Shown: positions 1 through 64,000 of the stretch, in pieces
Numbering within the stretch: the stretch's first letter is position 1
How the letters are laid out: every line of letters starts with the position of its first letter
Assembly (NCBI GenBank): GCA_905178155.1
Contig: CAJINV010000016.1
Location: forward strand, 1,497,824-1,561,823
Source: Amoebophrya sp. A120
Lineage: Eukaryota; Protista; Dinoflagellata
Direction: 5' to 3'
Length of the DNA: 64,000 nucleotides
Notes under the pieces: model-generated
What the model saw: the letters and a program-made list of their open reading frames with translations, nothing else
The model's database searches: none
Told to the model about the DNA's origin: nothing
Program-made: the position numbers and the translations under genes

Positions 1-3000
1 CGCCCGTGCCGGCAGTCCAGCATCTTTGTTCGCTGTTTCAGCCCTGTGAGCGGCGTCGACGGGGGCGGGAGCAATTGGTGTGCTGCCTTCACCACCTGGA
101 CCGTCATCAACAGACTCGCCCTCCTGGCGATGTTGATCCCGTTCTTCCGTGTTCCGATTCAACATACTCCGCCCCCGGTTCTCCACCTGCATCTTTTGCA
201 GGAACGACCCGCCGGCTTCCCGCAGACTTGTCTTTTCCAAGACCTCGTCGAACGCGTTCGGGATCTGCTCGTGCGGGATTTTACAGAAGGAAATGAAGTT
301 CTTGAACTTCTTCCGGCGAGAGTTTGACCCTGTTTTGTCCAGTTCCGTCTCTTCCTGCAGAGATTCCAGGATCTCGGCGGATTGATCGTTCTCGGATACG
401 TGATTCAACGTAGCGCGCATGGCACGCACGTTGTAGGTGCAACCGTAGGGCATGTCCAACCGGTTTTTGACCTGCCGCACTTGCTTCCGCGGGCCCTTTT
501 CCTTGCCCTTGAAGCGGAACCCGAGCGACTTCAGGGCTTTGTGACAGTCCTGCACGGTGCGAATCATGTGCCTTTTGCCGCACCGGTTTGCCTTGCTCGT
601 TTCCGTCGTAGTACCACTTGTAGGAGCCGCGCGGACGGTGTAGAACGAGCGCATGCAGAGCGGCTTTTTGGCTTTTGCGGACGCGGACTGGCACTCGGTC
701 ACCTTCCCGACGTCTTTTGCGATGTTTCGCCGGGCGTGCTGCACGTAATCTGGCTTGCAGGAATGAATTTTTGCACCATTTGCGCCGGCTTTCTTCTTCT
801 TGATCCCCTGCTGCACAAAGGACGAGGAACTACTCGTGGTCCCAGAACGACCACCAACGGAACCACCTGCAGGCAGCAAGTTCGTGACGCTGAGCCGCAT
901 GTCGCGACACGGTAGCATCCAGGCGTGGGTCTGCGATTTGGGAATGGACCAGGGACCCCCGTTATGCATTGCAAATGTGTCTGGGTCTGGAAGGTTGCAA
1001 TTTAAATTTTGCATGACCCGTGACGTCTGTGATGTATTCCCTAGCATCATAGATTTTCTGAGTGCTTCTTGATGCCTACCTCGCATGAGAAATACCCTGT
1101 CCGCGTAACAAAAACTAGACTATCTTGCTGCTCAGGCAACACATACACAGATTTTTTTGGAATCCAAAACCAGCATCACAAGTTCCACCTTTCCAGACCC
1201 AGACATTTTTGCATTTGATATCCCTCCACGGCCTCGTACTTTTCGTGCGCCTGCTCGTTGAGCTTTGCCAAAATCTTGAACTTCTTCGCCGTCGGCATGC
1301 CCGGGTGGAAAATGTGGATCCATTCATTCCTTTCCCCGCCGTTCACTTCGGACGACAACACCGCGGCGGAATGGAGCAGAGGTAGCGGTTATGCATTACA
1401 AATTTCCTGTACATGTACAAGATGCATCACAAATTTCGCAAATTTGGAGTGTGAAACTTGTCATGCTAAATTAGAATCAGAGCCAAGTTTTGCCATGCAG
1501 AGACCGCATCTGTACGTGTACAGGAAATTTTCTGTGGATAGCGGTAGAATCACCTCCATGAACTCCTGAAACCGGTCGAAGTCTTGTTTTTTCACGGTTT
1601 CCGGGGGAATGAAGTCCTGTTTATTTTCCGAGGCAATCAGGTGCCAGACCGAGTGTGCGTGCTGCAAGAACGTGTTCAATAACGACAAAAATTCCTTCGT
1701 CTGCCCAAAGGGGTTCAAATGCCAAGCGGACTTCAGGTCGTCATCTACCCCTGCCTTGGCATTTTTTGATCCGGAACCAGGATGATGTTTCTTGAGTTCT
1801 TGTGCCAGATTTGACCCAGACAGCGAACAGGGGTTCACCTCAAAACCCGACTTCTCCTGAATCCAGTGGCAGAACACGCTTTCATGGGCGACGCCGAGCT
1901 GCGCCAGACCCGGGGGGAGGCGGTACAGCGAGGTCCAGCCCCGGCTGCCGATGAACTCGTCCATGGTCAGGGTGTCGCCCACTTTCGGTCCCTCCGTGCC
2001 GGGTTCCTGTGGGACCGTCCGGTGCTGGTGGAAGGCATCGATCATGGCTTTATTGGATTTCAAATTCATGTCTGCAAGAAGGTCGGAGGACGCGGACTGC
2101 TGCAAAAAGGTCGTCGCGTTGCCAGTACTTTCGGTATTAACATCAGCGCTGTCAACACCAGCACCACTTGTGTCCTCGACCTTCTTCGGGTCTTCCACCG
2201 CGTCCACGACGACTTCCTTCTTTTTCCGGGGCGCCAGAAACTTCGAGTGGGAACTCAATCCCCACGGGTGCTGGCGGTCGGGCGGCGTGGGCTCGGGGAG
2301 TTTCAGCAACTCATGCTCCATCACCGCGACAGCGGAGTCGTAGAGAACCTCCATGAAACTTGTCATGTGCTGGACTGCGGTTTCCAGATGCTGCTGAAAC
2401 GACGAAGAGCTACTACCAAGCACGACATCCTCCTCGTCGGCGGCGGATTTTTTCCCTTGCTTCGCCATGTGGGCTTGCGGCCCCTTGGAGTTCACGGCGT
2501 TTTTCAAACCAGCGATACCGATATCTCCGTTCAGAAACAGCGTGCCGAATTTCTGGCTCACAACCTCCAGACTCGCTTCCCACGGCGGCGGCGTGCCCTT
2601 CGGACGCAGAATGTCCACGATTTTTCCCAGGAATTCGTCGACTTTCACCGCCGGTTTCGCTTTGTTCCCGTAAGCGTCTTGGTACATGCCGTATTTGCCG
2701 ATCTCGAAAAACTTGTCGCGCGCAACGATCATGCTCTTCAGCAGATTCTCCGCGCTCTGGTCCTGTTTCGCCGAGCCGAAGGGACTCGCGGCGTGCTTGA
2801 GTTGACAGGCAAACGCTTGGAAAATAGGTTGGCTGATGAAGTGCGCAATGTCGTTCCGGAATCCGAGCATCACCGAGCCCATGCCCTGGTTTTTGTACAT
2901 GTAGTTGATCGCCGCGAAGTCCGCAAACTGCGTCATGACATTACTCCACGAACTGTGCCACGACCGCTCGACGAAGTTCAGGACCTCGTGCGTTGCCTGG

Positions 3001-3497
3001 GTTCTCGCAAAGGGGACAAAGTGGGCCAGTTCGGTTGCGTGGTTAAAAGCGTCGGCCACCACCATTTGTCCATTTCCTCCTGTGTGCTGGAGGGCACCGG
3101 CGTTTGCTTGCAGTTTCTGGGCCATGGAGTTCTGCGTCGTAGATCGGTACCCATCGTGGATCGAAAGGGACTTGTCGTGAGTCGGTAAATCGATCGCATT
3201 TGCGCTACCGTCTGTGCGTTCATCGTCTTCTGCGGAACGCACGACCGGCAGGTCTGGTTTCGTTGAGTTGAAGTTTTGCAACAGGAACTCATCCGCCTCT
3301 TCCTTGTCGATCTTCGTATTCGGCAGGTTCTGCCGGTTACGCGAGGTTAGCGGCGGGCGCGCGTGTTGCCGTTGGATCTTGAAGGCCTGAGTCTCTGTGA
3401 CAAGAAGCCCTGTCTCGAGCGCGGCTGCGGCGATGGTCGCGAGTACTGCGGGACGACGCGACATCGAAATGGGCTTGGTTCTACTCAGTGTTGACAT
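1..3497 (-). CDS. Putative secreted protein, 3'-truncated at window edge (>=1026 aa), 2 introner introns
   Basis: ORF 1461..3557 (likely ATG 3497, MSTLSR..., hydrophobic AVLATIAAAALETGLLV) joins in frame across elements 1390-1540 and 963-1220, then stays open to position 1 (...SSSFVQQG...IRTVQDCHKALKSLG...PYGC...GSFLQK). No recognisable family. Confidence 0.75.
963..1220. mobile_element. Introner, family A
   Basis: TIR TATGCATTGCAAATGTGTCTGGGTCTGGAA / TTCCAGACCCAGACATTTTTGCATTTGATA; imperfect DR cccgt/tccct; removal restores frame. Confidence 0.85.
1390..1540. mobile_element. Introner, family C
   Basis: TAT...ATA ends, IR AAATTTCCTGTAC, DR gcggt; spliced product VILPLPLLH. Confidence 0.88.
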
Positions 3498-4479
3498 GGC
3501 TGTGGCGCTGCGTTTTTCTTTTTTCCGTTGGTTAAGGCGCGATGCACCTGCATGCAACGTTGAAGCCTACTCGACGCAGTTGCAAAAGCTTTTACCAATG
3601 TGCGGCGAGGAGGGGGTACTAGAAATTTTCAATTTGAATCATTTGGGGGTGAGTTTTTTCTAAGGGGTGAAAAAAATCTTTTCGAAGTGTCACGTAAAAA
3701 ATTGTTCCAAATGGTTCCTTCTACAAGGTAACATTTAAATGGGGGTCAAGCTTTCTAAACGCTAATGACACTGCAGACGGTGTTGATTGTGAGATAGATG
3801 AAATTGATTCGGCAAGAACATGCCGAGAACGTGAACCATTGTTTACCATTAGCAAAACGGTGCTGCTACCAAGTTCGGCGCGTGCATAAACACGAAACGA
3901 AAGAAGGCACGAAAAAGAACAAGAACGAGAGCGACGCTAGCACAAAAATTGAAAGCATGAACGACACCAACAAGTTGCACGAAGAACCGACAATTTTTCA
4001 TTTCAGGACGACTTAGTACTTGACATTTCTTTACTCGCGAGCGAAGGACGAATACGGAAACGGAGAGGCTATAGCTGAGGCTCTACTTTCTTGCTGGTAC
4101 GACAACTATTTGCAGCAATCAAGAATGAGTGGGCTCTGAAGCATTGCCGACGACAAGGACGAAGACGAACACCCACCACTGAGTCGAAAAACGCATCAAA
4201 CAACACGAACTCACACTACTACGCAGAAAGTGAAGATACGGAGCAGGAGGCTCTACTGCTCGTGCGAAGCAATAAGAGTGTAGTAAGTACTCCCGGCGCT
4301 GCGATATTTTTTCATGCGCTGCTGGCAGCTACATACTCAGGTAACAAGCTCTAGTTTGGTGTAACTGTGGTTGAAGATTGCCTCCCCTGCTCGCCGGGTG
4401 GTGGAGCCGGTCCAAATACTTCTTCTTCGTCGAATCATCAGCAAATCAACACTCCCCACCAGGGAGCTGCCAGCAATTG

Positions 4480-4743
4480 CTACATTCTTTCCACCCCGGT
4501 CCAAATACTCAGGTCTACGTCGTCCAAACCTTCCCTGTCGTGCACGTACTTCAACCGTCGGTCGCAGGTCGATTCGAAGATTTTGATCTCGTCCGTGCAT
4601 TTCCTCAGATCGCCGAGAAATTCCTCGATGCAGCGGCGGAGTGGTTGCATGGTGCAAACGATGTTGTTTGCGTCCGCTTTCTGGTTCTGCTTGGACAGAG
4701 GACCGAGGGAGCGCTGGATCGACTGTTCTGTCGATGTTGACAT
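4480..4743 (-). CDS. Small 87-aa protein with four spaced Cys (CHCH-like)
   Basis: ATG-started ORF on the same strand as all neighbours; CTMQPLRRCIEEFLGDLRKCTDEIKIFESTC resembles twin-Cys helical hairpin proteins. Family not certain. Confidence 0.5.
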   Translation of the reverse strand: MSTSTEQSIQRSLGPLSKQNQKADANNIVCTMQPLRRCIEEFLGDLRKCTDEIKIFESTCDRRLKYVHDREGLDDVDLSIWTGVERM

Positions 4744-5265
4744 TTTGTTGTTCCACTACTGCGATGAGTTTATTGGTGGAACTTTTTTGTTCCTACGCAT
4801 TGGCTGTCTGAAAGATGTCTACAACTCAGTCTCAGTCTACGTCAAGCCTGGACAGACATCCAGAAAAACACATCACAACTCGTCGTCTGCTGATCATGAA
4901 GACGAGGAGGTGCAGCGACGAATTTTCCAACTGCTCTATTCGCTAGAAGTAGTTCGCGCGAACACAATAGCAATCGGTTGTTCCTCTCCTTTGTTCTGGC
5001 CTGCCTTGTTTTGCGATGAACCAAGTGGACGTGCTTGATCTTCCCGTACATCAATCTATTGTCTCTTGTCCGTTTGGAAGAACATAGACATTCAAAATTC
5101 ATCGTACAGGTCAAAAGTAGCTCTGCTCAAATTCAATTCATTCACAACTGGTACACAGTATACAGTGTGGGACAGCTTTAATTCTTCTTCTTGCATGCAT
5201 TTTTTGGTAAGTAAGTCCTTGCGTCTCAACAAACCACCTCGCGCTTCTCCCCATGAAGGCATTCA

Positions 5266-8010
5266 TCACGACAAAACATTTGCCCAATCTTCCAAATCAT
5301 AGCGCACCCGTGACTATCCTGTGCAAAAGTATCGCACTCGTAGTAATCGCAGTCATGCATCACAAATCTGGCTCCCAAGGCACATCAGCATGACAAATTC
5401 AGCATGACAAATTCCATTTGTCACGCTGAGCGAATTTGTAAGTATTGCAATTAGAATTACTACTGCTACGATACTTTTGCAATTCATAGTGCCTGAATCG
5501 ACCCTGTTTCCGGATCGAATTCGTGCACCAATCTGCCCTGATGCACCGGGTCGATCAGTTGCAGGCGATTCAAGTCCTCGTTTTCTATCGGCGGCGCGGA
5601 CGGGCGGATGCTGTTCTCATCGTCGTGACCATCGTCTGGTATTAGAGCAGAGCCGGATGGCAGAATGGCTGGATGGCGTGGGTGGTGTTGGTGTGAAGAT
5701 GTCGAGCTGAAAGTAGAACTTGCAAGGTTTTGATGATTCGAAACCAACGCCGTTGTGGTATAATCATTTCCACCAATTCTTCCCATCCCAATCGCCTCCG
5801 CGAGGTTGTTCGGGAAGTTTTCCTCATCCTCGTGAAACCTGCTTAAGTCTTCCACGATGTACTTCTGGCTGAGCACCTGGATCTGGCCGATCCGCAAGTA
5901 ATCCAGATAGACCTGGTACACCGCGGTAAGAAGTAGAAACAACCCGGTGACAAACCCCATGAAAGTGAACGAAACCGCTAATCCGATTGCGAGGATGAGG
6001 AGGAGAAATTTGTTTTCTTGGAAATACTGCTGAAACAGCACCCGCGTGTTGTGCGCGCAGTTGTGAACGATGCCCCGGTGGGAGGCTGCCGCACGTCCTC
6101 CTCTGGTGCCGCAGCAGCAGCAGGAAAACAAGTTGCAGCAGCAGACCCACATCCTCGGTACGAAACAGCAAAACAGACTCCGGATTGCGAATAGCAAGCG
6201 GAATCTCGGCCCAAACCAGAAAAAGGGCCGGGGCGGGCCCCAGAAGAACCTGCCTCGTCGCCAGCGGTAGTTGTTCCAGCGGTATCGGTTTTGGAACCGT
6301 TGGTACTGCGGACGCAAGACGAACGCGCGCGAACCAAGCCAGGTCGTGTCTTGTTGGGGAAGCGGGTGCTGGTCATTGTTCTGCTGTTCATCCGCGGCCC
6401 GTCGAGTTTCCTGCGCTCGGCTCGATTCTGGTGTTGGCCCCACGACTACATTTTGGCCGCCGCTGGGAACCTGCCCGTGCGGCAATCTTTGCGCGATACA
6501 AGTAGGAGTTGCAGGTGACAGTTGATTGGACGCCGCAAGTATCCCATTCCCACCACCAATTACAGGCCGCATAACGCTCGCCGAATCTTGTTGTGGTTGT
6601 CCATCTCCGCGCACCGACGGTACTCCGAAAATCAGCCGCTTCAACAACCGATACCAGCCGTAGACGCTGTAAACCAGTAGAACGACGCACAAAATCTCCA
6701 CCAAACCATAGACGTAGTACACTCCCTTCCGCCCGTATCGCAAGAAAAAAGTGTTACAGTTACACATTGTGTTGCAGGAGCCGCAAGACAGACAACCTTT
6801 GTCATGCAGGAAATGCTTGCGAGCTTCGTTTCCTTCCTGTTTTCCCTTGTGATCTTCGCAAGTTTTCCCTGCCACACAGAGGAAATTTGTGATGCAGAAA
6901 CTCGAACAAATGTGTAACTGTAACACTTTTTTCTCGTGATAGCCCGAAGAAAAACTCTTCCTCGAAATTGTTCCTCCGAATCCAAGCGGGAAACGCTTTC
7001 CGGAGCTCATCGTGGAGAAAATAGATGTCAATACCCGCGGTAACGACGGCAGATAATATCACCACCAGTTGAAACAGCCAGAAGTAGAAGCAGGATTTTT
7101 TCAGAATCTTCTTTCGAAACTCCGCCTGCTCCCGTTCTCCGTTGCTCGTCACGTTTGTAACTAACCTCAGCTGGTACTCGAAACTGCACTCGCAACAATG
7201 CGTGAACGCAGCGGCGTTGTAGCTCGTTCCGTTTACGCGCCAGGCATCCAGGCATCTGCGGTGCACGAAGCGGCTGTTGAAGTTGTGGCAGAGACAGGGG
7301 GAGATCAGCGCGTTTTCATCATTGAAACTATCTGTAGAAGTCGTGTTGTTGGTGTTAACGAGCTGCGTATCTTCCGTTTCTCCCTCTTCCAGCAAGCAGA
7401 TCCGACACCGTTTTCTCGACTGGCGCGGCTGCTGTTGCTGCAATAACTCATCGCTGTAAACGCGAACTTGCAGGGGGTCGTCGTTTAAAGCGGCTTGTTG
7501 TGCATCTTCTTGTAGTTGTCCCACGACGAAACTGCTTGTTTGTTCGTGTGCCTGCGGGAACCCATCGTGAAAGGAGGTTGGTACAGCAGCGGGCTGACTT
7601 CTGCCGCGAGGTGACGACAAGGTGCCTCCGACTTGTTGGTCATTTTCCAGTAACGGCTGATGCTGTGGGTTTTGACTTAATATCTGTTGCTGCAAAACGC
7701 GCTGGAGTGGAAGCTGGGAGCTACGAGCTGGGTAGGAAAGGCTGTTGTTGATCCCACTAGCATAGCCGTAATTCGGACTAGAAGTAGCGCTCGAGGACGT
7801 CCCAGCATTCGTCGGCAAAACAATTGCGCCGGAAGCAAAAATGTTTCGATTTTCCACTTCCGTCAACACTCGGTGGGGCTGCGCTTGCAGAAACTGGGGA
7901 CGGCTATATTGCAAAGGTTGGATTTGGAAGTTGAGGCCGGGGGTGGACCGGGGAGGCTGGGGATAATTCCCGTTGCCCGTTGGCGGTGAAGGTTGGTGGC
8001 TGTTGTTCAT
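5266..8010 (-). CDS. RING-CH (RINGv/MARCH-type) membrane E3 ubiquitin ligase, ~784 aa
   Basis: CRIC...LISPCLC...FVHRRCLDAW...CCEC followed by several hydrophobic helices. ORFs 6802..8070 and 5484..7031 join after removing 6736-6941 (FFFGRKGVYY); last exon follows 5315-5488 (IQARVRYDLEDWANVLS*). Spliced length 2355 nt is divisible by 3. Confidence 0.85.
5315..5488. mobile_element. Introner, family B
   Basis: TATCCTGTGCAAAAGTATCG...CGATACTTTTGCAATTCATA; DR gtgac/gtgcc. Confidence 0.85.
6736..6941. mobile_element. Introner, family H
   Basis: About 33-bp TIR TATCGCAAGAAAAAAGTGTTACAGTTACACATT; DR gcccg. Confidence 0.9.
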
Positions 8011-8533
8011 CTTCGTAAATGATGTGTTGGTCTTCCTAAATCGCCTCGAGCTTCCTATTAATACTGGCAAATGATGTCAATACCAGATGAAACGGACATT
8101 GTGGGATGGCAGGGGTAAACGTAAATTTTCCTTAGGGATGCTGTGCTGCAATTCTTGACAATCAAAAAAAATCCAGCGGACTAGAAAACATGAAGGAACA
8201 ATCGGACACCTCGAGAACGAAAAAGCAGGCCTTTTTGCAGAAGTTTTTCTCTCTCAGCACAGCCACAGCATTGTTGTTCCCTCGTCGTCACTCTCTCGTG
8301 TCAACACTCCTTTGAACAATAAAATGTAAACTATTCATTTTCATTTCGTATTAATTTACTACGCCCTAGGCCTAGCCTTGACTGTACGTCACTCTGACAT
8401 TGCCAGTTCTTCGACGTGATTCTTTGTATGCAAGGGCTTAATACTAGAGCACAAATCGCAGTAAAAAAACGTTCCATGTCGAGGTAACAGGGCGCCACAG
8501 AGTTGTCACATGGTTTCGTCTCTCACAACTATC

Positions 8534-9646
8534 CTATGCCAAGACATCTTTTTGTTTGTTGAAGTAGGGCCGCAAGACCCACTCCACCTTGCAGTCTTTC
8601 ATATCCAACGTGCCCAATTCTACTCTGTACAACTGCAGGCTGAATCTTGGACCCACTTCCCGCAATTCCACATCTTCCGCCTTCTTGTTCACTTCCGCAT
8701 CGTTATTCGTGGTCAGTCTTCGCTTCTTCATACCAGATTCTTTCCCATCCCCGTAGTTGTAATGCCGAAAATGGATGGTATCCTTGTTGTTCGCAAACGT
8801 CATCACCCGGTTTCCCAACGGCGCGGCTGGGGGGAAGAGTGCTTTAAGTATCGTTGAAACCCGTTTTCCGAACTGAGATTCAAAGTTGTGAAACACCAAA
8901 TGTGGTGCCGCCTCTGACATGTTGTCTGGCTTTTCCGCCAGGTCGTGCCTGAGGATCACGTTTTTCATTCCGAAATACGCTGTTGGTCCGTAGGGAAGAT
9001 GGGAAACAATCAACCCGTCTGGCTCACCACGATGCTCGTGAACGATCACGATATCCGTCACGTCGTTTTTCCTAGCCATATCGACCAGGTCTTTCATCAC
9101 GTAGCTACCTGTAGTTTTAGTGATGGGTTGGGGAAGGTTGACCAACATTAACATTTTCTATGCATCAAGCACATCCACATCATAGAAGCCTCGAGTCGCT
9201 TTCTTGTGATAGAGCACGACTAGGACTACGTACTGCCACGCACTAGGTCGGAGATGAAGAGAACAAATCTACTAGTTGTCAAAAACAATCTTACCTCGGT
9301 TTATCCTCTGCGCGTTGGGCAACAATAATCGGAATTCCTTCACGAAGCTCATCAACCTCGATGACGGTTCCCGGGCTGTCGTTATGACGATTTTGGGGTC
9401 TTTTACCCCCAGATACGCGTATTCGTCATCCAGGACTTGGTGTTGTTCCTTCGTCTTGTCATCGTCCAAATCCAGTTTCTGTCTCAGTTGATCGGCGGAT
9501 TTGTTTCTCAAATCGGTCGGGAGAGCTTTGTTTTCCTCGAGGGCTTCGCGTAATCTCTGTTTCTTGTCAAAAGTCGTCCGCTCCTTCTCCTCCAGCGCCT
9601 TCTGGTAAAGGTACTCCTTCCGCTGACGGGTGGATTTGCGGAGCAT
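8534..9646 (-). CDS. IMP4: U3 snoRNP protein IMP4 (Brix domain), 308 aa
   Basis: MLRKSTRQRKEYLY...DDEYAYLGVKDPKIVITTAREPSSRL...RINRG|SYVMKDL...HEHRGEPDGLIVSHLPYGPTAYF...ELREVGPRF...EWVLRPYFN; one canonical GT-AG intron 9109-9294. Confidence 0.95.
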
Positions 9647-10625
9647 TTTGATTTTCTTCGCGGTTACTGTTGCAAACAAAGTGCAGAAATTTCTTCAGTG
9701 GAAAGAGCAGCTAGTGCTGTGATGTGAAAACAGAGTCGCGAAAACAGACGAGTCTTGGATGGGAGCAGATGATGTTAACCTATCTAGAGTCGTGCGTGTT
9801 CGCTGGTTGTGTCGATGCAGCTGAAAAAGTAAAAGAGAACGATTCGTCCGTGCATTTTTGCTTTGTGTCCAAAGATCATCATCGAGATCAACTAGAACTA
9901 CATTTTCTTCAATTTCTTCACAGTGCAGACGCAGAGCCCTTCTCATAAGCGTTAGGACCTGGATCGCCGATCGCGTTCTTTGATGAAATCATTGTTTGAT
10001 CTCCTTCTACTCCGCGAATATCACAAGTTCTCTGTGAGCAGCTCCATCGCCGGGATCATTTTTTTTTTCGCTTTATTCATCTGAGAAGATCTTTATTAGG
10101 TGTATTCACTTAGAGTTGGAACGATGTTGATCTGGATCTGTATCTCCTCTTTTATTTGCTCAAGACCGGGGTACGACAGACCTTCTTTGCGCAAGCGCGC
10201 TAGAAGGCCCCGCAGCTCCCCTTCGCCTCGCAATCGCAAAGCACTGAGACGCTGACGCGACCTCTGTCGTCGATCGACAGTTAGATTCCTGATTTTGGTA
10301 GTTTATGTGTAGGACAGCTATTATACAACAGCAGCACTCTTCAGTAAAGTAGTCACTGTGTGCTGTTTCAATGAGGCAAGCGCAAGCTTATCAGAACTTT
10401 TCCTGTACATTTACTCGGTGGCTCGTACTACTACTAGCTACTGATTAAGATTGTGATTCAAAAAACGTTTTTTTGAGAATGAAAGAATTCGTACCATACA
10501 TACGCTTCAAGTTGGTTTTTGCGGTGCTCATGAACATGACCTCCACCTCCAACCAACCCAGCATAATATATTGTCTCTAGCATATAAATTGAGTACAGAT
10601 ACAGTCTAGTCGTGTAACAAGTCTG

Positions 10626-10723
10626 TGTAACGCAAGCCGGAAGGAAAAGCATACTTACTACCAAAAGGTTTTGTAACGCAAGCCGGAAGGAAAAGCATAC
10701 TTACTACCAAAATAAAGGTTTTG
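10626..10723. repeat. Tandem duplication, 46-bp period, 2 copies
   Basis: TGTAACGCAAGCCGGAAGGAAAAGCATACTTACTACCAAAA at 10626 and 10672. Confidence 0.85.
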
Positions 10724-10866
10724 TTGAAAATGAATCCTATTTTTGTTTGCAGTTCTTCGTCTTTGGAAAAAAAAAACTACTGCGTTCTTCGATTTTTGAT
10801 TTTGAAAAAATTTGCGCGGCGTCGGCTAAACCTTGATCTTCATTTAGACGACCGCAACTTTTATCA

Positions 10867-13800
10867 CTACTTCGCGATCTTGTTGTAACTAGTCTCCGCC
10901 CAGGTTCTCCTCTGCATCACCTGCGTCCGCAGCTGCTCTCGTTCCTTGACCATTATCTTCATCATTTGCTTTGCCCCGACAACTAACTGCTCCAGGACAC
11001 CGTTGAGCAACAGCAGCTCCCCGTCGGACATCTGATTGCAAACGCCCTCTGTGACAATCGACGCTCCAGCGGGGTAAAGGCGGAGTAAGTCGCCGAGATT
11101 TTCCAAAGGAACAGCGGCGTATTCTTCGAGGAGCCTTTTCGGGATATTAGACGGGATTTTCCAGGGTTCTTGTTGCGGCACGGAAGGAGCCAAACCTGGA
11201 AACGCCGCTGCAGTTGCTCCTGCGCCAGGATGTGCAGCTCCAGGCATGGGAGCTGGGTAAGCACCACCGTAGGCAGCAGCTCCTGCTGCACCAGGCATCT
11301 GATGTTGGGGCGCAACGCCTGGGTACTGCATAGTGCCCCCATGTGGCTGCTGCTGCGCTGCGTAGGGATTGTGGTGCTGGCCACCTCCGTAGGGATGTTG
11401 ACCTGCATGCTGCTTTGCCGCAGGATGGCCTTTTCCTCTGCTCATCCTGTCCTTTTCTTTACCAGCAGCTGCGCCCGTGGTCTCCTCATCTTCCTCCGCA
11501 GAATTCGTGTTCGATCCAATTACACCGCCGAACATCGCCCCGATCCCGGAAACCAATCTGGATCCGAAGTTCGGCAAACCAGAGTCGTCTTCGTTTTCGT
11601 TATCTGCTGTACTTTTCAAAAAATCTTCCGTTTGATTCTTCGAGGCCGAAGAAGTTGACTTCTTCTCTTCCTTACTCGATCCCTTTATCAGCGCTCGATC
11701 CGATTCCTTCGCGATCTTTTTCAGCTGCTCCAGTTGCGACGACCCCTGATCAACATTTGCTGTAGTTTGCAGCACATCCTCCGGTTTTTTCACCTGAAAG
11801 GATCTCTTCGGCGGTTTCGATTTCGTACTACTGTCCTTCGAACTCGCCCCAATCGGCGGCGGTTCTTCGGCAGAAGAGGTTGCTGGCGTGGAGGAAGAGA
11901 AGGAGGGAAGAGCAGCTCCTTTACTGCCAGAATTTTCATCTCGTCCGCCAGATCCACCGGCAAATTTCGGCGTTTGTTTCGGGGCGGGTAGGTTTTTAGC
12001 GACGTTTTTGTCACCACTCGATAAACCTGCTGCGGCAGAACTACCGAGAGCAAGCGCTGGAACAGCAGCAGCAGAAGTACCACTACCATCTTTCTTCTCC
12101 CCGATGGAAGGACTGCGGCTCTTACTCACAGAAGCGCTTCTACTCCTTTCCTTCCGTCTCTCCAACATGGCTCTTTGCTTCGGGGAGTTATCGGTTGCAA
12201 AAGCGGCGCCTAATTCCGTGATCACCGATGGGGAGTTTTTCTGGCAGCTTGTCAACGCGTTTCCCAACTTCGCCAAGATTTTCGGTAGTAACTTCATCGT
12301 CCATTCTGTTGACTCTTCTGTCCAAAGCGCCATGATTTCGTTGTAGTGGTCGGAGGCGACGACTTTGTGCCATTTCGGCCGCTCGAAGACCAAATTGATC
12401 AATTCCAGCGTGATTTCCTTAATGTCGTCGTCCTTGTTCGTTTGGAAACAGTTTGTCACCGCTTTCCGGAACTGCACAATGTCCAGCTCATCTCTTGTCT
12501 CTTCCGCAATTTCCGGCACCCGGGAAAGTAAGATCTCGTACAGCGATTCCCGCTGCTCCAGAAACAGCCGGCACAACCACTGCACCGCCTGCGCTTGCGC
12601 TTTTTTGTCTGCAGAAGGGGTGGAGGCTTTGGGGATGGTGCGCCCGGAGGAGATGGTGGAGGAGTTGTGCGGATCGGTAGAAGTGTTTTCCATGCTGTGA
12701 ACGCCTTCGAAGTTGACATTGAGATTTGACTCCATGATCATCTCCGGCGAGTCGTAGCTGCAGCCTCGTACAGAATCTCCTATTTGGTCGTCGTTGAATG
12801 TGTTGAGTGTCGACATGCTGGAGTTCGAACTTCTAGTCGAGGACGTAGGTGATAGCGAGAGACCCAACGAAGAGTGCCTGCGTCGTGGAGATCGCGAAAG
12901 AGATGGGCCAGAAGATGATGATGATGATGATGTCGAGAGCCGTGGTGTCGTTCCCGCGGGAGCTGCTGACAATTCAGGAGACGAAAAAGGACTCGATGAG
13001 GATGAGGATCCGCCGCCACCCGAACGAGAGTGCAAACTGCTTCTGCGGCCTCCTTCCACTACTTCCTGAAGCCATCGTCCAACAGGAAGGTTATTGTGAT
13101 CACAAAGCACTGGCAGCTCCGCTTTATGCTGCCCCTCCACACGGAAGCTCCCTCTCGAGGGCTGTGGTGCGTCGACCAAATCTTCCAATTCTTGCACCTC
13201 TTCTCGTCCACTGCCCATCTCTACCAAATCTAAACCCAGAGAAGGGACCAGTTCTGTCGGCGTGAATTTCTTCCTGGAAAAATTATTGTGCCTTATCGGC
13301 TCATCGGAATAAAGTCCGTCTTGACTGGCTGGCGACACGGACAGTTTCGAAGTGGTCCCAGAACTCCTGGACTGGCCCAAAGAATCGATCTCATTTCCCG
13401 AAGATGACAAAGGACTACTGTTTCGCGCCGAATTCTTTCCGTTTTGTCCTCTCGCCGACGCTAGCGCGGATGAATCGCGGAAGGCTTCGCGAATTCGTCG
13501 GTGATGGGAAGAGGAAGTACGGTTCTTCGTATTACCAGAACCAGCCTGTCCCTCCGCCTCTTGGTCCTTACCCCGAGAGGCGGCGTGATGAAAGTGTCTC
13601 TCCTTACTCGAAACGGACTGTGATCTGTCTGAGCCCGACACCACTTCCCTTCTTCTCCTCTCCTTGTTCCGCGGTTGCAGTTTGAAAGCGACGGAAGTAG
13701 AACTAGCACCCGCGTTCGACGAGCAACTCCCCGTTTTCGCCTTCACCCTAGCGGATTCCAATTTTTCCTTCAAATTCCGATCGTTCGAGCCACGTAGATC

Positions 13801-16800
13801 GTCTAAATTCAACGATCCAGTGGAACTCCGTAAGTTCAACAAATCTCCCGTTTCCGCCAACGGGCTGGCCTGCGCGTTCTGGTGACTGCCCTCCTTGTTT
13901 TTCGCCATGACCTGAATCAAATCCTTCCACTGCTGCCGGAGGTCACGGACCGTGGATTGAACCCGCTCGTCTTTGTGCGATTTGTATTTCTGGGTGAAAA
14001 CCCCGATTTTCGTTTTCCTCAGAATGTCCACCGTCATGTTGACATCGCGGAGGGCGTTGAGGAGGGGGAGAACTTCTTCGGGCGATTGACCTGAGTCCTC
14101 AATGTCGCGGATTACCTGATGTGAGTTGTGACTTTCACATTACAGATCACGAGAAGAATTGCACTTCTGCATGACAAAGAGTTTTCTCTCGCGTTTGTCA
14201 TGGGCAGCAAGATTCCATGTCGTAGCCAGTTGTATGTACCTGCAAAACTTTATTCAGCTCCGGATCCCTTCCGGCCGGCGGTGGCCCCACACTGGATGTT
14301 CTCGACGGCGGTCGTGGCAAGTTTGACCTCACCGGCGGCAGAGACGACTCCCGAGCCGAAACCCGCTGCGGCGGTGGTCTCGGAACCTTTGGAATTGCCA
14401 GCGGTATCCCGGATCTGCCTCGTTGTTGGCCGTCGTTGCTTTCCTGGGGCGGCGGTGGAGGCGGGGGCGGAATGATTTGGTTGTTGACAACTTCTGGCGG
14501 CGTCGCAGTTCCGGAAGATTTGATTCCTGAAGCCGCTTTGTTCCGGAAAGACGCCATATTCACTACGTTGTTGTTATTGTCTTTCTCCCCAAGCACTTTC
14601 GTATTGCCGTTGTTATTGCTGTTCTCCTCTTCTCCCCCACCAAACATGCCCATCACGGCGCTCCCGACGCCAGAAACTAAGTTTTCCACCACATTCGCAG
14701 CCGAACCAGATCCGCCGACCAACGCCCGATCCCGGTCGGATCTCTTGCTGCCAGTTTTCTTCTTGAAAGCGCCCTGGACGTCACCTCTAGCTGTGTCGTT
14801 GTTGTCGTCCTCAGACGCGGTGTCTGAACCGGAGTCCGCGTTATTTTCCGACGGTGAACTGGAACTGATGTCCTGTCTCGCCGGTCGTCTCTTATTTCTG
14901 TCGCCTTTCGAACTCTTCCTCCCTGTCTTCCCGTTTTGATTCCCAGTTTTCGTACTTCCATTCGGCCCAATATCCGGGCTGGCTTTCGATGTGCTTCTGT
15001 ATTGTTTCCGTTTCAGCTGCGATTGTTTCGACTGTTCGTACGGAGTGGTGTCGTGATTCCGCGCTTCGGCCGCCGCGTAAGCAGCGAGAGCCGCGCCGTG
15101 GTCGTACTGCGCATGAGGGTTGGTTTGCTGGGTCGCGTACTGATTGTACATCGCTTCGGCGCCGGCGGTTGCCGGATGGTTGTACCCTGCAGCCCCGGCT
15201 GCCGCCATCAACCCACCCGGACCTGGGAAAGCGGGCTGGTGCGCACCAAACTGCGGACTCCCAACCGGGCCGCTGGCTCCGGGCGCGACCATTGGCATGC
15301 CCGTGTGACCCGGGCCAGCGCCACCGTAGAGCTGATTCGCCGCGGCCATTTGCATGGCCAGGGGGTTGAGGCCCATCGGGTTGGCGGCCGCCATCATCGG
15401 GTTAAGCGCCATCATCAGCTGTTGTAGTGGGGTTTTTGCAATACAGATTTTTGTTTTTTGTTTTTCTTTTTCATCTCGCAATCGCTCAGCTATAGTGGGT
15501 TTTTTGCAATACAGATCGCATCCATTCATCGCAACAAATAAATGTAAATCACCTGTTGCTGCTGCTGCAACAATAACTGCTGCTGCTGTTGAAACGCCTG
15601 CTCGTACTCCGTCAACCCGCCACCCACGCTCGGTAAGTTCAGTTGCGGTTTGTACAGAGGGTTCATCTCCGCCTGCGCAGTCACCATCTGATACACGGCG
15701 CTATCCTCGTCCAATGGTACTAGTCTGTCCCCTGTGTGCGGGAAAGAGGGTAAAGGCTCCAGCGGGATTTTCGTCGCCTTTGCGTAACCAGAATCGTCGA
15801 TCAAGAAGGTGTTCACGAACCCGGCTACCACTCCATCCCGGACGAACGGGTCCATTTCCTGCACCCATCTAACATGCCGTCTCCTCAACCGCTTCAATAG
15901 TTCGAAGAAAAACGCGTCCAAAGGATGTCGTCGGGAGAACCTCGTTTGATGTTCCGAGGTATTATTTCCCGCCCCTCTTGTCTCCACATAAACAGCGTCT
16001 TGCTGCACGTCGTCGAACCGGAAGGTCCACTGGCCGGGGATGGGGCAGAGCGCTGCGATCTTCAAAAACGGCATGCCCCAGACCATGGAATATGGCGTTC
16101 TCAAACGTTTGATGCAAGAGCCGCAACAATCAAAGGCGCAAGCTTGCTGCTTTCGCATCACAGATTTGGCACGGATTTACTTAGAAGATGCTGCGTAGCC
16201 TTTCGGAGATTTGTCATACGAAGCGGCTTGATCATCCACCGCCCGGCTCAAAGTAGTTTTGCATGACAAATTCATGTAACAGTTCAGAATGTAACGCTTG
16301 AGAACGCCATATGGAATCCGGGTAGTCTTTGACTTGGAAGTACTTGGCGAAAAGAACTAAGACTGCTGCGTGGAGGAGAGGGAATTGGTCCCGGATGACG
16401 CAGTCGAGCATCTGGGTTTGCGGGTCGAAATGCGGCTTTTCGCCTGCGCGGACAAGGGGGCGCTTGTCGGAGAGCTCCTTTGTGTACCTGATGATAGAGA
16501 AACAGAAAGTGGTTTGTTGTATGTACAACATAAGTACGCAAAATTTGCTCATCATGCGTGGTTGTACTTCGTAGCTCAACATTTTGAACTGCAGCAGGAG
16601 AAGAAGATCTAGATCTTCCCCAGTAGTTTATTGTACCATGCAAACCGTTTCCGTTGCTTATCCCTCTCCTCATTCACTTTCTTCGCGAACCAGATCCTGC
16701 TGCCCGGTATGACTTTCTGCACTTTCTCCGCCAGAATCGCAATGTGTTCCTCCTCCCTCGGGTGTTGCCATCTGGACCCCAGTTCCTGGTTCGAGTAATA

Positions 16801-17968
16801 CGTGAATCCCGAGCCAAAATCACACTCCTCACTGGTCTTGTGTGCTGTCCACCCACTTGGTAACGGCGCGTAGTAGAGATCTCGGATCACGTGCACCAAT
16901 TGCGGTTGCTGCTCCAAATCCACGCCGAGATAGATCGCGTACTGCACCAATTCCTCCACCCTTTCATCCGTGAAAAACGACGCAAATCTCGGGTCGGAGA
17001 TCTCCTGCTGCGAAACTTGGGAGCCGGTTGGGGAGCCCTGCAAACCGGCAGAACTTTCCTTCTGCATCCCCATCGCGGCTTGCGCTCTGTGTAGTTGCTG
17101 GACCGCTTCCCGGTCGGAAACCCGTTCCCGTTGTTTTTTCTCGTGAATGGCTTGTTGCACGAGTCTTTGCTGCTCCCTTCGGGCTCGTTCGAACTCCTCT
17201 CTTAGTTCGTCCGAAATTTCGTATTTCATCTGCGCCGGCATCTTGTTCTTATTCCGGAGGAAAGAGGGGAGAAAGGAGGATACTTTCAACGGTTTGCTGT
17301 TCGACGTGGTAGATCCAGAACCACCAGCAGCTTTACTCGTAGATTGGCCCGCAGCGCCGCCTGCTTGCCCGCCGGCGGAAACTCGTTCCGAAACGGTTTC
17401 CTCTTTGATGCTGGATAAACCGCCTCTCGGTGGGGCGGTAAAGGAGAGGGAGGATTTAGCCGAGGCGGCTGCACCAGTTCCGGTTGTCGAAGAGTCATTT
17501 TGGGCGGTGGTCGTCGCCCCGGAAGTCGAGGATGAGGAGCTCGTCGCGTCAGTTGTCCCATTGCTCGCCGCCGTTTTGCTCTTGGCGGTTGAAGCCGCCG
17601 AGCCAGGAAACTTCGGGACGGACGGTGTCGACTTTTTCGCATCTGCGTCTGAGGGTGCGGGGTCTGTGATGAGTTTTTTCCATCGCTGCAAGCTCTCGCT
17701 TTTAGTGGACATAGAATCTTGCGACTGCTAGTCATCATGAATCTGAATCAATAGTAAAGTCGCAAATGCATCATAACATGCAAAATGTACCAGGCGGTGG
17801 CGGTGGCCGAAACGCATTGCTGGCTCGCTTCGGCACCGGTGCGGCAGCACCGAAGCCCGGGGTGTCGCTATCGCTGTCACTGTCGTCGATTTTTGGAACG
17901 GTTTTGTCCATCTTTGAAGGTTTTTTGCCGCCTGCTTGTGATGAAGAGGATGAACTTAGAGATGGCAT
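10867..17968 (-). CDS. ~2130-aa protein with two CEP164-like WW modules, a TFIIS-N-like domain and a C-terminal coiled coil
   Basis: EELVQYAIYLGVD...APLPSGW...YYSN...RWQHP and CPIPGQW...HPLDAFF; MTVDILRKTKIGVFTQKYKSH...LRQQWKDLI. GT-AG introns 14116-14239, 15419-15552, 16488-16636 and 17718-17790 (the last is least certain), plus introner 16091-16311. Spliced length 6396 nt. Confidence 0.72.
16091..16311. mobile_element. Introner, family F
   Basis: TIR TATGGCGTTCTCAA; DR tggaa; spliced YPDSMVWG. Confidence 0.9.
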
Positions 17969-18379
17969 GACTTACGCCGACAGGGTAAGTGGTGGCTGGA
18001 AAGACACCTGTTAGCCCCTACAACCTAGAGGAGCTACCCTGGATCCATTCTTCAGAAAAAACAAACCGATTTCTTGGTACACCAGGAGAGGGTGAAGCAC
18101 CTGGAGGTAAGAAGCATGATCTTTGGCTTCTTGACACTCCAGCAACAAGTAAGAAGTAGTGCTTCTAGTACCAGCACCAGGGCTGCTCTGCTATTATTGG
18201 CGTCCGTTGTGTTTTGGCACCGGAAAAAAGGCCGTCACACCCTTGTGCCGATTGCTATGCACGAATCGGGCGAGAAGACACTGACGCGATAGCATTGCTC
18301 GCCGCGTCTATGAGCGTCGACGCGGACCCGCAAGTTACCTAGATAATAGTACAACTTAAAGCGATAGCGAAAAGCACAT

Positions 18380-20510
18380 ACTCATAATCCCTCACTGATG
18401 CTGAGGGCTCGCTGCTGGGATCGGCAGGCGGCCCGTCGCGGCGCCCGGCTAGCCACATCTGAAATCATCCACAAGGGCGTGATCGGTGGGCGGAAAAGAC
18501 ACACCAAACAAGTCACGCCCTGGCAATCGTAATCGAGGGCAAAAGTCGTGGCGGCGGGGCACTCCGCAACCCCAAATCGCCGGACCGATCACCAACGGGG
18601 CTGCACAGGCCAGAACTGGCCCACTGCGCCAAGCAAAGCGCGGCGCGCGAGGCTTTCGCGCCCGGGGCAGGGGGGAGCGTAAGGCCTGCCAGCCGGCAGG
18701 CCCAAGCAGCGCCCGCCCTGCTGGAAGAATGGCGCGCCGGCGCTCCCCCGGAGGAGACCAGACGGACCCGCGACGCCAGCGGCGCAAACGGCGCCCGGGA
18801 CCTCCTCCAGCAAAAGGGCGGCCCGGCTTTTTGCGATCGGCATGGGCGGGGCGCGCGGGCGCGTGCCTCATCGGTCTGCAACGTCGTCGGCTGGGGACGG
18901 AGCCGCCGACCTTCCGCAAACTCGGACAGGCTTCCTTGCTTTTGGTTCTCGATTTCCAAAAGCCGGGTCGTTTTGATTTTCCCGCGGAATCCTGGCGGCC
19001 ACTTACTAACACACCGGCAGGCGAAGGACAGAGCCGGCAGACCAAGAGCACCAGGGCGCCCCTGCAATTCTCCTCCCCCAGAGGCAGCATCGTCCGGACA
19101 TCTTTCAGCACGTGAAGCGAGAAGTCGCGGGAAGACTATGATCCAAGAGACAGACTTCTAATTGTTGCAAACTTCGTGTAAATCTGTGATGTAGTATCTG
19201 CCTCTGCCACACCTCCCACGAAGAAATCTCTCTGAGTACGTGCCCGCTCCAGCTGCTTTTTTGCTCTCCTCTCGTCGTTCTTGCCTTGTGCACTCCTTCT
19301 TGCTGTCGCACTTCATTGCCCCCCACCAACACATACGGTGCCTGTGCCGATACACAGATCCTACCACGTCTTCTGAAGACGCTGTCCTGTGGGGATGCGC
19401 GCCGCGTCTGTGAGTATGAAATCCAAACACTTAACAAAGAAAAGACGCACTCGTCTCTTACTGATACTGAGGGGTGCTAACGTCGCCTCAACGTCATGCG
19501 GCGTGCCGCACGCCCGTGGCGACGCGGCGGCGCCCGGCTAGTTGCATCTGAAGCCACAAGGGCATCGGGCGAGCGGGGAAGGCACACAAACATCACGCCC
19601 CGGTAGTGATAATCGAGGGCCAAAGCACTTGCACCGGGGCCCCCCGCCAGCCTTGCCAAATCACCGGCAAGGCCCCATCAGTCACCTTCAGAACTGGGCC
19701 AATTTTCCACGCGAGGCGCCCGCCACGCGCGAGCATCTCGCGGCCCAAAAGGGGTCGCGCGAAGGGCCGCCCAATGGCCTCAGCAGCGCCCCAAAAGAAT
19801 AGCGGGCCGGCGCGCGGAGGATGGACGGGGACCCGCGGCGCCAGCATGGTCAACAACATCAAACAAGGGGCCCCGCCGTTGACGGACCGCGTTCGCGCTT
19901 TGTAGAGACATGGCGCGACCGTGGCGCTGGGCCCTTTCCCCTATTGGCTGCAGCCGTCATCCACAGAAACACAATCGCGGCCCCCGTGGCTTTCTGCTGC
20001 CTCAACAGCTGGGCGGCCCGGTTACCGGTCGGCGGGGAAACGGACGCGAGTCGGGACACCCCGCATTCGTTGCCCGCTAGGGGGCCGAAATTGGCCGCGA
20101 GCTCGGACACGCCCGGCGCCTGGCGGCCACCACAACGCTGGCGAATCCTGGAAGGAGGCTGTAGGCCAGCACTAGGCCGCTCCTGGGGTGCTCCGTCCTC
20201 GCAGGCGTCATCATCCGGGCACTGTTTAGCACGTCGCCACTGAGCAGCGTATTCCTGCCACAAAAAGTCCTCGTGATCCAACAATAAACAAGAAGACTAT
20301 GATCCAAGAAAAGAACTCTCCACACTTGTAAACTTCGTGTTCGTGTATCTCTGACAGTCTGTGACGTAATAAATATCTGCCACACATCCCACGAAGAAAT
20401 CTCTCTAAGTACTTACGTGCCCACTCCAATCCTGCTCTCCTCTCGTTCTTGCCTTGCGCGTTTCTTCTTGCTGTGGCACTTCATTGCCTTCCCACTACCC
20501 GCTCTGCCGT
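18380..20510. repeat. Diverged tandem duplication of a ~1.1-kb GC-rich intergenic unit
   Basis: Collinear shared blocks: GCGGCGCCCGGCTAG (~18438, ~19527), TAATCGAGGGC (~18530, ~19610), GAAGACTATGATCCAAGA (19131, 20292), CCCACGAAGAAATCTCTCT (~19216, ~20388). Confidence 0.75.
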
Positions 20511-20942
20511 GGCACACGCAACACACTTCGTTTTCGCGAACACGCCGGCGAAATAACATTCACACTGGTCCATCTGCAGCGCAGACACTGGTCCATCTGC
20601 AGCGCAATGCGGACACAGAGCATACTGAAACGGACACTAGGTCTCGGTCTCGATCTGCTACGAGAACCATAATATGCTGCTAGTTTAATCCAACAGCAGT
20701 ACGCAGAGTTTGTCCTCCGGAAGTTTTAATTTTTTTTATTTGTGATCTCCATTTACACACGTTGTCAATTGACCATCTCGGTCGTGGTCAAAATCTCAAA
20801 TCATATTCGGCGCGTTGTAGTGTCAACGAATTCGTCGCAAAATTGGAATGATACGTGGATTATTTTTCTTGAAAAAAACCCTCTGAAACTGAAGGCGCAG
20901 GCAATTGCAAAAAACGGTGGATGAAACGTACAAAACAACAAC

Positions 20943-23900
20943 TCACTGCCACGATCCCGTTCTGCCTGACCCAGAAGATCCTTTGCCACCTTTTGACGAC
21001 GAGGAAGGTCCTCCAGTACTGTAGCTTGTGTCACCTTGTTTTCCAGCATACCCGCCTTTACCACTGTTGTAGCCCCCGCCGCCTCTATCCGGCGTGTGCC
21101 TTGGATCCTCCTGCTGGCCCGCTCGCCACGAACCTGCTCCGGAATCTCGACCACTTCCGTATTGACTTTGCTGGCTGTATTGCTGGTTTTGATGCGACTG
21201 GTTGTAGCCACCGCTGCTTGTGTTGTTATACCCAGGAGACCCGTACGGCTGCGGGGACACAGCTGACGTTTGAGGCGAGGAAGACGCGCCGGCACCGCTT
21301 TGCCGCTGCTGGTTGTAGCCTGGTGTACCTGAAGACCAGGAACCTTGCTGATCCTGATACGCAGTGGACGATCCGTAGCTGCCCCCAGCACGATTGTAGC
21401 CCTGCTCAGAACCAGGAGGTCTGCTGGGATGTCCCTTACTCCCGCTGCTCCTGCCGCCGCCTTTCTGGTTTGAATCGCTAGATGTACCCCCGTACTGGCC
21501 ACTTGATGCTCCGTAGCTGAATGACTGCTGTTCCTGGCCGCGGTTGTTCATCCGGTCAACATTATACCCTTCTTGCTGCGAATACGTTGACGAAGAAGTG
21601 GCTCCGCTGTGCTGCCGCGGATAACTGTCCTGTCCTGTCGCGTAGTGCTGGTTGTAGCTGGAAGAGGACGCTGCGCTAACATTTCTCCCGCCCCCTGATC
21701 TAGGGCCAGCAGGCGGATAATTGTAGCTGTCCCCTCCGCCACCGTAGCCAGAATTTGGATTGCTGTATGCACCGCCTCCTCCGTAGCTGTTGTATCCACC
21801 CTGAGTTGCGTACTGACTGCTGGATGAGTACTGTCGCGTTCCCTGGCTGTTCGACGAGGTGTTCGATTGCTGCCTTCTCCACGAATCTTGCGACTGGAGC
21901 TCCTGCGGTGGAGCGCCGCGTGAAGATTGGTGATACTGCTGTTGCTGGTGCTGAGAGCTCTGCTGCGCGGGAAATGACTTGTTTGCAGCACCAGCAGTGG
22001 CAGTGCCCGGTGCTCCGGCCATTGCGTTTTGCCTGTTTGTAGCTCCTGCTGCTGCAGAAGTACTCGATGCCGGCACAAGATTTTTCGAACTCACACCCGC
22101 CGAAACCGATCCCCTCGCATCCAACTCTCCAACTGCTTCAACATCGTCATCCGCGCTACCTCCCTCCGCATCGTCGTCCTCATTTCCCTCACCTCCATCT
22201 GCTCCGTTCTTCTTCCGGCTGCGTCTTTTCCTTTTCCGTTTTCGTTTCTTCCCCGGGAAAACCAGGAGTGTCTCCGGGTCGACTTCCATTTCTATCAAGC
22301 AGAAAATTGTTAACGTTAACGGAATTTGGCATGAAGGAATGTACGAAAAATGATGCCTAGATTTGTATTGCACAGCATGCATGATAGCGAAGATTTGTCA
22401 TGCATGATTGCAATGCCTCAAAGCCGTTAACGTAAACTACACTTTTTCGTCTGATAATTTCTGGATAAATGTCAATCTCGTTGCTCGGGCCGTACTGCGG
22501 TCTGGTGTCGGGGATAAGTTTGTCGAGGCAGAGAACTGTCCGCTGCGGCTTCTGGATGGAATTCTGGGAGGAGATGTTGGAGGGTAGTTGCGAGCTGGAG
22601 GAAGAGCTGTGCTGATTTTGATGATGTCCACCTGCACCTCGTAATGAGGTGGAAAAACCTGTATTTGCAGTCGAGGTAGTTGAGCCAACAGCTGCAGTAG
22701 ACGATGGAACAAAAGTGCTCGCCGCACTGTTCAATTCAAACCCTGTGGCAGGTTGTGATGCGAAGGTACCGCCGACGGCGTTGTAGTTGTACAAATTCGC
22801 AGCGGTGTTTGTGCTCTGTTGCTGCTGAAAATTTGGATCACCAACTCCATACATCATGGTTCCAGCACCAGCAAGATACTGCTGTCCGTGACTCACATCG
22901 CCGGATATTTCCCTTGAGAACAGCTCGGGCGACGGGGAAGTCGCACTGTTCACCGTGCTTGGATTATTCCCGCCCGTCATGGTAGCGAAGTTCATGGTAC
23001 CAGTTCCAACAGGAGCCACGCCGTACTGACTCGCTCCGACGTGCTGCTGCTGCCCGGGTATGAAAAGCGATCCAGACCCGTAAAGTTGCGTTGCGACTTG
23101 CTGGAACTCTTGTTGGTAATCGACCGAATGAGATAACCCGGAGAGCGGGATCAATTGCTGAGTTTGCTGCTGTTGCTGCTGGGGAAAAACAGCTTGCTCC
23201 GCCGCAGAAAACTGTGGACTGGTAGCTTGCTGCTGCCCGCCGCCGGAAGTGCTCCCTGCGTTGAAGTTGTTGACCGAGGAGGCCGCGGAGCTTCCTCCGG
23301 CACCGATCGTCGGTAGTTGCTGCGAGAACTGCTGCTGATTGGCGTTTCCGCTCATCGCGCTGAAACCCAGGGAGCCAAATTGCGAGTTTGCTGGTGGGAG
23401 ATTTGCAGCTGATCGGGGCTGAAAGTGTTGTTGTTGTTTCATCGGTTGTTTCAGTTTATAATTTAGGTTTTCGGAACGGCGAAATTCGATGCAAAGTATT
23501 GGCATTGGAATAGGAACGGTTAGTGGAAGTGAATGGCTCTACGCATGATATCAACAAGCTTTACCTGATAAACCGGCCACTGCCAGTCTCCCGTTTCGTC
23601 GAAGGGCTCCCGAATCGTCTTCACCGTCTCTTCAAACGAATCGTCTTGGGATTGACCGCGGGTCATGGACTGTAGGTTTTTGTCATGCGTGCGTTCTTTG
23701 AAAAATCGGGTTTGCCATGCGCATTTCATACATTATGCTTCTGCATCTGTTACCTTTACCAGACAAAACAATCTTCATATACCAGCGACTGTGACTGCGA
23801 CAGTTTCTTGTTCGCTCCTCCCGCCGGACTTCCAAATCGGTTTTGTATCATCGTTTTGATCACAGCTTCTCGGAACTCCGCGAAGGTGTCATTCCGCGCG

Positions 23901-25428
23901 TTCGGCGTTTTGTCGTACAGGTCGGTTAAGTCAATGTTGTTCATCTCGTTGGTGAATTCCGTGAACGCTTTGTTTTGCAGCCAGTTTTTCGGGTAAATCT
24001 CCTCCAACAGCTCCATTGCGATCATCGCGTTTGACCAGTTTTTTTTCTCATTGGGAGAAGTTGTTTTATTACCAGGTGACCTTTGGTTCTGGTACGCTTG
24101 GCTTGACGTTGCTGCAGTTCCGCCAGCCACCAACATCTGCTGCGCCATCAAACTCCTGGCCGGGGCGGTTTGGTTCAAAACCGATTTCGGATCGTAATTT
24201 TCGCCCTGGGTATGCATACTGGACACCGTCTGCGGACCGGAATCTAGGTTGTCGCTTGTTGCAAAGCTGGTGGAGATTCGCAGTTGCTGTTCCCGCGGCC
24301 GGACGGTAGAGCTGCTCGAAGGACCTCTTGCCGGCGGCGAAAGGCGGCTTGCAGGCTTCGGAGAGCGGGAGGAAGAGGAGGGTGTGGGCTTGTTTATCGC
24401 ATGCTGTTGTAGTTGCTGTGCAGCTCCTGTGCGTGAGGTGGGTGATCGCACACCTGAAGAAGGCGAGACTACTTTCACGCTAGAAACTGCTCCGGATGAA
24501 CTCCCACTTCCTCCCTTCGCAGTTCCTGCCCCGTTGAAGCTCGTGGAGCTACTCGTCCCTGGGACTGTCAGCGACAAATCCAAGTTTGCCATCGTTTGTC
24601 CGGCGGCGGCCGGTGCGGTTAATGGCATGGCGACGTTGGAGTCTAGTAAGCCGGATTTTCCATGATTCGGCGTACTCCCGGAGGATTTGCTCGGGGACGA
24701 GGGGACGGACGCGGTTCGAAGAGGTTCCGTACCTTCGTCTGCATCGTGGAAAGAGGACGAGCTGCCCGAGTGACTGCTTTGGGGAGCTGAGGGTGAGTTT
24801 GTTTGAAACCGAATTTAAAATCAACCCTTTGCTCGCTCCGAATTTGAAATCAAGAACGTACTTGCTCACTATAATGGCTGTACGTTTCCACGCTCTCGAA
24901 CTGAAACTGTGCACAGCAACAACAGGTGATCGCAGCTGTGTATATTAACACCAATAGCACTACACTTGAAATTGAATGCAGGATTAAAGATCATCAATTA
25001 CAGGCCAATTTTGTCGTCGCCCCCGCCGGCGCAGGAGCGCCAGTTCTCGTCTGCGTCCCTAGTGCCGCAGAACCTGTCCCATCTTCTCCCTGCTGTATCA
25101 CGTTCACATCCATCCCCTGCTGACCCTCGGGCCGCACGCCGAACAACATCCCCACGGTGGAAGAAAAGAACGTGCCCAGAACCCCGCTGCCCGCACTTTG
25201 ACTTTGCGAGGAGGGAGACTCATCGCCGCCCACCGTCGCAGGGGCGGAGTAGACGGAGACGGAACCGGAGTGCTGCCCGTCGTCCTCGTCATCGAGGGCG
25301 AGTTCGATGGGGTCATTGCGGTTGCGGGAGTCGCTGCCGGAAGCTGTTGGCCCCGTTTCCACCCGGAGGTTGCTGGGACGGCGGCTGGAGGAGGCGGTGG
25401 ATTGCTGGGTAGTAGAATTGTCCTGCAT
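20943..25428 (-). CDS. ~1280-aa low-complexity protein with PAM2-like motif, basic NLS-like tract and G/S/Y/Q-rich prion-like tail
   Basis: GT-AG introns 24787-25001, 23670-23782 and 23419-23564 plus introner 22293-22456 join ORFs 24994..25428, 23756..24628, 23520..23729, 22357..23505 and 20943..22382 in frame (3843 nt); ELNSAASTFVP; KKRKRKRKRRSRKK. Confidence 0.7.
22293..22456. mobile_element. Introner, singleton, diverged TIR
   Basis: TATCAAGCAGAAAATTGTTAACGTTAACGG ... CCGTTAACGTAAACTACACTTTTTCGTCTGATA; DR atttc; spliced IYPEMEVDP. Confidence 0.8.
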
Positions 25429-28400
25429 TTTGGATTTTTTGAACGTAGAGACAAACCTTTTTGCTCACTCTAGTTCATCTTGCACACTTCCGAAAACGGT
25501 CTGAGTCAAGGATGCCGCCCGTCCCCGTTGCATGACAGCATCTGCAGCACAGATCATCTTGATGCAATATATCTATATGCGAGTATGTAGATATATTTCA
25601 TCACTCAATGTACATTGTACTAGCTAGCAGAGCTTGTTGAGGCTGTGGCAGCCACTCCCTTGAAAAGAGCCTGAGAGTAAAAGTAATGAGCAACGCCAGC
25701 GCTTACAAGAACTTCATGGAGGCTTAGTAATCGCAGCTCCTGCTAGCTGCTCCGAACTACATTTGAGTTCACTCACTGGACGGCACAACCAAACACGCTC
25801 GACAAGTTGACGCTCAAAGGCGTACGCGGATGAACAAGAAATTTGGTCCGTCTGCGATTACGCGGACGCACGGTCGAACAGGAAGAAACGCATGGAAGGC
25901 GAAGCAAGGGCGGGGAACAGCCGTTGGCGCACTCAACTCCCCACAAAATCCTCCGAAGAAGAACGCGCGCAAAATGTCAATCACGCCAAACCGTCAACAG
26001 ATAACAGAGCGACGCGCTACTGCCGGACGAGAGATATCTTGCCGACTGATCTTCCCTGTCATGGTCAACATCCGCAGCGCCAGCGAAAAACCCGCCGCGC
26101 GAACCAACTGACCCTCATTCCGCCGAGCCGGAAAAACAAAACAGACACAGCCCAATAATCATTTAAGCGGGGCAGCTGCCGCTATGGGTCGGTGAACGGC
26201 GCAAGGCCGGGGGCGAATGGCTGGGCGCAAAGGCTGGGCGGGCCGCGCCGCCAAGCGCCCCCACGCACCTCCACCAAACGCCGCGGCAACACCGGCGGCA
26301 GGAACGGGGCCAACGGGAGGAGGCGCGCGGCCAGCAGGGAGGCTGGGAGACACGCGGCCAGAAGGCAGCGCCAAAGCAAGGAAGCCGCCCCACGAATTGG
26401 CCTGGCCACGGGGGCCCCGGCGGGTTGCGGGGTCCAGGAAGACACACAAAACCGGCGGCATTCTGCTGCGTCTCTTCGCCGGCCGGCCCCAGGAGTTCGT
26501 CTCGACAAGAAATCTGCACTGGGGCCGTCGGTCTCGCTTTTCATTGGGGCCGTCGGTCTCGCTGCCGCCGCGCGAGCGGGTTGATGTGCGTCGTCAGTCC
26601 GTCGCGCTCGCGTTGCGCCGAAGGCCTCGCTCGACCCTCCACATCTGGACGCGCGCCCCGCGAAGTCCACAGGCTACACAGGGCAAGCACTGCTAGCAAG
26701 CCGCCCCGCGTCGCAACCTCGACGTGATTCTTCGTTGTCGCCATCTACTTTGGCATTTGTTAAGTCTTCCACTTCGCTCTGAAAACACAAAAGCGGCAAG
26801 AAGAACGCACGCTGCTCATTGACATATTTATAGAAAGAACGAAAACATATTCTCCGCCTCTCCACCTCATGATGCCTTCACTTTCCTTTCGTTATCGTCG
26901 TCACCACACGCTCGACGCTGTCGCGCTTGTCCCTCACTGAAGATGCGTGGTGGGGCGCTTAAGCGTTAACGCATTACTATTACACTCGTTCCCTCTTTTT
27001 GCTACACATGTTACTTAGCTTCATCGCAGTAAAGCGTCTCGCCCCACTTTCATGGGAGCCAACATCTACAAAACCCAAAACACCAAAGCAATGCGCTAAC
27101 AGTATACAGGACCCATTTTTCTTTTTCATGGTTGCCACACATCAAAATATCAACTTTCATCATCTCGTCTGCAGGTGGCCGAGCTTCTGAAATGTTGTTC
27201 GCAACACCAGCAACGCGCCAGAGCATTATGTCTATGGCTATCAACCTCATCAAAATCAGCCTCGCTCCCGGCGGGACGCCTCCTGTTGCGCGCCGAGGCC
27301 CCGCGCTCTCGTGGGTGTATCGGAAGTGCCGGGCGGGCCCCCAGCAGGCAGGCCACCCCACGCCCACTTGATAGATTCCACCCGGGGCGCGGGCGCGTCC
27401 CGCGGGGAAGGCACCACGCGGGAGGCGCGGGCGCAGGCTGGCGCCCGGCAGGCCCGCAAGCGGCGCCAAGCCTGCTCCGTCCCTTGGCATGCCGGGCCAA
27501 TGCCTCAGGGGCCCGCTCAACGCCCGGGAGATTTTCGCGATCCTCTGGGAACTCAGCGCCATGCTTTGCGAGACCGAAGGACATTCCTTCTTGCACGACT
27601 GTGACAAAGTGACTTTTTGGCACAGGGGCCACAAAGCTGGCCAAGCCAGAGACCCCGCGGCGGCCCCGCGGTGAGACAGAAACTAACGGCGCAGGCGGCC
27701 GGCCCACGCACGGAAGACAGGCCGGGCGTTCTCGCCTGGCGCTGTCATCACCGAGAGCTCGCGCCGTGCGGGCGCGGGGCTGCAGGAAAAGACGGCCGCG
27801 CCGCCGCCACCCATGCAGCTGGCGCGCGAGGCTTGTCGGGCTTTGATCTTGCATACCTGGCGCGGCCAACCTCGCAGCCGCCGCCGCCCCCACTTCCTCT
27901 ACCTTTTTAATAAGGTCAAAGCGAGCGCCGGCGTTTCAGCGGGGCAACAAGAGAGGGCAATCTACACCAAAGGCCGCCGCGGGTTAGTAGCGTGGGGCTC
28001 CCATTGCCAAAATCCTGCGGGGCGCTGCCAAAAACACACTGTCGCATAAACCATGCGACGAGGAGGCCACTTTCCCACCTGAAGCCAATGCGGCCACGCC
28101 TCGCTCTATTTTCGGCCCGCCTTCATCTTTTGCGCCATCTGTTACGTCTTCCATTTCGCTCTGATTCTGAAAACAGGAACGGCAGAAGCAACAACTATTA
28201 CGCGCCTCGCCATGGAAATGAGTCCTCTCGATCTGAATCTGATGCTTTCCTGTACCCGCTGACTTGACTTCAACTTCGGCATCACTCGCTCGATTTACGG
28301 TGTGCACTTACACACTCAATGACAAATGCGGCACGCTCGTCGTCCTCTCTTGCAGCTAAACCTGATCGCTGCTTCTTAGCTCTTCCAAGGAGCCGCGTCC

Positions 28401-29465
28401 TTCCGTCAATTATCCGAACCCAGCACACCTCCAAAACCCATGAGCCCGGGGCGGTGCGGCAAAGCTGTGTAGTAACAGCATTTAAGTAGTGCTCACGTAC
28501 CTATCACAACAACTTTGTCAATACTTATCTTATATTGTACAGTTTAGCTTTACTCTTTTTACTTATTCTTTATTCATCTTGTTGTTGTTCAGTGCTTCCA
28601 ACAATAATACGTGGCGCTACAGTGGTCTTCTGGTTTCAACTTCTTTTTACTTCGCGCACAGAAACATTTTTGCAAGAAGTTCGCGTCACGTGGTGCCGCG
28701 AACTGCTTCATCTTGCAATTGGCAGCTGTCGCTGGCCATTCATAACAAGCTGCACGAACATAGACGGAATAACGTCCACAAAAATCATTTGAGCTGGTTT
28801 TAGGGAAACAACTACAGAGAAACAAAAGCTCAATCACCTCCATGAGGTGGCTTTGCGTCTACAGAATAAGAAAGCCGAAGCGTAGGTAGTAGTAGATTCT
28901 TCGAATGTGGAACTTTTCGTTTTTAGTGTAAGTTTTTTGCTGCGCGTAGCAACTTGAATCTGTTGTAGCATCAGATTGAGCTACTGCTATTATCATTGTA
29001 CAGTGTGTTTGTTGCATCTGTTTGTATAATCGGTAAAATGCTGTCATTGTTGAGGAAGACGAAGATTTATTGAGGTACTAGAATTACTTTTGGTACAGTT
29101 AGGTGGGAATATTTCTCATTTTTTCTAGGGTAGACTTTTTCTGTTAAACTGTGAAACAAAAGCGATCAAAACTTCATTTGTACAAAACTTAATTCCGGTC
29201 GTGCACGTGCTCGTGCTACAACTGCTGTCGCATCAAACTGCATTGAACATAGATACAGGTACTTAGATACTGAATCCGCAACTATACTTCTACTTTCATT
29301 TTATTCGATTTTGTCGTCGTTAGCAAGAAACATGAGAACCTTTTGGAAATTCCTCGTAGGAATTTTTGTTGTTAGCAAGAAACTTCAAAATCTCAAGAAC
29401 GCACTTCTTCAAGACTCAAATTGAGTTTGTCATGTAATCCTTCTGCTCCCCCTCTAATAACTTCT

Positions 29466-32400
29466 TCACCGGAACAACCTTCCGAAGAACCCCTTCTGTT
29501 GCTCCCCGCCAGCAGTGCCACCAATCACCTTTTTCTTCCACTCCTCCCCGGTCAAAGCCCCGCCGCTAAAGGTTTCCGCGATCAGATTTGATTTTCTCTC
29601 GTGAAACCCGGGCGCTTCCTCCATCTTCTCCCAGGGCTGCAGTTTGTCCAAAATCACCCGGACCTCGTTCAAAGCCTCCGCCGATTCGGTGAAATCGAAA
29701 AAGCCTCTGTGGTAGTGAAACAACCCGCCGTGGATTTCTAGCTTCTTCAAATCGTTGACATCCTTCACGTCCGCCAACGCCATGACGTAAACGGGCGGAA
29801 GTGGTGCGGGTTGTTGTGCGTGTTGGCGTGGGCCTGGGGGTGGCGGAGGGAGGTTTTGCGGGGGGAAGTTGTTTATTCCTGGTGGTGGGGGCGGCATCAT
29901 GCCGGGTTGTGATGGTGCGAAGCCTGGTGGCGCTTGTCCTGGCGGCATCGTTCCAAAAGGAACTGCTTGTTCCTGCACAAAACTGTTCCCCTGCTGGTGC
30001 AAAATTACAATGCCCCCGCGGGTCTGCTCTATTCTGGACGCCTGTGCGAAGAGTTGCTGTTCATTGGAAGAAGTGGCAGCTTCCGGATTTTGTGATGAGT
30101 GTGATGAAAATTCTCCTGAGTATACCGCTGCTGATGGCTCCTGCACGAAGGATGACGCGCCGGCAGCAGCATTTTCATCCACCTTCCGCTTACCGTTTTC
30201 TTTCAAAACCTTGGACATTACTCTACCCGCAAAACTCGCTCCGCCGTCACTGGATGCACTACTAGAATCCAAGTTTTGGTCAAGGGGATCGCCGTCTGCT
30301 TTCGAAGAGTGTGATTCGCCGTCTTCAGTTAATGTGAAGAAAGCGTTATTTTCCTGATCGCTGTTGTTCTGCTCCTCTTCTAGATCTTCGACGAGCACTT
30401 TTCGCTTTTCACCAGCATCAACTACATCAGCTGCGTCTCCACCGGCTTCTACTATCAAGGTCGATTTTTGTGTCGCTTCTCTTCTAATCCCTTCTACCTC
30501 CGCTAAGAACGACGCTGAACTGGAATACTGCTGCGGTTGCTGCTGCTGCGGTGCCACCATTTGCTGCGGAGCTACCGCAACACCTGCCTGCGCTCCCGGG
30601 AGTTGTTGTCCCCCAAAAGCAGATGTCGCCACCTGCGACGGCCCGGCGAACTGCGTCGCTTGGTATTGCTGTTGCTGTTGCGCAGCGGCGATGGCTTGTT
30701 GCTGTTCCTGCTCTCTCGTAAATTTCCCAACTTCCTCGTCATCTGCGTCCTCCTGCGCCTCGCCGGTCGTTCTCTTAACCCCCGCTCGCTTTTTCGGCCG
30801 GGGAAGAAACCGGTATTCGTTGTTCGCCGGGTAGAATCCCTGCGCCTCGTTTTCCGCGTCGGCGACGGAGTTGATGTTGATCGCGAAATCATCATCGTCC
30901 TGACCCTCCAGCGTGTCCACACTGGCTTTCGGGCGGACGTCGATCTTCGGCCCGCCCCCCGGCTTCCCGGAGGGGAAGCCCGGATCAAATGTGGTCGCCA
31001 GAGGTCGGTCCACCGTGACTTTCGTGTTGTAGCCCTGGGACTTCAAAATGTCCTCCGGGGTCATTGCCTGACCGGAGGGGGACGCGAGAACCTGCTTCTT
31101 GATCAACAGGTGCGACTGTCCCAACGCGACCCGCATCGCGAACCGATCTTCCTCCGTCCGGATTGTCGAGTGGTACTCCGTCGGCTATCCACTGTAAATT
31201 TCTCGTACACGTACGCCTACGCACCATATGCTGTTTCTGCATGACAAAACACACCTTCAATCCTAGTCAGCATGACAAGTGGGACCATGTTTGTCATGCA
31301 TTTTGTACGTATACGTGAAATTTGTGTTGCATATCGGCATGTAGTTCAGCATTTGGGAGTACTTCTCTTGCGCGATCAGCCGCATCCAGCCGCCCGCCCT
31401 CCGCACGCCCGCCTCGGTCAGATCCAAACCCGTCATCTCCGCCAAATGCTGCGTGTTCAAATCCGCCACCGTGTTCAAAACGTCGACGACAGTTCGGACG
31501 GGTGGTGGCATGGGAGGTGGAACTTGGTTTGTTCCGAACGGGCCCGGTGGGAGGTTAGAAGGGAAAGGTGGGCCACGCGGAGGACCTGTTCCTGGTGGAG
31601 GCATCATATTCCCTGGTGGAGGCATCATACCCGGTGGAGGCATCATACCCGGTGGCCCCATCATCCTGGGTGGTGGCGGCGGCGGACTCCCCGGCATCCG
31701 CAGCATCGGCATCCCGGGCGGCGGACCCGCAACGGGAGGTGCACTGACGCCTCGACCCTGACCGAATCCTCCTTCGACAAAAGACGCTGCTGCTGCCGCA
31801 GCGGAAGTAGATGTAGAATTTCCACTTGTCGTGGGACCGCCTAACTGCTCCGACTTGTTCTCGTCGCCGGCACCCCCACACCCAATACTCCCAAGCAATT
31901 TCCCGTCGCCACAGGATCCACCCGTTGAGTTCTTGGCTTTCGCATCTGCAGCTTCTTGGTCGCTCGACGCCTCCTGCTGCTCTGGTTTATTGTCTACAGC
32001 ATTTTTTGGTGTATTCGCAGCCGGGTTCTCGCCCTTCGCGATTTGCACTGCATCTTGTACCAGCTTCTCCCTCATTTCCGAAGACAGATTGGAAATCGTG
32101 TAGATCGGAGTTGGGGGTACTGCAAGTTGTTGCGTTCCGTCCGGTCCAAGTACCGCCTCCTCCACCTTCATGTGGCTTTGGTGGATCCCGGGCAGAGAGG
32201 AAGAAAACGGCGCAACGGCGTCGAAATCCTGAACACTGCTTCTTGCTGTCCTGCTTGCCTGCCTTAGCGAGTGGACCGCTTTCTCCTCGAGGGGAGGTTG
32301 TGCTGCGTCGTCGTTTTTTGCATCATCTGTAGCGACGGCGGGATGTTGCGCCGCCGTAGTTCCTCCACCTCGGCTGCAATCGCGGTCGTACTCGTCCCTC

Positions 32401-35400
32401 AAATGCTCCCTTACGTGGTCGTTCGCGCGCGCTGCCTGCAACAGGAGTCTTCTACAGCCCTCAGCGGTAGCGATTGTGCGTCTGTCGTCAGAGCTGCTGG
32501 TCGTCGTGAACCGTTTATGTTCGAGGAAAGAAGACTGCTGCGGTAGCGGTTCCACTTCTGCCACCTTTGTGCCATTAGCTCCACCTCCGCCTACGGCCGC
32601 GGTGTTTTTCGTTTGCGCACTGTTGTAGTTTCGCAACGCGAGCAAGTCCTGGTCCCCCAGCATGGACAGGAATTCCTCATCCAGCTTGCGTCGCGCTTGG
32701 AAGAGGGTCAACACCCCCCGCGTTTTCAGCATCGCGTCGGCTTTTTTCCGATAGTTATGAAATGCAAAAATGTCTGGGTCTGGAATTTGTGATGCAAGAA
32801 ACAGAAAGAGATATATAATGAGCACATTGTAATGCGCTGCCCAGCATGACAAGTTTTTCCGTGGTTCTGGGTTGCGTACTCCGCATGAGAACCTGCGTTT
32901 TTGCACAACAGGCAAGAGGGGCCCTTCCCGGCCGCGCAATACAGAGTTTAGAGTCATGCCAAATTAGCGTGACAAATCTCGCAACTTCCCAGACCCAGAC
33001 ATTTTTACATTTGATAATAGTCCCGCTTATTCAATTCTTCGCGGACCGTGGCCAAAGCGTCCTGTCTGATCTGATCACCGTTCGGCTGCATTTGGTTCGG
33101 ATTTGACATCATTCCGTTTGGAAGGGTCCGGCCATCTTCGTAATTATTGTTCCCTCCCCCGCAGCAGGAAGAACTGCTACTGCCGCGCGTCTGAGCACGC
33201 TGTGGCGGAAATAAAGTACCACGGCCGGCGTTCCCCATCCCGACCGCGGGGCCGAGTGGACCGCCTGGCGGTGAAGACGAGCTTCCCGGCGGAGGCGGAA
33301 CAGCACCAGGAGGACCTTGTTGTTGATTCGAAACCGGGACGAAAGCTACAGTTCGCCGGAGCTCCAAATCTTCCGCGTTTTCTACGAACCGATTCAGCGT
33401 TTTGCGGAATAACGGTTCCACCAAGTACTGCCCGCTCATCCGGAACCCGGTTTCCACCGAATTCCCCTCCAAGTACTGGTCATGCACCGCCGCGGTGGAC
33501 AAAATCGCTTGCTGCGGTGCGGTGGCTCCGCCGCCGTTGTAGTCGTAATCCTGATTCATCGCGAGTAACCGATTCGGGTTCAAATCCAGACTACCGTCAG
33601 CCGCTTTCGCCCGGAGCCACTTGGGGGGCGCGGTCGCGCCCTGCATGTGCAGCTTGCCCTTTTGAAACGTGGGGAAAAACCTCGCGCGATAGAAATACTT
33701 CTTCGCGGGGAGAAGGGTTGCGCGGGGAGGGGTTTGGGGTGGTGGGGGAGCAGAGCCCGGTGGCATTTGTGGTCCCGCCGTTGGTGGCATCGGCATTTGT
33801 CCCGGTGGTGGAGGCGGCATCATCCCGCCCATTCCAGGTACTCCTGCGGGAGGTGAACCACCAGTCATTCCGTCCTCCTCGATAAATTTGGTCGGAGAGT
33901 AGTCAAACACTAAACTCCCCGTCCAGTAGATCCCCAGCCGCTTCCGCCAATTCCCGTACCGCACCGCGTGCAATTTCGCTAAGTGTTCAAACGTCCGGAT
34001 CAAGCAACTGAGGCTGTACCGGTCTACCCACCCTAGAGTTTTATGCAATGCAAAAGCATCGCACTCGTATAAATGCATCACAAATTTCCTCAGCATGAGA
34101 AATAAAATTTGTAATGCGGATTTAGCTTAAGAACAAGATTTGTAATGCATGATTGCAATACGAGTACGATACTTTTGCACAGGATAAGTTTTCGACGCGT
34201 GCAACAGCGGCACGACGATTGTGACCGAGTAGTCCGGCTTCCGGTCCCAGTTCGCGAGCAATTCCCCGACAATCTTCGCCAAAACGTCATTGGACGCCGC
34301 GTGCGCCTTGTCCGGCCGTTCCAGCTCCGCGTCGAAGTGGGTCGTTTTTCCGAATAATTTGTCCACGTGGTGGCGCCACCAGTCATACCTGGCGGTAAAT
34401 TGCCGACACACCTCGTCGCTGTCTCGCGTCGGGGCCAGCATGCCCTCCATCATGTTTTTTTCGAACTGCCCGTTGTAGGGCAGAGACTCCTGCCACAACT
34501 CCTCCACCGTTTCCCTCCGGTAGGGCGCGGAGGAGAGAAACTCCTGCTCGATGTACAGAAACCGGGTGGAATGCGGCAGCGTCCAGTTCGCAAGACGCAG
34601 GGAATTCTGGGCGATGTGCAGGGGCATTTTCGGTGGGGAAAAGGTGGTCAACTGATTCGGCTCCTGCTGCAAAGGAGCACCAGAAGCTGCTGGTGCACCT
34701 GGCGGCAGCATGTCGTTTGTCATTTGCTGTGGTACGAAGCCAAGGGAGGTCGCCGGATCGTATTGTGCTACCGGAAGGACATTGCTGTTTGAGTTTGGCA
34801 CGAACTGCTGCTGCTGGCCTCTTTTCCTTTGCAGAAACGATTTTTTTTTCTCAGTCTGATGTTCCGATGGTTGTGTTTGTGATTGCTGAGCAGGGTGATG
34901 ATGATGATGATGATGATGATCTGCATGTTGGTCATAAAGACCTTCATGATGATGACCGAATTGACCATCATGCTCCTCCACGCTGTCGCCCTCAGATTCC
35001 ACGTCTGATGAAGTAGGTGCGCTTTGAAGATGATCTCTTTCCCACTGCCCCTCCTCGGATGATGAAGTCGCCGAGTAATGATCCTCGTCGTTAAAAGGCC
35101 GGATATCCGGCTGCAAGGGGCGCGCCCAATGCGGCACATCATCAATCGGAAGAGCAACATTGCCATGCTCATCTGTGTGGAGAGGTGGGAAAGGCGGCAA
35201 AGGCAGAGCGGGATCACCACGGTGATGATCGTGGTGTCCTGCGTCGTGGTGCGCGTAATCCCGGCTCTCGTCCGAGGACGGCAGAGGGAAGTCTTCACTG
35301 TCATCCAGTTCCAGCCTGTCGGAAGAACTCTGGTCGTACAACATCCAGGGACTATCGTAGTCATGGTTCGACGAACCTTCACGCTTCTCGTCCTCCGGCG

Positions 35401-38400
35401 TGGTTGGCAACATCGCGATTCCTCCCTGGGGGATTTGCATTTGGTGGTCCTGCGACAGCTGCATTCCGTGATTGTCACGGCTTGCTTGTTCCTGCGATGC
35501 CTGTAGCATTTGGCCTTCAGCTCCTTGGAGGAAAGAAGATGAACCACCAGTCGCAGTTGCATCAGTAGTGGTCTGCTCAGTAGGAGCTTGTTGCTGGTGT
35601 TCTTCTTGCTGCCCCGACGACGGCTTTGAAGTTGATGTGCTGCTTGTGGACGACGTCGACGAGGACGTCGCCGCGGAGGAGGTTGCTGTCGTCGTGGTGG
35701 TACTCGGTGTCGTCGTGGTACTCGGTGTCGTCGTGGTCCTCGGCGTCGTGGTGTCGGAAATCGTGGTGGTAGAGTGCCCGGTCGTTGGGGAAGTCGTACT
35801 AGAACTGCTGCTCGTACTTGGACTCGAACTGCTGGTGCTCGTCGATGGAGTGGATGTTGTAGTAGACGATGACGTCGTAGTAGAAGTAGAAGAAGTTGTA
35901 CTACTAGCAGGAGCTTCAGAAGTTGTTGTCGAAGAAGAAGAACTTGAGGTTGACGACGTCGTGGAGGTTTCAGGCAATGTAGTTGTGGACGACGACGAGG
36001 AGGTCGTCGTACCATCAGCACGACCATGTAGTTCTTCATGATGATCCTCCTGCAAAGACAATTCCTCCGGAATCTTTTCTTTATGCCGTTTCTGCATCCG
36101 CATCGCGTCTCGCGAACTGCCTGCGTTTGCCCGAGTCGACCAGGCAGTAGAATCATGGTGCGTCCTCGAGAGCGCATCCGCATCAATCGGCTCCTGGTAC
36201 ACAATGTCGCCGTCTTTTTGCGGTTCGAACGGAGGAAGCTGTTGCTGATGCTGTTCTACTCGCTGTTGTGGATGTGACCGTGGGGGAAGCGCTTCGGGAT
36301 GTTGGAACTGATTTTTGTTCTGCGCAGGCTGCTCGTGGTCCACTGCCGCAGGAGCCGCGCGTCGGGGCCTTTTGCCGTACAATTTGTTGTACATCATTTC
36401 CTGGCGGGGTCCGTAGTACCTGGATGGACGAGGTCGCGGTCGCGGCCTGCGCGGTCCGTACGTGCCCGTCGACGGGTAACCACTGGACGGAGGTCCGCGA
36501 GGTCCGCGTCGCGAACCGTAGGTAAACGGATGGCTCTTGGCCCCGTCAAGCGGTGGTAGAGCCTCTGGCGCGGTCCCACTGGACGGAGGTCCGCGTCGCG
36601 GACCGTAGGTAAACGGATGATTCTTGGCCCCGTCAAGCGGTGGCAGAGCCTCTGGCGCCGGCGTCCGGGGTCCATACAGTGTGTGCTGCGGGCCATGGGC
36701 CGCTGCAGCAAACTGTTCCTCGTAATTGTGGAGTCCTTGATTCGCGCCGTCCAGTTGTATCTCTGGAGGAGCTACACGAAGTTGTTGTTCACCAGTGTGG
36801 GCATCAGTATACGGAAGTTGTTCATGTTGATGTCCAGCGTCATGATGATCTAGCGGCCGTGGCGCTTGCACATGGAGATGATCGTGGTAGAAATTATCCG
36901 AAGGTCGAACTTGAAACCCTCCTTCCACATCCCCTTGCTCACCCCCTGCTTCGAGAAACGCCGACTGCATGCGTATTTGCGGCTGCGGCTGTCCCTGGTA
37001 GTACGCTGGATAAGGCGCACCACTACCCTGTTGCAGACCCAGACCTCCCGGAGCACCAAAGTTCCCCGGCTGATGCGCGCCCCGGCCGTTCACGATCGGC
37101 ACGGCGTTAGTATTCCGTGAAAATTAACCATCCCCATCCACTTTCTGCTTGACAAACGCAGATTTTACTACATGTTTTGCAAGACAAATTGGATGGGGAT
37201 GGTTAATTTTCAAGGAATAGTTCGGCTGTCGCTCAAACAAGGGCGATCCCGGCCTCCCTGACGGGAAGAACTCCTTGCTGGACGGCATGCCCGGTCGGGA
37301 TCCTGGCACCGCAACCTGCCCATCCCCCGGGGCGCCCGCGAGCCCGAACCCGCCGAAATTTTCGTACTGGACTTTCGGTCGTTCCTCGTTTGGAATCGCG
37401 AGCAATTTGTACTCCTCCGCGAAATCGACAAACTCGTCGTTGTTCGCCGTTTCTTGCGCTTTGTCCGACACGATCAGCTGGGGCACGTTCGGCCGGGGGT
37501 AAAACCGCGATTCGTCGGTTCTCCCGTCGTCCGCGAGTAACCGCTCGTACTCCGACTTCAAGTGCTGCACCTCCCTCGTCACGTACTCACTCGGCCCGTA
37601 TCAAATGCAAAAATGTCTGGGTCTGGAAGCTTGTGATGCTGGGTGGCGTATCATGAGGCGGCCACAAGTGCTGGCTCAGCATGACAAATGTGTGAGCTTC
37701 TAGGTGTTGCCTATTCATTCTGCATGACAAACCGCTTTTCTGCATGACAGAAAAGTGGGGCTCTTGGAAAACGCGCATGACAGACTTTGGGGTCATGCTG
37801 GTAGAGCATGACAGACCTTCCATTCTTCCAGACCCAGACATTTTTACAGTCCATAGCCCGTCCGCACAACCTAACGGCAGTCGTGCGTTGTCCCGCAACT
37901 GCTTCTTCAGCCGCAAACAGTTCCCGATCCACTGATCTTGGTATCAAGTGCAAAAGTGTCTGGGTCTGGAAGAATTCACGTTTGTCATGCTTGTCTGGCG
38001 TGAGTCTTAAATCTGTCATGCGCGTTACCCTAGAGCTCCGCTTTTCTGTGATGCAGAAGCGCAGTTTGTCATGCAGAATAGGCAACACCTAGGAGCTCAG
38101 AAACTTGTCATGCTGAGCCAGCATTTGTAGCCTCATCATGAGACGCCAGCAAGGATCACAAGTTTCCAGATCCAGACATTGTTACATTTGATACTTGGAA
38201 CCGCAGCGCCATTTTCAGGATGATCTTCGTGTAGTCGGGGAGCTCATACCGGTCGATATCGCCCCCTAATCGGACATCGATATAGTACTCGTGGGTGCTC
38301 TGCGCGATTTGGTTCTTCGCGGGGTCGAATTCGGCGGAATTCTGGTGGTAAAACGGAATCATCTCGTGGTCCGCCGTGTCGAACGACCCGTCGCCGATTA

Positions 38401-41400
38401 ATTGGAACGAAGCCGGAGCAAACAACAATTGCGGGTGCGGCGAGAACGTGATGCGCTGCCGGTGGAGTAAAGCGAGCTGGGGGCTAATGTTGTAGGACGT
38501 GGATTCTCCTGTTGGATTCAATTCCTGCCCGTTGTCCTGTTGATCGTGTTCCTGCCCGGTTGTGTAGTATCCACTTGTCGGGGAGTAGAAATCAGGGCCG
38601 ACCCCGTTGCTCTCCCTCCGGGGTTTGAACCCGCCGCGGATCAAGTCAACGTTGTACCCGTTTTTCTCCGCCTCCAACTCCTGTGCGGACTTCGGTTTGT
38701 CCCGGTGCTTGTAGTGCTCGGGCTCGGGGCCGTTGTGGTACTGCATCGTGTACAGGCCCGCGTGCTGCTTTTTTTCGTGTTGCTTTTTTTCGAGAAACAC
38801 AGAACTAGCAATTGTTGCCCCAGTGCCGATCCCATCCGGCGACTCGTACAGGATTTTGCCGTGGGACGGAACAATCGCGTCGACAAAGGCAGAAGTAGAG
38901 TACTGCTGATGTTTTTTGCCGTTCAATTTGCTCTCCACCATGGTCTCGTTGTCAACGAACTTCTGGTTTTTGTCGTCCACAGCTCGCGCTGGTGCCGCTT
39001 GATTTTCAACACCGGTACTCATCTTCATCACTCGCTGCTTTTGCAAAGCCGCTGCGATAGTTTTAGTTGGTGATCTGGTGTTTTCATTCACGAACTTCTG
39101 CGTTGTTTTTCTCGGACGATGACCACGCGGATGGCGCTCGTGGAAGAAAAGATCCTTTTCTTGCAAAGCGCGTGCTCCACCTTCAGCTGAATTGTGGTAA
39201 AACAAATCGCCTGGAGAAGTCGCTTCGGGTGCGTTGGAATCTCCTTTGTCAAAAGTAGAATCCTTGACACCCTCGCTTTCCTGCATAAAAGAAGATCTTC
39301 GCGGTGGAACTGCTACTGCTCCCGGCGGCGGCATCACAGCCGGCACGTCCTGCTTTAACCGCCCACCCGCCTCCATCTCCTGCAACTCGGTTGGCTTGTT
39401 ACTCCCTTCCACATATTGCTCCTTTTCCGGCCTCGCGAACTTCGGCGGCCGCAGCAGGTACTCGTGCTCGCCCCACACATCCACCGGGATCTCCTCCCGC
39501 TTGCCCTGCTGAATGCGCCGCAGAATCTCCTGATGCTATCCAGAAAAAAACACCCATCCTGCCCATCCATTTTTGGCATGACAAACACTGGACCTGGAGC
39601 TTTTTCATGTTTTGCATGACAAATTGGATGGGGCAGGATCTTTTTTTGTGGATAAATGCCGGTCGTTTTCCATAGTCTCCACCCGGGACCGCATGTGATC
39701 CCCGCCCAGCTTCGTCGGCAAATCCTCGTACAGATAGGTTTCGTTCGCGAAGTTGTCCTATCAAATGCAAACATGTCTGGGTCTGGAAGATTCTAAACTT
39801 GTCTTGCAGAATTGCCATGCCCCATGAGGTCTGGAATGCAGGACCTAGCGTGACAGATTCTGCGAGGTCTCTATCATGCCTGTCCTGCGTGAGAAACTTC
39901 CTCTCATGGTTCTCAGAAAAGGGCAACTTTTGGTGATCGCGCAAGACTGATTTTTGTGTGATCCACCGAACGCATCACAAGTCTCATCCTTCCAGACCCA
40001 GACATTTTTGCATTTGATATGTCCTTCCAATCCTGTTCCTGCACGTACCGCGCCTGGCGCTCCTCGCGCTGTTGCTTCTCCGCCGGGGTCTCGTTGTCGA
40101 TTTCCCAGTAGTACTCGTCGTTATTTTCTTCCTCCCGCTGCTCCTCCTCTGATTTCGGTGCGGCGGGAAACATCGGGGGCTGATGCGGTTGGTAGTACTC
40201 GTCGAAATACGCTTCATCCACATACGGCCCCTGTTTGTCCGCCTCTTTCTGCTCACTTTCTTTGATGACCAGCGTCAAACTGTTCCACTTCGGTAGCATT
40301 TCGTTACTCAGATCGCGCCCCGCGTCCGCGATCACGAAACAGCCGTGGTTGTGCACGTAACTGGTCACGCTGCCCGCCTCCCTGGCTTGGGAAATCGTTT
40401 GGGTGAACACGCCCATCTCCGCGTACATCTGCGCCTCCCGCGCGAAGGGGTTCGGGTCCCCGGTGAGAATGAAGGTTTTCAGCCGCAGCTGGTCCGCGGT
40501 TTGCCGGTTTTCGGTTTTCCCTAACGTGTCGTCGTTCGCGTGAAACTGGGCCCGGAACCGGTCCGAAAAGTGCCGGAGGCGAAAGAGTTCGCGGATGTCC
40601 AGGTAATGCTCCCCGTAGATCTTCAGCCGGATGGTCTGCCGCACTTCATCCAAATCCTCGTCGACGATCCTGTGCTCCTCCATGAATTTTTCCTCCAAAT
40701 CCTGCCGGAGATACAATTTGTTCTGCATCACCAGCAACTTTTCCAACATGGCCGCCGCGTACAGCAAGCCAATGTCGAAGGATTCCAGCGCCTGCCGCGG
40801 GCTAAGTGGTCCAATCTCCTGGTCCAGATGGTTCCCGTTCCCGAACGCCTCGCCATTAGCCCGTCGCTTGGCCTGCTCCACCATGGCGCCCGCGAGCATC
40901 TGGCCCGCGCGCAGGTACTCGCGGACGGTGCGCTGGCAGTTGTCTTTCGCTTTCTATGGGAGTGTCAGGATTGAAATCGCCAAAGGTGAAAAAGTTTGTC
41001 ATGCATAAAATGCATCCCACAAAGTGCCTGTCTTGCAGAGTAGGCAAGTAGGGCAGATTGTTAGCCTGTGCCTGTTGAGGGGTAAAAATAAAGATGCTAA
41101 AGTAGCATGACAAAGGGCGTCGCCCTTGCCCAAACAGCATGACAGACTGGATTTGGGTTCTTCCCAAATTTGTCATGCGCCGCTTGAAAACTGGCCGCCA
41201 ACTGGTATCCGTTTTATGCGCCGCAAATTCTTTCAACTTTGTTGATTTCAATCCTGACACATCCATACTTTCTCTTCAAACGTCACCTTCGAACCGAACA
41301 AGCTGTCCTGGAAAATGCCGGACGTGCCGGTGCGCTTGTTGCCCGCAAACTCCTCGAAGGGATCCAGACAGACGTGCGTCACAATCCGCATCTCCTCGTT

Positions 41401-44400
41401 TTTCTCGTTCGATTTGGGGTCCCACTCCCCGATCAGCATGTCCTTTTCCTTCTGGAGAAAAGACGTACGAGAGTCGTGGTGAAGATTTTGCTCACCCACT
41501 CCGTGTGCTCCACCGGCACCAGCATTGCTATGGTAATCGACTTCCGGTTGATGTTCATCATGACCAGCATCTGCAGCACCACCCTGCAAAACCTGCTGTA
41601 CCATCGGTACGGCTCTCTGTCCAACTCCCTGCGCACCCCGAGCTGCGGCTCCTGGTGCCATACCCGCGAGCGCCGCCGCCATGCCCGCGCCTGCCTTTGC
41701 AAAGGTTCCCATTGTTTCCAGGTTGTGCAGTTGTCGCTGAGGAGGTGCTCCTGCTGATGTTCCACGTGGAGTGGATGATGGGGCTCCTGCTGTTGAGGAC
41801 GGGATCTGACGATGTGCATCTCCTCCGTGCTGATGGTGATGAGCCGGTCGGCGCTCTTGCTGGTCTCCTTCCGAATGCGCGGCAGCTGCCTGCGCTGGAA
41901 AGGACGACCCTGCTTGAGATGAGTGCTGTTCGGGCCAGTCGTAGTACTGCGAGCTTGCTGGGTCCGGTTTGAGATCGTCCTGTCTGCCGCCCTGGTATTC
42001 TTGTTGTTCTTCATGCTCCTGGTGCTGCTGTAACTGTTCTTCCATAGGTTGCAACTCATCATGCGCTGCAGGAAAGTGCTGTTGAAGAATGTGCTGCCCC
42101 ACGGCTGCGGCTTGTTGTCGCGCAGCGTCGGCGCCGTGAGCTGCGGCTCCTAGTGCCATACCCGCGAGCGGCTGCACCATACCTGCGCTTGCCTTTGCAA
42201 TCGTTGCCGCTGCTCCTAGGCTCTGCGAAAGGCTTCGTCGAGGGCGAGGCGCTGCACGAGGCGGAGTTGCTGAAGCGAGGTGAGTATCATGTGAACCTAC
42301 ATGAGCCGGTCGCTCTTGGTCTCTCTCAGGAGATTGCGGCGCGCCAGTTGTCCCTGGTAGTTGCTCGAGCCAGGCGGAGTACTGCGAGCCCCCTGGGGGG
42401 CCCACCGGCTGGTCCTGTGCGCCGCCCGGCTCTTGTTGAACTGCTGGAGACAACTCTGCTGTCTCTTCGGTCGCATTAATAGAAGCTTGATGCTGTTCTA
42501 GCTGCGCCTGGTGATCCAGTTCTTCCTGCGCATGCAACTGCTGCTGCACTCGTTCTGCTTCGTCTGCTTCAACACCCTGCAAACTTCGCACAAGCGGTTC
42601 CATTTTGCTCCGCGCCGCCTCTGTACCGACCGCAGCCACTCTCGGCGCCATGGACGCGATTTGCGGCAGCATACCCATACCTGCGCCCGCCATAGTCAGC
42701 ATCTTGTTTTCAGGATTATTCTCGATAAACGAAGCATGATCTACTTGTCCTTCCGATTGCGCGGGTGCCTGCACTGGCACGGCAGGTTGATCTTGTTGAA
42801 CTGCTGGAGACAACTCTGCTGCCCCTTCGGTCGCATTAGAGACAGCTTGATGCTGTTCGAGCTGCGCCTGGTGGTCCAACTCTTCCTGCGCATGCAACTG
42901 CTGCTGCACTCGGTATGCTTCGTTTTCTTCAACATTCTGCAAACTTCTCACAAGGGGTTCCATTCTGCTCCGCGCCTGCTCCTTACCAACCGCAGCCACT
43001 GCCGGTGCCATGGGTGCGAGTTGCCGCACCATACCGACGCCTGCGTTCGCCAGGGTTAGCATTTTTTGCGGATCATGCCGATGCGCTGTTGCAAGAGCCT
43101 CCTCTTCCTTTTCGAGGAAAGAAGTAGGAGCCTGCGGCTGTCCGGGCTGCGGCGCTGTTCCAGGCTGTTGCGCGAGGGAGGCAGCTCCTGTCGCCGACGC
43201 GAGCTGCCTCGCTCGCGCAAGTACTTGTCCTTGGCCTTGCGAATTCCCCGGCGCCGCACCAGTCGGCGGAGGCGAAGGTTGAGCAAAAGGTTGCTCTGCC
43301 AGCTGCTGTGCACCAGACACGAAACCCTGAAGCGGTTGCACAAGCTGCTGCGCTGCATAATTCCAATTCGCAGGGGCGGCCATTATCCCCGTGTTGCCAG
43401 CTGCAGCACTTCCTGGTGCAGCTTGTTCCCCTGCTGGTTGTAAGAGTTGCGTCGGGATCATGTTGTTGACCACACCAGCTGCACTCGGCAGCTGTTGCAC
43501 CGGAATCCCGAGTGCTTGCATTGCTCTTTGGGCCCGCGGCGCCATCCCCGTGAGCGCGGTCGCCATGCCTCCAACCGCCTGCGCCACAGGCTGCGCGTTT
43601 TGCACGTAAGCAGCAGCGGCTTTGCCGAGAGCAGCGGGAAGTGCACCAAACAGTGGAGCGGTCGGAAGTGGCTGTGGTGCAACTACGCCGGGAGCGGCAG
43701 GGTAATATCCACCACCCGGAGCAGGAGCAACAGGACCAACATAAGGGCCAGGTCCTCCCGCGGCAGGAAAAGCTGCAGCTGCTCCAGCCGGCACGCCGGC
43801 GGCCACCCCGGGCTGCATCATCATGTTGTTCGCAGCAGCGCCCTGTTGAGCGTGAGCCTGCGGTTGACCAGCACCGCGACCATTGTTATTCTCTGCTGCG
43901 TCGACCTGTCTCTGGGCTTCCGCTAGTTCCTCCGTGGTGACATTCTGCAGCGCGCCATACACCGCCGGGTTTTCGTGCATGTTATGCAACACAAATTTAC
44001 CGCACAAACAAAAAGTTCATCACAGAAACGTGACACTTCTGACCCTGAGCTGACCTATGAAAGGACTTGTCATGCTCTGAATGACGTTGTGCGAGAGAAG
44101 TTGTCGTGTCATGCAGCAGAGCTACAGCTAGCATTTGTCGTGTACGGTAAAAACGCTCCTCTGGATACACGGGGCGAGGTTCGTAGAATCTCCGGTGCAG
44201 CTCCTCCTGATTCTCCACAACTTCCAAGAAGGAAGAGGACCCGCCACTACTTCCACCACCAAACCAGTTCCCGAGCCGGTTACTCAGCCCTTGCCGAATG
44301 CTCCCGAACCAACTATTGTCCGCCGGAGCCGGAGCGGGTGCCGGAACCGGCTCCACGGGGACCGGCGGCGCAACCGCGGCTGCTGCCGTTGGAGGAGGAC

Positions 44401-47400
44401 CTCCAGTCGGTGCAGCTGGAGCTCCTGGAACGGCGCCCGAGGACGTGGCCGCGACGGGAACAGCTGCCGCAGGTTGTTGGGGCGGAAGGCCCTGTGGCTC
44501 TACTTGCGGTGGCAGAGGACCTTGCGGCAGCTGTTGTGCCGGGGGAACCGGGGAGGATGAACTAGTACCTTGTGACAATTGTGATGGTTCTTCCGACGAC
44601 GGCGGGTTGTTGTTGACTCCAGGAACGTTCGCGGTCCTGAGAACATCTGTCGTGTCTGTAACGACAGGGCTAGTATTGCTCCCTGTGCTCACTGCGTTTG
44701 TCCCCGAAGAAGGATTTGTTCCTGTTCCCGCACCTCCTGCAGCCAAAGCTGGTTGCGGTTGCGCAGCCGCGGTCTGGGGGGCGGGTGGTCCTTCCGGCTG
44801 GTCGTGGTCATGGAGGTGCCGGCTCTTGTGGTGCAGGTGGACACCGTGGTGCTGGTCCTCGGCAGCCGCAGATGAAGGAGTTTGCGCTGTTGTGTCTGGA
44901 TTCGCCAGCACATCGGTGGGATTCGTCGTGATCGGCTGGTACGCCGCCGGAGAGGACGGCTGCTGCTGGGAAGATGAAGTGGTTGCAGCTATTCCTGTTC
45001 CTGCAGTTCCATCTTGTGGCGGTGGACGAGGCACAGATGCACCAGAGGTTGTAGGCGAAGATCCCGAAGTAGATCCCGCACCGCCTCCACTCGGCGCAAG
45101 CGCCTCGGCCGCCGGCTGCTGCTCCTGTGTGTGGACCTTTTTGCCGTTGTTATCGAGGAAAAAACACCCATCCCCATCCAATTTGTCATGCAGAGCATGC
45201 ATAAAATCCACTATCTGTCATGCAAAAAATGGATGGGGATGGGTGTTTTTTCCTGGATAGTTGTCTGTTCTGTCGTAGTCGATTTTCTCGCCGTGCTCGT
45301 CTATCAAGTGCAAAAGTGTCTCGGTCTGGAAACTTGTAATGCTAAAAATGAATGATAGACGCACTGCAGTACGCAGCTCCTATGCATGACAAATTTTTTG
45401 GCTGCCATGTCTTACGTATTCCGCATGGCAAACAGCGTTTTTGCATGATAGGCAAGAGCGTCTTTTCGTGCCTATGCAACACAGATTCTCGAATCATGCC
45501 AGACAAGCATGACAAACTTGCATTTTTCCAGACCCAAACATTTTTACATTTGATATCGTCCACATCGGAATCGGTCTCAGAATCTGTCCCTGCGGTATCG
45601 TCTGAGTCCTCGTCGTTAGCGTTGTGATGCTTGTGGTGCTCATGGGGGTTATGTTGGTGCTTGTCATGCTCATGTTGCTCACGAACGTGACTCAACGTCG
45701 CTGTGTCAAGATGATCCCCACTTGGTTCGGCATTTTTCCTGGCAATGCCATCGGCGCGATGGTGGTTATGACGGTTGTGGTGGTGCTGGTGTGCCCCAGT
45801 TGCTGCTCCTGCAGTTTCTTCTGGTTTTTCTGCGGCGCCGAGCTGCTTTGCTGCGGCCGCTTTTTCGGCTGGCGTTGACGGTGGCGGAACTGCGGCGGCG
45901 GCCGGTTCCGTTGCAGTACCACCGGCAGGAGGTGTTCCTGTTGAAGAACCTCCAGTTGCACCTGGTGTTGGGCTACTTTGACCTCCCCCCGCTCCTCCGG
46001 CAACAAGAGCAGGACCACCATCACGACTGGCAGCAGAGCCGTCATTTGATGTTTTAGACGTCGCGCGCCACACGGATGTTGGAGCTGCAGGTGGAGCACT
46101 TTCTGGCCCAACTCGACTAGTGGATTCTGGTGAGGCCGCAACATTCGCATTTTTCGCTGCCAAAACCACATCCTCCTTCGCGTTCTCCACCCTTTCGTCT
46201 TGCATTTTCACCTCGTTCGACCGTTTCGCCGCTTCCTTCTGCTTGTTCCGCGCACCCGCGGAACCGTACACACTCCGTTCCTGAAAAAACTCGTCAAAGG
46301 TCTCCGCGTTGCTCGCCGCGTGCTTCGGCGGCGGCATCCCCCTCTCCCGCGCCGCGAATTCCAACAGGTGCGCGGCCGAGGTGACCACGTCTAACTTCAG
46401 GTAGATGCGCTCCAACAGCCTCGCGGCGTCGAAGACCTTGCGCTTCTCGTCAATTTCCGCACTATGCATTGCAAAAGTATCGCACTAGTTCTAGTATGAA
46501 TTGCATGACAAATTGACTTAGCATTACAAATTAAATTTGTAGTGCTGATTTACCTTGAAAAAGAAATTTGTGATGCATAAATGCAATTACTACGAGTACG
46601 ATACTTTTGCACAGGATACGCACACGCGATCAGCAACGACCGTTCCGCGGTCACAATCGCCGCTTCGGCGACGTTATCAAATGTAAAAATGTCTGGGTCT
46701 GGAAGATTGCAACTTGTTGGTTGGTTGGATAGCGCCTGTCGCCGGTGCAGGTCCCGCCCTCCATCGATTGCGATCCGGAGTAGCCGGAACACAAGGCCCT
46801 AGTGGCACAATCGATCGACGAAGCCCTTTATAACCAGGTCACGGACATCCGGCTGCCGTGGAGTCATTCGCGGGCCAGGCAACGTCTAGGAGCTACGGAT
46901 TAGGGATCTTGATGGGCGAGACAGGTCACAGTCATCCGCCTGCCCATCGAAGACGAGCCAGGTCACAGTCATCCAGCTGCGTTCACAGTACGAGCCAGGT
47001 CACAGTCATCCGGCTGACTGCATAAGAACGTCCCCGGCGGCAATCATCGAAGTGAACCCATGGGAGGAGCCGGGAAATGCCAAAGACAGGAACCCCCTGA
47101 CACATGCCAACTGAACCCAATAACCACATTTGACGACGTGGAGAAAGGGTAGACCCCGACTGGCATACAAGAAAGCCAGAATGCACCGCTGCGTGGTATT
47201 TTCCCGGGCAAATTTATTTATACTGAACCCCGGGCACGCCACCCGGAGACGGACGAAGTCCAGTTTTTACAAAGCTCCCGCATAGCGGCTATCTAAATGG
47301 GGCGGGGTCAGTCGTCCACCGAATGGCTCGCGCGAAACGGTGACCAGTGGACCCCATGCAAAAGCCTCTTGGACTTGCCCCTCTTTCTTTGCGCTAAGAC

Positions 47401-50400
47401 CCCTTTAAGCTAGTATCTAGTTAGTGCACTGCTACTGCTGCCGCCTGCTACTACTGCCGGGCTGTGGCCCCCCGGCTTGCCGAAGACGAATGGCATGGGG
47501 CCCCCGGCGGTTTGTTCTTTTTGGCTTTTGCTAGTTTTTGCTTCTGGGCCGGGTCCCGTCGGCTTTCGTTCCGCGGGCACTGCCGCGGCGCTGCTCGCTC
47601 ATGCTGCTCGCTCATGCTGCTCACTCCTCCGCTCTCTCAACTGCTCTCTCTGCGCCATTCTTTCTTCTAAACGTGCTCATGCATTCTACATAACAGTCTA
47701 TCAGGGTTTGTAAGGAAACTAGAAAGGAAGTGATGATGATCTACACAGACTACAGCTACATCTACAGCCCCATATGCAATTTTTCCCCGCCCGCGAGTAC
47801 GATTCCTGTATCTTTCTGTGAAGCCCCACGACCGAATGAGAGCAAATGACAGACCGACACCAATTCCAAACCCCCACGCCGCGCATGCAAAAATAGGGCG
47901 AATATACTTGAAGGGCTCAATACGTTCCCGCAAGGATATGCGCCGCGGCGTCACAAATTTCCTGCAGAAGATCTGCAGGGCTCATGACCTCGAGAATAGC
48001 AAACCGATTTTCACCTTGTCATGCTAAATCTGCAGCATGCAAAAATCTGTGTTGCATGATTACCAAAAGTCGTCCAGTTTTGACGAAGCCAGGAGGTAGT
48101 TTGTCATGCAGGATAGGCATTAGAAAGGTCTCGCAGAATCTGTCATGCTAGGTCCTGCATTCCAGACCTCGCGGGCCATGGAAAAGCAGCACGGCAAATC
48201 GCGCACTCTTCCAGACCCAGACATTTTTGCACTTGATACACGTACTGGAGAAAGGTCTTCCCGCAGCGCAAAACCCTATACCCCGCACTGCGCCAGGTCA
48301 TCAAGTTCAGCTTTTCGCGCCGCAGGTCGTTGGACAGTTTTTGCTTTTCATGCACAGGGTTTCCATTACTGTCCACCCCGGTCTTCATGTTGATCTCCTG
48401 CGCATGCAGCGCTTCCGAGATCAAATCCTCATCAGCCTCATCCGGAAATAAGCCAAACGTCGCGGAAACGGAGGAGTCTGGCTTGGCCGCCACCACCCGG
48501 AGTTTCTCCCCGGAAGCGGAGGGTAAAGCTGAATGCGGTTCGAATTTCAAGCTTCTCCGCGGTAAAAACGTGTACTGGTCCACGGTGTGCTGGTGGGAGA
48601 ACGTGGTGGAACCTAAGCCGAAATTCGGCGACTCTGGCAGGTGGAAGGGCGTTTCCGGGTGATTCGAGTTGCCCATAAACTTCGACAAATCGTACCCGCC
48701 CGCGTTCGCGGGTGTCATCCCCGGCATCAAACTGTTTTGAAGATTATCCTGCGCAAAAGTACCGCACTCGTACAACTAATTGCACCAGTCATGCATGACA
48801 AATCTTGTTTCTTTAGCGAAATCAGCATTACAAATTCCATTTTTCCTTCTGAAAAAATTTGTATTGCGATTTATTTTTATACTAGTACGATACTTTTGCA
48901 ATGCATAAAGATTCTGTTGTTGCAACGCCAGCAAGCCCGATGAACTACTGCCGCCACTGATCGACGTGTCCCAGACGATCGGGCCGAAAATGATGTCCTC
49001 GATCTGGTTCGCTCGCTCCGCCAGATCGACATGCTTCGGCAAATACGTGAACTTCTGGAAATCCGCCGTGTTGTCCCCGGTATTCGTCTTGTCGGGGCCT
49101 TTATCAAATGTAAAAATGTCTGGGTCTGGAAGGTTCTGAGACTTGTCATGCACATTTTGCATGAGCCATGATGTCTGTGATGCATGCCCTAGCATCACAG
49201 ATTTTTTGAGGGCTTCTTGATGCCTATTCCGCATGACAAATGCCCTCCCCGCGTAGCAGGCATTACGCTCCCTTTGCTGCCCATGCAATACAGATTTTTT
49301 TGTAATTCAAATTCAGCATCACAAGTTGAATTCTTCCAGACCCAGACATTTTTGCATTTGATAGCCTTCCAGATCGTTGTCCCAGTACCGCGCATGGTCG
49401 GGGTCCTCCAGATTCCACAAGTGTCCCGTCAAAGAACTGTCGCTCCACGCGATCCATCCCGCTTCGGCAATATGCATTGCAAATATGTCTGCGTCTGGAA
49501 GGATGCGAACTTGTGATGCGCATTTCGCAACACAAACAAATCTCTCATGCAGAGGCAGCAAAAGATGCCCATTTCCTGTCACCAAAGTGGGGGATTTTTC
49601 ATGCGGATTAGGCAATGCGAAAGATTCTCGAAATCTGTCATGCTAAGGCTTCCATGCCAGACCTTCTGTGTCATGCAAAAACAGCATGACCTTTTCCAGA
49701 CCCAGACATATTTGCATTTGATAAGCCAGCTGTCGGTGCAAATCCTCGTAGTCGACGAAGAGAAACAGGCGGTCCCGGGGCATTTTCTTCGGCTTCAGCA
49801 TCTTGTTCAGTTGCGTGGACCGAAGCTGCTGCTCCACGTTGATTTTCAAATTTTCACTGTCATAGTTCCGGTTCGAGTAAGCCTGGTCATAAAACTGCTG
49901 CTGGGTGGCCTGCGGTGGTTGTTGCTGACCATTTTCCGCGAAGGAAGAAGATCCTCCACTTGTAGTTCCCGCTCCTTTCTTCCCCGATCCTTTGGAGCTC
50001 GTTTTTTGATTTTCTCGCCCACTCACCACGTCCATTTCAAAGTCCCCGTACGGGTTCCAAATTTCGTCCCAGATCGCGCCGTTCGTGTCCGGACGCTCTC
50101 TTAAAATTGATATGGCGTTCTCAACTGTTACATTCTCAAGTGTTACATGGATTTGTCATGCAAGAATGGGAAAAGTGAAAGGGGGGAGGTTGCATCTGTA
50201 GCACTACAAATTCCGAACAGATTTGGGTGCTGTTTAGCCATTCGCAAATTTGTCATGCGAAGCCGCTTGATCGTGTGGATCTTGATGATCATTTTGCACG
50301 ACAAATCATGTAAACAGTTGAGAATGTAACGTTTGAGAACGCCATAATTGATCTGAAAACCGTTTCGTCGTCCACATCCACGACGTACTCGTGGTTCAAC

Positions 50401-53400
50401 AGCTGCCCACCACTGTTCTTCCCGGAGTTAGCACTACTTCTCGCAGAAGTTGTTCCTCTCCGCGCCCGTGCGGCGTCCTCGCCACCGCCGGTGATTGTGT
50501 TTTTCAACCTCTGCAGTATGCAATGTAAATTTCCTGTACGTGTACATGTACAAAATGCATGACAAATTTCGCTAACTTGCAGTGTCCACCTTGTCATGCT
50601 AGACTAGGATTGAAGGCAAGTTTTGTCATGCAGTGGCTGCATTTGTACGTGTACAGGAAATTTACTGTGGATATGCAGCATAGTTTCCTCGCTCGCGTAC
50701 GGATCTCCGTCCAGCTCCTGCGGTGTGTATCAACTGTAAAAATGTCTGGGTCTGGAATTCCAACTTGTCATGCTGATTTTGGATTCTAAAAAAATCTGCA
50801 TTGCATGAGCAGCAAAGAGAGTCCAAGTTTTGCTACACGGAAAGAGCATTTGTCATGCGGCATAGGCATCAGGAAGCCCTCACAAAATCTGTGCTGCTAG
50901 GGCATGCATCACAGACATCAGGAGTCACGCACAATGTGCATGACAAGCCTGGCAATCTTCCAGACCCAGACATTTTTACATTTGATAGGGTGACCGCCTG
51001 CACAAACTTCTGCATTTTCCGCGCGTACTCCACGGTTTTCCGGTACCGCTTTTTCAACTCTTCCTCGGTCGCCGGGGGCTCCCAACGGTTCGTCCTCTTG
51101 CTGTCGATGAAGGACATTTTTTGGAAGTCCTTTTTCGTCTGCTCGGCCCACATCAGGAAATTCCGCTCCCTGGGGATCCGTAGGGCGCAGAAAGCGAGTA
51201 ACGGGGAGGTAAAAGTGGAAAATTTATCCGATAAATCCTTCCGGACGTACGTCAGTCTCGCGAGTTCAAAACATTCCCGCACTTCCGTCATCTGCCCAAC
51301 GAAAGCGAAGGAACCCCAGGACTCCGGGAAGAGCATCCGTTGCTGCATGAAGTGCTGGATCATCAACAGCGCGTGCGGGCCGGGCAACGGGCGCCGGCTG
51401 TTCCCGCTGATCGCCGAACCCAGCTCTTCGTCCAGCCCCGGCGGGAAAAGCTGGATCCCCGCTGGGTCACCGCCCTTCAACTGCCGATACTTACGGGACT
51501 TCTTCCCCAACTCGGAATTCTGCCCGTCGTCGAAGTAGCTGGAGTAGCCCATCACCCCCCGGATTTGCTTGTGCAGGGCCTTCCGAGGATAGCGAAAGTT
51601 GTCGACTCTCTGCCGATACAGCTGTTTCATGTCGATGTCATTGGTCGAGAGGAGGTGGTATTTCCGCAGAAGTAGGGCTATGCGTTGCAAATATGTCTGG
51701 GTCTGGAAGAGCAAAACTTGTGATGCTGCATTTGGATGCTAAAAAAATCTGTATTGCCTGAGCTACAGCAAGAGAAGTCAAATTTGGCTACGCGGAGACG
51801 GCACTTGTCATGCAGGATACGCATCGATAAGCGCTCAAAAAATGTGTGATGCTATGGCATACATCACAGACATAGTGGATCATGGAAAATGTGCATGGCA
51901 AACTTGTCGTCTTCCAGACCCAGACATATTTGCACTTGATAAGCCCCTGCTCGCCGGAGATCCCGATGTTTTTGTTCAAGGGGTCGAAGAACAACTTCCC
52001 CGCCTATCGCAAGAACAAACTGTTTCACTGTGAACTTGTGATGCAGAAAAAGCATCACTGAAGTGTTTGTCTTGCTACACATGCAAGACAGTGGACTTTT
52101 AGCTGTGTTTTCCCTTAGGAATCTCGCATGGCAAATCTTCTCTGTCATGCGGAACAAACTTGTGATGCAAAAGTTGCAAAATCCTTACAGTGAAACACTC
52201 TTTTCCCGTGATACCGCCAGCGCGGGGTTCAATCCGGACCGCTTCTTGCAAAACTTCTCGTTCACCGCATACGCCAGGTGGATCTGCTCCAAAAGCAATT
52301 TCGCATCCTTGATCTGCCGTCCCTGGTTGAATAAATTCGACACCTTCTTCGCGACGGAGGAATCGCTTTCCTATGCTGTGCAAAAGTATCGCACTCGTAC
52401 TAATTGCTTTTATGCATTACAAATCTTTTTCTTAAGGCAAATACGCATTACAAATTCGATTTGCAATGCTGAGCTAATTTGTATTGCAATTTCTACTAGT
52501 ACGATACTTTTGCAGTTCATATTTCCAGCAGCTCGTCGAAAATTGCGGATCGCAAATCGTGCTTCAACTTCGTCTATCAAATGTAAAAATGTCTGGGTCT
52601 GGAAGATTCTGAGACTTGTCATGCATGTTTTGCATTGGCCATGATGTCTGTGATGCATGCCCTAGCATCACAGATTTTTTGAGGGCTTCGTGATGCCTAT
52701 TCCGCATGACAAATGCTCTGTCCGCGTAGCAAAAATTGCATTCCCTTTGCTGCTCATGCAATACAGATTTTTCTGGAATCCAAATTCAGCATCACAAGTT
52801 GCATTCTTCCAGACCCAGACATTTTTACATTTGATATCGTCTGATAGGTCGGCCAGTAACTGTTCGCGAAAAATTTTTTCAGCATCGGCCACCCCTCGTC
52901 GGACCCGCCCGTGCTGGCGTCCAACCACCGCCGGACGGTGTAGGACTGGTGCTGCCAATCGAGTCTTTGTTCGCAAGAAAGCCGCATGTGGTCCGCCGCG
53001 GCGCGGAAGACGTCCTGCCGGAGCCTCTCCAGGTCGATCTCGTAGTCCCCTCCAGTGACTTTCGTGTGCGTGAGAGAGGACGCAGTGCCCGCGCCAACAG
53101 CACCGATCCCGATCATCAACGGCAACGCAACGGGCGCAGCGCCAATGGCCGCGGCGACGCCGGCGGCGGCGGTGGCCGCGCCGCCGAGAAGAGCCGCACG
53201 GGAGGAAGGGAACAGGCTCTGGATTTTTTGGAGAGTTTCAGTGGTCTTGAAAGTCTTTTCATCCGGCTGCAAAGAAGATCATGAAAAACGCATAGATTTT
53301 GACAAGAAGAGGACCCTACGTGCGCATAATGCTTGCCTGATAGGTCGCATATCACAAGCTGTGTGGTTCATCTTGCATGGCCAGCATATTATACAAAGTT

Positions 53401-54776
53401 CGAAAGTACTTCTACCTGCGGCGTCGTGATTCCCAGCTGGTTCCCGAGTGTCTGCCGCGTTTTCACCAAACCTCCGAGCCCGGCGGACTGCAAAGCGATC
53501 ACCACGTCTTCCGGAATCGGCGCCGGAAAGTACGCCTTACCGGTGTTTGGCACGTCGTTGTACTGATCCAGATACTCGTTTCGGAGGATCCCGCTGGCTT
53601 CCATAGGATTCTGCTGCGGCACATAGGGATTTTGCTGCTGGTAGTTGTAGTTGTATCCGGCACGACGCTGCTGCTGCTGCTCGAGAAAAATTGTGGTTTC
53701 CCCAGTTTCGTTTGCAGTTGCCGGTGACGAAAAACTCGATTTTACCCCGACATCATCCTGCTGCTGCTGTTGGTCGACCTGAGGATGAAGATGACCTTGT
53801 TGTTCATGAGCTGCAGCAAAACTACCTCCACCAAGAAGGTGATCTTCTTCAACATCTGCGAGGCTGATCCGCACCCCGTCGATGACACTGAAGTCGTCAG
53901 TATTTTCAGCGTTCTCCACCTCTTCCTCGCCACCCCCTGCAGTTTTCAGAAACGACGAGGACGAGGAGGGTGTAACTCCCGATCCCGCTCTGTGTCCATC
54001 GTGCGCATGATCATGAGAATGTTCGTGAAGATTGTGATGGTCGTGGTCATGGCCGTCGTCCCCGTGTAAGCAGCCTTCATGACCTCCACTATGATCGTGG
54101 CTGTGACCACCTTTCTCCAGCGGGTGCTTCTGCTGCTCCCAGAACGCCGTCTTCACTTCCTCCTTTACCTTGGTGAAAACCAGCGTGTCCTTCGTGAATT
54201 TGAAGGGCTTGTTATGACAGTGCACAACTCCCCCTCCGCCTCATGTGCTGTAATGCAAAATACCAAATGCAAATCCACTCTTTCCCCTTTGGCACTCCTT
54301 GCATGACAGATTCCGGAACGACCCGAAGCAGAACTAGAATCGGTCCGGAATTTGTCATGCAAAAGCTGCATTTACGCGAAGACTTCTGTTGCTGCTTATG
54401 CCCTTCAAATGAGGAGGAGGGGAAGTTGTGCACTCTCATACTTGTCCTCCGTGCCGTCCTCTTTCGGCTCAAAGTTCTCGAGGTTCTCCTCCGTCCACAG
54501 CGGACCAAAGAACGCAGCGACCGGGAGGGGAAGAAATTTGAAAAGAAGGCAGGATAGTAGGATGGGCAGGAGAATAGCACCGCACTTCGATACTAGTCTG
54601 GAGTTTGAGATGAACGTAGTGCCGAATATGGACGACCCGGCAGCGGAGACAGTAGTAGAATGCTGCTGATGCGCCTGTGCCCCGACTTTACTAGCAGCCG
54701 AAGAGATGACCTTGTCATCTCTTGCCGCGGAGCAGCGATGTTGTCTTTCTCTTTTCCTTTTGGCAGAACCCACCAT
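29466..54776 (-). CDS. Giant putative secreted protein (~6150 aa), 25 introner introns plus 1 GT-AG intron
   Basis: Removing each of 25 elements plus one DR copy, and intron 53267-53415, gives 18462 nt of continuous frame from ATG 54776 to TGA 29466. N-terminal hydrophobic CGAILLPILLSCLLFKFLPLPVAA; His-, Pro- and Thr/Ser-rich tracts. Start uncertain because a GTAAGT donor lies at ~54797. No known family recognised. Confidence 0.78.
31186..31333. mobile_element. Introner, family C
   Basis: TATCCACTGTAAATTT...AAATTTGTGTTGCATA; DR tcggc. Confidence 0.87.
32756..33016. mobile_element. Introner, family A
   Basis: Family A TIR; DR atagt. Confidence 0.9.
34042..34186. mobile_element. Introner, family B
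   Basis: GCAAAAGCATCGCACTCGTA / TACGAGTACGATACTTTTGC; DR agttt. Confidence 0.9.
36478..36665 (-). repeat. Coding tandem repeat, 78-bp period
   Basis: APEALPPLDGAK(N/S)HPFTYG(P/S)RRG present twice. Confidence 0.85.
37111..37219. mobile_element. Introner, family D-like
   Basis: TATTCCGTGAAAATTAACCATCCCCATCCA TIR; DR gttag/gttcg. Confidence 0.88.
37599..37855. mobile_element. Introner, family A
   Basis: Family A TIR; DR gcccg. Confidence 0.9.
37942..38193. mobile_element. Introner, family A (inverted relative to 37599-37855)
   Basis: Family A TIR; DR cttgg; interior is the reverse complement of the neighbouring copy. Confidence 0.9.
39537..39654. mobile_element. Introner, family D
   Basis: TATCCAGAAAAAAACACCCATCCTGCCCATCCA; DR gatgc/aatgc. 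Confidence 0.87.
39759..40019. mobile_element. Introner, family A
   Basis: Family A TIR; DR tgtcc. Confidence 0.9.
40955..41267. mobile_element. Introner, family E
   Basis: TIR TATGGGAGTGTCAGGATTGAAATC; DR ctttc; similar to 56975-57285. Confidence 0.9.
42425..43075 (-). repeat. Coding internal duplication, 360-bp period
   Basis: KMLT.A.AG.GM..Q.A.MAP.VAAVG.E.ARS.MEPLVRSLQ.VE..EA.RVQQQLHAQEELDHQAQLEQHQA..NATE..AELSPAVQQ present twice. Confidence 0.9.
43983..44167. mobile_element. Introner, diverged singleton (family C-related)
   Basis: TAT...ATA ends, partial IR TTTACCG.ACA; DR catgt/cacgg; removal restores frame. Confidence 0.7.
45151..45259. mobile_element. Introner, family D
   Basis: TATCGAGGAAAAAACACCCATCCCCATCCA TIR; DR gttgt; highly similar to 60762-60870. 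Confidence 0.92.
45302..45555. mobile_element. Introner, family A
   Basis: Family A TIR; DR tcgtc. Confidence 0.88.
46463..46618. mobile_element. Introner, family B
   Basis: Family B TIR; DR cgcac. Confidence 0.9.
46675..48238. mobile_element. Introner, family A, carrying a nested 1.3-kb insertion
   Basis: Left TIR at 46675, remainder resumes at ~48015, right TIR ends 48238; DR gacgt/cacgt; spliced FLQYVAEAAIV. Confidence 0.85.
46718..48013. mobile_element. Nested insertion, possible solo LTR
   Basis: TG...CA ends; CTTGT duplicated at 46713-46717 and 48015-48019; internal repeats CAGGTCAC(A/G)G(T/A)CATCC x4 and GCTGCTCGCTCAT; no convincing ORF. Confidence 0.6.
48745..48907. mobile_element. 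Introner, family B
   Basis: Family B TIR; DR aagat. Confidence 0.9.
49102..49363. mobile_element. Introner, family A
   Basis: Family A TIR; DR gcctt; very similar to 52575-52836. Confidence 0.92.
49471..49723. mobile_element. Introner, family A
   Basis: Family A TIR; DR ggcaa/agcca; opposite orientation to 49102-49363. Confidence 0.86.
50111..50346. mobile_element. Introner, family F
   Basis: TIR TATGGCGTTCTCAA..GTTACATTCTCAA; DR attga. Confidence 0.9.
50517..50673. mobile_element. Introner, family C
   Basis: IR TAAATTTCCTGTAC; DR tgcag; similar to 1390-1540. Confidence 0.9.
50728..50987. mobile_element. Introner, family A
   Basis: Family A TIR; DR gtgtg/gggtg. Confidence 0.9.
51679..51941. 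mobile_element. Introner, family A
   Basis: Family A TIR; DR agggc/agccc. Confidence 0.87.
52005..52213. mobile_element. Introner, family H
   Basis: TATCGCAAGAACAAACTGTTTCACTGT / ACAGTGAAACACTCTTTTCCCGTGATA; DR ccgcc. Confidence 0.87.
52372..52521. mobile_element. Introner, family B
   Basis: Family B TIR; DR tttcc. Confidence 0.9.
52575..52836. mobile_element. Introner, family A
   Basis: Perfect TIR of >30 bp starting TATCAAATGTAAAAATGTCTGGGTCTGGAAGA; DR tcgtc. Confidence 0.93.
54213..54440. mobile_element. Introner, family G
   Basis: TATGACAGTGCACAACT / AGTTGTGCACTCTCATA; DR cttgt. Confidence 0.9.
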
Positions 54777-55652
54777 ATTTTCTGATTTCAAACTTACCGT
54801 GCTTGTAGAAGTGAAGACTCGTCAATTATACAGGTAGATCATAGTACAACAAGCACGTCGTGCTACAAACTGGAATTCACCAGGACGTCAACGATTTGCA
54901 GTCGTTCATGTCACAACAAGTAGGTCAAGCAAAAACGCGATCGGTACACGAACACGATGCGGATGCATTGCTTTGCGATACTTATCATCTGAGCCTGACC
55001 TCGAAAACTAGCGCGGCCGGGCAGAGAACATCATCATGATCGAAACGCGAATCGAGTTCGAGATCGAGCGAGACGAATAAAACGAGACGAAATCAATGCA
55101 CAACCAAACTCAGACGATGTAATTGGTCTCAACTACTGCGAATGCGAAACGAGAATTGGTATTGGATGCATATGGCACGATCTCCAGACTACACTCGTGC
55201 ATCAACATATGGCTTCAGAAGTTCTTTTCACCTCTCTAACTCTTAGTCGATCGATGCGAAAGCGAAAAGTGACAGTGAGCCGAAAACGATATAAACGAAG
55301 TTCCTCGTGGAGAGGCAGATGAGGTGATTTGCTGATACATCATGCCCTTTGTTCACAAGAAGAAACAGCGGATCTTGACAGATCATGCATGGTCCATTCT
55401 AAGAAGTAAAGAGCAAGTTGGTCTGATGGACACGCATGAACTGGAACATGATGCGGAAGTGGCATTGCACTAAAAACGTCATCGCGCCTACAACGATTGA
55501 GTTTCGCCATTGAATTTCGCTTTCAAGATTTTTAGTATTCATGCTCGATTAGTTCGCTTTCAGTTTCACATCTGTCGTCTGTGGGGAACTGCTTGTGTTT
55601 TAGCAGCAAAAAAGACACCAGGTTGTAAACGGAAACGCACATCATCTCTTCT

Positions 55653-58600
55653 TCATTTTTCCGCGCCTCCACCCGAAGGCCCATCTGCTCCCTCCCCACC
55701 CTTTTCTTCCTCCTGCCTCCTTTGCTCCTTCAGCATAGCAGCGTACTTCGCCCGCGAGGCGCGGGTGCGCAGGTGCACCCCCTTGGAATCAGGACGTCCC
55801 TGCAAATTCGCCGGACCCCTATTCATGAAATCCGGGAGAGGTTTCGAGGCTCTTGCCTTGGCTTTTGGCTTCGCTTGTTGATAATGTGGGGGAAAACCAA
55901 ACGCGTTAATATTTCCAGGAGCACCTCCGGGCTGAGCAGCACCACCGAGCCGCGACTTTTCCTTTTGTGCTTCTCCTGCACCTGGCCCCGTTGCGTTGTT
56001 CTTTATCGAAGAAGTGGATAAAAGTGCGCCACCTGCCTGAAGTCGCTGCTCCAAAACCCGCCCGGGCATGGTGATCCGTCGAATTTCCGTTATCAGGCGA
56101 AAGCTCGACATGCCTTCCCGCCTCGCCTGTTGGCGCAAATTCGCGATCTGGGTCTGCTCCTGCTTTTGCAACTTCTTGATCTGCACCACCTTCCCACACT
56201 GGCGAAGGAGAACTTGCGCTAAGGGAGACAGGCGGGTGGAATTGCGAAGATGAGATTGACCAGCTCGTTCACCTGGAATTAAGAGCGAAGCAGCTTCCTG
56301 CTGCGCGCCCCCGGTCATCATCTTGCGGCCAGTAAAGCCTTTGATGGCTCGTTTTTTACCAAGCTGCGCCAATGCGAGATGCCGCGGAATTTTCGTCCCT
56401 GATTTATTTTCTGGGACGAGCTGTATCTCCTCTCGATCTTCCACGTCTTCAACTTTCGCAAGCAAAGCCCCGGTCTTCAGTTCCTCTGCGACGGTTGTAG
56501 ATTTATTTTCGGTATGCTTGTTTCCCGGCAGTAGTTGTGCCACAACTGCATCTTCAGCTTCCGCCTCCTCTTGCTCATGTAACATCGTACCTTCGAGGGC
56601 GAAAAAATCTGCATCCGCGGCGAGCGGGTCAAACGTGCTGGTCGGTCCACCTGCACTACTAGCGTCTCGCCCCTGCGCCTCATCCTCCGCCGATCCCCGA
56701 CCGAGCAACGCTCGGTCGTCAAACACCCCGTCAAGCAAGTTGTGGAGTTGTCCATGTTGCTGCTCCCCATCAACACCTTTTTTCTTTCCTTTCGCCAAAT
56801 GCTGAAATTGCCCTTCGTCGATGACCATGTCATCCAATTTCCGTTTTATCACCTGTTTCCGCCAAATATTCTCCTCCACCGTGAAGCTCGACAACAACCG
56901 AAACACGTGGACGTCTTTCAGCTGCCCAATGCGGTGCACCCGGTCCATGGCCTGCCGGTCCGTAGCCGGGTTCCTATGGGTGTGTCAGGATTGAAACCGA
57001 CAAAGTTGAAATGATCTGTGATGCATGAAATGCAAGGCACGAAGTGACTGTCTTGCAGGGATTGCAAGAGACGCCAATTGTGAAGAGCCTGTTTCGGGTT
57101 TGGGATAAAGCTGCTAAAGTAGAATGACAGAGGATGCCTTCTTTCGCTAAACAGCATGACAAACTGGATGTCGATGACGTCGAAATTTGTCATGCGCTGC
57201 TTCGAAATTGGGCTTCCGACTGGTATCGGTTTTATGCATTACAAGCTATTTCAACTCTGTCGATTTCGATCCTGACACTCCCATAATTCCAGTCGCTGTC
57301 GTAGAAAATGACCACGTTGGCACCCGTTTATCAAATGCAAAAGCATCGTGCTCGTAGTAATTGCAATCATGCATTACAAATTTTTCTCTCAAGGTAAATC
57401 CGCATTACAAATTTAATTTGTAATGCTAAGCCAATTTGTAATGCACTTTATACTAGTACGATACTTTTGCAATGCATACCGTTAAATTCAGCCCTATGCC
57501 TCCCGCTCTGGTGGAGGAGAGCATGATAAACGTGTTTGGTTTCTCGTTGAAGTCGTCGACGAGTTTTTGTCTATCCGGGTTGCTGGTTTTTCCGTCTAAC
57601 CGACTATACGTGTAGTTGTGCACGGCGAGGAATTCTTCGAGTATGTCTAGCATTTTCCCAAACTGGGTGAACAGTAAGACGCGGTTCTGCTTCGAATAGC
57701 ACTGCTGGAGCAGGCGCTTTAAAACTTGGAGCTTCCCGGAGTCGTAGGTCAAATTCCGCGGGTCCGGCATTTGGATTAAAGACGACGAAGTAGTTGTAAA
57801 GGGTCTGTTACTCAGCATCTTCCCAGCGACGGCACCTCCACCCCCACTCTGGTCTAAAAAAGCCATCGCGCTCGAAGGAAAGAGCACCCCGCACTGACTC
57901 CTGTCTCCGCGATTTCGTGCGTAGAAGGTAGAAGCGGGAAGAACGTCAGCGTTGTCGTTGAGATCATCTCTGGTGCCAGTTGTTCCGACCATCTCCTGAT
58001 AGCGGGAGCTGAACCAAGAATTATTTTCCCGCTTCTTGTTCCGATCAGCTCGTGTCAGCTGTAGTGCGCCCGCCGCCTCGGAAAACCGAAAGCGACACGC
58101 TTTCTCGATCGCCGCTTGCGCTTCTGCGGTGCGACTCGTGACCCCTTGAGTCGATAACGCGTCTGCTGACATCACAGTAACAGAATCTTGCACGCCTTTC
58201 GTTCTTGTCAATCTCATCTTCCTCCCTTTCTTCATGCGTCCGTTGTAGATTGGTGCGGCGAGGACAGAAACAGATAGAGCCGGACGTCGCTGTGCTGCTG
58301 GATCGACGTCCCCTTCTTCAGTACAAAAGTGACCATCTCCAGAACTTCTTCTTGCGCCACCCCGGTTGATACAACGTAAACCTGACCCTCCCACCACCAG
58401 CTGTTGCGGCCCCGCACTTTTCGTGTGCCACCGGTCATCCGCGTGCTCGAGCTGTAGCTCCGTGCGAAAGCAATGCAGCCTCGCCCGCACGACCTTCTCT
58501 TCCTGCTCGGAAAGGAGAGTACTTCTAGCCGGCTTCTTTTGAAGATGCCCAGAGGTCTTGTTCAAAAATAAAGCTGCTCGACTTTTGCAGCTTTGCTGAT

Positions 58601-61600
58601 GGTGTACTAGCGGCGTTCGTTCAGGAGCACCTGGATGTAGATCCTGATATTGCTGTAAAAGTGGTTCGTCAGCTTGTTGTTCTATCAAGTGTAAAAATGT
58701 CTGGGTCTGGAAGGTTCTGAGACTTGTCATGCACGTTTTGCATGAGCCATGAGGTCTGGAATGCGAGACCTAGCATGACAGATTCTGTGAGATCCGTATC
58801 ATGCGTATCCTGCGTGAGAAACTTCCTCTCAACTTGGTCAAAAGTGGACAGCTTTTGGCATTCATGCAACACAGATTTTTGCACGATCCAGAATTAGCAT
58901 TACAAGTTGCAACCTTCCAGACCCAGACATTTTTACAATGCATATGCTCTATTTCAACATCAAACCTCCGCTCGCTCATGGCGTTCAGAAGTATCGCAAG
59001 GAAAAATCCCCCCTCCCCATATTGAAGAGGTAGGTTTTCAAAAATTTGTGTTGCTGATTTGAGGTCACAAATCACGTCTGTGTTGCAAGAAGACAAGGGC
59101 AGCAGCTTCCGTCCCATTATGGAGGCGGTTTATCATGCTGTTGAGCAAACATCACCGACGCTTTTCATGCTAAGCGCCTAAGTCAAAGCCTCTCTGCTCA
59201 GGCTTGATATGGGTCTGCAGTCCTCTCCAGCAAGACAGATGTGATTTGTGTACTCAAATACAGCAACACAAATTCCGCTTTCGATGTGGGGAGGGGGGAT
59301 TTTTCCTCACAATAAGAAGGGGTGTGAAGTTCTTGTCCGTCAGAAAACTGTTCTGGTAAATGCCACTGTGCATGTGAAAACCGTGTTTGCCGTCGAGAAC
59401 CAAGTCGCTGTCGTGGAGTTTGTTGATCTTATCCGCAAGCACACCACCTTTCAGTACGGTGCTAGTCTCGTCGCCGTCAGCATTGGAAGCTGCCCTGGTC
59501 GACGTCCCAGCATGATAGTAGCAAGGGCTGCTCCCATGATCTTCGGAGGTACCACTGGAAGCAGCCAATATGTCGAAATTCGCCGGGGGAACTAACACTT
59601 TCGGGATGTAGCACCGCAGAAACCCAAGCCCGGTCCGCTTGATCCGCTCGACCACGGAATACTCGGATGGACAGCTCGAGTGAAGGAGGAGAAAGTTCTC
59701 AAGCTCTAAGGAGCGAGTAGTTCTGGAAGTTGCTGCTGCTGCAGCTGTACCGTCTGCATGATCATTTTTCGCGATGAGTACACTGCTGCTGCTGCTTCTG
59801 GACCGGCTGCGGCCGCGCGGAAACGGGAAGCTGCATACTTCTGGCCGCGGTATCAACACATTCGCGATGGTATCCTCGCTGATGCTTGTTGCCAACGTTA
59901 ATATTCTTGATGAAGCTTTCTTGGAAGAAGATTTAGATTTTGCTTCGCCATCCCCGCCCGTTACGTTTTTCTGACGATGCTCAAAGTTTTGACAGCTTTG
60001 CCTCGCTTGCCAATTTCGGAAAGCCGTTTGTACCCGATGCGGGAGGTCGTCGGTTTGATGGTTTGAGCTTGTCCTCTCGCTGCTGCTGGTGCCAACATTC
60101 TTCTCCGGACTGTAGAAAAATTTGCTGAACCACTGCTGCTCCTTTTCGCGGGTTTTTTTTGTGAAGAAATTTGGTCTGGTTTCCTCGGTCAGCCAGGATG
60201 TTGTCAGGTTCATCAGACAGTGCAGGGAGGAACTGGAGCTAGTGGTACAACCACCGTCAGAAGCACGATCCAAAAAACTCTTCGGGCGGAAATTCGACGC
60301 GCCACACCCGCGGAGAAGGTTTGAGAAGGAGGAGGTTGGCGGGAAAGAAGAATCCAAAAAGCTGGAGTCTGAGTCTGACACAGACTCAGACATATCGTGC
60401 CTTTTGCTGGCTTTACCCCTTTTCCATCGTGGTTTCAGATAAAGACTTTCCAGCCGTATTCTCCGGGCTTCGAACAGATTCTGGTTTGCGTTGTTGTGAT
60501 GATAATTCCGGCTCGTCGGAGCATTTACATGATCTCCAGGATAATTGGAGGACACGAGGAGGTTTAAGAGCTTGTTGAGTCCGAATCCCCTGCTCGTCTC
60601 GCGAACGTCGCCACGACGTCCTCTCGGCAAGAAAGAGCCACCTCGTGCTCGTCCTCCAGGCTCCTCTTGTAGAAGATCAACAAAAACGATTTCCGGCACG
60701 ACAAAGCGGATCACATCCTTCATTGCGAAGGGGATTTGCACCTTCCGCGGCTCAAACATGTTATCCAGGAAAAAACACCCAACCCCATCCAATTTGTCAT
60801 GCAAAACATGCATAAAGTCCACTATTTGTCATGCAAAAAATGGATGGTGATTGTTGTCTTTTCCTGGATACATGTCCGGATGGTTGCACACTTTCCGCAA
60901 GTGCATCAGCACGTGCATTTTGCCCAGATAGTCCTTCTTGCCCTCCTTCTGCATGACCTGCTGGACGTACCTGCGATTAATGAACTCGTCGTACAGAAAC
61001 CGCTGTCGTTTTGACAGCCCGCAGGGGACCACGTGCTCAATTTTCGCGGGCAGCTCCTTCTCCACCTGCTTTTTCAACCGGCGGAGAATGCACGGGCGGA
61101 GCAGTCGGTGGAGCCGGTCGACGATGTTATTTTGCTGGTCATTTGCTCCTGCAGATGAAGACGAGGCATTTTTTCCTTATGGATTGCAAAAATGTCTGGG
61201 TCTGGAAGATTGCAACTTGTTATGCTGTTTTTGGAGTCTAAAAAAATTTGTATCGCGTGACCAGCAAGAGGGGCGCAATTTGTGTTACACGGACAGGGCA
61301 TTTCTCATGCGGCAGGCGCATCAGGAAGCCCTCTGCAGGTCTGCGATGCTAGGTCATGCATTACAGGCATCCTGGGTCATGAGAAATATGCATGACAAGT
61401 CTTGCATTCTTCCAGACCCAGACATTTTTGCATTTGATATTCCTGTGCCTGAAACAACAGAACTTGGGTTCTTCTTGTTCAAGTCCTTTTTCAAAAAGGA
61501 CACGTCCAAGCGACCCTTCTTTCCCTCCTCCTCCGCGGCGGCCGACTCAACAAACTGCACCAAGGGGTTGTTAAACCACTCTTTGAAGTCCTGGTGCGAG

Positions 61601-62210
61601 ACGAACAAGTGCGGCATCAGGAAATTATGACAGTGCACAACTCCCGCTCCTCCTCATTTGTCATGCAGAATACCCAATCTACCCTTTGCCTCTTGGCACT
61701 GTTGGCATGACAAGTTCTGGTAGCCCAAAGAGCACCACACTCAAGTGCAAATTTGTCATGCAAAACCGCCACTCTTGCTGGTGCTTGTGTTGCCGTTCAT
61801 GGTATCCAACCGAGGGGGAGGGGGACGAGTTGTGCACTCTCATAGAAATGCAAGAACGCCCACAATTCCATCAGATCGTTCTGCAATGGCGTCCCGGTGA
61901 GCAGTATGCAGCGCAAAAGTATCGCACTCGTATGGCAGTCATGCATTACAAATCTTTTTCTCAGGAGCGTAAATCTGCATTACAAATTTTATTTCTCATT
62001 ATGAGGATATCGATATTTGTAATGCATTTATACGACGAGTACGATGCTTTTGCAATTCATAAGCAGTAACCGCGCTTGGGACACGAGGGGTAAAAGCAGT
62101 TGCCACTTTTGCGATTTGTAGTTCCTGATCAAATGCGCCTCGTCCAAAACGATGAATTCCCAGTTTTGCAAACGCTTGAAGTGGCTGATGTCCGAGCAGA
62201 TCGTGTTGTA
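55653..62210 (-). CDS. SWR1: SWR1/SRCAP-type SNF2 chromatin-remodelling ATPase, 5'-partial (>=1574 aa), 8 introner introns
   Basis: [91 protein letters not shown], long insertion, [50 protein letters not shown]. These motifs appear only after element removal. Confidence 0.88.
56975..57285. mobile_element. Introner, family E
   Basis: TIR TATGGG.GTGTCAGGAT.GAAA; DR gttcc/attcc; splits DWN|P. Confidence 0.92.
57329..57478. mobile_element. Introner, family B
   Basis: Family B TIR; DR ccgtt; splits NLT|GANVV. Confidence 0.92.
58683..58944. mobile_element. Introner, family A
   Basis: Family A TIR; DR tgttc/tgctc. Confidence 0.9.
58992..59314. mobile_element. Introner, singleton (family H-like terminus)
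   Basis: GGAAAAATCCCCCCTCCCCA IR at both ends; DR agaag. Confidence 0.87.
60762..60870. mobile_element. Introner, family D
   Basis: TATCCAGGAAAA TIR; DR catgt; splits HPDM|FEPR. Confidence 0.92.
61178..61439. mobile_element. Introner, family A
   Basis: Family A TIR; DR ttcct. Confidence 0.9.
61626..61844. mobile_element. Introner, family G
   Basis: TIR TATGA.AGTGCACAACTC; DR gaaat; splits LHF|LMPH. Confidence 0.92.
61905..62061. mobile_element. Introner, family B
   Basis: Family B TIR; DR agcag; splits LLL|TGTP. Confidence 0.92.
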
Positions 62211-62229
62211 ATTAGGGGTTGAAAGAATT

Positions 62230-63745
62230 AAGGTTTTGGTCAAGGTTTTGACTTGCGATTTTTCATTTTTTTTCTCTTCGCTCTGAATGGAAAAGGAAAG
62301 CGCAGACCATCCAGCCGAAAAAGCTCGCTGCGCCGATATCAACATCTCGGCCGGTATCCAGACCAGCAGAAGCCGGGCAAAATGGAGGCCGCGCGCTTGC
62401 TGCTTCCAACCTCTCCCCTGGGTGAATACGATGAAGCCGCGGCGGCATTTTTCTCGGCTTCTGTTGACCTGGACTGCTGGCCAAGATATTAGCCTCGGCA
62501 CCTCCCCAGAAGAACCCCAGACGCATGCCATCCGCCGCGAGGTATTTGGGGCGCCGGGCTGCTGGCCCGGCTTCTCCGCCCCCAGATCTCATCCTGCGGT
62601 GGCGCGTATCGGGGTCCGGGGGAAGAGGCTGAGCAGCTGCGGGCTTGCCCGGCTGGAGGTTTGGCCGGGTCCCGGTTGCCGCCAAGGCGGCAAGTTCTCG
62701 GCTAGGCCTTTTCATGACAAAAGCGCACCAAAATGGAAGCAGGTTCTGACTTTTTCCGGGAGCTTTCCCCGGGCTAACGCTTACGCCTTTGCCCTTGCCC
62801 TGGCCCCCCCCTTTCGGCCGAACTTGGTGGCCTAAACTGGGCCGACGCGGGCGCCCATATCTTGGCCTGGCGGCCTGCCTTTTCCTGCGAGTTCCCTGGA
62901 GCAAATGGCAGGGCGCCCGGCTTCTCTGGCCCCGCATCCCGTTCCGCAATCTTGCGGGACGCCATCCGGAGGCAAAGGTAGAGCACCTTCCTGGCCAACC
63001 ACAGAGATGCTTGTCCCTGGAGTGGTTGCCGTCAAAGCGGCAAGAGGTTGGCCAGGGTTTTGCTCAGAAGAGGCTCACGGACATGGGCGCAAAGACTTAC
63101 TTTTCCCGGGGGCTTCCCCCGACCTAGAAAAGTACGGTTTTGCTTTCGCTTTGTGCTTCATCTTGTGGCCGAAAGTGCGGAGCCGAGCTGCGCCGATATG
63201 CTCGCCCATATCGTGTCGAGGCGGCCTGCTTCGTCGTGCAAGAGCAAGCCACCTGGAGCAACTGGCAGGGCGCCCGGCTTCTCTGCCCCCGGATTTCGTT
63301 CCACAATCTTGCGGGACGACGGGAGGAGGCAGAGGTAGAGCACCTTAACGGCCAACGACGGATATGCCTGTCCCTGTGATGGCTGCCGCCAAAGCGGCAG
63401 GGTTTTGGTCAGGGTTTTGCTCCGAAAAGGCTCACCACAATCGAAGCAAAAACTTATTTTTTTCGGGAGCTTCCCCCGAGCTAATAAAATAGGTCTTTGC
63501 TTTCGCTTTGCCCTCCTTTTTGTGGCTGAAAGTGTGGAGCTGTTCTGGGCCGGTATGTTCGCCCACATCGTGCCCAGACAACCTACCTGGCCCTGCAAGT
63601 TACTTGGAGCATATGGCAGGGCGCCCGTCTTTTCTGCCTCCGGATCTCGCTCCGCAATCTTGCGCGGCGACGTGCGGAGGCAGAGGTAGATCACCTTCCT
63701 GGCCAGCCACAGAGATGCTTGGCTCTGAGGTGTCCGCCGTCGACC
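62230..63745. repeat. Diverged GC-rich tandem array, ~355-bp unit, ~4 copies, inside the SWR1 locus
   Basis: TGGCAGGGCGCCCG at ~62906, ~63263 and ~63614; GAGGCA.AGGTAGA.CACCTT and GG.CAGGGTTTTGCTC recur at the same period. Confidence 0.8.
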
Positions 63746-64000
63746 TCATCTTCAAGCCAAAGCCTTATTTTATTAGGTCGCGTTTCGGACAAAAAAAAAA
63801 TTAAGGTTTAGGTTTGGAGATGAGGTCGACAACCCAACCTCAAAGATCGCCCTCTCTTTTTGCGGTCCACTTCCTGCTGCCTGGGCCACTCGCAGTGGCT
63901 GGAGGCTGGCCATGGCCGGCCCGTAGGAACTTGACCTCAAAAAGAGAGGCCGACTTTTGTCGGCTGGGTATGACGAGCTCATTTCAAATCAAAAACTTAG

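Follow-up and report, generated by a model that had tools for sequence, protein, structure and literature searches.

TAT...ATA introner elements in coding exons of Amoebophrya sp. A120 and the register of their removal

How are hairpin elements that interrupt coding exons and lack GT-AG ends taken out of the genes of Amoebophrya sp. A120, and what must be read for their removal? The question is raised by a window of 64,000 nucleotides (the whole stretch of DNA analysed here), in which 39 elements were mapped between positions 963 and 62061, every one opening with TAT, closing with ATA and lying within minus-strand ORFs (Table 1). These are the published A120 introner elements, and their existence is already in print. 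Farhat (2021) described the A120 inverted repeats as TAT + 7 nt + AAA with junctions supported by RNA-seq, mentioned 5-bp direct repeats in the legend of Fig. S19, gave the repeats as 3-5 nt with an undefined intron border, and reported that more than 60% of A120 introns are without GT-AG (PMC7789003). A preliminary description of this DNA had assigned the elements to introners of the Amoebophrya type; it was right as to type, but they are not merely akin, being the same strain's published system, TAT ends and 5-bp repeats included (PMC7789003). The two sets share the strain (by protein identity), the TAT + 7 nt + A-tract, genes with both types of intron and the lack of an internal transposase. 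The present account departs from the published one in a strict repeat length of 5 nt, a cut narrowed down to base 3-4, and the apparent protection of a single U in the 5' arm.

Table 1. Introner elements, host genes and other features of the window
Feature	Position	Strand	Remarks
introner	963..1220	-	258 nt, main family, repeat 3/5
introner	1390..1540	-	151 nt, repeat 5/5
introner	5315..5488	-	174 nt, repeat 4/5
introner	6736..6941	-	206 nt, repeat 5/5
likely GT-AG intron	9109..9294	-	186 nt; Brix-domain gene without introners
likely GT-AG intron	15419..15552	-	134 nt; gene of introner 16091; inferred from frame
introner	16091..16311	-	221 nt, repeat 5/5; likely GT-AG introns in same gene
introner	22293..22456	-	164 nt, repeat 5/5
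host gene	29469..53278	-	5781-aa ORF after removing 24 introners
introner	31186..31333	-	148 nt, repeat 5/5
introner	32756..33016	-	261 nt, main family, repeat 5/5
introner	34042..34186	-	145 nt, repeat 5/5
introner	37111..37219	-	109 nt, repeat 4/5
introner	37599..37855	-	257 nt, main family, repeat 5/5
introner	37942..38193	-	252 nt, main family, repeat 5/5
introner	39537..39654	-	118 nt, repeat 4/5; cut right at TAT would give stop codon
introner	39759..40019	-	261 nt, main family, repeat 5/5
introner	40955..41267	-	313 nt, repeat 5/5
decayed introner	43983..44167	-	185 nt, repeat 3/5, arms 3 nt out of register; joint skips 190
introner	45151..45259	-	109 nt; joint in contig skips 114
introner	45302..45555	-	254 nt; joint in contig skips 259
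introner	46463..46618	-	156 nt; joint in contig skips 161
main-family introner	46675..48238	-	1564 nt, repeat 4/5; joint in contig skips 1569
insert in introner 46675..48238	46719..48020		1.3 kb, 55% GC
introner	48745..48907	-	163 nt; joint in contig skips 168
introner	49102..49363	-	262 nt, main family, repeat 5/5
introner	49471..49723	-	253 nt, main family, repeat 3/5
introner	50111..50346	-	236 nt; joint in contig skips 241
introner	50517..50673	-	157 nt, repeat 5/5
introner	50728..50987	-	260 nt, repeat 4/5, mismatch at base 4
introner	51679..51941	-	263 nt, main family, repeat 3/5
introner	52005..52213	-	209 nt, repeat 5/5
introner	52372..52521	-	150 nt; joint in contig skips 155
introner	52575..52836	-	262 nt, 32-nt perfect TIR, fold z -9.5; joint in contig skips 267
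introner	54213..54440	-	228 nt, repeat 5/5
host gene, SWR1-type SNF2 helicase	55656..62588	-	1700-aa frame, 8 introners
introner	56975..57285	-	311 nt, repeat 4/5; interrupts SWR1 DWNP motif
introner	57329..57478	-	150 nt; interrupts SWR1 NLTGANVV motif
introner	58683..58944	-	262 nt, main family, repeat 4/5
introner	58992..59314	-	323 nt, repeat 5/5
introner	60762..60870	-	109 nt, repeat 5/5
introner	61178..61439	-	262 nt, main family, repeat 5/5
introner	61626..61844	-	219 nt, repeat 5/5
introner	61905..62061	-	157 nt; interrupts SWR1 LLLTGTP motif

Anatomy, families and candidate mobiliser

TAT is present in all 78 arms of the window elements, and A occupies TIR positions 11-13 in 33-37 of 39 elements per arm. 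Of the 5-nt direct repeats, 28 are perfect, 7 match at 4/5 and 4 at 3/5. The recount upholds the initial account of TAT...ATA ends with a 5-bp repeat of no consensus in 39 elements inside coding sequence, and its count of at least eight sequence families agrees with the eight groups found by clustering interiors; the ~260-nt and ~150-nt families are chained together in one of these groups. For comparison, 335 TIR pairs were picked from 143 metagenome loci with no repeat required; by BLAST, all but one of the 39 elements of the window find a match in these loci (38/39). The 5-nt repeat is perfect in 256 of these pairs and matches at 4/5 in 41, against three perfect repeats at the 4-nt register and none at the 6-nt register, and is thus not due to chance. 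None of its five positions shows a base bias (p 0.15-0.93) or a purine bias. The wider set has exceptions to TAT, with one end altered in 17 of 343 copies. Twelve main-family arms have no partner, most of them close to locus ends.

The search of the window bore out the earlier statement that it holds no autonomous copy. The 1.3-kb insert has no Pfam match and occurs once only across the window and the loci, no transposase match was found among 51 ORFs from nine long copies, and no TIR match in viral contigs. The statement that no transposon superfamily fits the elements was too strong. IS3EU and GingerRoot have TA..TA ends and a 6-bp TSD, Ginger2/TDD a 4-5-bp TSD, hAT5 a 5-bp TSD and IS481EU a TSD of ~4, 15 or 25 bp (PMC10045372, PMC12730594). 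The TA..TA or TNT..AYA termini of IS3EU, GingerRoot and IS481EU resemble those seen here; the 6-bp TSD of the first two does not (0/335 perfect at 6 nt), whereas the 4-5-bp TSD of Ginger2/TDD and fam38-type elements is matched by the 5-nt repeat. For none of IS3EU, GingerRoot, Ginger2, IS481EU and hAT5 is a strict 5-bp TSD stated to go with TAT ends. In Gozashti 2025 (PMC12130899), the A120 families are TIR DNA elements at mostly non-canonical sites, like those described here, and automated TSD calls are 2-6 nt or missing, with no single splice register, among 41 of the 58 A120 rows. One of these families, fam38, is annotated there as 'Ginger; 5-bp TSD, TA/TA termini', with Copia/Gypsy-like (integrase-like) ORFs; the likeness to it is one of description (5-bp TSD, TA/TA termini), not of sequence. 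A class for the transposase had thus already been proposed, and of the two components first listed as unidentified, transposase and removal machinery, only the latter keeps that standing.

Frame restoration and joints in contigs

Removal of each element plus 5 nt places all 39 sites inside ORFs of at least 150 aa and yields the ORFs of 5781 aa and 1700 aa. With control trims of 0, 3, 4 or 6 nt, no ORF exceeds 1090 aa, the one of that length being free of elements, and 32-38 of the 39 sites still fall within some ORF of at least 150 aa, so that this count alone is a weak control. The 5781-aa ORF gave no Pfam match in its 14 larger exons. Residues 817-1700 of the SWR1 frame are 100% identical to a protein labelled Amoebophrya sp. 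A120. The motifs LLLTGTP, NLTGANVV and DWNP are each interrupted by one element, and after removal their alignment with the A25 orthologue and with Babesia SWR1 is gap-free; both the restored frame (39/39) and the restored motifs therefore hold as first claimed. The rule of 'element plus 5' also mends gene models, since the deposited A120 protein holds only the last 884 of the 1700 SWR1 residues. The coexistence of GT-AG splicing in the same transcripts, put forward as general, is likely for one gene, that of introner 16091, as judged from its frame.

The joined form is observed in the RNA-like X1 contigs (RNA status presumed, no DNA control), which skip element plus 5 at 9 of the 24 elements in the compared stretch. 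All nine joints skip exactly this length and fall in the direct repeat; they are counted at contig level, where rare variants are dropped. Three raw RNA runs placed 12 reads in total, uninformative on joints. The removal of element plus 2 (N-TAT...ATA-N, leaving an extra codon) is contradicted by the nine joints and the SWR1 alignment.

GT-AG lies at the repeat register in none of the 39 window elements (GC-AG is possible in three) and turns up in 11 of 212 cases when every register is allowed, which does not match the GT/GC donor and AG acceptor of major (U2) spliceosomal introns. The claim of exact removal without GT-AG is borne out at the nine presumed RNA joints. Use of cryptic GT-AG pairs nearby, which had been set beforehand as one of the outcomes that would refute it, has some basis in 16 of the 39 elements, where a GT...AG pair no more than 15 nt from the ends would keep the frame; contradicted by the position of all nine joints and the empty repeat register, and at odds with the exact removal that the SWR1 motifs need, it is hardly credible.

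Two other explanations place the joints outside RNA processing, and both are very improbable. If elements were removed from DNA, by programmed excision or as empty alleles in the sample, X1 would represent element-free DNA; its RNA status is indeed presumed, and GT-AG junctions are absent among the X1 joints shown. The exon pieces listed for the X1 contigs, however, show 0 differences from the window, two other runs carry 71-75% of the sequence words of the stretch as against 29-35% in X1-X3, and removal from DNA would treat both arms alike, whereas protection of the first T is confined to the arm that lies 5' in the transcript (see below). Alternatively, reverse transcriptase may have switched template at hairpins with direct repeats, the mRNA retaining the elements in dead genes or under ribosome hopping. 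A hairpin with a short direct repeat is a known recipe for false introns (PMC8240250). Such an artefact gives no reason for a strand-specific U, nor for a frame that stays open over 24 insertions and split SWR1 motifs that are conserved against A25 and Babesia; the weakly folding element at 43983, with its 3/5 repeat, is joined too.

Register of the cut and the first base of the 5' arm

Which copy of the repeat is retained matters, as one register produces a stop at 39537. The joint at 43983 keeps repeat bases 1-3 from the upstream copy, which puts the cut no earlier than after base 3; the joint at 46675 keeps base 5 from the downstream copy and, together with the stop at 39537, puts it no later than after base 4. 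The cut thus appears to fall within both repeat copies, after base 4 (or base 3), and a cut after base 4 would make the intron N-UAU...AUA-NNNN. Within the window, 50728..50987 is the only site that separates the two registers. Mismatch polarity (GC versus AT) was considered as a guide to the cut and dropped, since it agreed with a cut after base 4 in 11/11 cases in the window and in 11/26 in the loci, and fared no better with 47 imperfect copies. Codon likelihood in the loci climbed weakly up to a base-5 cut.

The arms were compared by strand in 293 copies: 254 of 404 unique loci elements that could be stranded automatically (150 unstrandable ones were dropped) and the 39 of the window. Neighbouring strand calls agree in 149 of 150 cases. 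Five doubtful pairings, together with one-arm candidates bearing a non-TAT end, were dropped from one set of lists. TIR base 1 (T) is altered in no copy on the RNA 5' arm as against nine on the 3' arm (n=293, p 0.004, post hoc), whereas inner TIR changes are symmetric (131 versus 146). Seven of the nine altered 3' ends are ATG, in which a U-G wobble is kept, so that a 'closing pair' reading fits most of them. TIR base 2 (A) is altered once on the 5' arm (TTT, in locus L025); an earlier candidate, protection of both U and A (0 versus 6), was narrowed to U alone when this copy appeared. At the RNA level, removal probably requires the U that opens the 5' arm, and a cut after base 4 would place this U at intron position +2, as in GU.

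No comparable constraint was found elsewhere. G before TAT is not in excess (48 observed, 53.8 expected, among 172 perfect repeats), nor is AG; no 3'-arm position is protected as a branch point or U-tract would be, and the region for U2 pairing is predicted to sit in the stem. G at +1, AG and a fixed branch sequence all appear dispensable. In the literature searched, no earlier report was found of the cut within the repeat, of 5'-arm U protection or of the absence of G, AG, branch or wobble bias.

Removal mechanism

Removal guided by structure is plausible. As regards plain structure guidance, the 5' arm has one base that is apparently read as sequence. The reading we prefer, tentatively and at somewhat less than an even chance, combines a relaxed spliceosome, for which N-U would serve as donor and the hairpin would place the far end, with TIR elements likely moved by a putative integrase-type transposase. 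Non-autonomous TIR transposons (the A120 introner elements) would insert with a 5-bp target duplication, their mobilisation likely due to an integrase-type transposase; element and one repeat's worth of bases would then be cut from the pre-mRNA by a spliceosome that reads U as second intron base and takes the far end from the hairpin. The strand-specific U would be at +2 if the cut follows base 4, which would be in keeping with a spliceosome. U2, U4, U5, U6 and most spliceosomal proteins are present in Amoebophrya and U1 was not found (PMC7789003). In Table S4 of the same study, the nine top A120 site pairs all start with N-T and the nine A25 pairs with TT, which is weak support, as these pairs were placed by the aligner. 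The same spliceosome uses GT-AG elsewhere, and some bias might be expected. Fritillaria provides a precedent for spliceosomal splicing without GT/AG: its spliceosome is of the U2 type, and its genome contains MITE-derived introns whose ends are non-canonical (PMC13326754; PMC11282704). Its preferred ends are AG-AC and AG-AT and its U1 is intact, whereas here the ends are free except for one U.

A non-spliceosomal route is a substantial possibility, also short of even. A nuclease recognising the structure might cut at a fixed offset (~1 nt before and 4 nt after the element) and an RtcB-type ligase might join the exons, by analogy with animal SOS splicing or the route suspected for euglenid non-conventional introns. 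Consistent with such a route, removal is indifferent to repeat sequence and to element orientation (55 same, 45 opposite and 4 unclear in the main family, n=104), the 1.56-kb copy is taken out whole, and inner stems are predicted to pair in 34 of 38 window copies. Against it, element 43983..44167 folds no better than shuffles (z -0.26) yet is exactly joined, and stems show no excess of G-U over A-C (162 versus 143; 68 versus 62 elements). SOS splicing strips exonic DNA transposons from mRNA in C. elegans and human cells; paired ITRs set it off, and it depends on AKAP17A, CAAP1 and RTCB (PMC12779559, which contains 0 mentions of dinoflagellates or Euglena). It is, however, imprecise and gives many isoforms, whereas removal here looks exact at nine joints. 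Euglenid non-conventional introns share the TIR hairpin, TSD-like repeats, lack of GT-AG, longer 3' spacer and occurrence beside ordinary introns, and the 3-nt and 5-6-nt spacers around the paired motif of Euglena amount to the same 2-3-nt offset; Euglena needs a paired CDG/CHG, those spacers and a purine past the junction, none of which is seen here (PMC12501133, PMC11282704).

The more specific form of the preferred reading is doubtful: a spliceosome, or a hybrid, would read a single base, with an N-U donor, no U1, AG or branch consensus, and an acceptor fixed by the hairpin 4 nt past the end of the element. If it is true, every insertion by a member of this transposon clan, including one with 1.3 kb of cargo, could be removed exactly and silently, which would make the system a precise counterpart of animal SOS splicing. 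A fixed register and a single protected base make the removal mechanism open to specific tests. If confirmed, the mechanism would demonstrate how little need be read for splicing, and how a genome may live with transposon insertions in its coding exons that number in the tens of thousands.

Introners and reading frames

Under strict criteria, a scan of the window identified 28 TAT...ATA elements whose 5-nt flanking repeats are perfect. Eleven further elements, with 3/5 or 4/5 repeats, were recovered by a relaxed scan, from one contig joint and by querying the window with the set in BLAST, matching in total the 39 elements of the preliminary description. All 39 lie within minus-strand ORFs. Removal of each element plus 5 nt (element+5) yields ORFs of 5781 aa (24 elements), 1700, 1049, 808, 806, 399 and 291 aa, whereas with other trims (nucleotides removed beyond the element) the longest ORF is an element-free one of 1090 aa; the claimed restoration of the frame is thus borne out, as is the rebuilding of SWR1 motifs, three of which are split by elements and, once these are removed, show gapless alignment with Babesia SWR1 and the A25 orthologue. 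Over 884 aa, this SWR1 frame is 100% identical to a protein carrying the label Amoebophrya sp. A120; similarity is lost upstream of about 62210, and an ATP-binding motif I of the usual form was not found in the frame. The ends had also been described as offering no consistent GT/AG, and GT-AG indeed occurs in 0/39 window elements at any register (splice position counted within the 5-nt repeat), with GC-AG possible in three.

Coordinates of further features in the window
Feature	Position	Remarks
5781-aa ORF	29469-53278	24 introners; its 14 larger exons give no match to Pfam
GT-AG intron, likely	15419-15552	in the gene carrying element 16091; placed from the reading frame
GT-AG intron, likely	9109-9294	in an element-free Brix gene; placed from the reading frame
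1.3-kb insert	46719-48020	55% GC, inside a main-family (~260-nt) introner; contains short repeats near 46834-47016; target duplication not clear; no coding match; a joint in X1 skips the enlarged element in full
GC-rich repeats	62200-64000	about three copies of a 300-400-nt repeat, plus two short hairpins (63739-63959); the stretch is possibly a further repeat family or a long intron

A larger sample of 143 metagenome loci (628 kb, overlapping) was retrieved with one TIR pattern. Matches to 38 of the 39 window elements, and none to the window exons, are found in these loci. Among 335 TIR pairs, collected without requiring a repeat, 256 carry a perfect repeat at the 5-nt register, 3 at 4 nt and none at 6 nt; a trim of 5 opens the coding frame in 171 of 284 cases and trims of 3, 4 and 6 in 63-75. 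The main family is inserted in both orientations (55 versus 45). In window and loci together, the repeat starts at codon positions 1, 2 and 3 in 68, 97 and 128 of 293 copies (p 1e-4), a preference seen in a repeat itself lacking base bias. Within L001:500-2300, the minus strand carries an ABC-transporter-like gene (above about 1800) and the plus strand carries coding-like pieces (500-1570); the strand switch, where TIR arms are mismatched, would be either an inversion between introner arms or a misassembly. In L044, the final exon of a gene for a cysteine-rich protein has a second copy about 1 kb downstream (210-500, 1270-1560).

Removal in contigs and position of the cut

Exact removal without GT-AG, as previously claimed, is seen in contigs of X1, a run taken as RNA by guess only and with no DNA control. 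The comparison covered 43500-63000, which holds 24 elements, and among the matches listed at least nine joints skip exactly element+5, including a 1564-nt copy; six other listed matches resemble repeat cross-mappings. Three recorded RNA runs contribute 12 reads in all to this interval. Such joints might be produced artefactually by cDNA synthesis skipping hairpins, a process described in the available text of PMC8240250. Two observations weaken this reading: the protein is conserved across element sites, and the joint at element 43983 is exact despite a 3/5 repeat and a fold z-score of -0.26 (compared with -9.5 for element 52575).

Imperfect repeats allow the cut to be bracketed. At 43983 the joint retains bases 1 and 3 from the upstream copy of the repeat, at 46675 it retains base 5 from the downstream copy, and at 39537 a cut at TAT itself would create a stop codon. 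If one rule holds, these three sites would therefore place the cut after base 3 or 4 within both repeat copies. The polarity of GC-versus-AT mismatches had seemed to indicate base 4 in 11/11 window mismatches, yet did so in 11/26 in the loci and was discarded; at a second look at imperfect loci copies polarity was no clearer, with codon likelihood weakly favouring base 5. Many copies (L004, L017, L054, L072, L123, L133 and others) carry 2-6-nt indels inside one arm while keeping TAT/ATA ends and a perfect repeat; the cut therefore cannot be set solely by a fixed ruler measured from the inner stem.

Signals at the element ends

After allowing for codon position, no base bias is found in 172 perfect repeats (p 0.15-0.93). 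GT-AG occurs at some register in 11 of 212 cases, and stems show no excess of G-U over A-C. Inner stems are predicted to pair in 34 of 38 window copies and the three terminal pairs in 24. Pairing at TIR positions 4 and 7 is barely above chance, and at chance for main-family positions 4, 5 and 7. Unlike positions 8-30, which are conserved in window and loci, arm positions 4-7 are variable, with a few words common to several families and between-arm combination at chance in the main family (141 copies); they may form a spacer separating the sites of transposase cleavage and binding, or reflect exchange of arms between copies.

One non-TAT end is present in 17 of 343 copies found by the inner TIR alone. 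With strands called from flanking codons (neighbouring calls agree in 149/150), base 1 is changed in none of the RNA's 5' arms and in nine 3' arms (7 ATG, 2 ATC) among 254 loci copies; the corresponding counts are 1 versus 2 for base 2 and 4 versus 3 for base 3, and changes at inner positions are symmetric (131 versus 146). All 39 window copies are unchanged. Two more base-1 cases, L001:1359 (strand called by hand) and L119 (strand unsure), are both in the 3' arm. Of the confident cases gained in a second pass, the two at base 1 fit the prediction and the one at base 2 goes against it. The asymmetry has an unadjusted p of 0.004, for an idea that arose from data already in hand. Because it follows the transcribed strand, it favours processing at the RNA level and speaks against excision from DNA.

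A cut after base 4 would place the protected U at intron base +2, the position of the second base of a GU donor. Alternatively, this U may be protected as part of a closing base pair in which wobble is tolerated, which fits seven of the nine altered 3' arms. In Table S4 of Farhat et al. (PMC7789003), the top A120 pairs all start N-T and the A25 pairs all begin with TT, although aligner placement limits their weight.

Published relatives and route of removal

The available text of Farhat et al. 2021 (PMC7789003) reports that RNA-seq-supported non-canonical introns make up more than 60% of the total, gives A120 inverted-repeat motifs as TAT followed by seven looser bases and then an A-tract, mentions 5-bp repeats in the legend of Fig. 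S19, terms the intron border unknown and records U1 as not found. In the supplementary table of Gozashti et al. 2025 (PMC12130899), most A120 families, among 41 of 58 A120 rows, are TIR DNA of unknown superfamily. From these descriptions, the elements are therefore a known system, with about 30,000 annotated copies, and the features of the preliminary description are already in print. This includes coexistence of GT-AG introns and introners in one gene, which is likely, from the reading frame, in the window gene carrying element 16091 and was reported by Farhat et al. (PMC7789003); another Amoebophrya species has mainly GT-AG introns, according to the accessible part of PMC12005148. Literature searches, with subscription papers and supplement figures outside their scope, found no paper on the register or the one-base signal; Farhat S19-S25 (splice-site logos and TIR positions) and Roy et al. 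2023 may hold part of the register result, and the available part of preprint 10.1101/2020.10.14.339549 has no mention of Amoebophrya.

No transposase was found in the window, consistent with the claim that it holds no autonomous copy, or in nine long copies, and viral contigs contain no TIR match. Family fam38 is annotated 'Ginger; 5-bp TSD, TA/TA Termini' by Gozashti et al. (PMC12130899), whose text gives it Copia/Gypsy-like ORFs and considers it not a known Ginger. As described in the accessible parts of PMC10045372 and PMC12730594, IS3EU and GingerRoot have TA..TA ends but 6-bp TSDs, and TSDs are 4-5 bp in Ginger2 and 5 bp in hAT5. Comparison of the elements with published descriptions of fam38 and these transposon groups makes a mobiliser of integrase type the most promising candidate.

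For removal, a spliceosomal route, to which we give just short of an even chance, would have a U1-less, relaxed U2-type spliceosome read N-U as donor and the hairpin position the acceptor; a precedent is described for Fritillaria (available text of PMC13326754, PMC11282704). A nuclease-ligase route, like SOS splicing or euglenid introns (accessible parts of PMC12779559 and PMC12501133), is almost as probable, favoured by the absence of G, AG and branch signals; the lone U and exact joints favour the spliceosome over it, SOS splicing being imprecise. With the cut bracketed and an apparently protected U identified, the mechanism becomes testable.

Follow-up and report, generated by a model that had tools for sequence, protein, structure and literature searches.

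How can members of one family of intron-like inserts be removed from the transcript of a single gene when some of them lie one way round and others the reverse? The question is raised by a 64-kb stretch of DNA from Amoebophrya sp. A120, referred to here as the window, which holds 14 copies of an element designated family A. At least 133 copies were found in one other assembly, which supplied a comparison set of 139 loci out of an estimated ~440 stretches. Family A elements are ~260 nt long, with inverted ends of ~30 nt (TAT...ATA), and are flanked by a 5-nt direct repeat. All copies named in an earlier note on this DNA were recovered at the positions listed in Table 1, each starting with TAT and finishing with ATA, and their left and right ends agree at 26-32 of 32 terminal positions. 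Of 349 anchored family A ends, 341 carry TAT, as do 160 of the 168 ends that fall outside the scan pattern. The direct repeat is perfect in 28/38 elements of the window and in 202/247 elements of the comparison loci. Between nearest copies, end positions 8-30 differ by ~6%, as against 12-13% in the interior.

These elements belong to a system that has already been described. A120 introners are reported to be ~240 nt long, with 3-5 nt direct repeats and inverted ends made up of TAT, seven variable bases and a run of A (PMC7789003). Family A shares the TAT-start ends (here with seven variable bases and at least three A), the direct repeats, the size, the non-canonical ends and the hairpin model, and is the same system: transposon-like inserts of the Amoebophrya A120 type. 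The inverted ends are longer here, at ~30 nt compared with the 8-20 reported (PMC7789003). Terminal inverted repeats, target duplication and a lack of coding capacity are MITE-like traits; even in a variant of 1,564 nt the longest open frame is 104 codons. Rfam gave no match within the window, and no orthologous locus was seen among the best matches listed.

The earlier note had assigned the named copies to two opposite interior orientations, all within minus-strand genes, and this description proved accurate. With 35 nt trimmed off both ends before comparison, the interiors of 49102 and 52575 share 91% identity when read in the same sense, and those of 963 and 58683 match this pair at 70-76%, also in the same sense (orientation 1). 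Copies 50728, 51679 and 61178 match the pair at 77-85% as the reverse complement only, same-sense identity being 58-61% (orientation 2). The weakest call is that of 49471, at 63-66% reversed and 56-59% in the same sense; alignment supports the reversed assignment, and a shuffled control gave 52.6 +/- 1.9%, with a maximum of 57.8%. Thus, of the five named copies in one minus-strand gene, two lie one way and three are reversed, and the 11 family A copies of that gene are split 6 to 5. Among 134 strand-called family A copies, orientation relative to the gene strand is balanced at 66:68 (p=0.93). Two orientations are to be expected given the inverted ends of the element.

Table 1. Features of the window; X1, X2 and X3 are the sequencing runs whose contigs skip the element.
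Feature	Positions	Setting	Direct repeat and cut	Skip in contigs
Host gene	29469..54821	minus strand; 6,152-codon stop-to-stop frame with 25 elements and GT-AG intron 53219-53415 removed		
Family A introner, orientation 1	963..1220	different minus-strand gene	repeat 3/5	
Family A introner, long variant (1,564 nt), orientation 2	46675..48238		repeat 4/5, cut 1 nt or more before TAT	1,569 nt, X1/X2/X3
Other-family introner	48745..48907		TAT...ATA ends and 5-nt repeat as in family A	X1, X2
Family A introner, orientation 1	49102..49363		perfect 5-nt repeat	267 nt, X1/X2
Family A introner, orientation 2, diverged	49471..49723		repeat 3/5, cut 1-3 nt before TAT	258 nt, X1/X2
Other-family introner	50111..50346			X1, X2
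Other-family introner	50517..50673			X1, X3
Family A introner, orientation 2	50728..50987		repeat 4/5, cut 0-1 nt before TAT	265 nt, one X1 contig
Family A introner, orientation 2	51679..51941		repeat 3/5, cut 0-2 nt before TAT	268 nt, X1/X2/X3
Other-family introner	52005..52213			X1, X3
Other-family introner	52372..52521			X2, X3
Family A introner, orientation 1	52575..52836		perfect repeat 52570-52574, 52837-52841	267 nt, X2
Family A introner, orientation 1	58683..58944	1,700-codon minus-strand frame		no RNA joint among those listed
Family A introner, orientation 2	61178..61439	1,700-codon minus-strand frame, with 58683		no RNA joint among those listed

Evidence that both orientations are removed comes from the reading frame of the host gene. 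Removing the ten elements in 48745-52836, with 5 nt in addition for each, gives a 924-codon minus-strand frame, and retaining any single one of them cuts this frame to 501-801 codons. A database protein labelled Amoebophrya sp. A120 (P0001) matches part of the gene at 100%; Pfam gave no family in any of four proteins scanned, including two parts of the host gene. Evidence also comes from contigs of runs that are probably RNA-derived, although none of X1-X4 is on record as RNA. Within 45800-53400, every one of the 12 elements is skipped by these contigs, the gap each time being the element plus 5 nt, with non-GT-AG ends as in A120 introners; X1-X3 represent one sample. All five named copies of the host gene are among those skipped, so elements of both orientations are absent from likely RNA-derived sequence, as the earlier note had proposed, and the joints of 49102 and 49471 lie on one and the same contig. 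Such two-way removal follows from the two ends being mirror images. No joint was seen in run X4, and the raw-read run X8 yielded 101 partial reads, none of them informative. An initial read comparison at 90% likeness was swamped by other element copies, with no exon joints among the matches listed.

The same contigs could be explained in two other ways, both of which we regard as very improbable. The first is that the skips are reverse-transcriptase template switches over the hairpin, the inserts being handled otherwise, for example by ribosome hopping. A hairpin with direct repeats is a known setting of this artefact, and the RNA evidence here consists entirely of cDNA-derived contigs. However, an enzyme that stalled would presumably copy the downstream repeat in full before jumping, a register that is excluded at 49471, 50728 and 51679; moreover, one 646-nt contig crosses three joints without a break, and the offset holds for the 1,569-nt skip as well. 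The second, which we consider the least probable of all, is that the elements are cut from DNA in a somatic copy, like the eliminated sequences of ciliates. While the TA-bounded ends, and the fact that RNA is the probable rather than certain source of X1-X4, are consistent with DNA excision, genome-like X5 contigs extend 25-28 nt from exons into elements and are unbroken at the repeat (top 15 joints listed). This argues against a common joined form of the DNA, rare forms being lost from contigs. In addition, intergenic bins in which X5 is flat show zero depth in both X1 and X2.

Where the cut lies relative to the element is constrained by four spliced copies with informative, decayed direct repeats (46675, 49471, 50728 and 51679). 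Read along the transcript, a single position suits all 12 joints: 1 nt ahead of TAT and 4 nt beyond ATA. Since the four decayed repeats permit one common cut, the cut is offset from the element ends, and a fixed 1/4 offset, polar in transcript direction, appears to hold. The informative RNA joints are all of orientation 2 and all from one sample, and a 2/3 offset is excluded by a single contig (50728, X1, depth 3). At copy 963, which is of orientation 1, the database protein P0002 has Glu rather than Asp across the junction, which excludes a mirrored cut; this one annotation-derived residue constitutes the orientation 1 evidence on the offset. A cut directly at TAT would make a stop codon at 39537. 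Protein searches over the junctions of 963 (by the upstream exon) and of an element at comparison locus L030 gave no match.

Published intron ends bear on the same point. Among the nine top A120 non-canonical ends listed in Table S4 of PMC7789003, T is second in 9/9 and A is next to last in 8/9, and all nine listed ends of strain A25 start with TT. Either a mirrored cut or a bias of the aligner would produce this next-to-last A. A rival view is that the cut follows the orientation of the element or slides within the direct repeat, with no single transcript-polar rule. In line with this, Table S4 shows N-T starts together with A-N ends, Farhat et al. call splice sites variable relative to the hairpin (PMC7789003), the RNA-informative copies are all of one orientation, and of the 13 mismatches between direct repeats within the window 9 are synonymous, a pattern that imprecise cutting would favour. 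We nevertheless consider this explanation improbable: the four decayed repeats agree on one offset, and both the P0002 residue and the stop codon at 39537 speak against it. No statement of a fixed offset or of an orientation balance was found for Amoebophrya in the literature searched, or in the main or supplement text of PMC7789003. That text describes the position of the splice sites with respect to the hairpin as variable or unknown, and no passage on orientation was found in it. The elements themselves were already known; in the present data they show a 66:68 orientation and a single 1/4 offset.

The offset also bears on the claim in the earlier note that removal cannot depend on a polar arrangement of signals. 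This claim does not follow, as inversion hardly alters the terminal 30 nt on either side. Polar signals of the donor, branch or acceptor kind may thus reside within the ends, and the shared 1/4 cut shows polarity. No essential signal in the interior depends on orientation. Conventional signals are not apparent at the inferred cut, as the note had anticipated: G at intron +1 or a GT donor (77/259 elements) and AG at the 3' end (19/259) are both at background, which rejects a canonical U2 intron of the GT(GC/GA)...AG type, and a GT/GC/GA...AG reading is possible in any register for only 34/259 elements. Across 68 copies, the word CTRAY is absent from the final 50 nt, weaker words sitting inside the symmetric end, and purines are not favoured where the exon begins (124/215, with a background of 55%). 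A tRNA-endonuclease type of intron was likewise rejected, with bulge-helix-bulge geometry (a 4-bp helix, flanked by bulges, linking the ends of exon and intron) in just 3/259 elements.

The suggestion that the signal lies in the terminal stem or in symmetric protein-binding sites fared less uniformly. In each of the five named copies of the host gene, the ends are predicted to pair from position 8 inward (z -5.8 to -13.6), and a conserved internal motif is symmetrically placed in the element. The note is right to place the signal in the symmetric ends, but no mark of selection on RNA pairing was seen: G-U and A-C mismatches are about equally frequent (130:130 in 130 elements and 251:270 in 260 elements), and the variable positions 4, 5 and 7 show no co-variation between ends. 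A G variant at end position 15 seemed enriched at the transcript 3' end (19/23 discordant, p=0.0026, one of 28 positions) but was dropped after held-out copies gave 12:10. The 5' end is nearer the family consensus in 63 copies and the 3' end in 38 (p=0.017), in one orientation only; the corresponding count in other families is 36:41.

Taken as a whole, the data are best explained by a machine that reads the ends and cuts at a fixed offset, most likely a re-tooled spliceosome, an explanation we hold to be somewhat better than even. Whichever way an element faces, its mirror ends would give the transcript the same opening 30 and closing 30 bases. The ends may fold into a stem that brings them together, with TAT and ATA serving as landmarks, and the machine would cut 1 base before the opening TAT and 4 after the closing ATA. 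One copy of the 5-nt target duplication would be restored because both cuts fall at an equal place in the two repeats. The machine could be a U2/U5/U6 spliceosome in which recognition through U1 has given way to the intron stem or to proteins that bind this stem; T, A and T at intron +2 to +4 may be a remnant of the donor site. T at +2 is the most conserved donor base. In A120, nearly all spliceosomal proteins and U2, U4, U5 and U6 are reported to be kept, with U1 not detected (PMC7789003). Against a spliceosome, G at +1 and AG are at background, and the donor would be buried in a stem of 30 bp; the conservation of TAT may also serve a transposase instead of splicing.

A rival in which the same ends and offsets are used by a non-spliceosomal endonuclease and a ligase, docking on the stem or the internal motif, seems to us unlikely but deserves serious consideration. 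Neither junction shows a base preference, and the internal motif could offer a docking site: 106 of its 116 matches in the window fall inside elements, which span 9,357 bases, and it diverges by only ~4% between nearest copies. The layout parallels that of the Euglena code, with a spacer, paired triplet, stem, triplet and longer spacer (PMC12501133), and according to a review euglenid introns leave as circles without lariats. Conversely, the repeat families of A25 and A120 differ, yet both strains have T at intron +2, U1 is present in a canonical-intron Amoebophrya and was undetected in exactly the two strains with non-canonical introns, and bulge-helix-bulge geometry is rare, as described above. 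Returning to the re-tooled spliceosome, a stricter proposal can be made, which we put forward tentatively and with some doubt: a code, N|TAT-stem-ATA-N4, such that any element conforming to it would be removed precisely, in any orientation and with any junction bases, by a spliceosome measuring from the stem without U1, GT or AG. If true, the A120 code converges on that of Euglena, and tens of thousands of transposon insertions have been made harmless.

There are parallels with other lineages. The Euglena code, 5'-N3CDG-/-CH'GN5-6|R, likewise has no GT-AG, paired end triplets and an inner stem, and Euglena introns likewise have a short 5' and longer 3' spacer, repeat-blurred junctions and a probable MITE origin (PMC12501133). 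Family A differs in having TAT/ATA rather than CAG/CTG, spacers of 1 and 4 rather than 3 and 5-6, no exon-start purine preference and an unrelated lineage, and does not qualify as a Euglena-type intron; the Euglena code was tested by knock-in (PMC12501133), whereas the present one is proposed from sequence. The earlier note held two-way removal to be unlike spliceosomal introns, which is contradicted by reports of introners with canonical sites. Those of Polarella glacialis have inverted ends and form introns in either orientation (bioRxiv 10.1101/2020.10.14.339549), and those of Aureococcus anophagefferens are likewise two-way (Huff et al. 2016, via PMC10228655). In both, however, GT/GC/GA and AG sites are supplied either by the element or by its target duplication, and orientation is biased, whereas family A is unbiased. 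A precedent for a re-tooled spliceosome is Fritillaria borealis, in which non-canonical sites derive from inverted ends of non-autonomous transposons and are handled by a modified U2 spliceosome (bioRxiv 10.1101/2025.08.15.670264; PMC11282704), with set end dinucleotides (AG-AC, AG-AT) in place of the free end bases seen here.

About 65% of Amoebophrya introns lack GT-AG, and the published account leaves their cut sites undefined. If true, a fixed 1/4 offset defines the substrate independently of orientation and junction bases, would allow gene annotation to be corrected, predicts where lariat or circle junctions lie in existing RNA data, and would account for the ability of the elements to spread to nearly every position in coding sequence. 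The long variant is itself not confined to the window, its left 295 nt recurring in comparison locus L123 at 96%.

The window contains 37 short elements, found by scanning for TAT...ATA segments with complementary ends, together with a 1,564-nt variant as a 38th element and a decayed candidate as a 39th. A 5-nt direct repeat flanks every element and is perfect in 28 of 38. The element ends agree with the A120 introner motif given in the accessible text of PMC7789003, in which TAT is followed by seven variable bases and an A run, with short direct repeats, and one translated exon of the host gene matches, at 100%, a protein with the database label Amoebophrya sp. A120. The elements are introners already known from A120; the feature is real and belongs to a known system.

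Fourteen of the elements form family A, with interiors split 8 to 6 between orientations (the call for 49471 is the least secure). One minus-strand gene contains copies 49102 and 52575 in one orientation and 49471, 50728 and 51679 in the other, as the earlier note had described. Additional evidence came from a pattern scan of one other assembly (at least 139 loci with 247 distinct elements, among them 133 family A copies). Four of these family A copies were excluded for poor direct repeats and nine because no strand could be called; the remainder were called at the junction (54) or locus (66) level, two methods that were concordant in 76/80. The codon model was trained on long frames of this window, making its 38/38 minus calls here partly circular. 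Orientation relative to the transcript, a check proposed genome-wide in the same note, was 66:68 (p=0.93) for the 14 window copies and strand-called locus copies combined, a count of orientation only. At least three further families also face both ways relative to minus-strand genes.

Features and their window positions
Feature	Position	Strand	Detail
Host gene frame	29469-54821	-	6,152 codons after removal of 25 elements and one GT-AG intron
Frame with nine elements	55656-62588	-	1,700 codons
Long family A variant	46675-48238		38th element
Decayed candidate	43983-44167		39th element
Joint 46675			allowed cut 1-5 nt before TAT
Joint 49471			allowed cut 1-3 nt before TAT
Joint 50728			allowed cut 0-1 nt before TAT
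Joint 51679			allowed cut 0-2 nt before TAT
Other-family copies, opposing orientation	46463, 34042 vs 52372, 57329		minus-strand genes
Other-family copies, opposing orientation	37111 vs 45151, 60762		minus-strand genes
Tandem-like duplications	62782-63741; 42431-43065		

Evidence for removal came from four assembled-contig runs, presumed to be RNA, aligned to 45800-53400 at 99% likeness. All 12 elements in this interval are absent across contig joints, each skip equalling the element plus 5 nt; the joints come from three runs of one sample, the fourth having none, and those of 50728 and 52575 from a single contig each. A single contig spans the joints of both 49102 and 49471, two copies of opposite orientation. 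Contigs of a genome-like run pass from exon into element, unbroken at the direct repeat, and intergenic bins are empty in two of the probable RNA runs (X1 and X2). These data fit removal at the RNA level; DNA-level excision fits poorly, as does template switching. Deleting each element plus 5 nt also opens the reading frame, which is interrupted as soon as any of ten elements is left in place. The host gene frame holds six family A copies in one orientation and five in the other; the parts scanned had no Pfam match, and only 492 residues of the frame are represented in database protein P0001. In the nine-element frame, ~56900-57300 presumably resembles SNF2-type helicase C-terminal motifs, a putative assignment.

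In 130 elements, no difference in base composition was seen at any of the first 34 positions when the 5' end in transcript sense was compared with the complemented 3' end. Either orientation works because inversion exchanges two nearly identical 30-nt ends, and orientation independence therefore shows only that the interior carries no one-way signal. The earlier claim that removal cannot be polar holds for the interior; it does not extend to the ends, where orientation independence does not argue against polar signals. A candidate polarity at position 15 of family A ends failed replication and was rejected; a trend for the 5' end to lie nearer the consensus than the 3' end is seen in one orientation only and is absent from other families.

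The cut position is masked where the direct repeat is perfect but becomes visible where the repeat has decayed. The sole cut common to 12/12 joints falls, read along the transcript, 1 nt ahead of TAT and 4 nt beyond ATA, the informative joints (46675, 49471, 50728 and 51679) all being of the second orientation. For 963, a copy of the first orientation, database protein P0002 reads Glu across the junction where a mirrored cut would yield Asp, provided that the protein model's junction derives from reads. A stop codon would arise at 39537 if the cut lay directly at TAT. The rule predicts T as second base, in agreement with 9/9 A120 end pairs listed in Table S4 of PMC7789003, where 9/9 listed pairs from strain A25 start with TT. 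A is next to last in 8/9 A120 pairs there, which counts against a clean reading of the rule; this pattern would be expected from a mirrored class or from aligner bias. In ten window elements with decayed direct repeats, 9/13 mismatches between repeat copies are synonymous, above expectation for a freely decaying intronic copy in this small sample. The rule is testable and probably unreported: literature searches and the accessible text of PMC7789003 gave no statement on orientation balance or a fixed cut offset for Amoebophrya.

TAT is present at 341/349 anchored family A ends. Divergence between nearest copies is 6% at end positions 8-30, 12-13% in the interior and 4% in an internal 8-nt motif, 106 of whose 116 window matches lie within elements. 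Positions 4-7 (e.g. 49474-49477 and 51682-51685) diverge by 27-29%, twice the interior value, and end words there recur in different families, which suggests end exchange or conversion. A terminal stem is predicted from position 8 inward in all five named copies, its outer 7 pairs often open (e.g. 51679). Tests for selection on RNA pairing of the ends were negative; end conservation may therefore reflect the needs of a transposase or a binding protein no less than those of a stem. GT (77/259) and AG (19/259) occur at the inferred cut at background frequency, and direct repeats have the base composition of the flanking exon. The junction bases are free.

The indifference to junction bases is total and favours a separate route by endonuclease and ligase, of the kind proposed for Euglena; we regard this main rival as possible yet rather unlikely. 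In Euglena, the closest working analogue, the code runs from a spacer through a triplet, a stem and a second triplet to a longer spacer, but the window elements lack its motifs and spacer lengths as described in the accessible part of PMC12501133. We lean towards splicing guided by the element ends, with cuts at fixed distances; the most probable agent is a re-tooled U2/U5/U6 spliceosome. At +2 to +4 of the intron, T-A-T resembles yeast-type and U12-type donors once their first base is set aside. According to the accessible text of PMC7789003, A120 keeps nearly all spliceosome proteins and U1 was not detected. U1 is present in a canonical-intron relative. Fritillaria offers a precedent for a re-tooled spliceosome (bioRxiv 10.1101/2025.08.15.670264; PMC11282704, in part). 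Introners with canonical sites are described as creating introns both ways in Polarella (bioRxiv 10.1101/2020.10.14.339549) and Aureococcus (PMC10228655), in the parts available.

The long family A variant carries ~1.3 kb of extra non-coding sequence and is removed as a single intron, with a skip of 1,569 nt in contigs of the probable RNA runs. The left 295 nt of the variant are found again, 96% identical and between different flanks, in a locus of the other assembly (L123, 301-598), and the long form has therefore itself moved. The decayed candidate has TAT...ATA ends, 11/30 complementary positions and a direct repeat matching at 3/5, and its deletion by the same rule fuses frames of 1,637 and 4,213 codons; if it is spliced, a strong stem would be dispensable. 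The tandem-like duplications have a spacing of ~355 nt and 73-85% identity.
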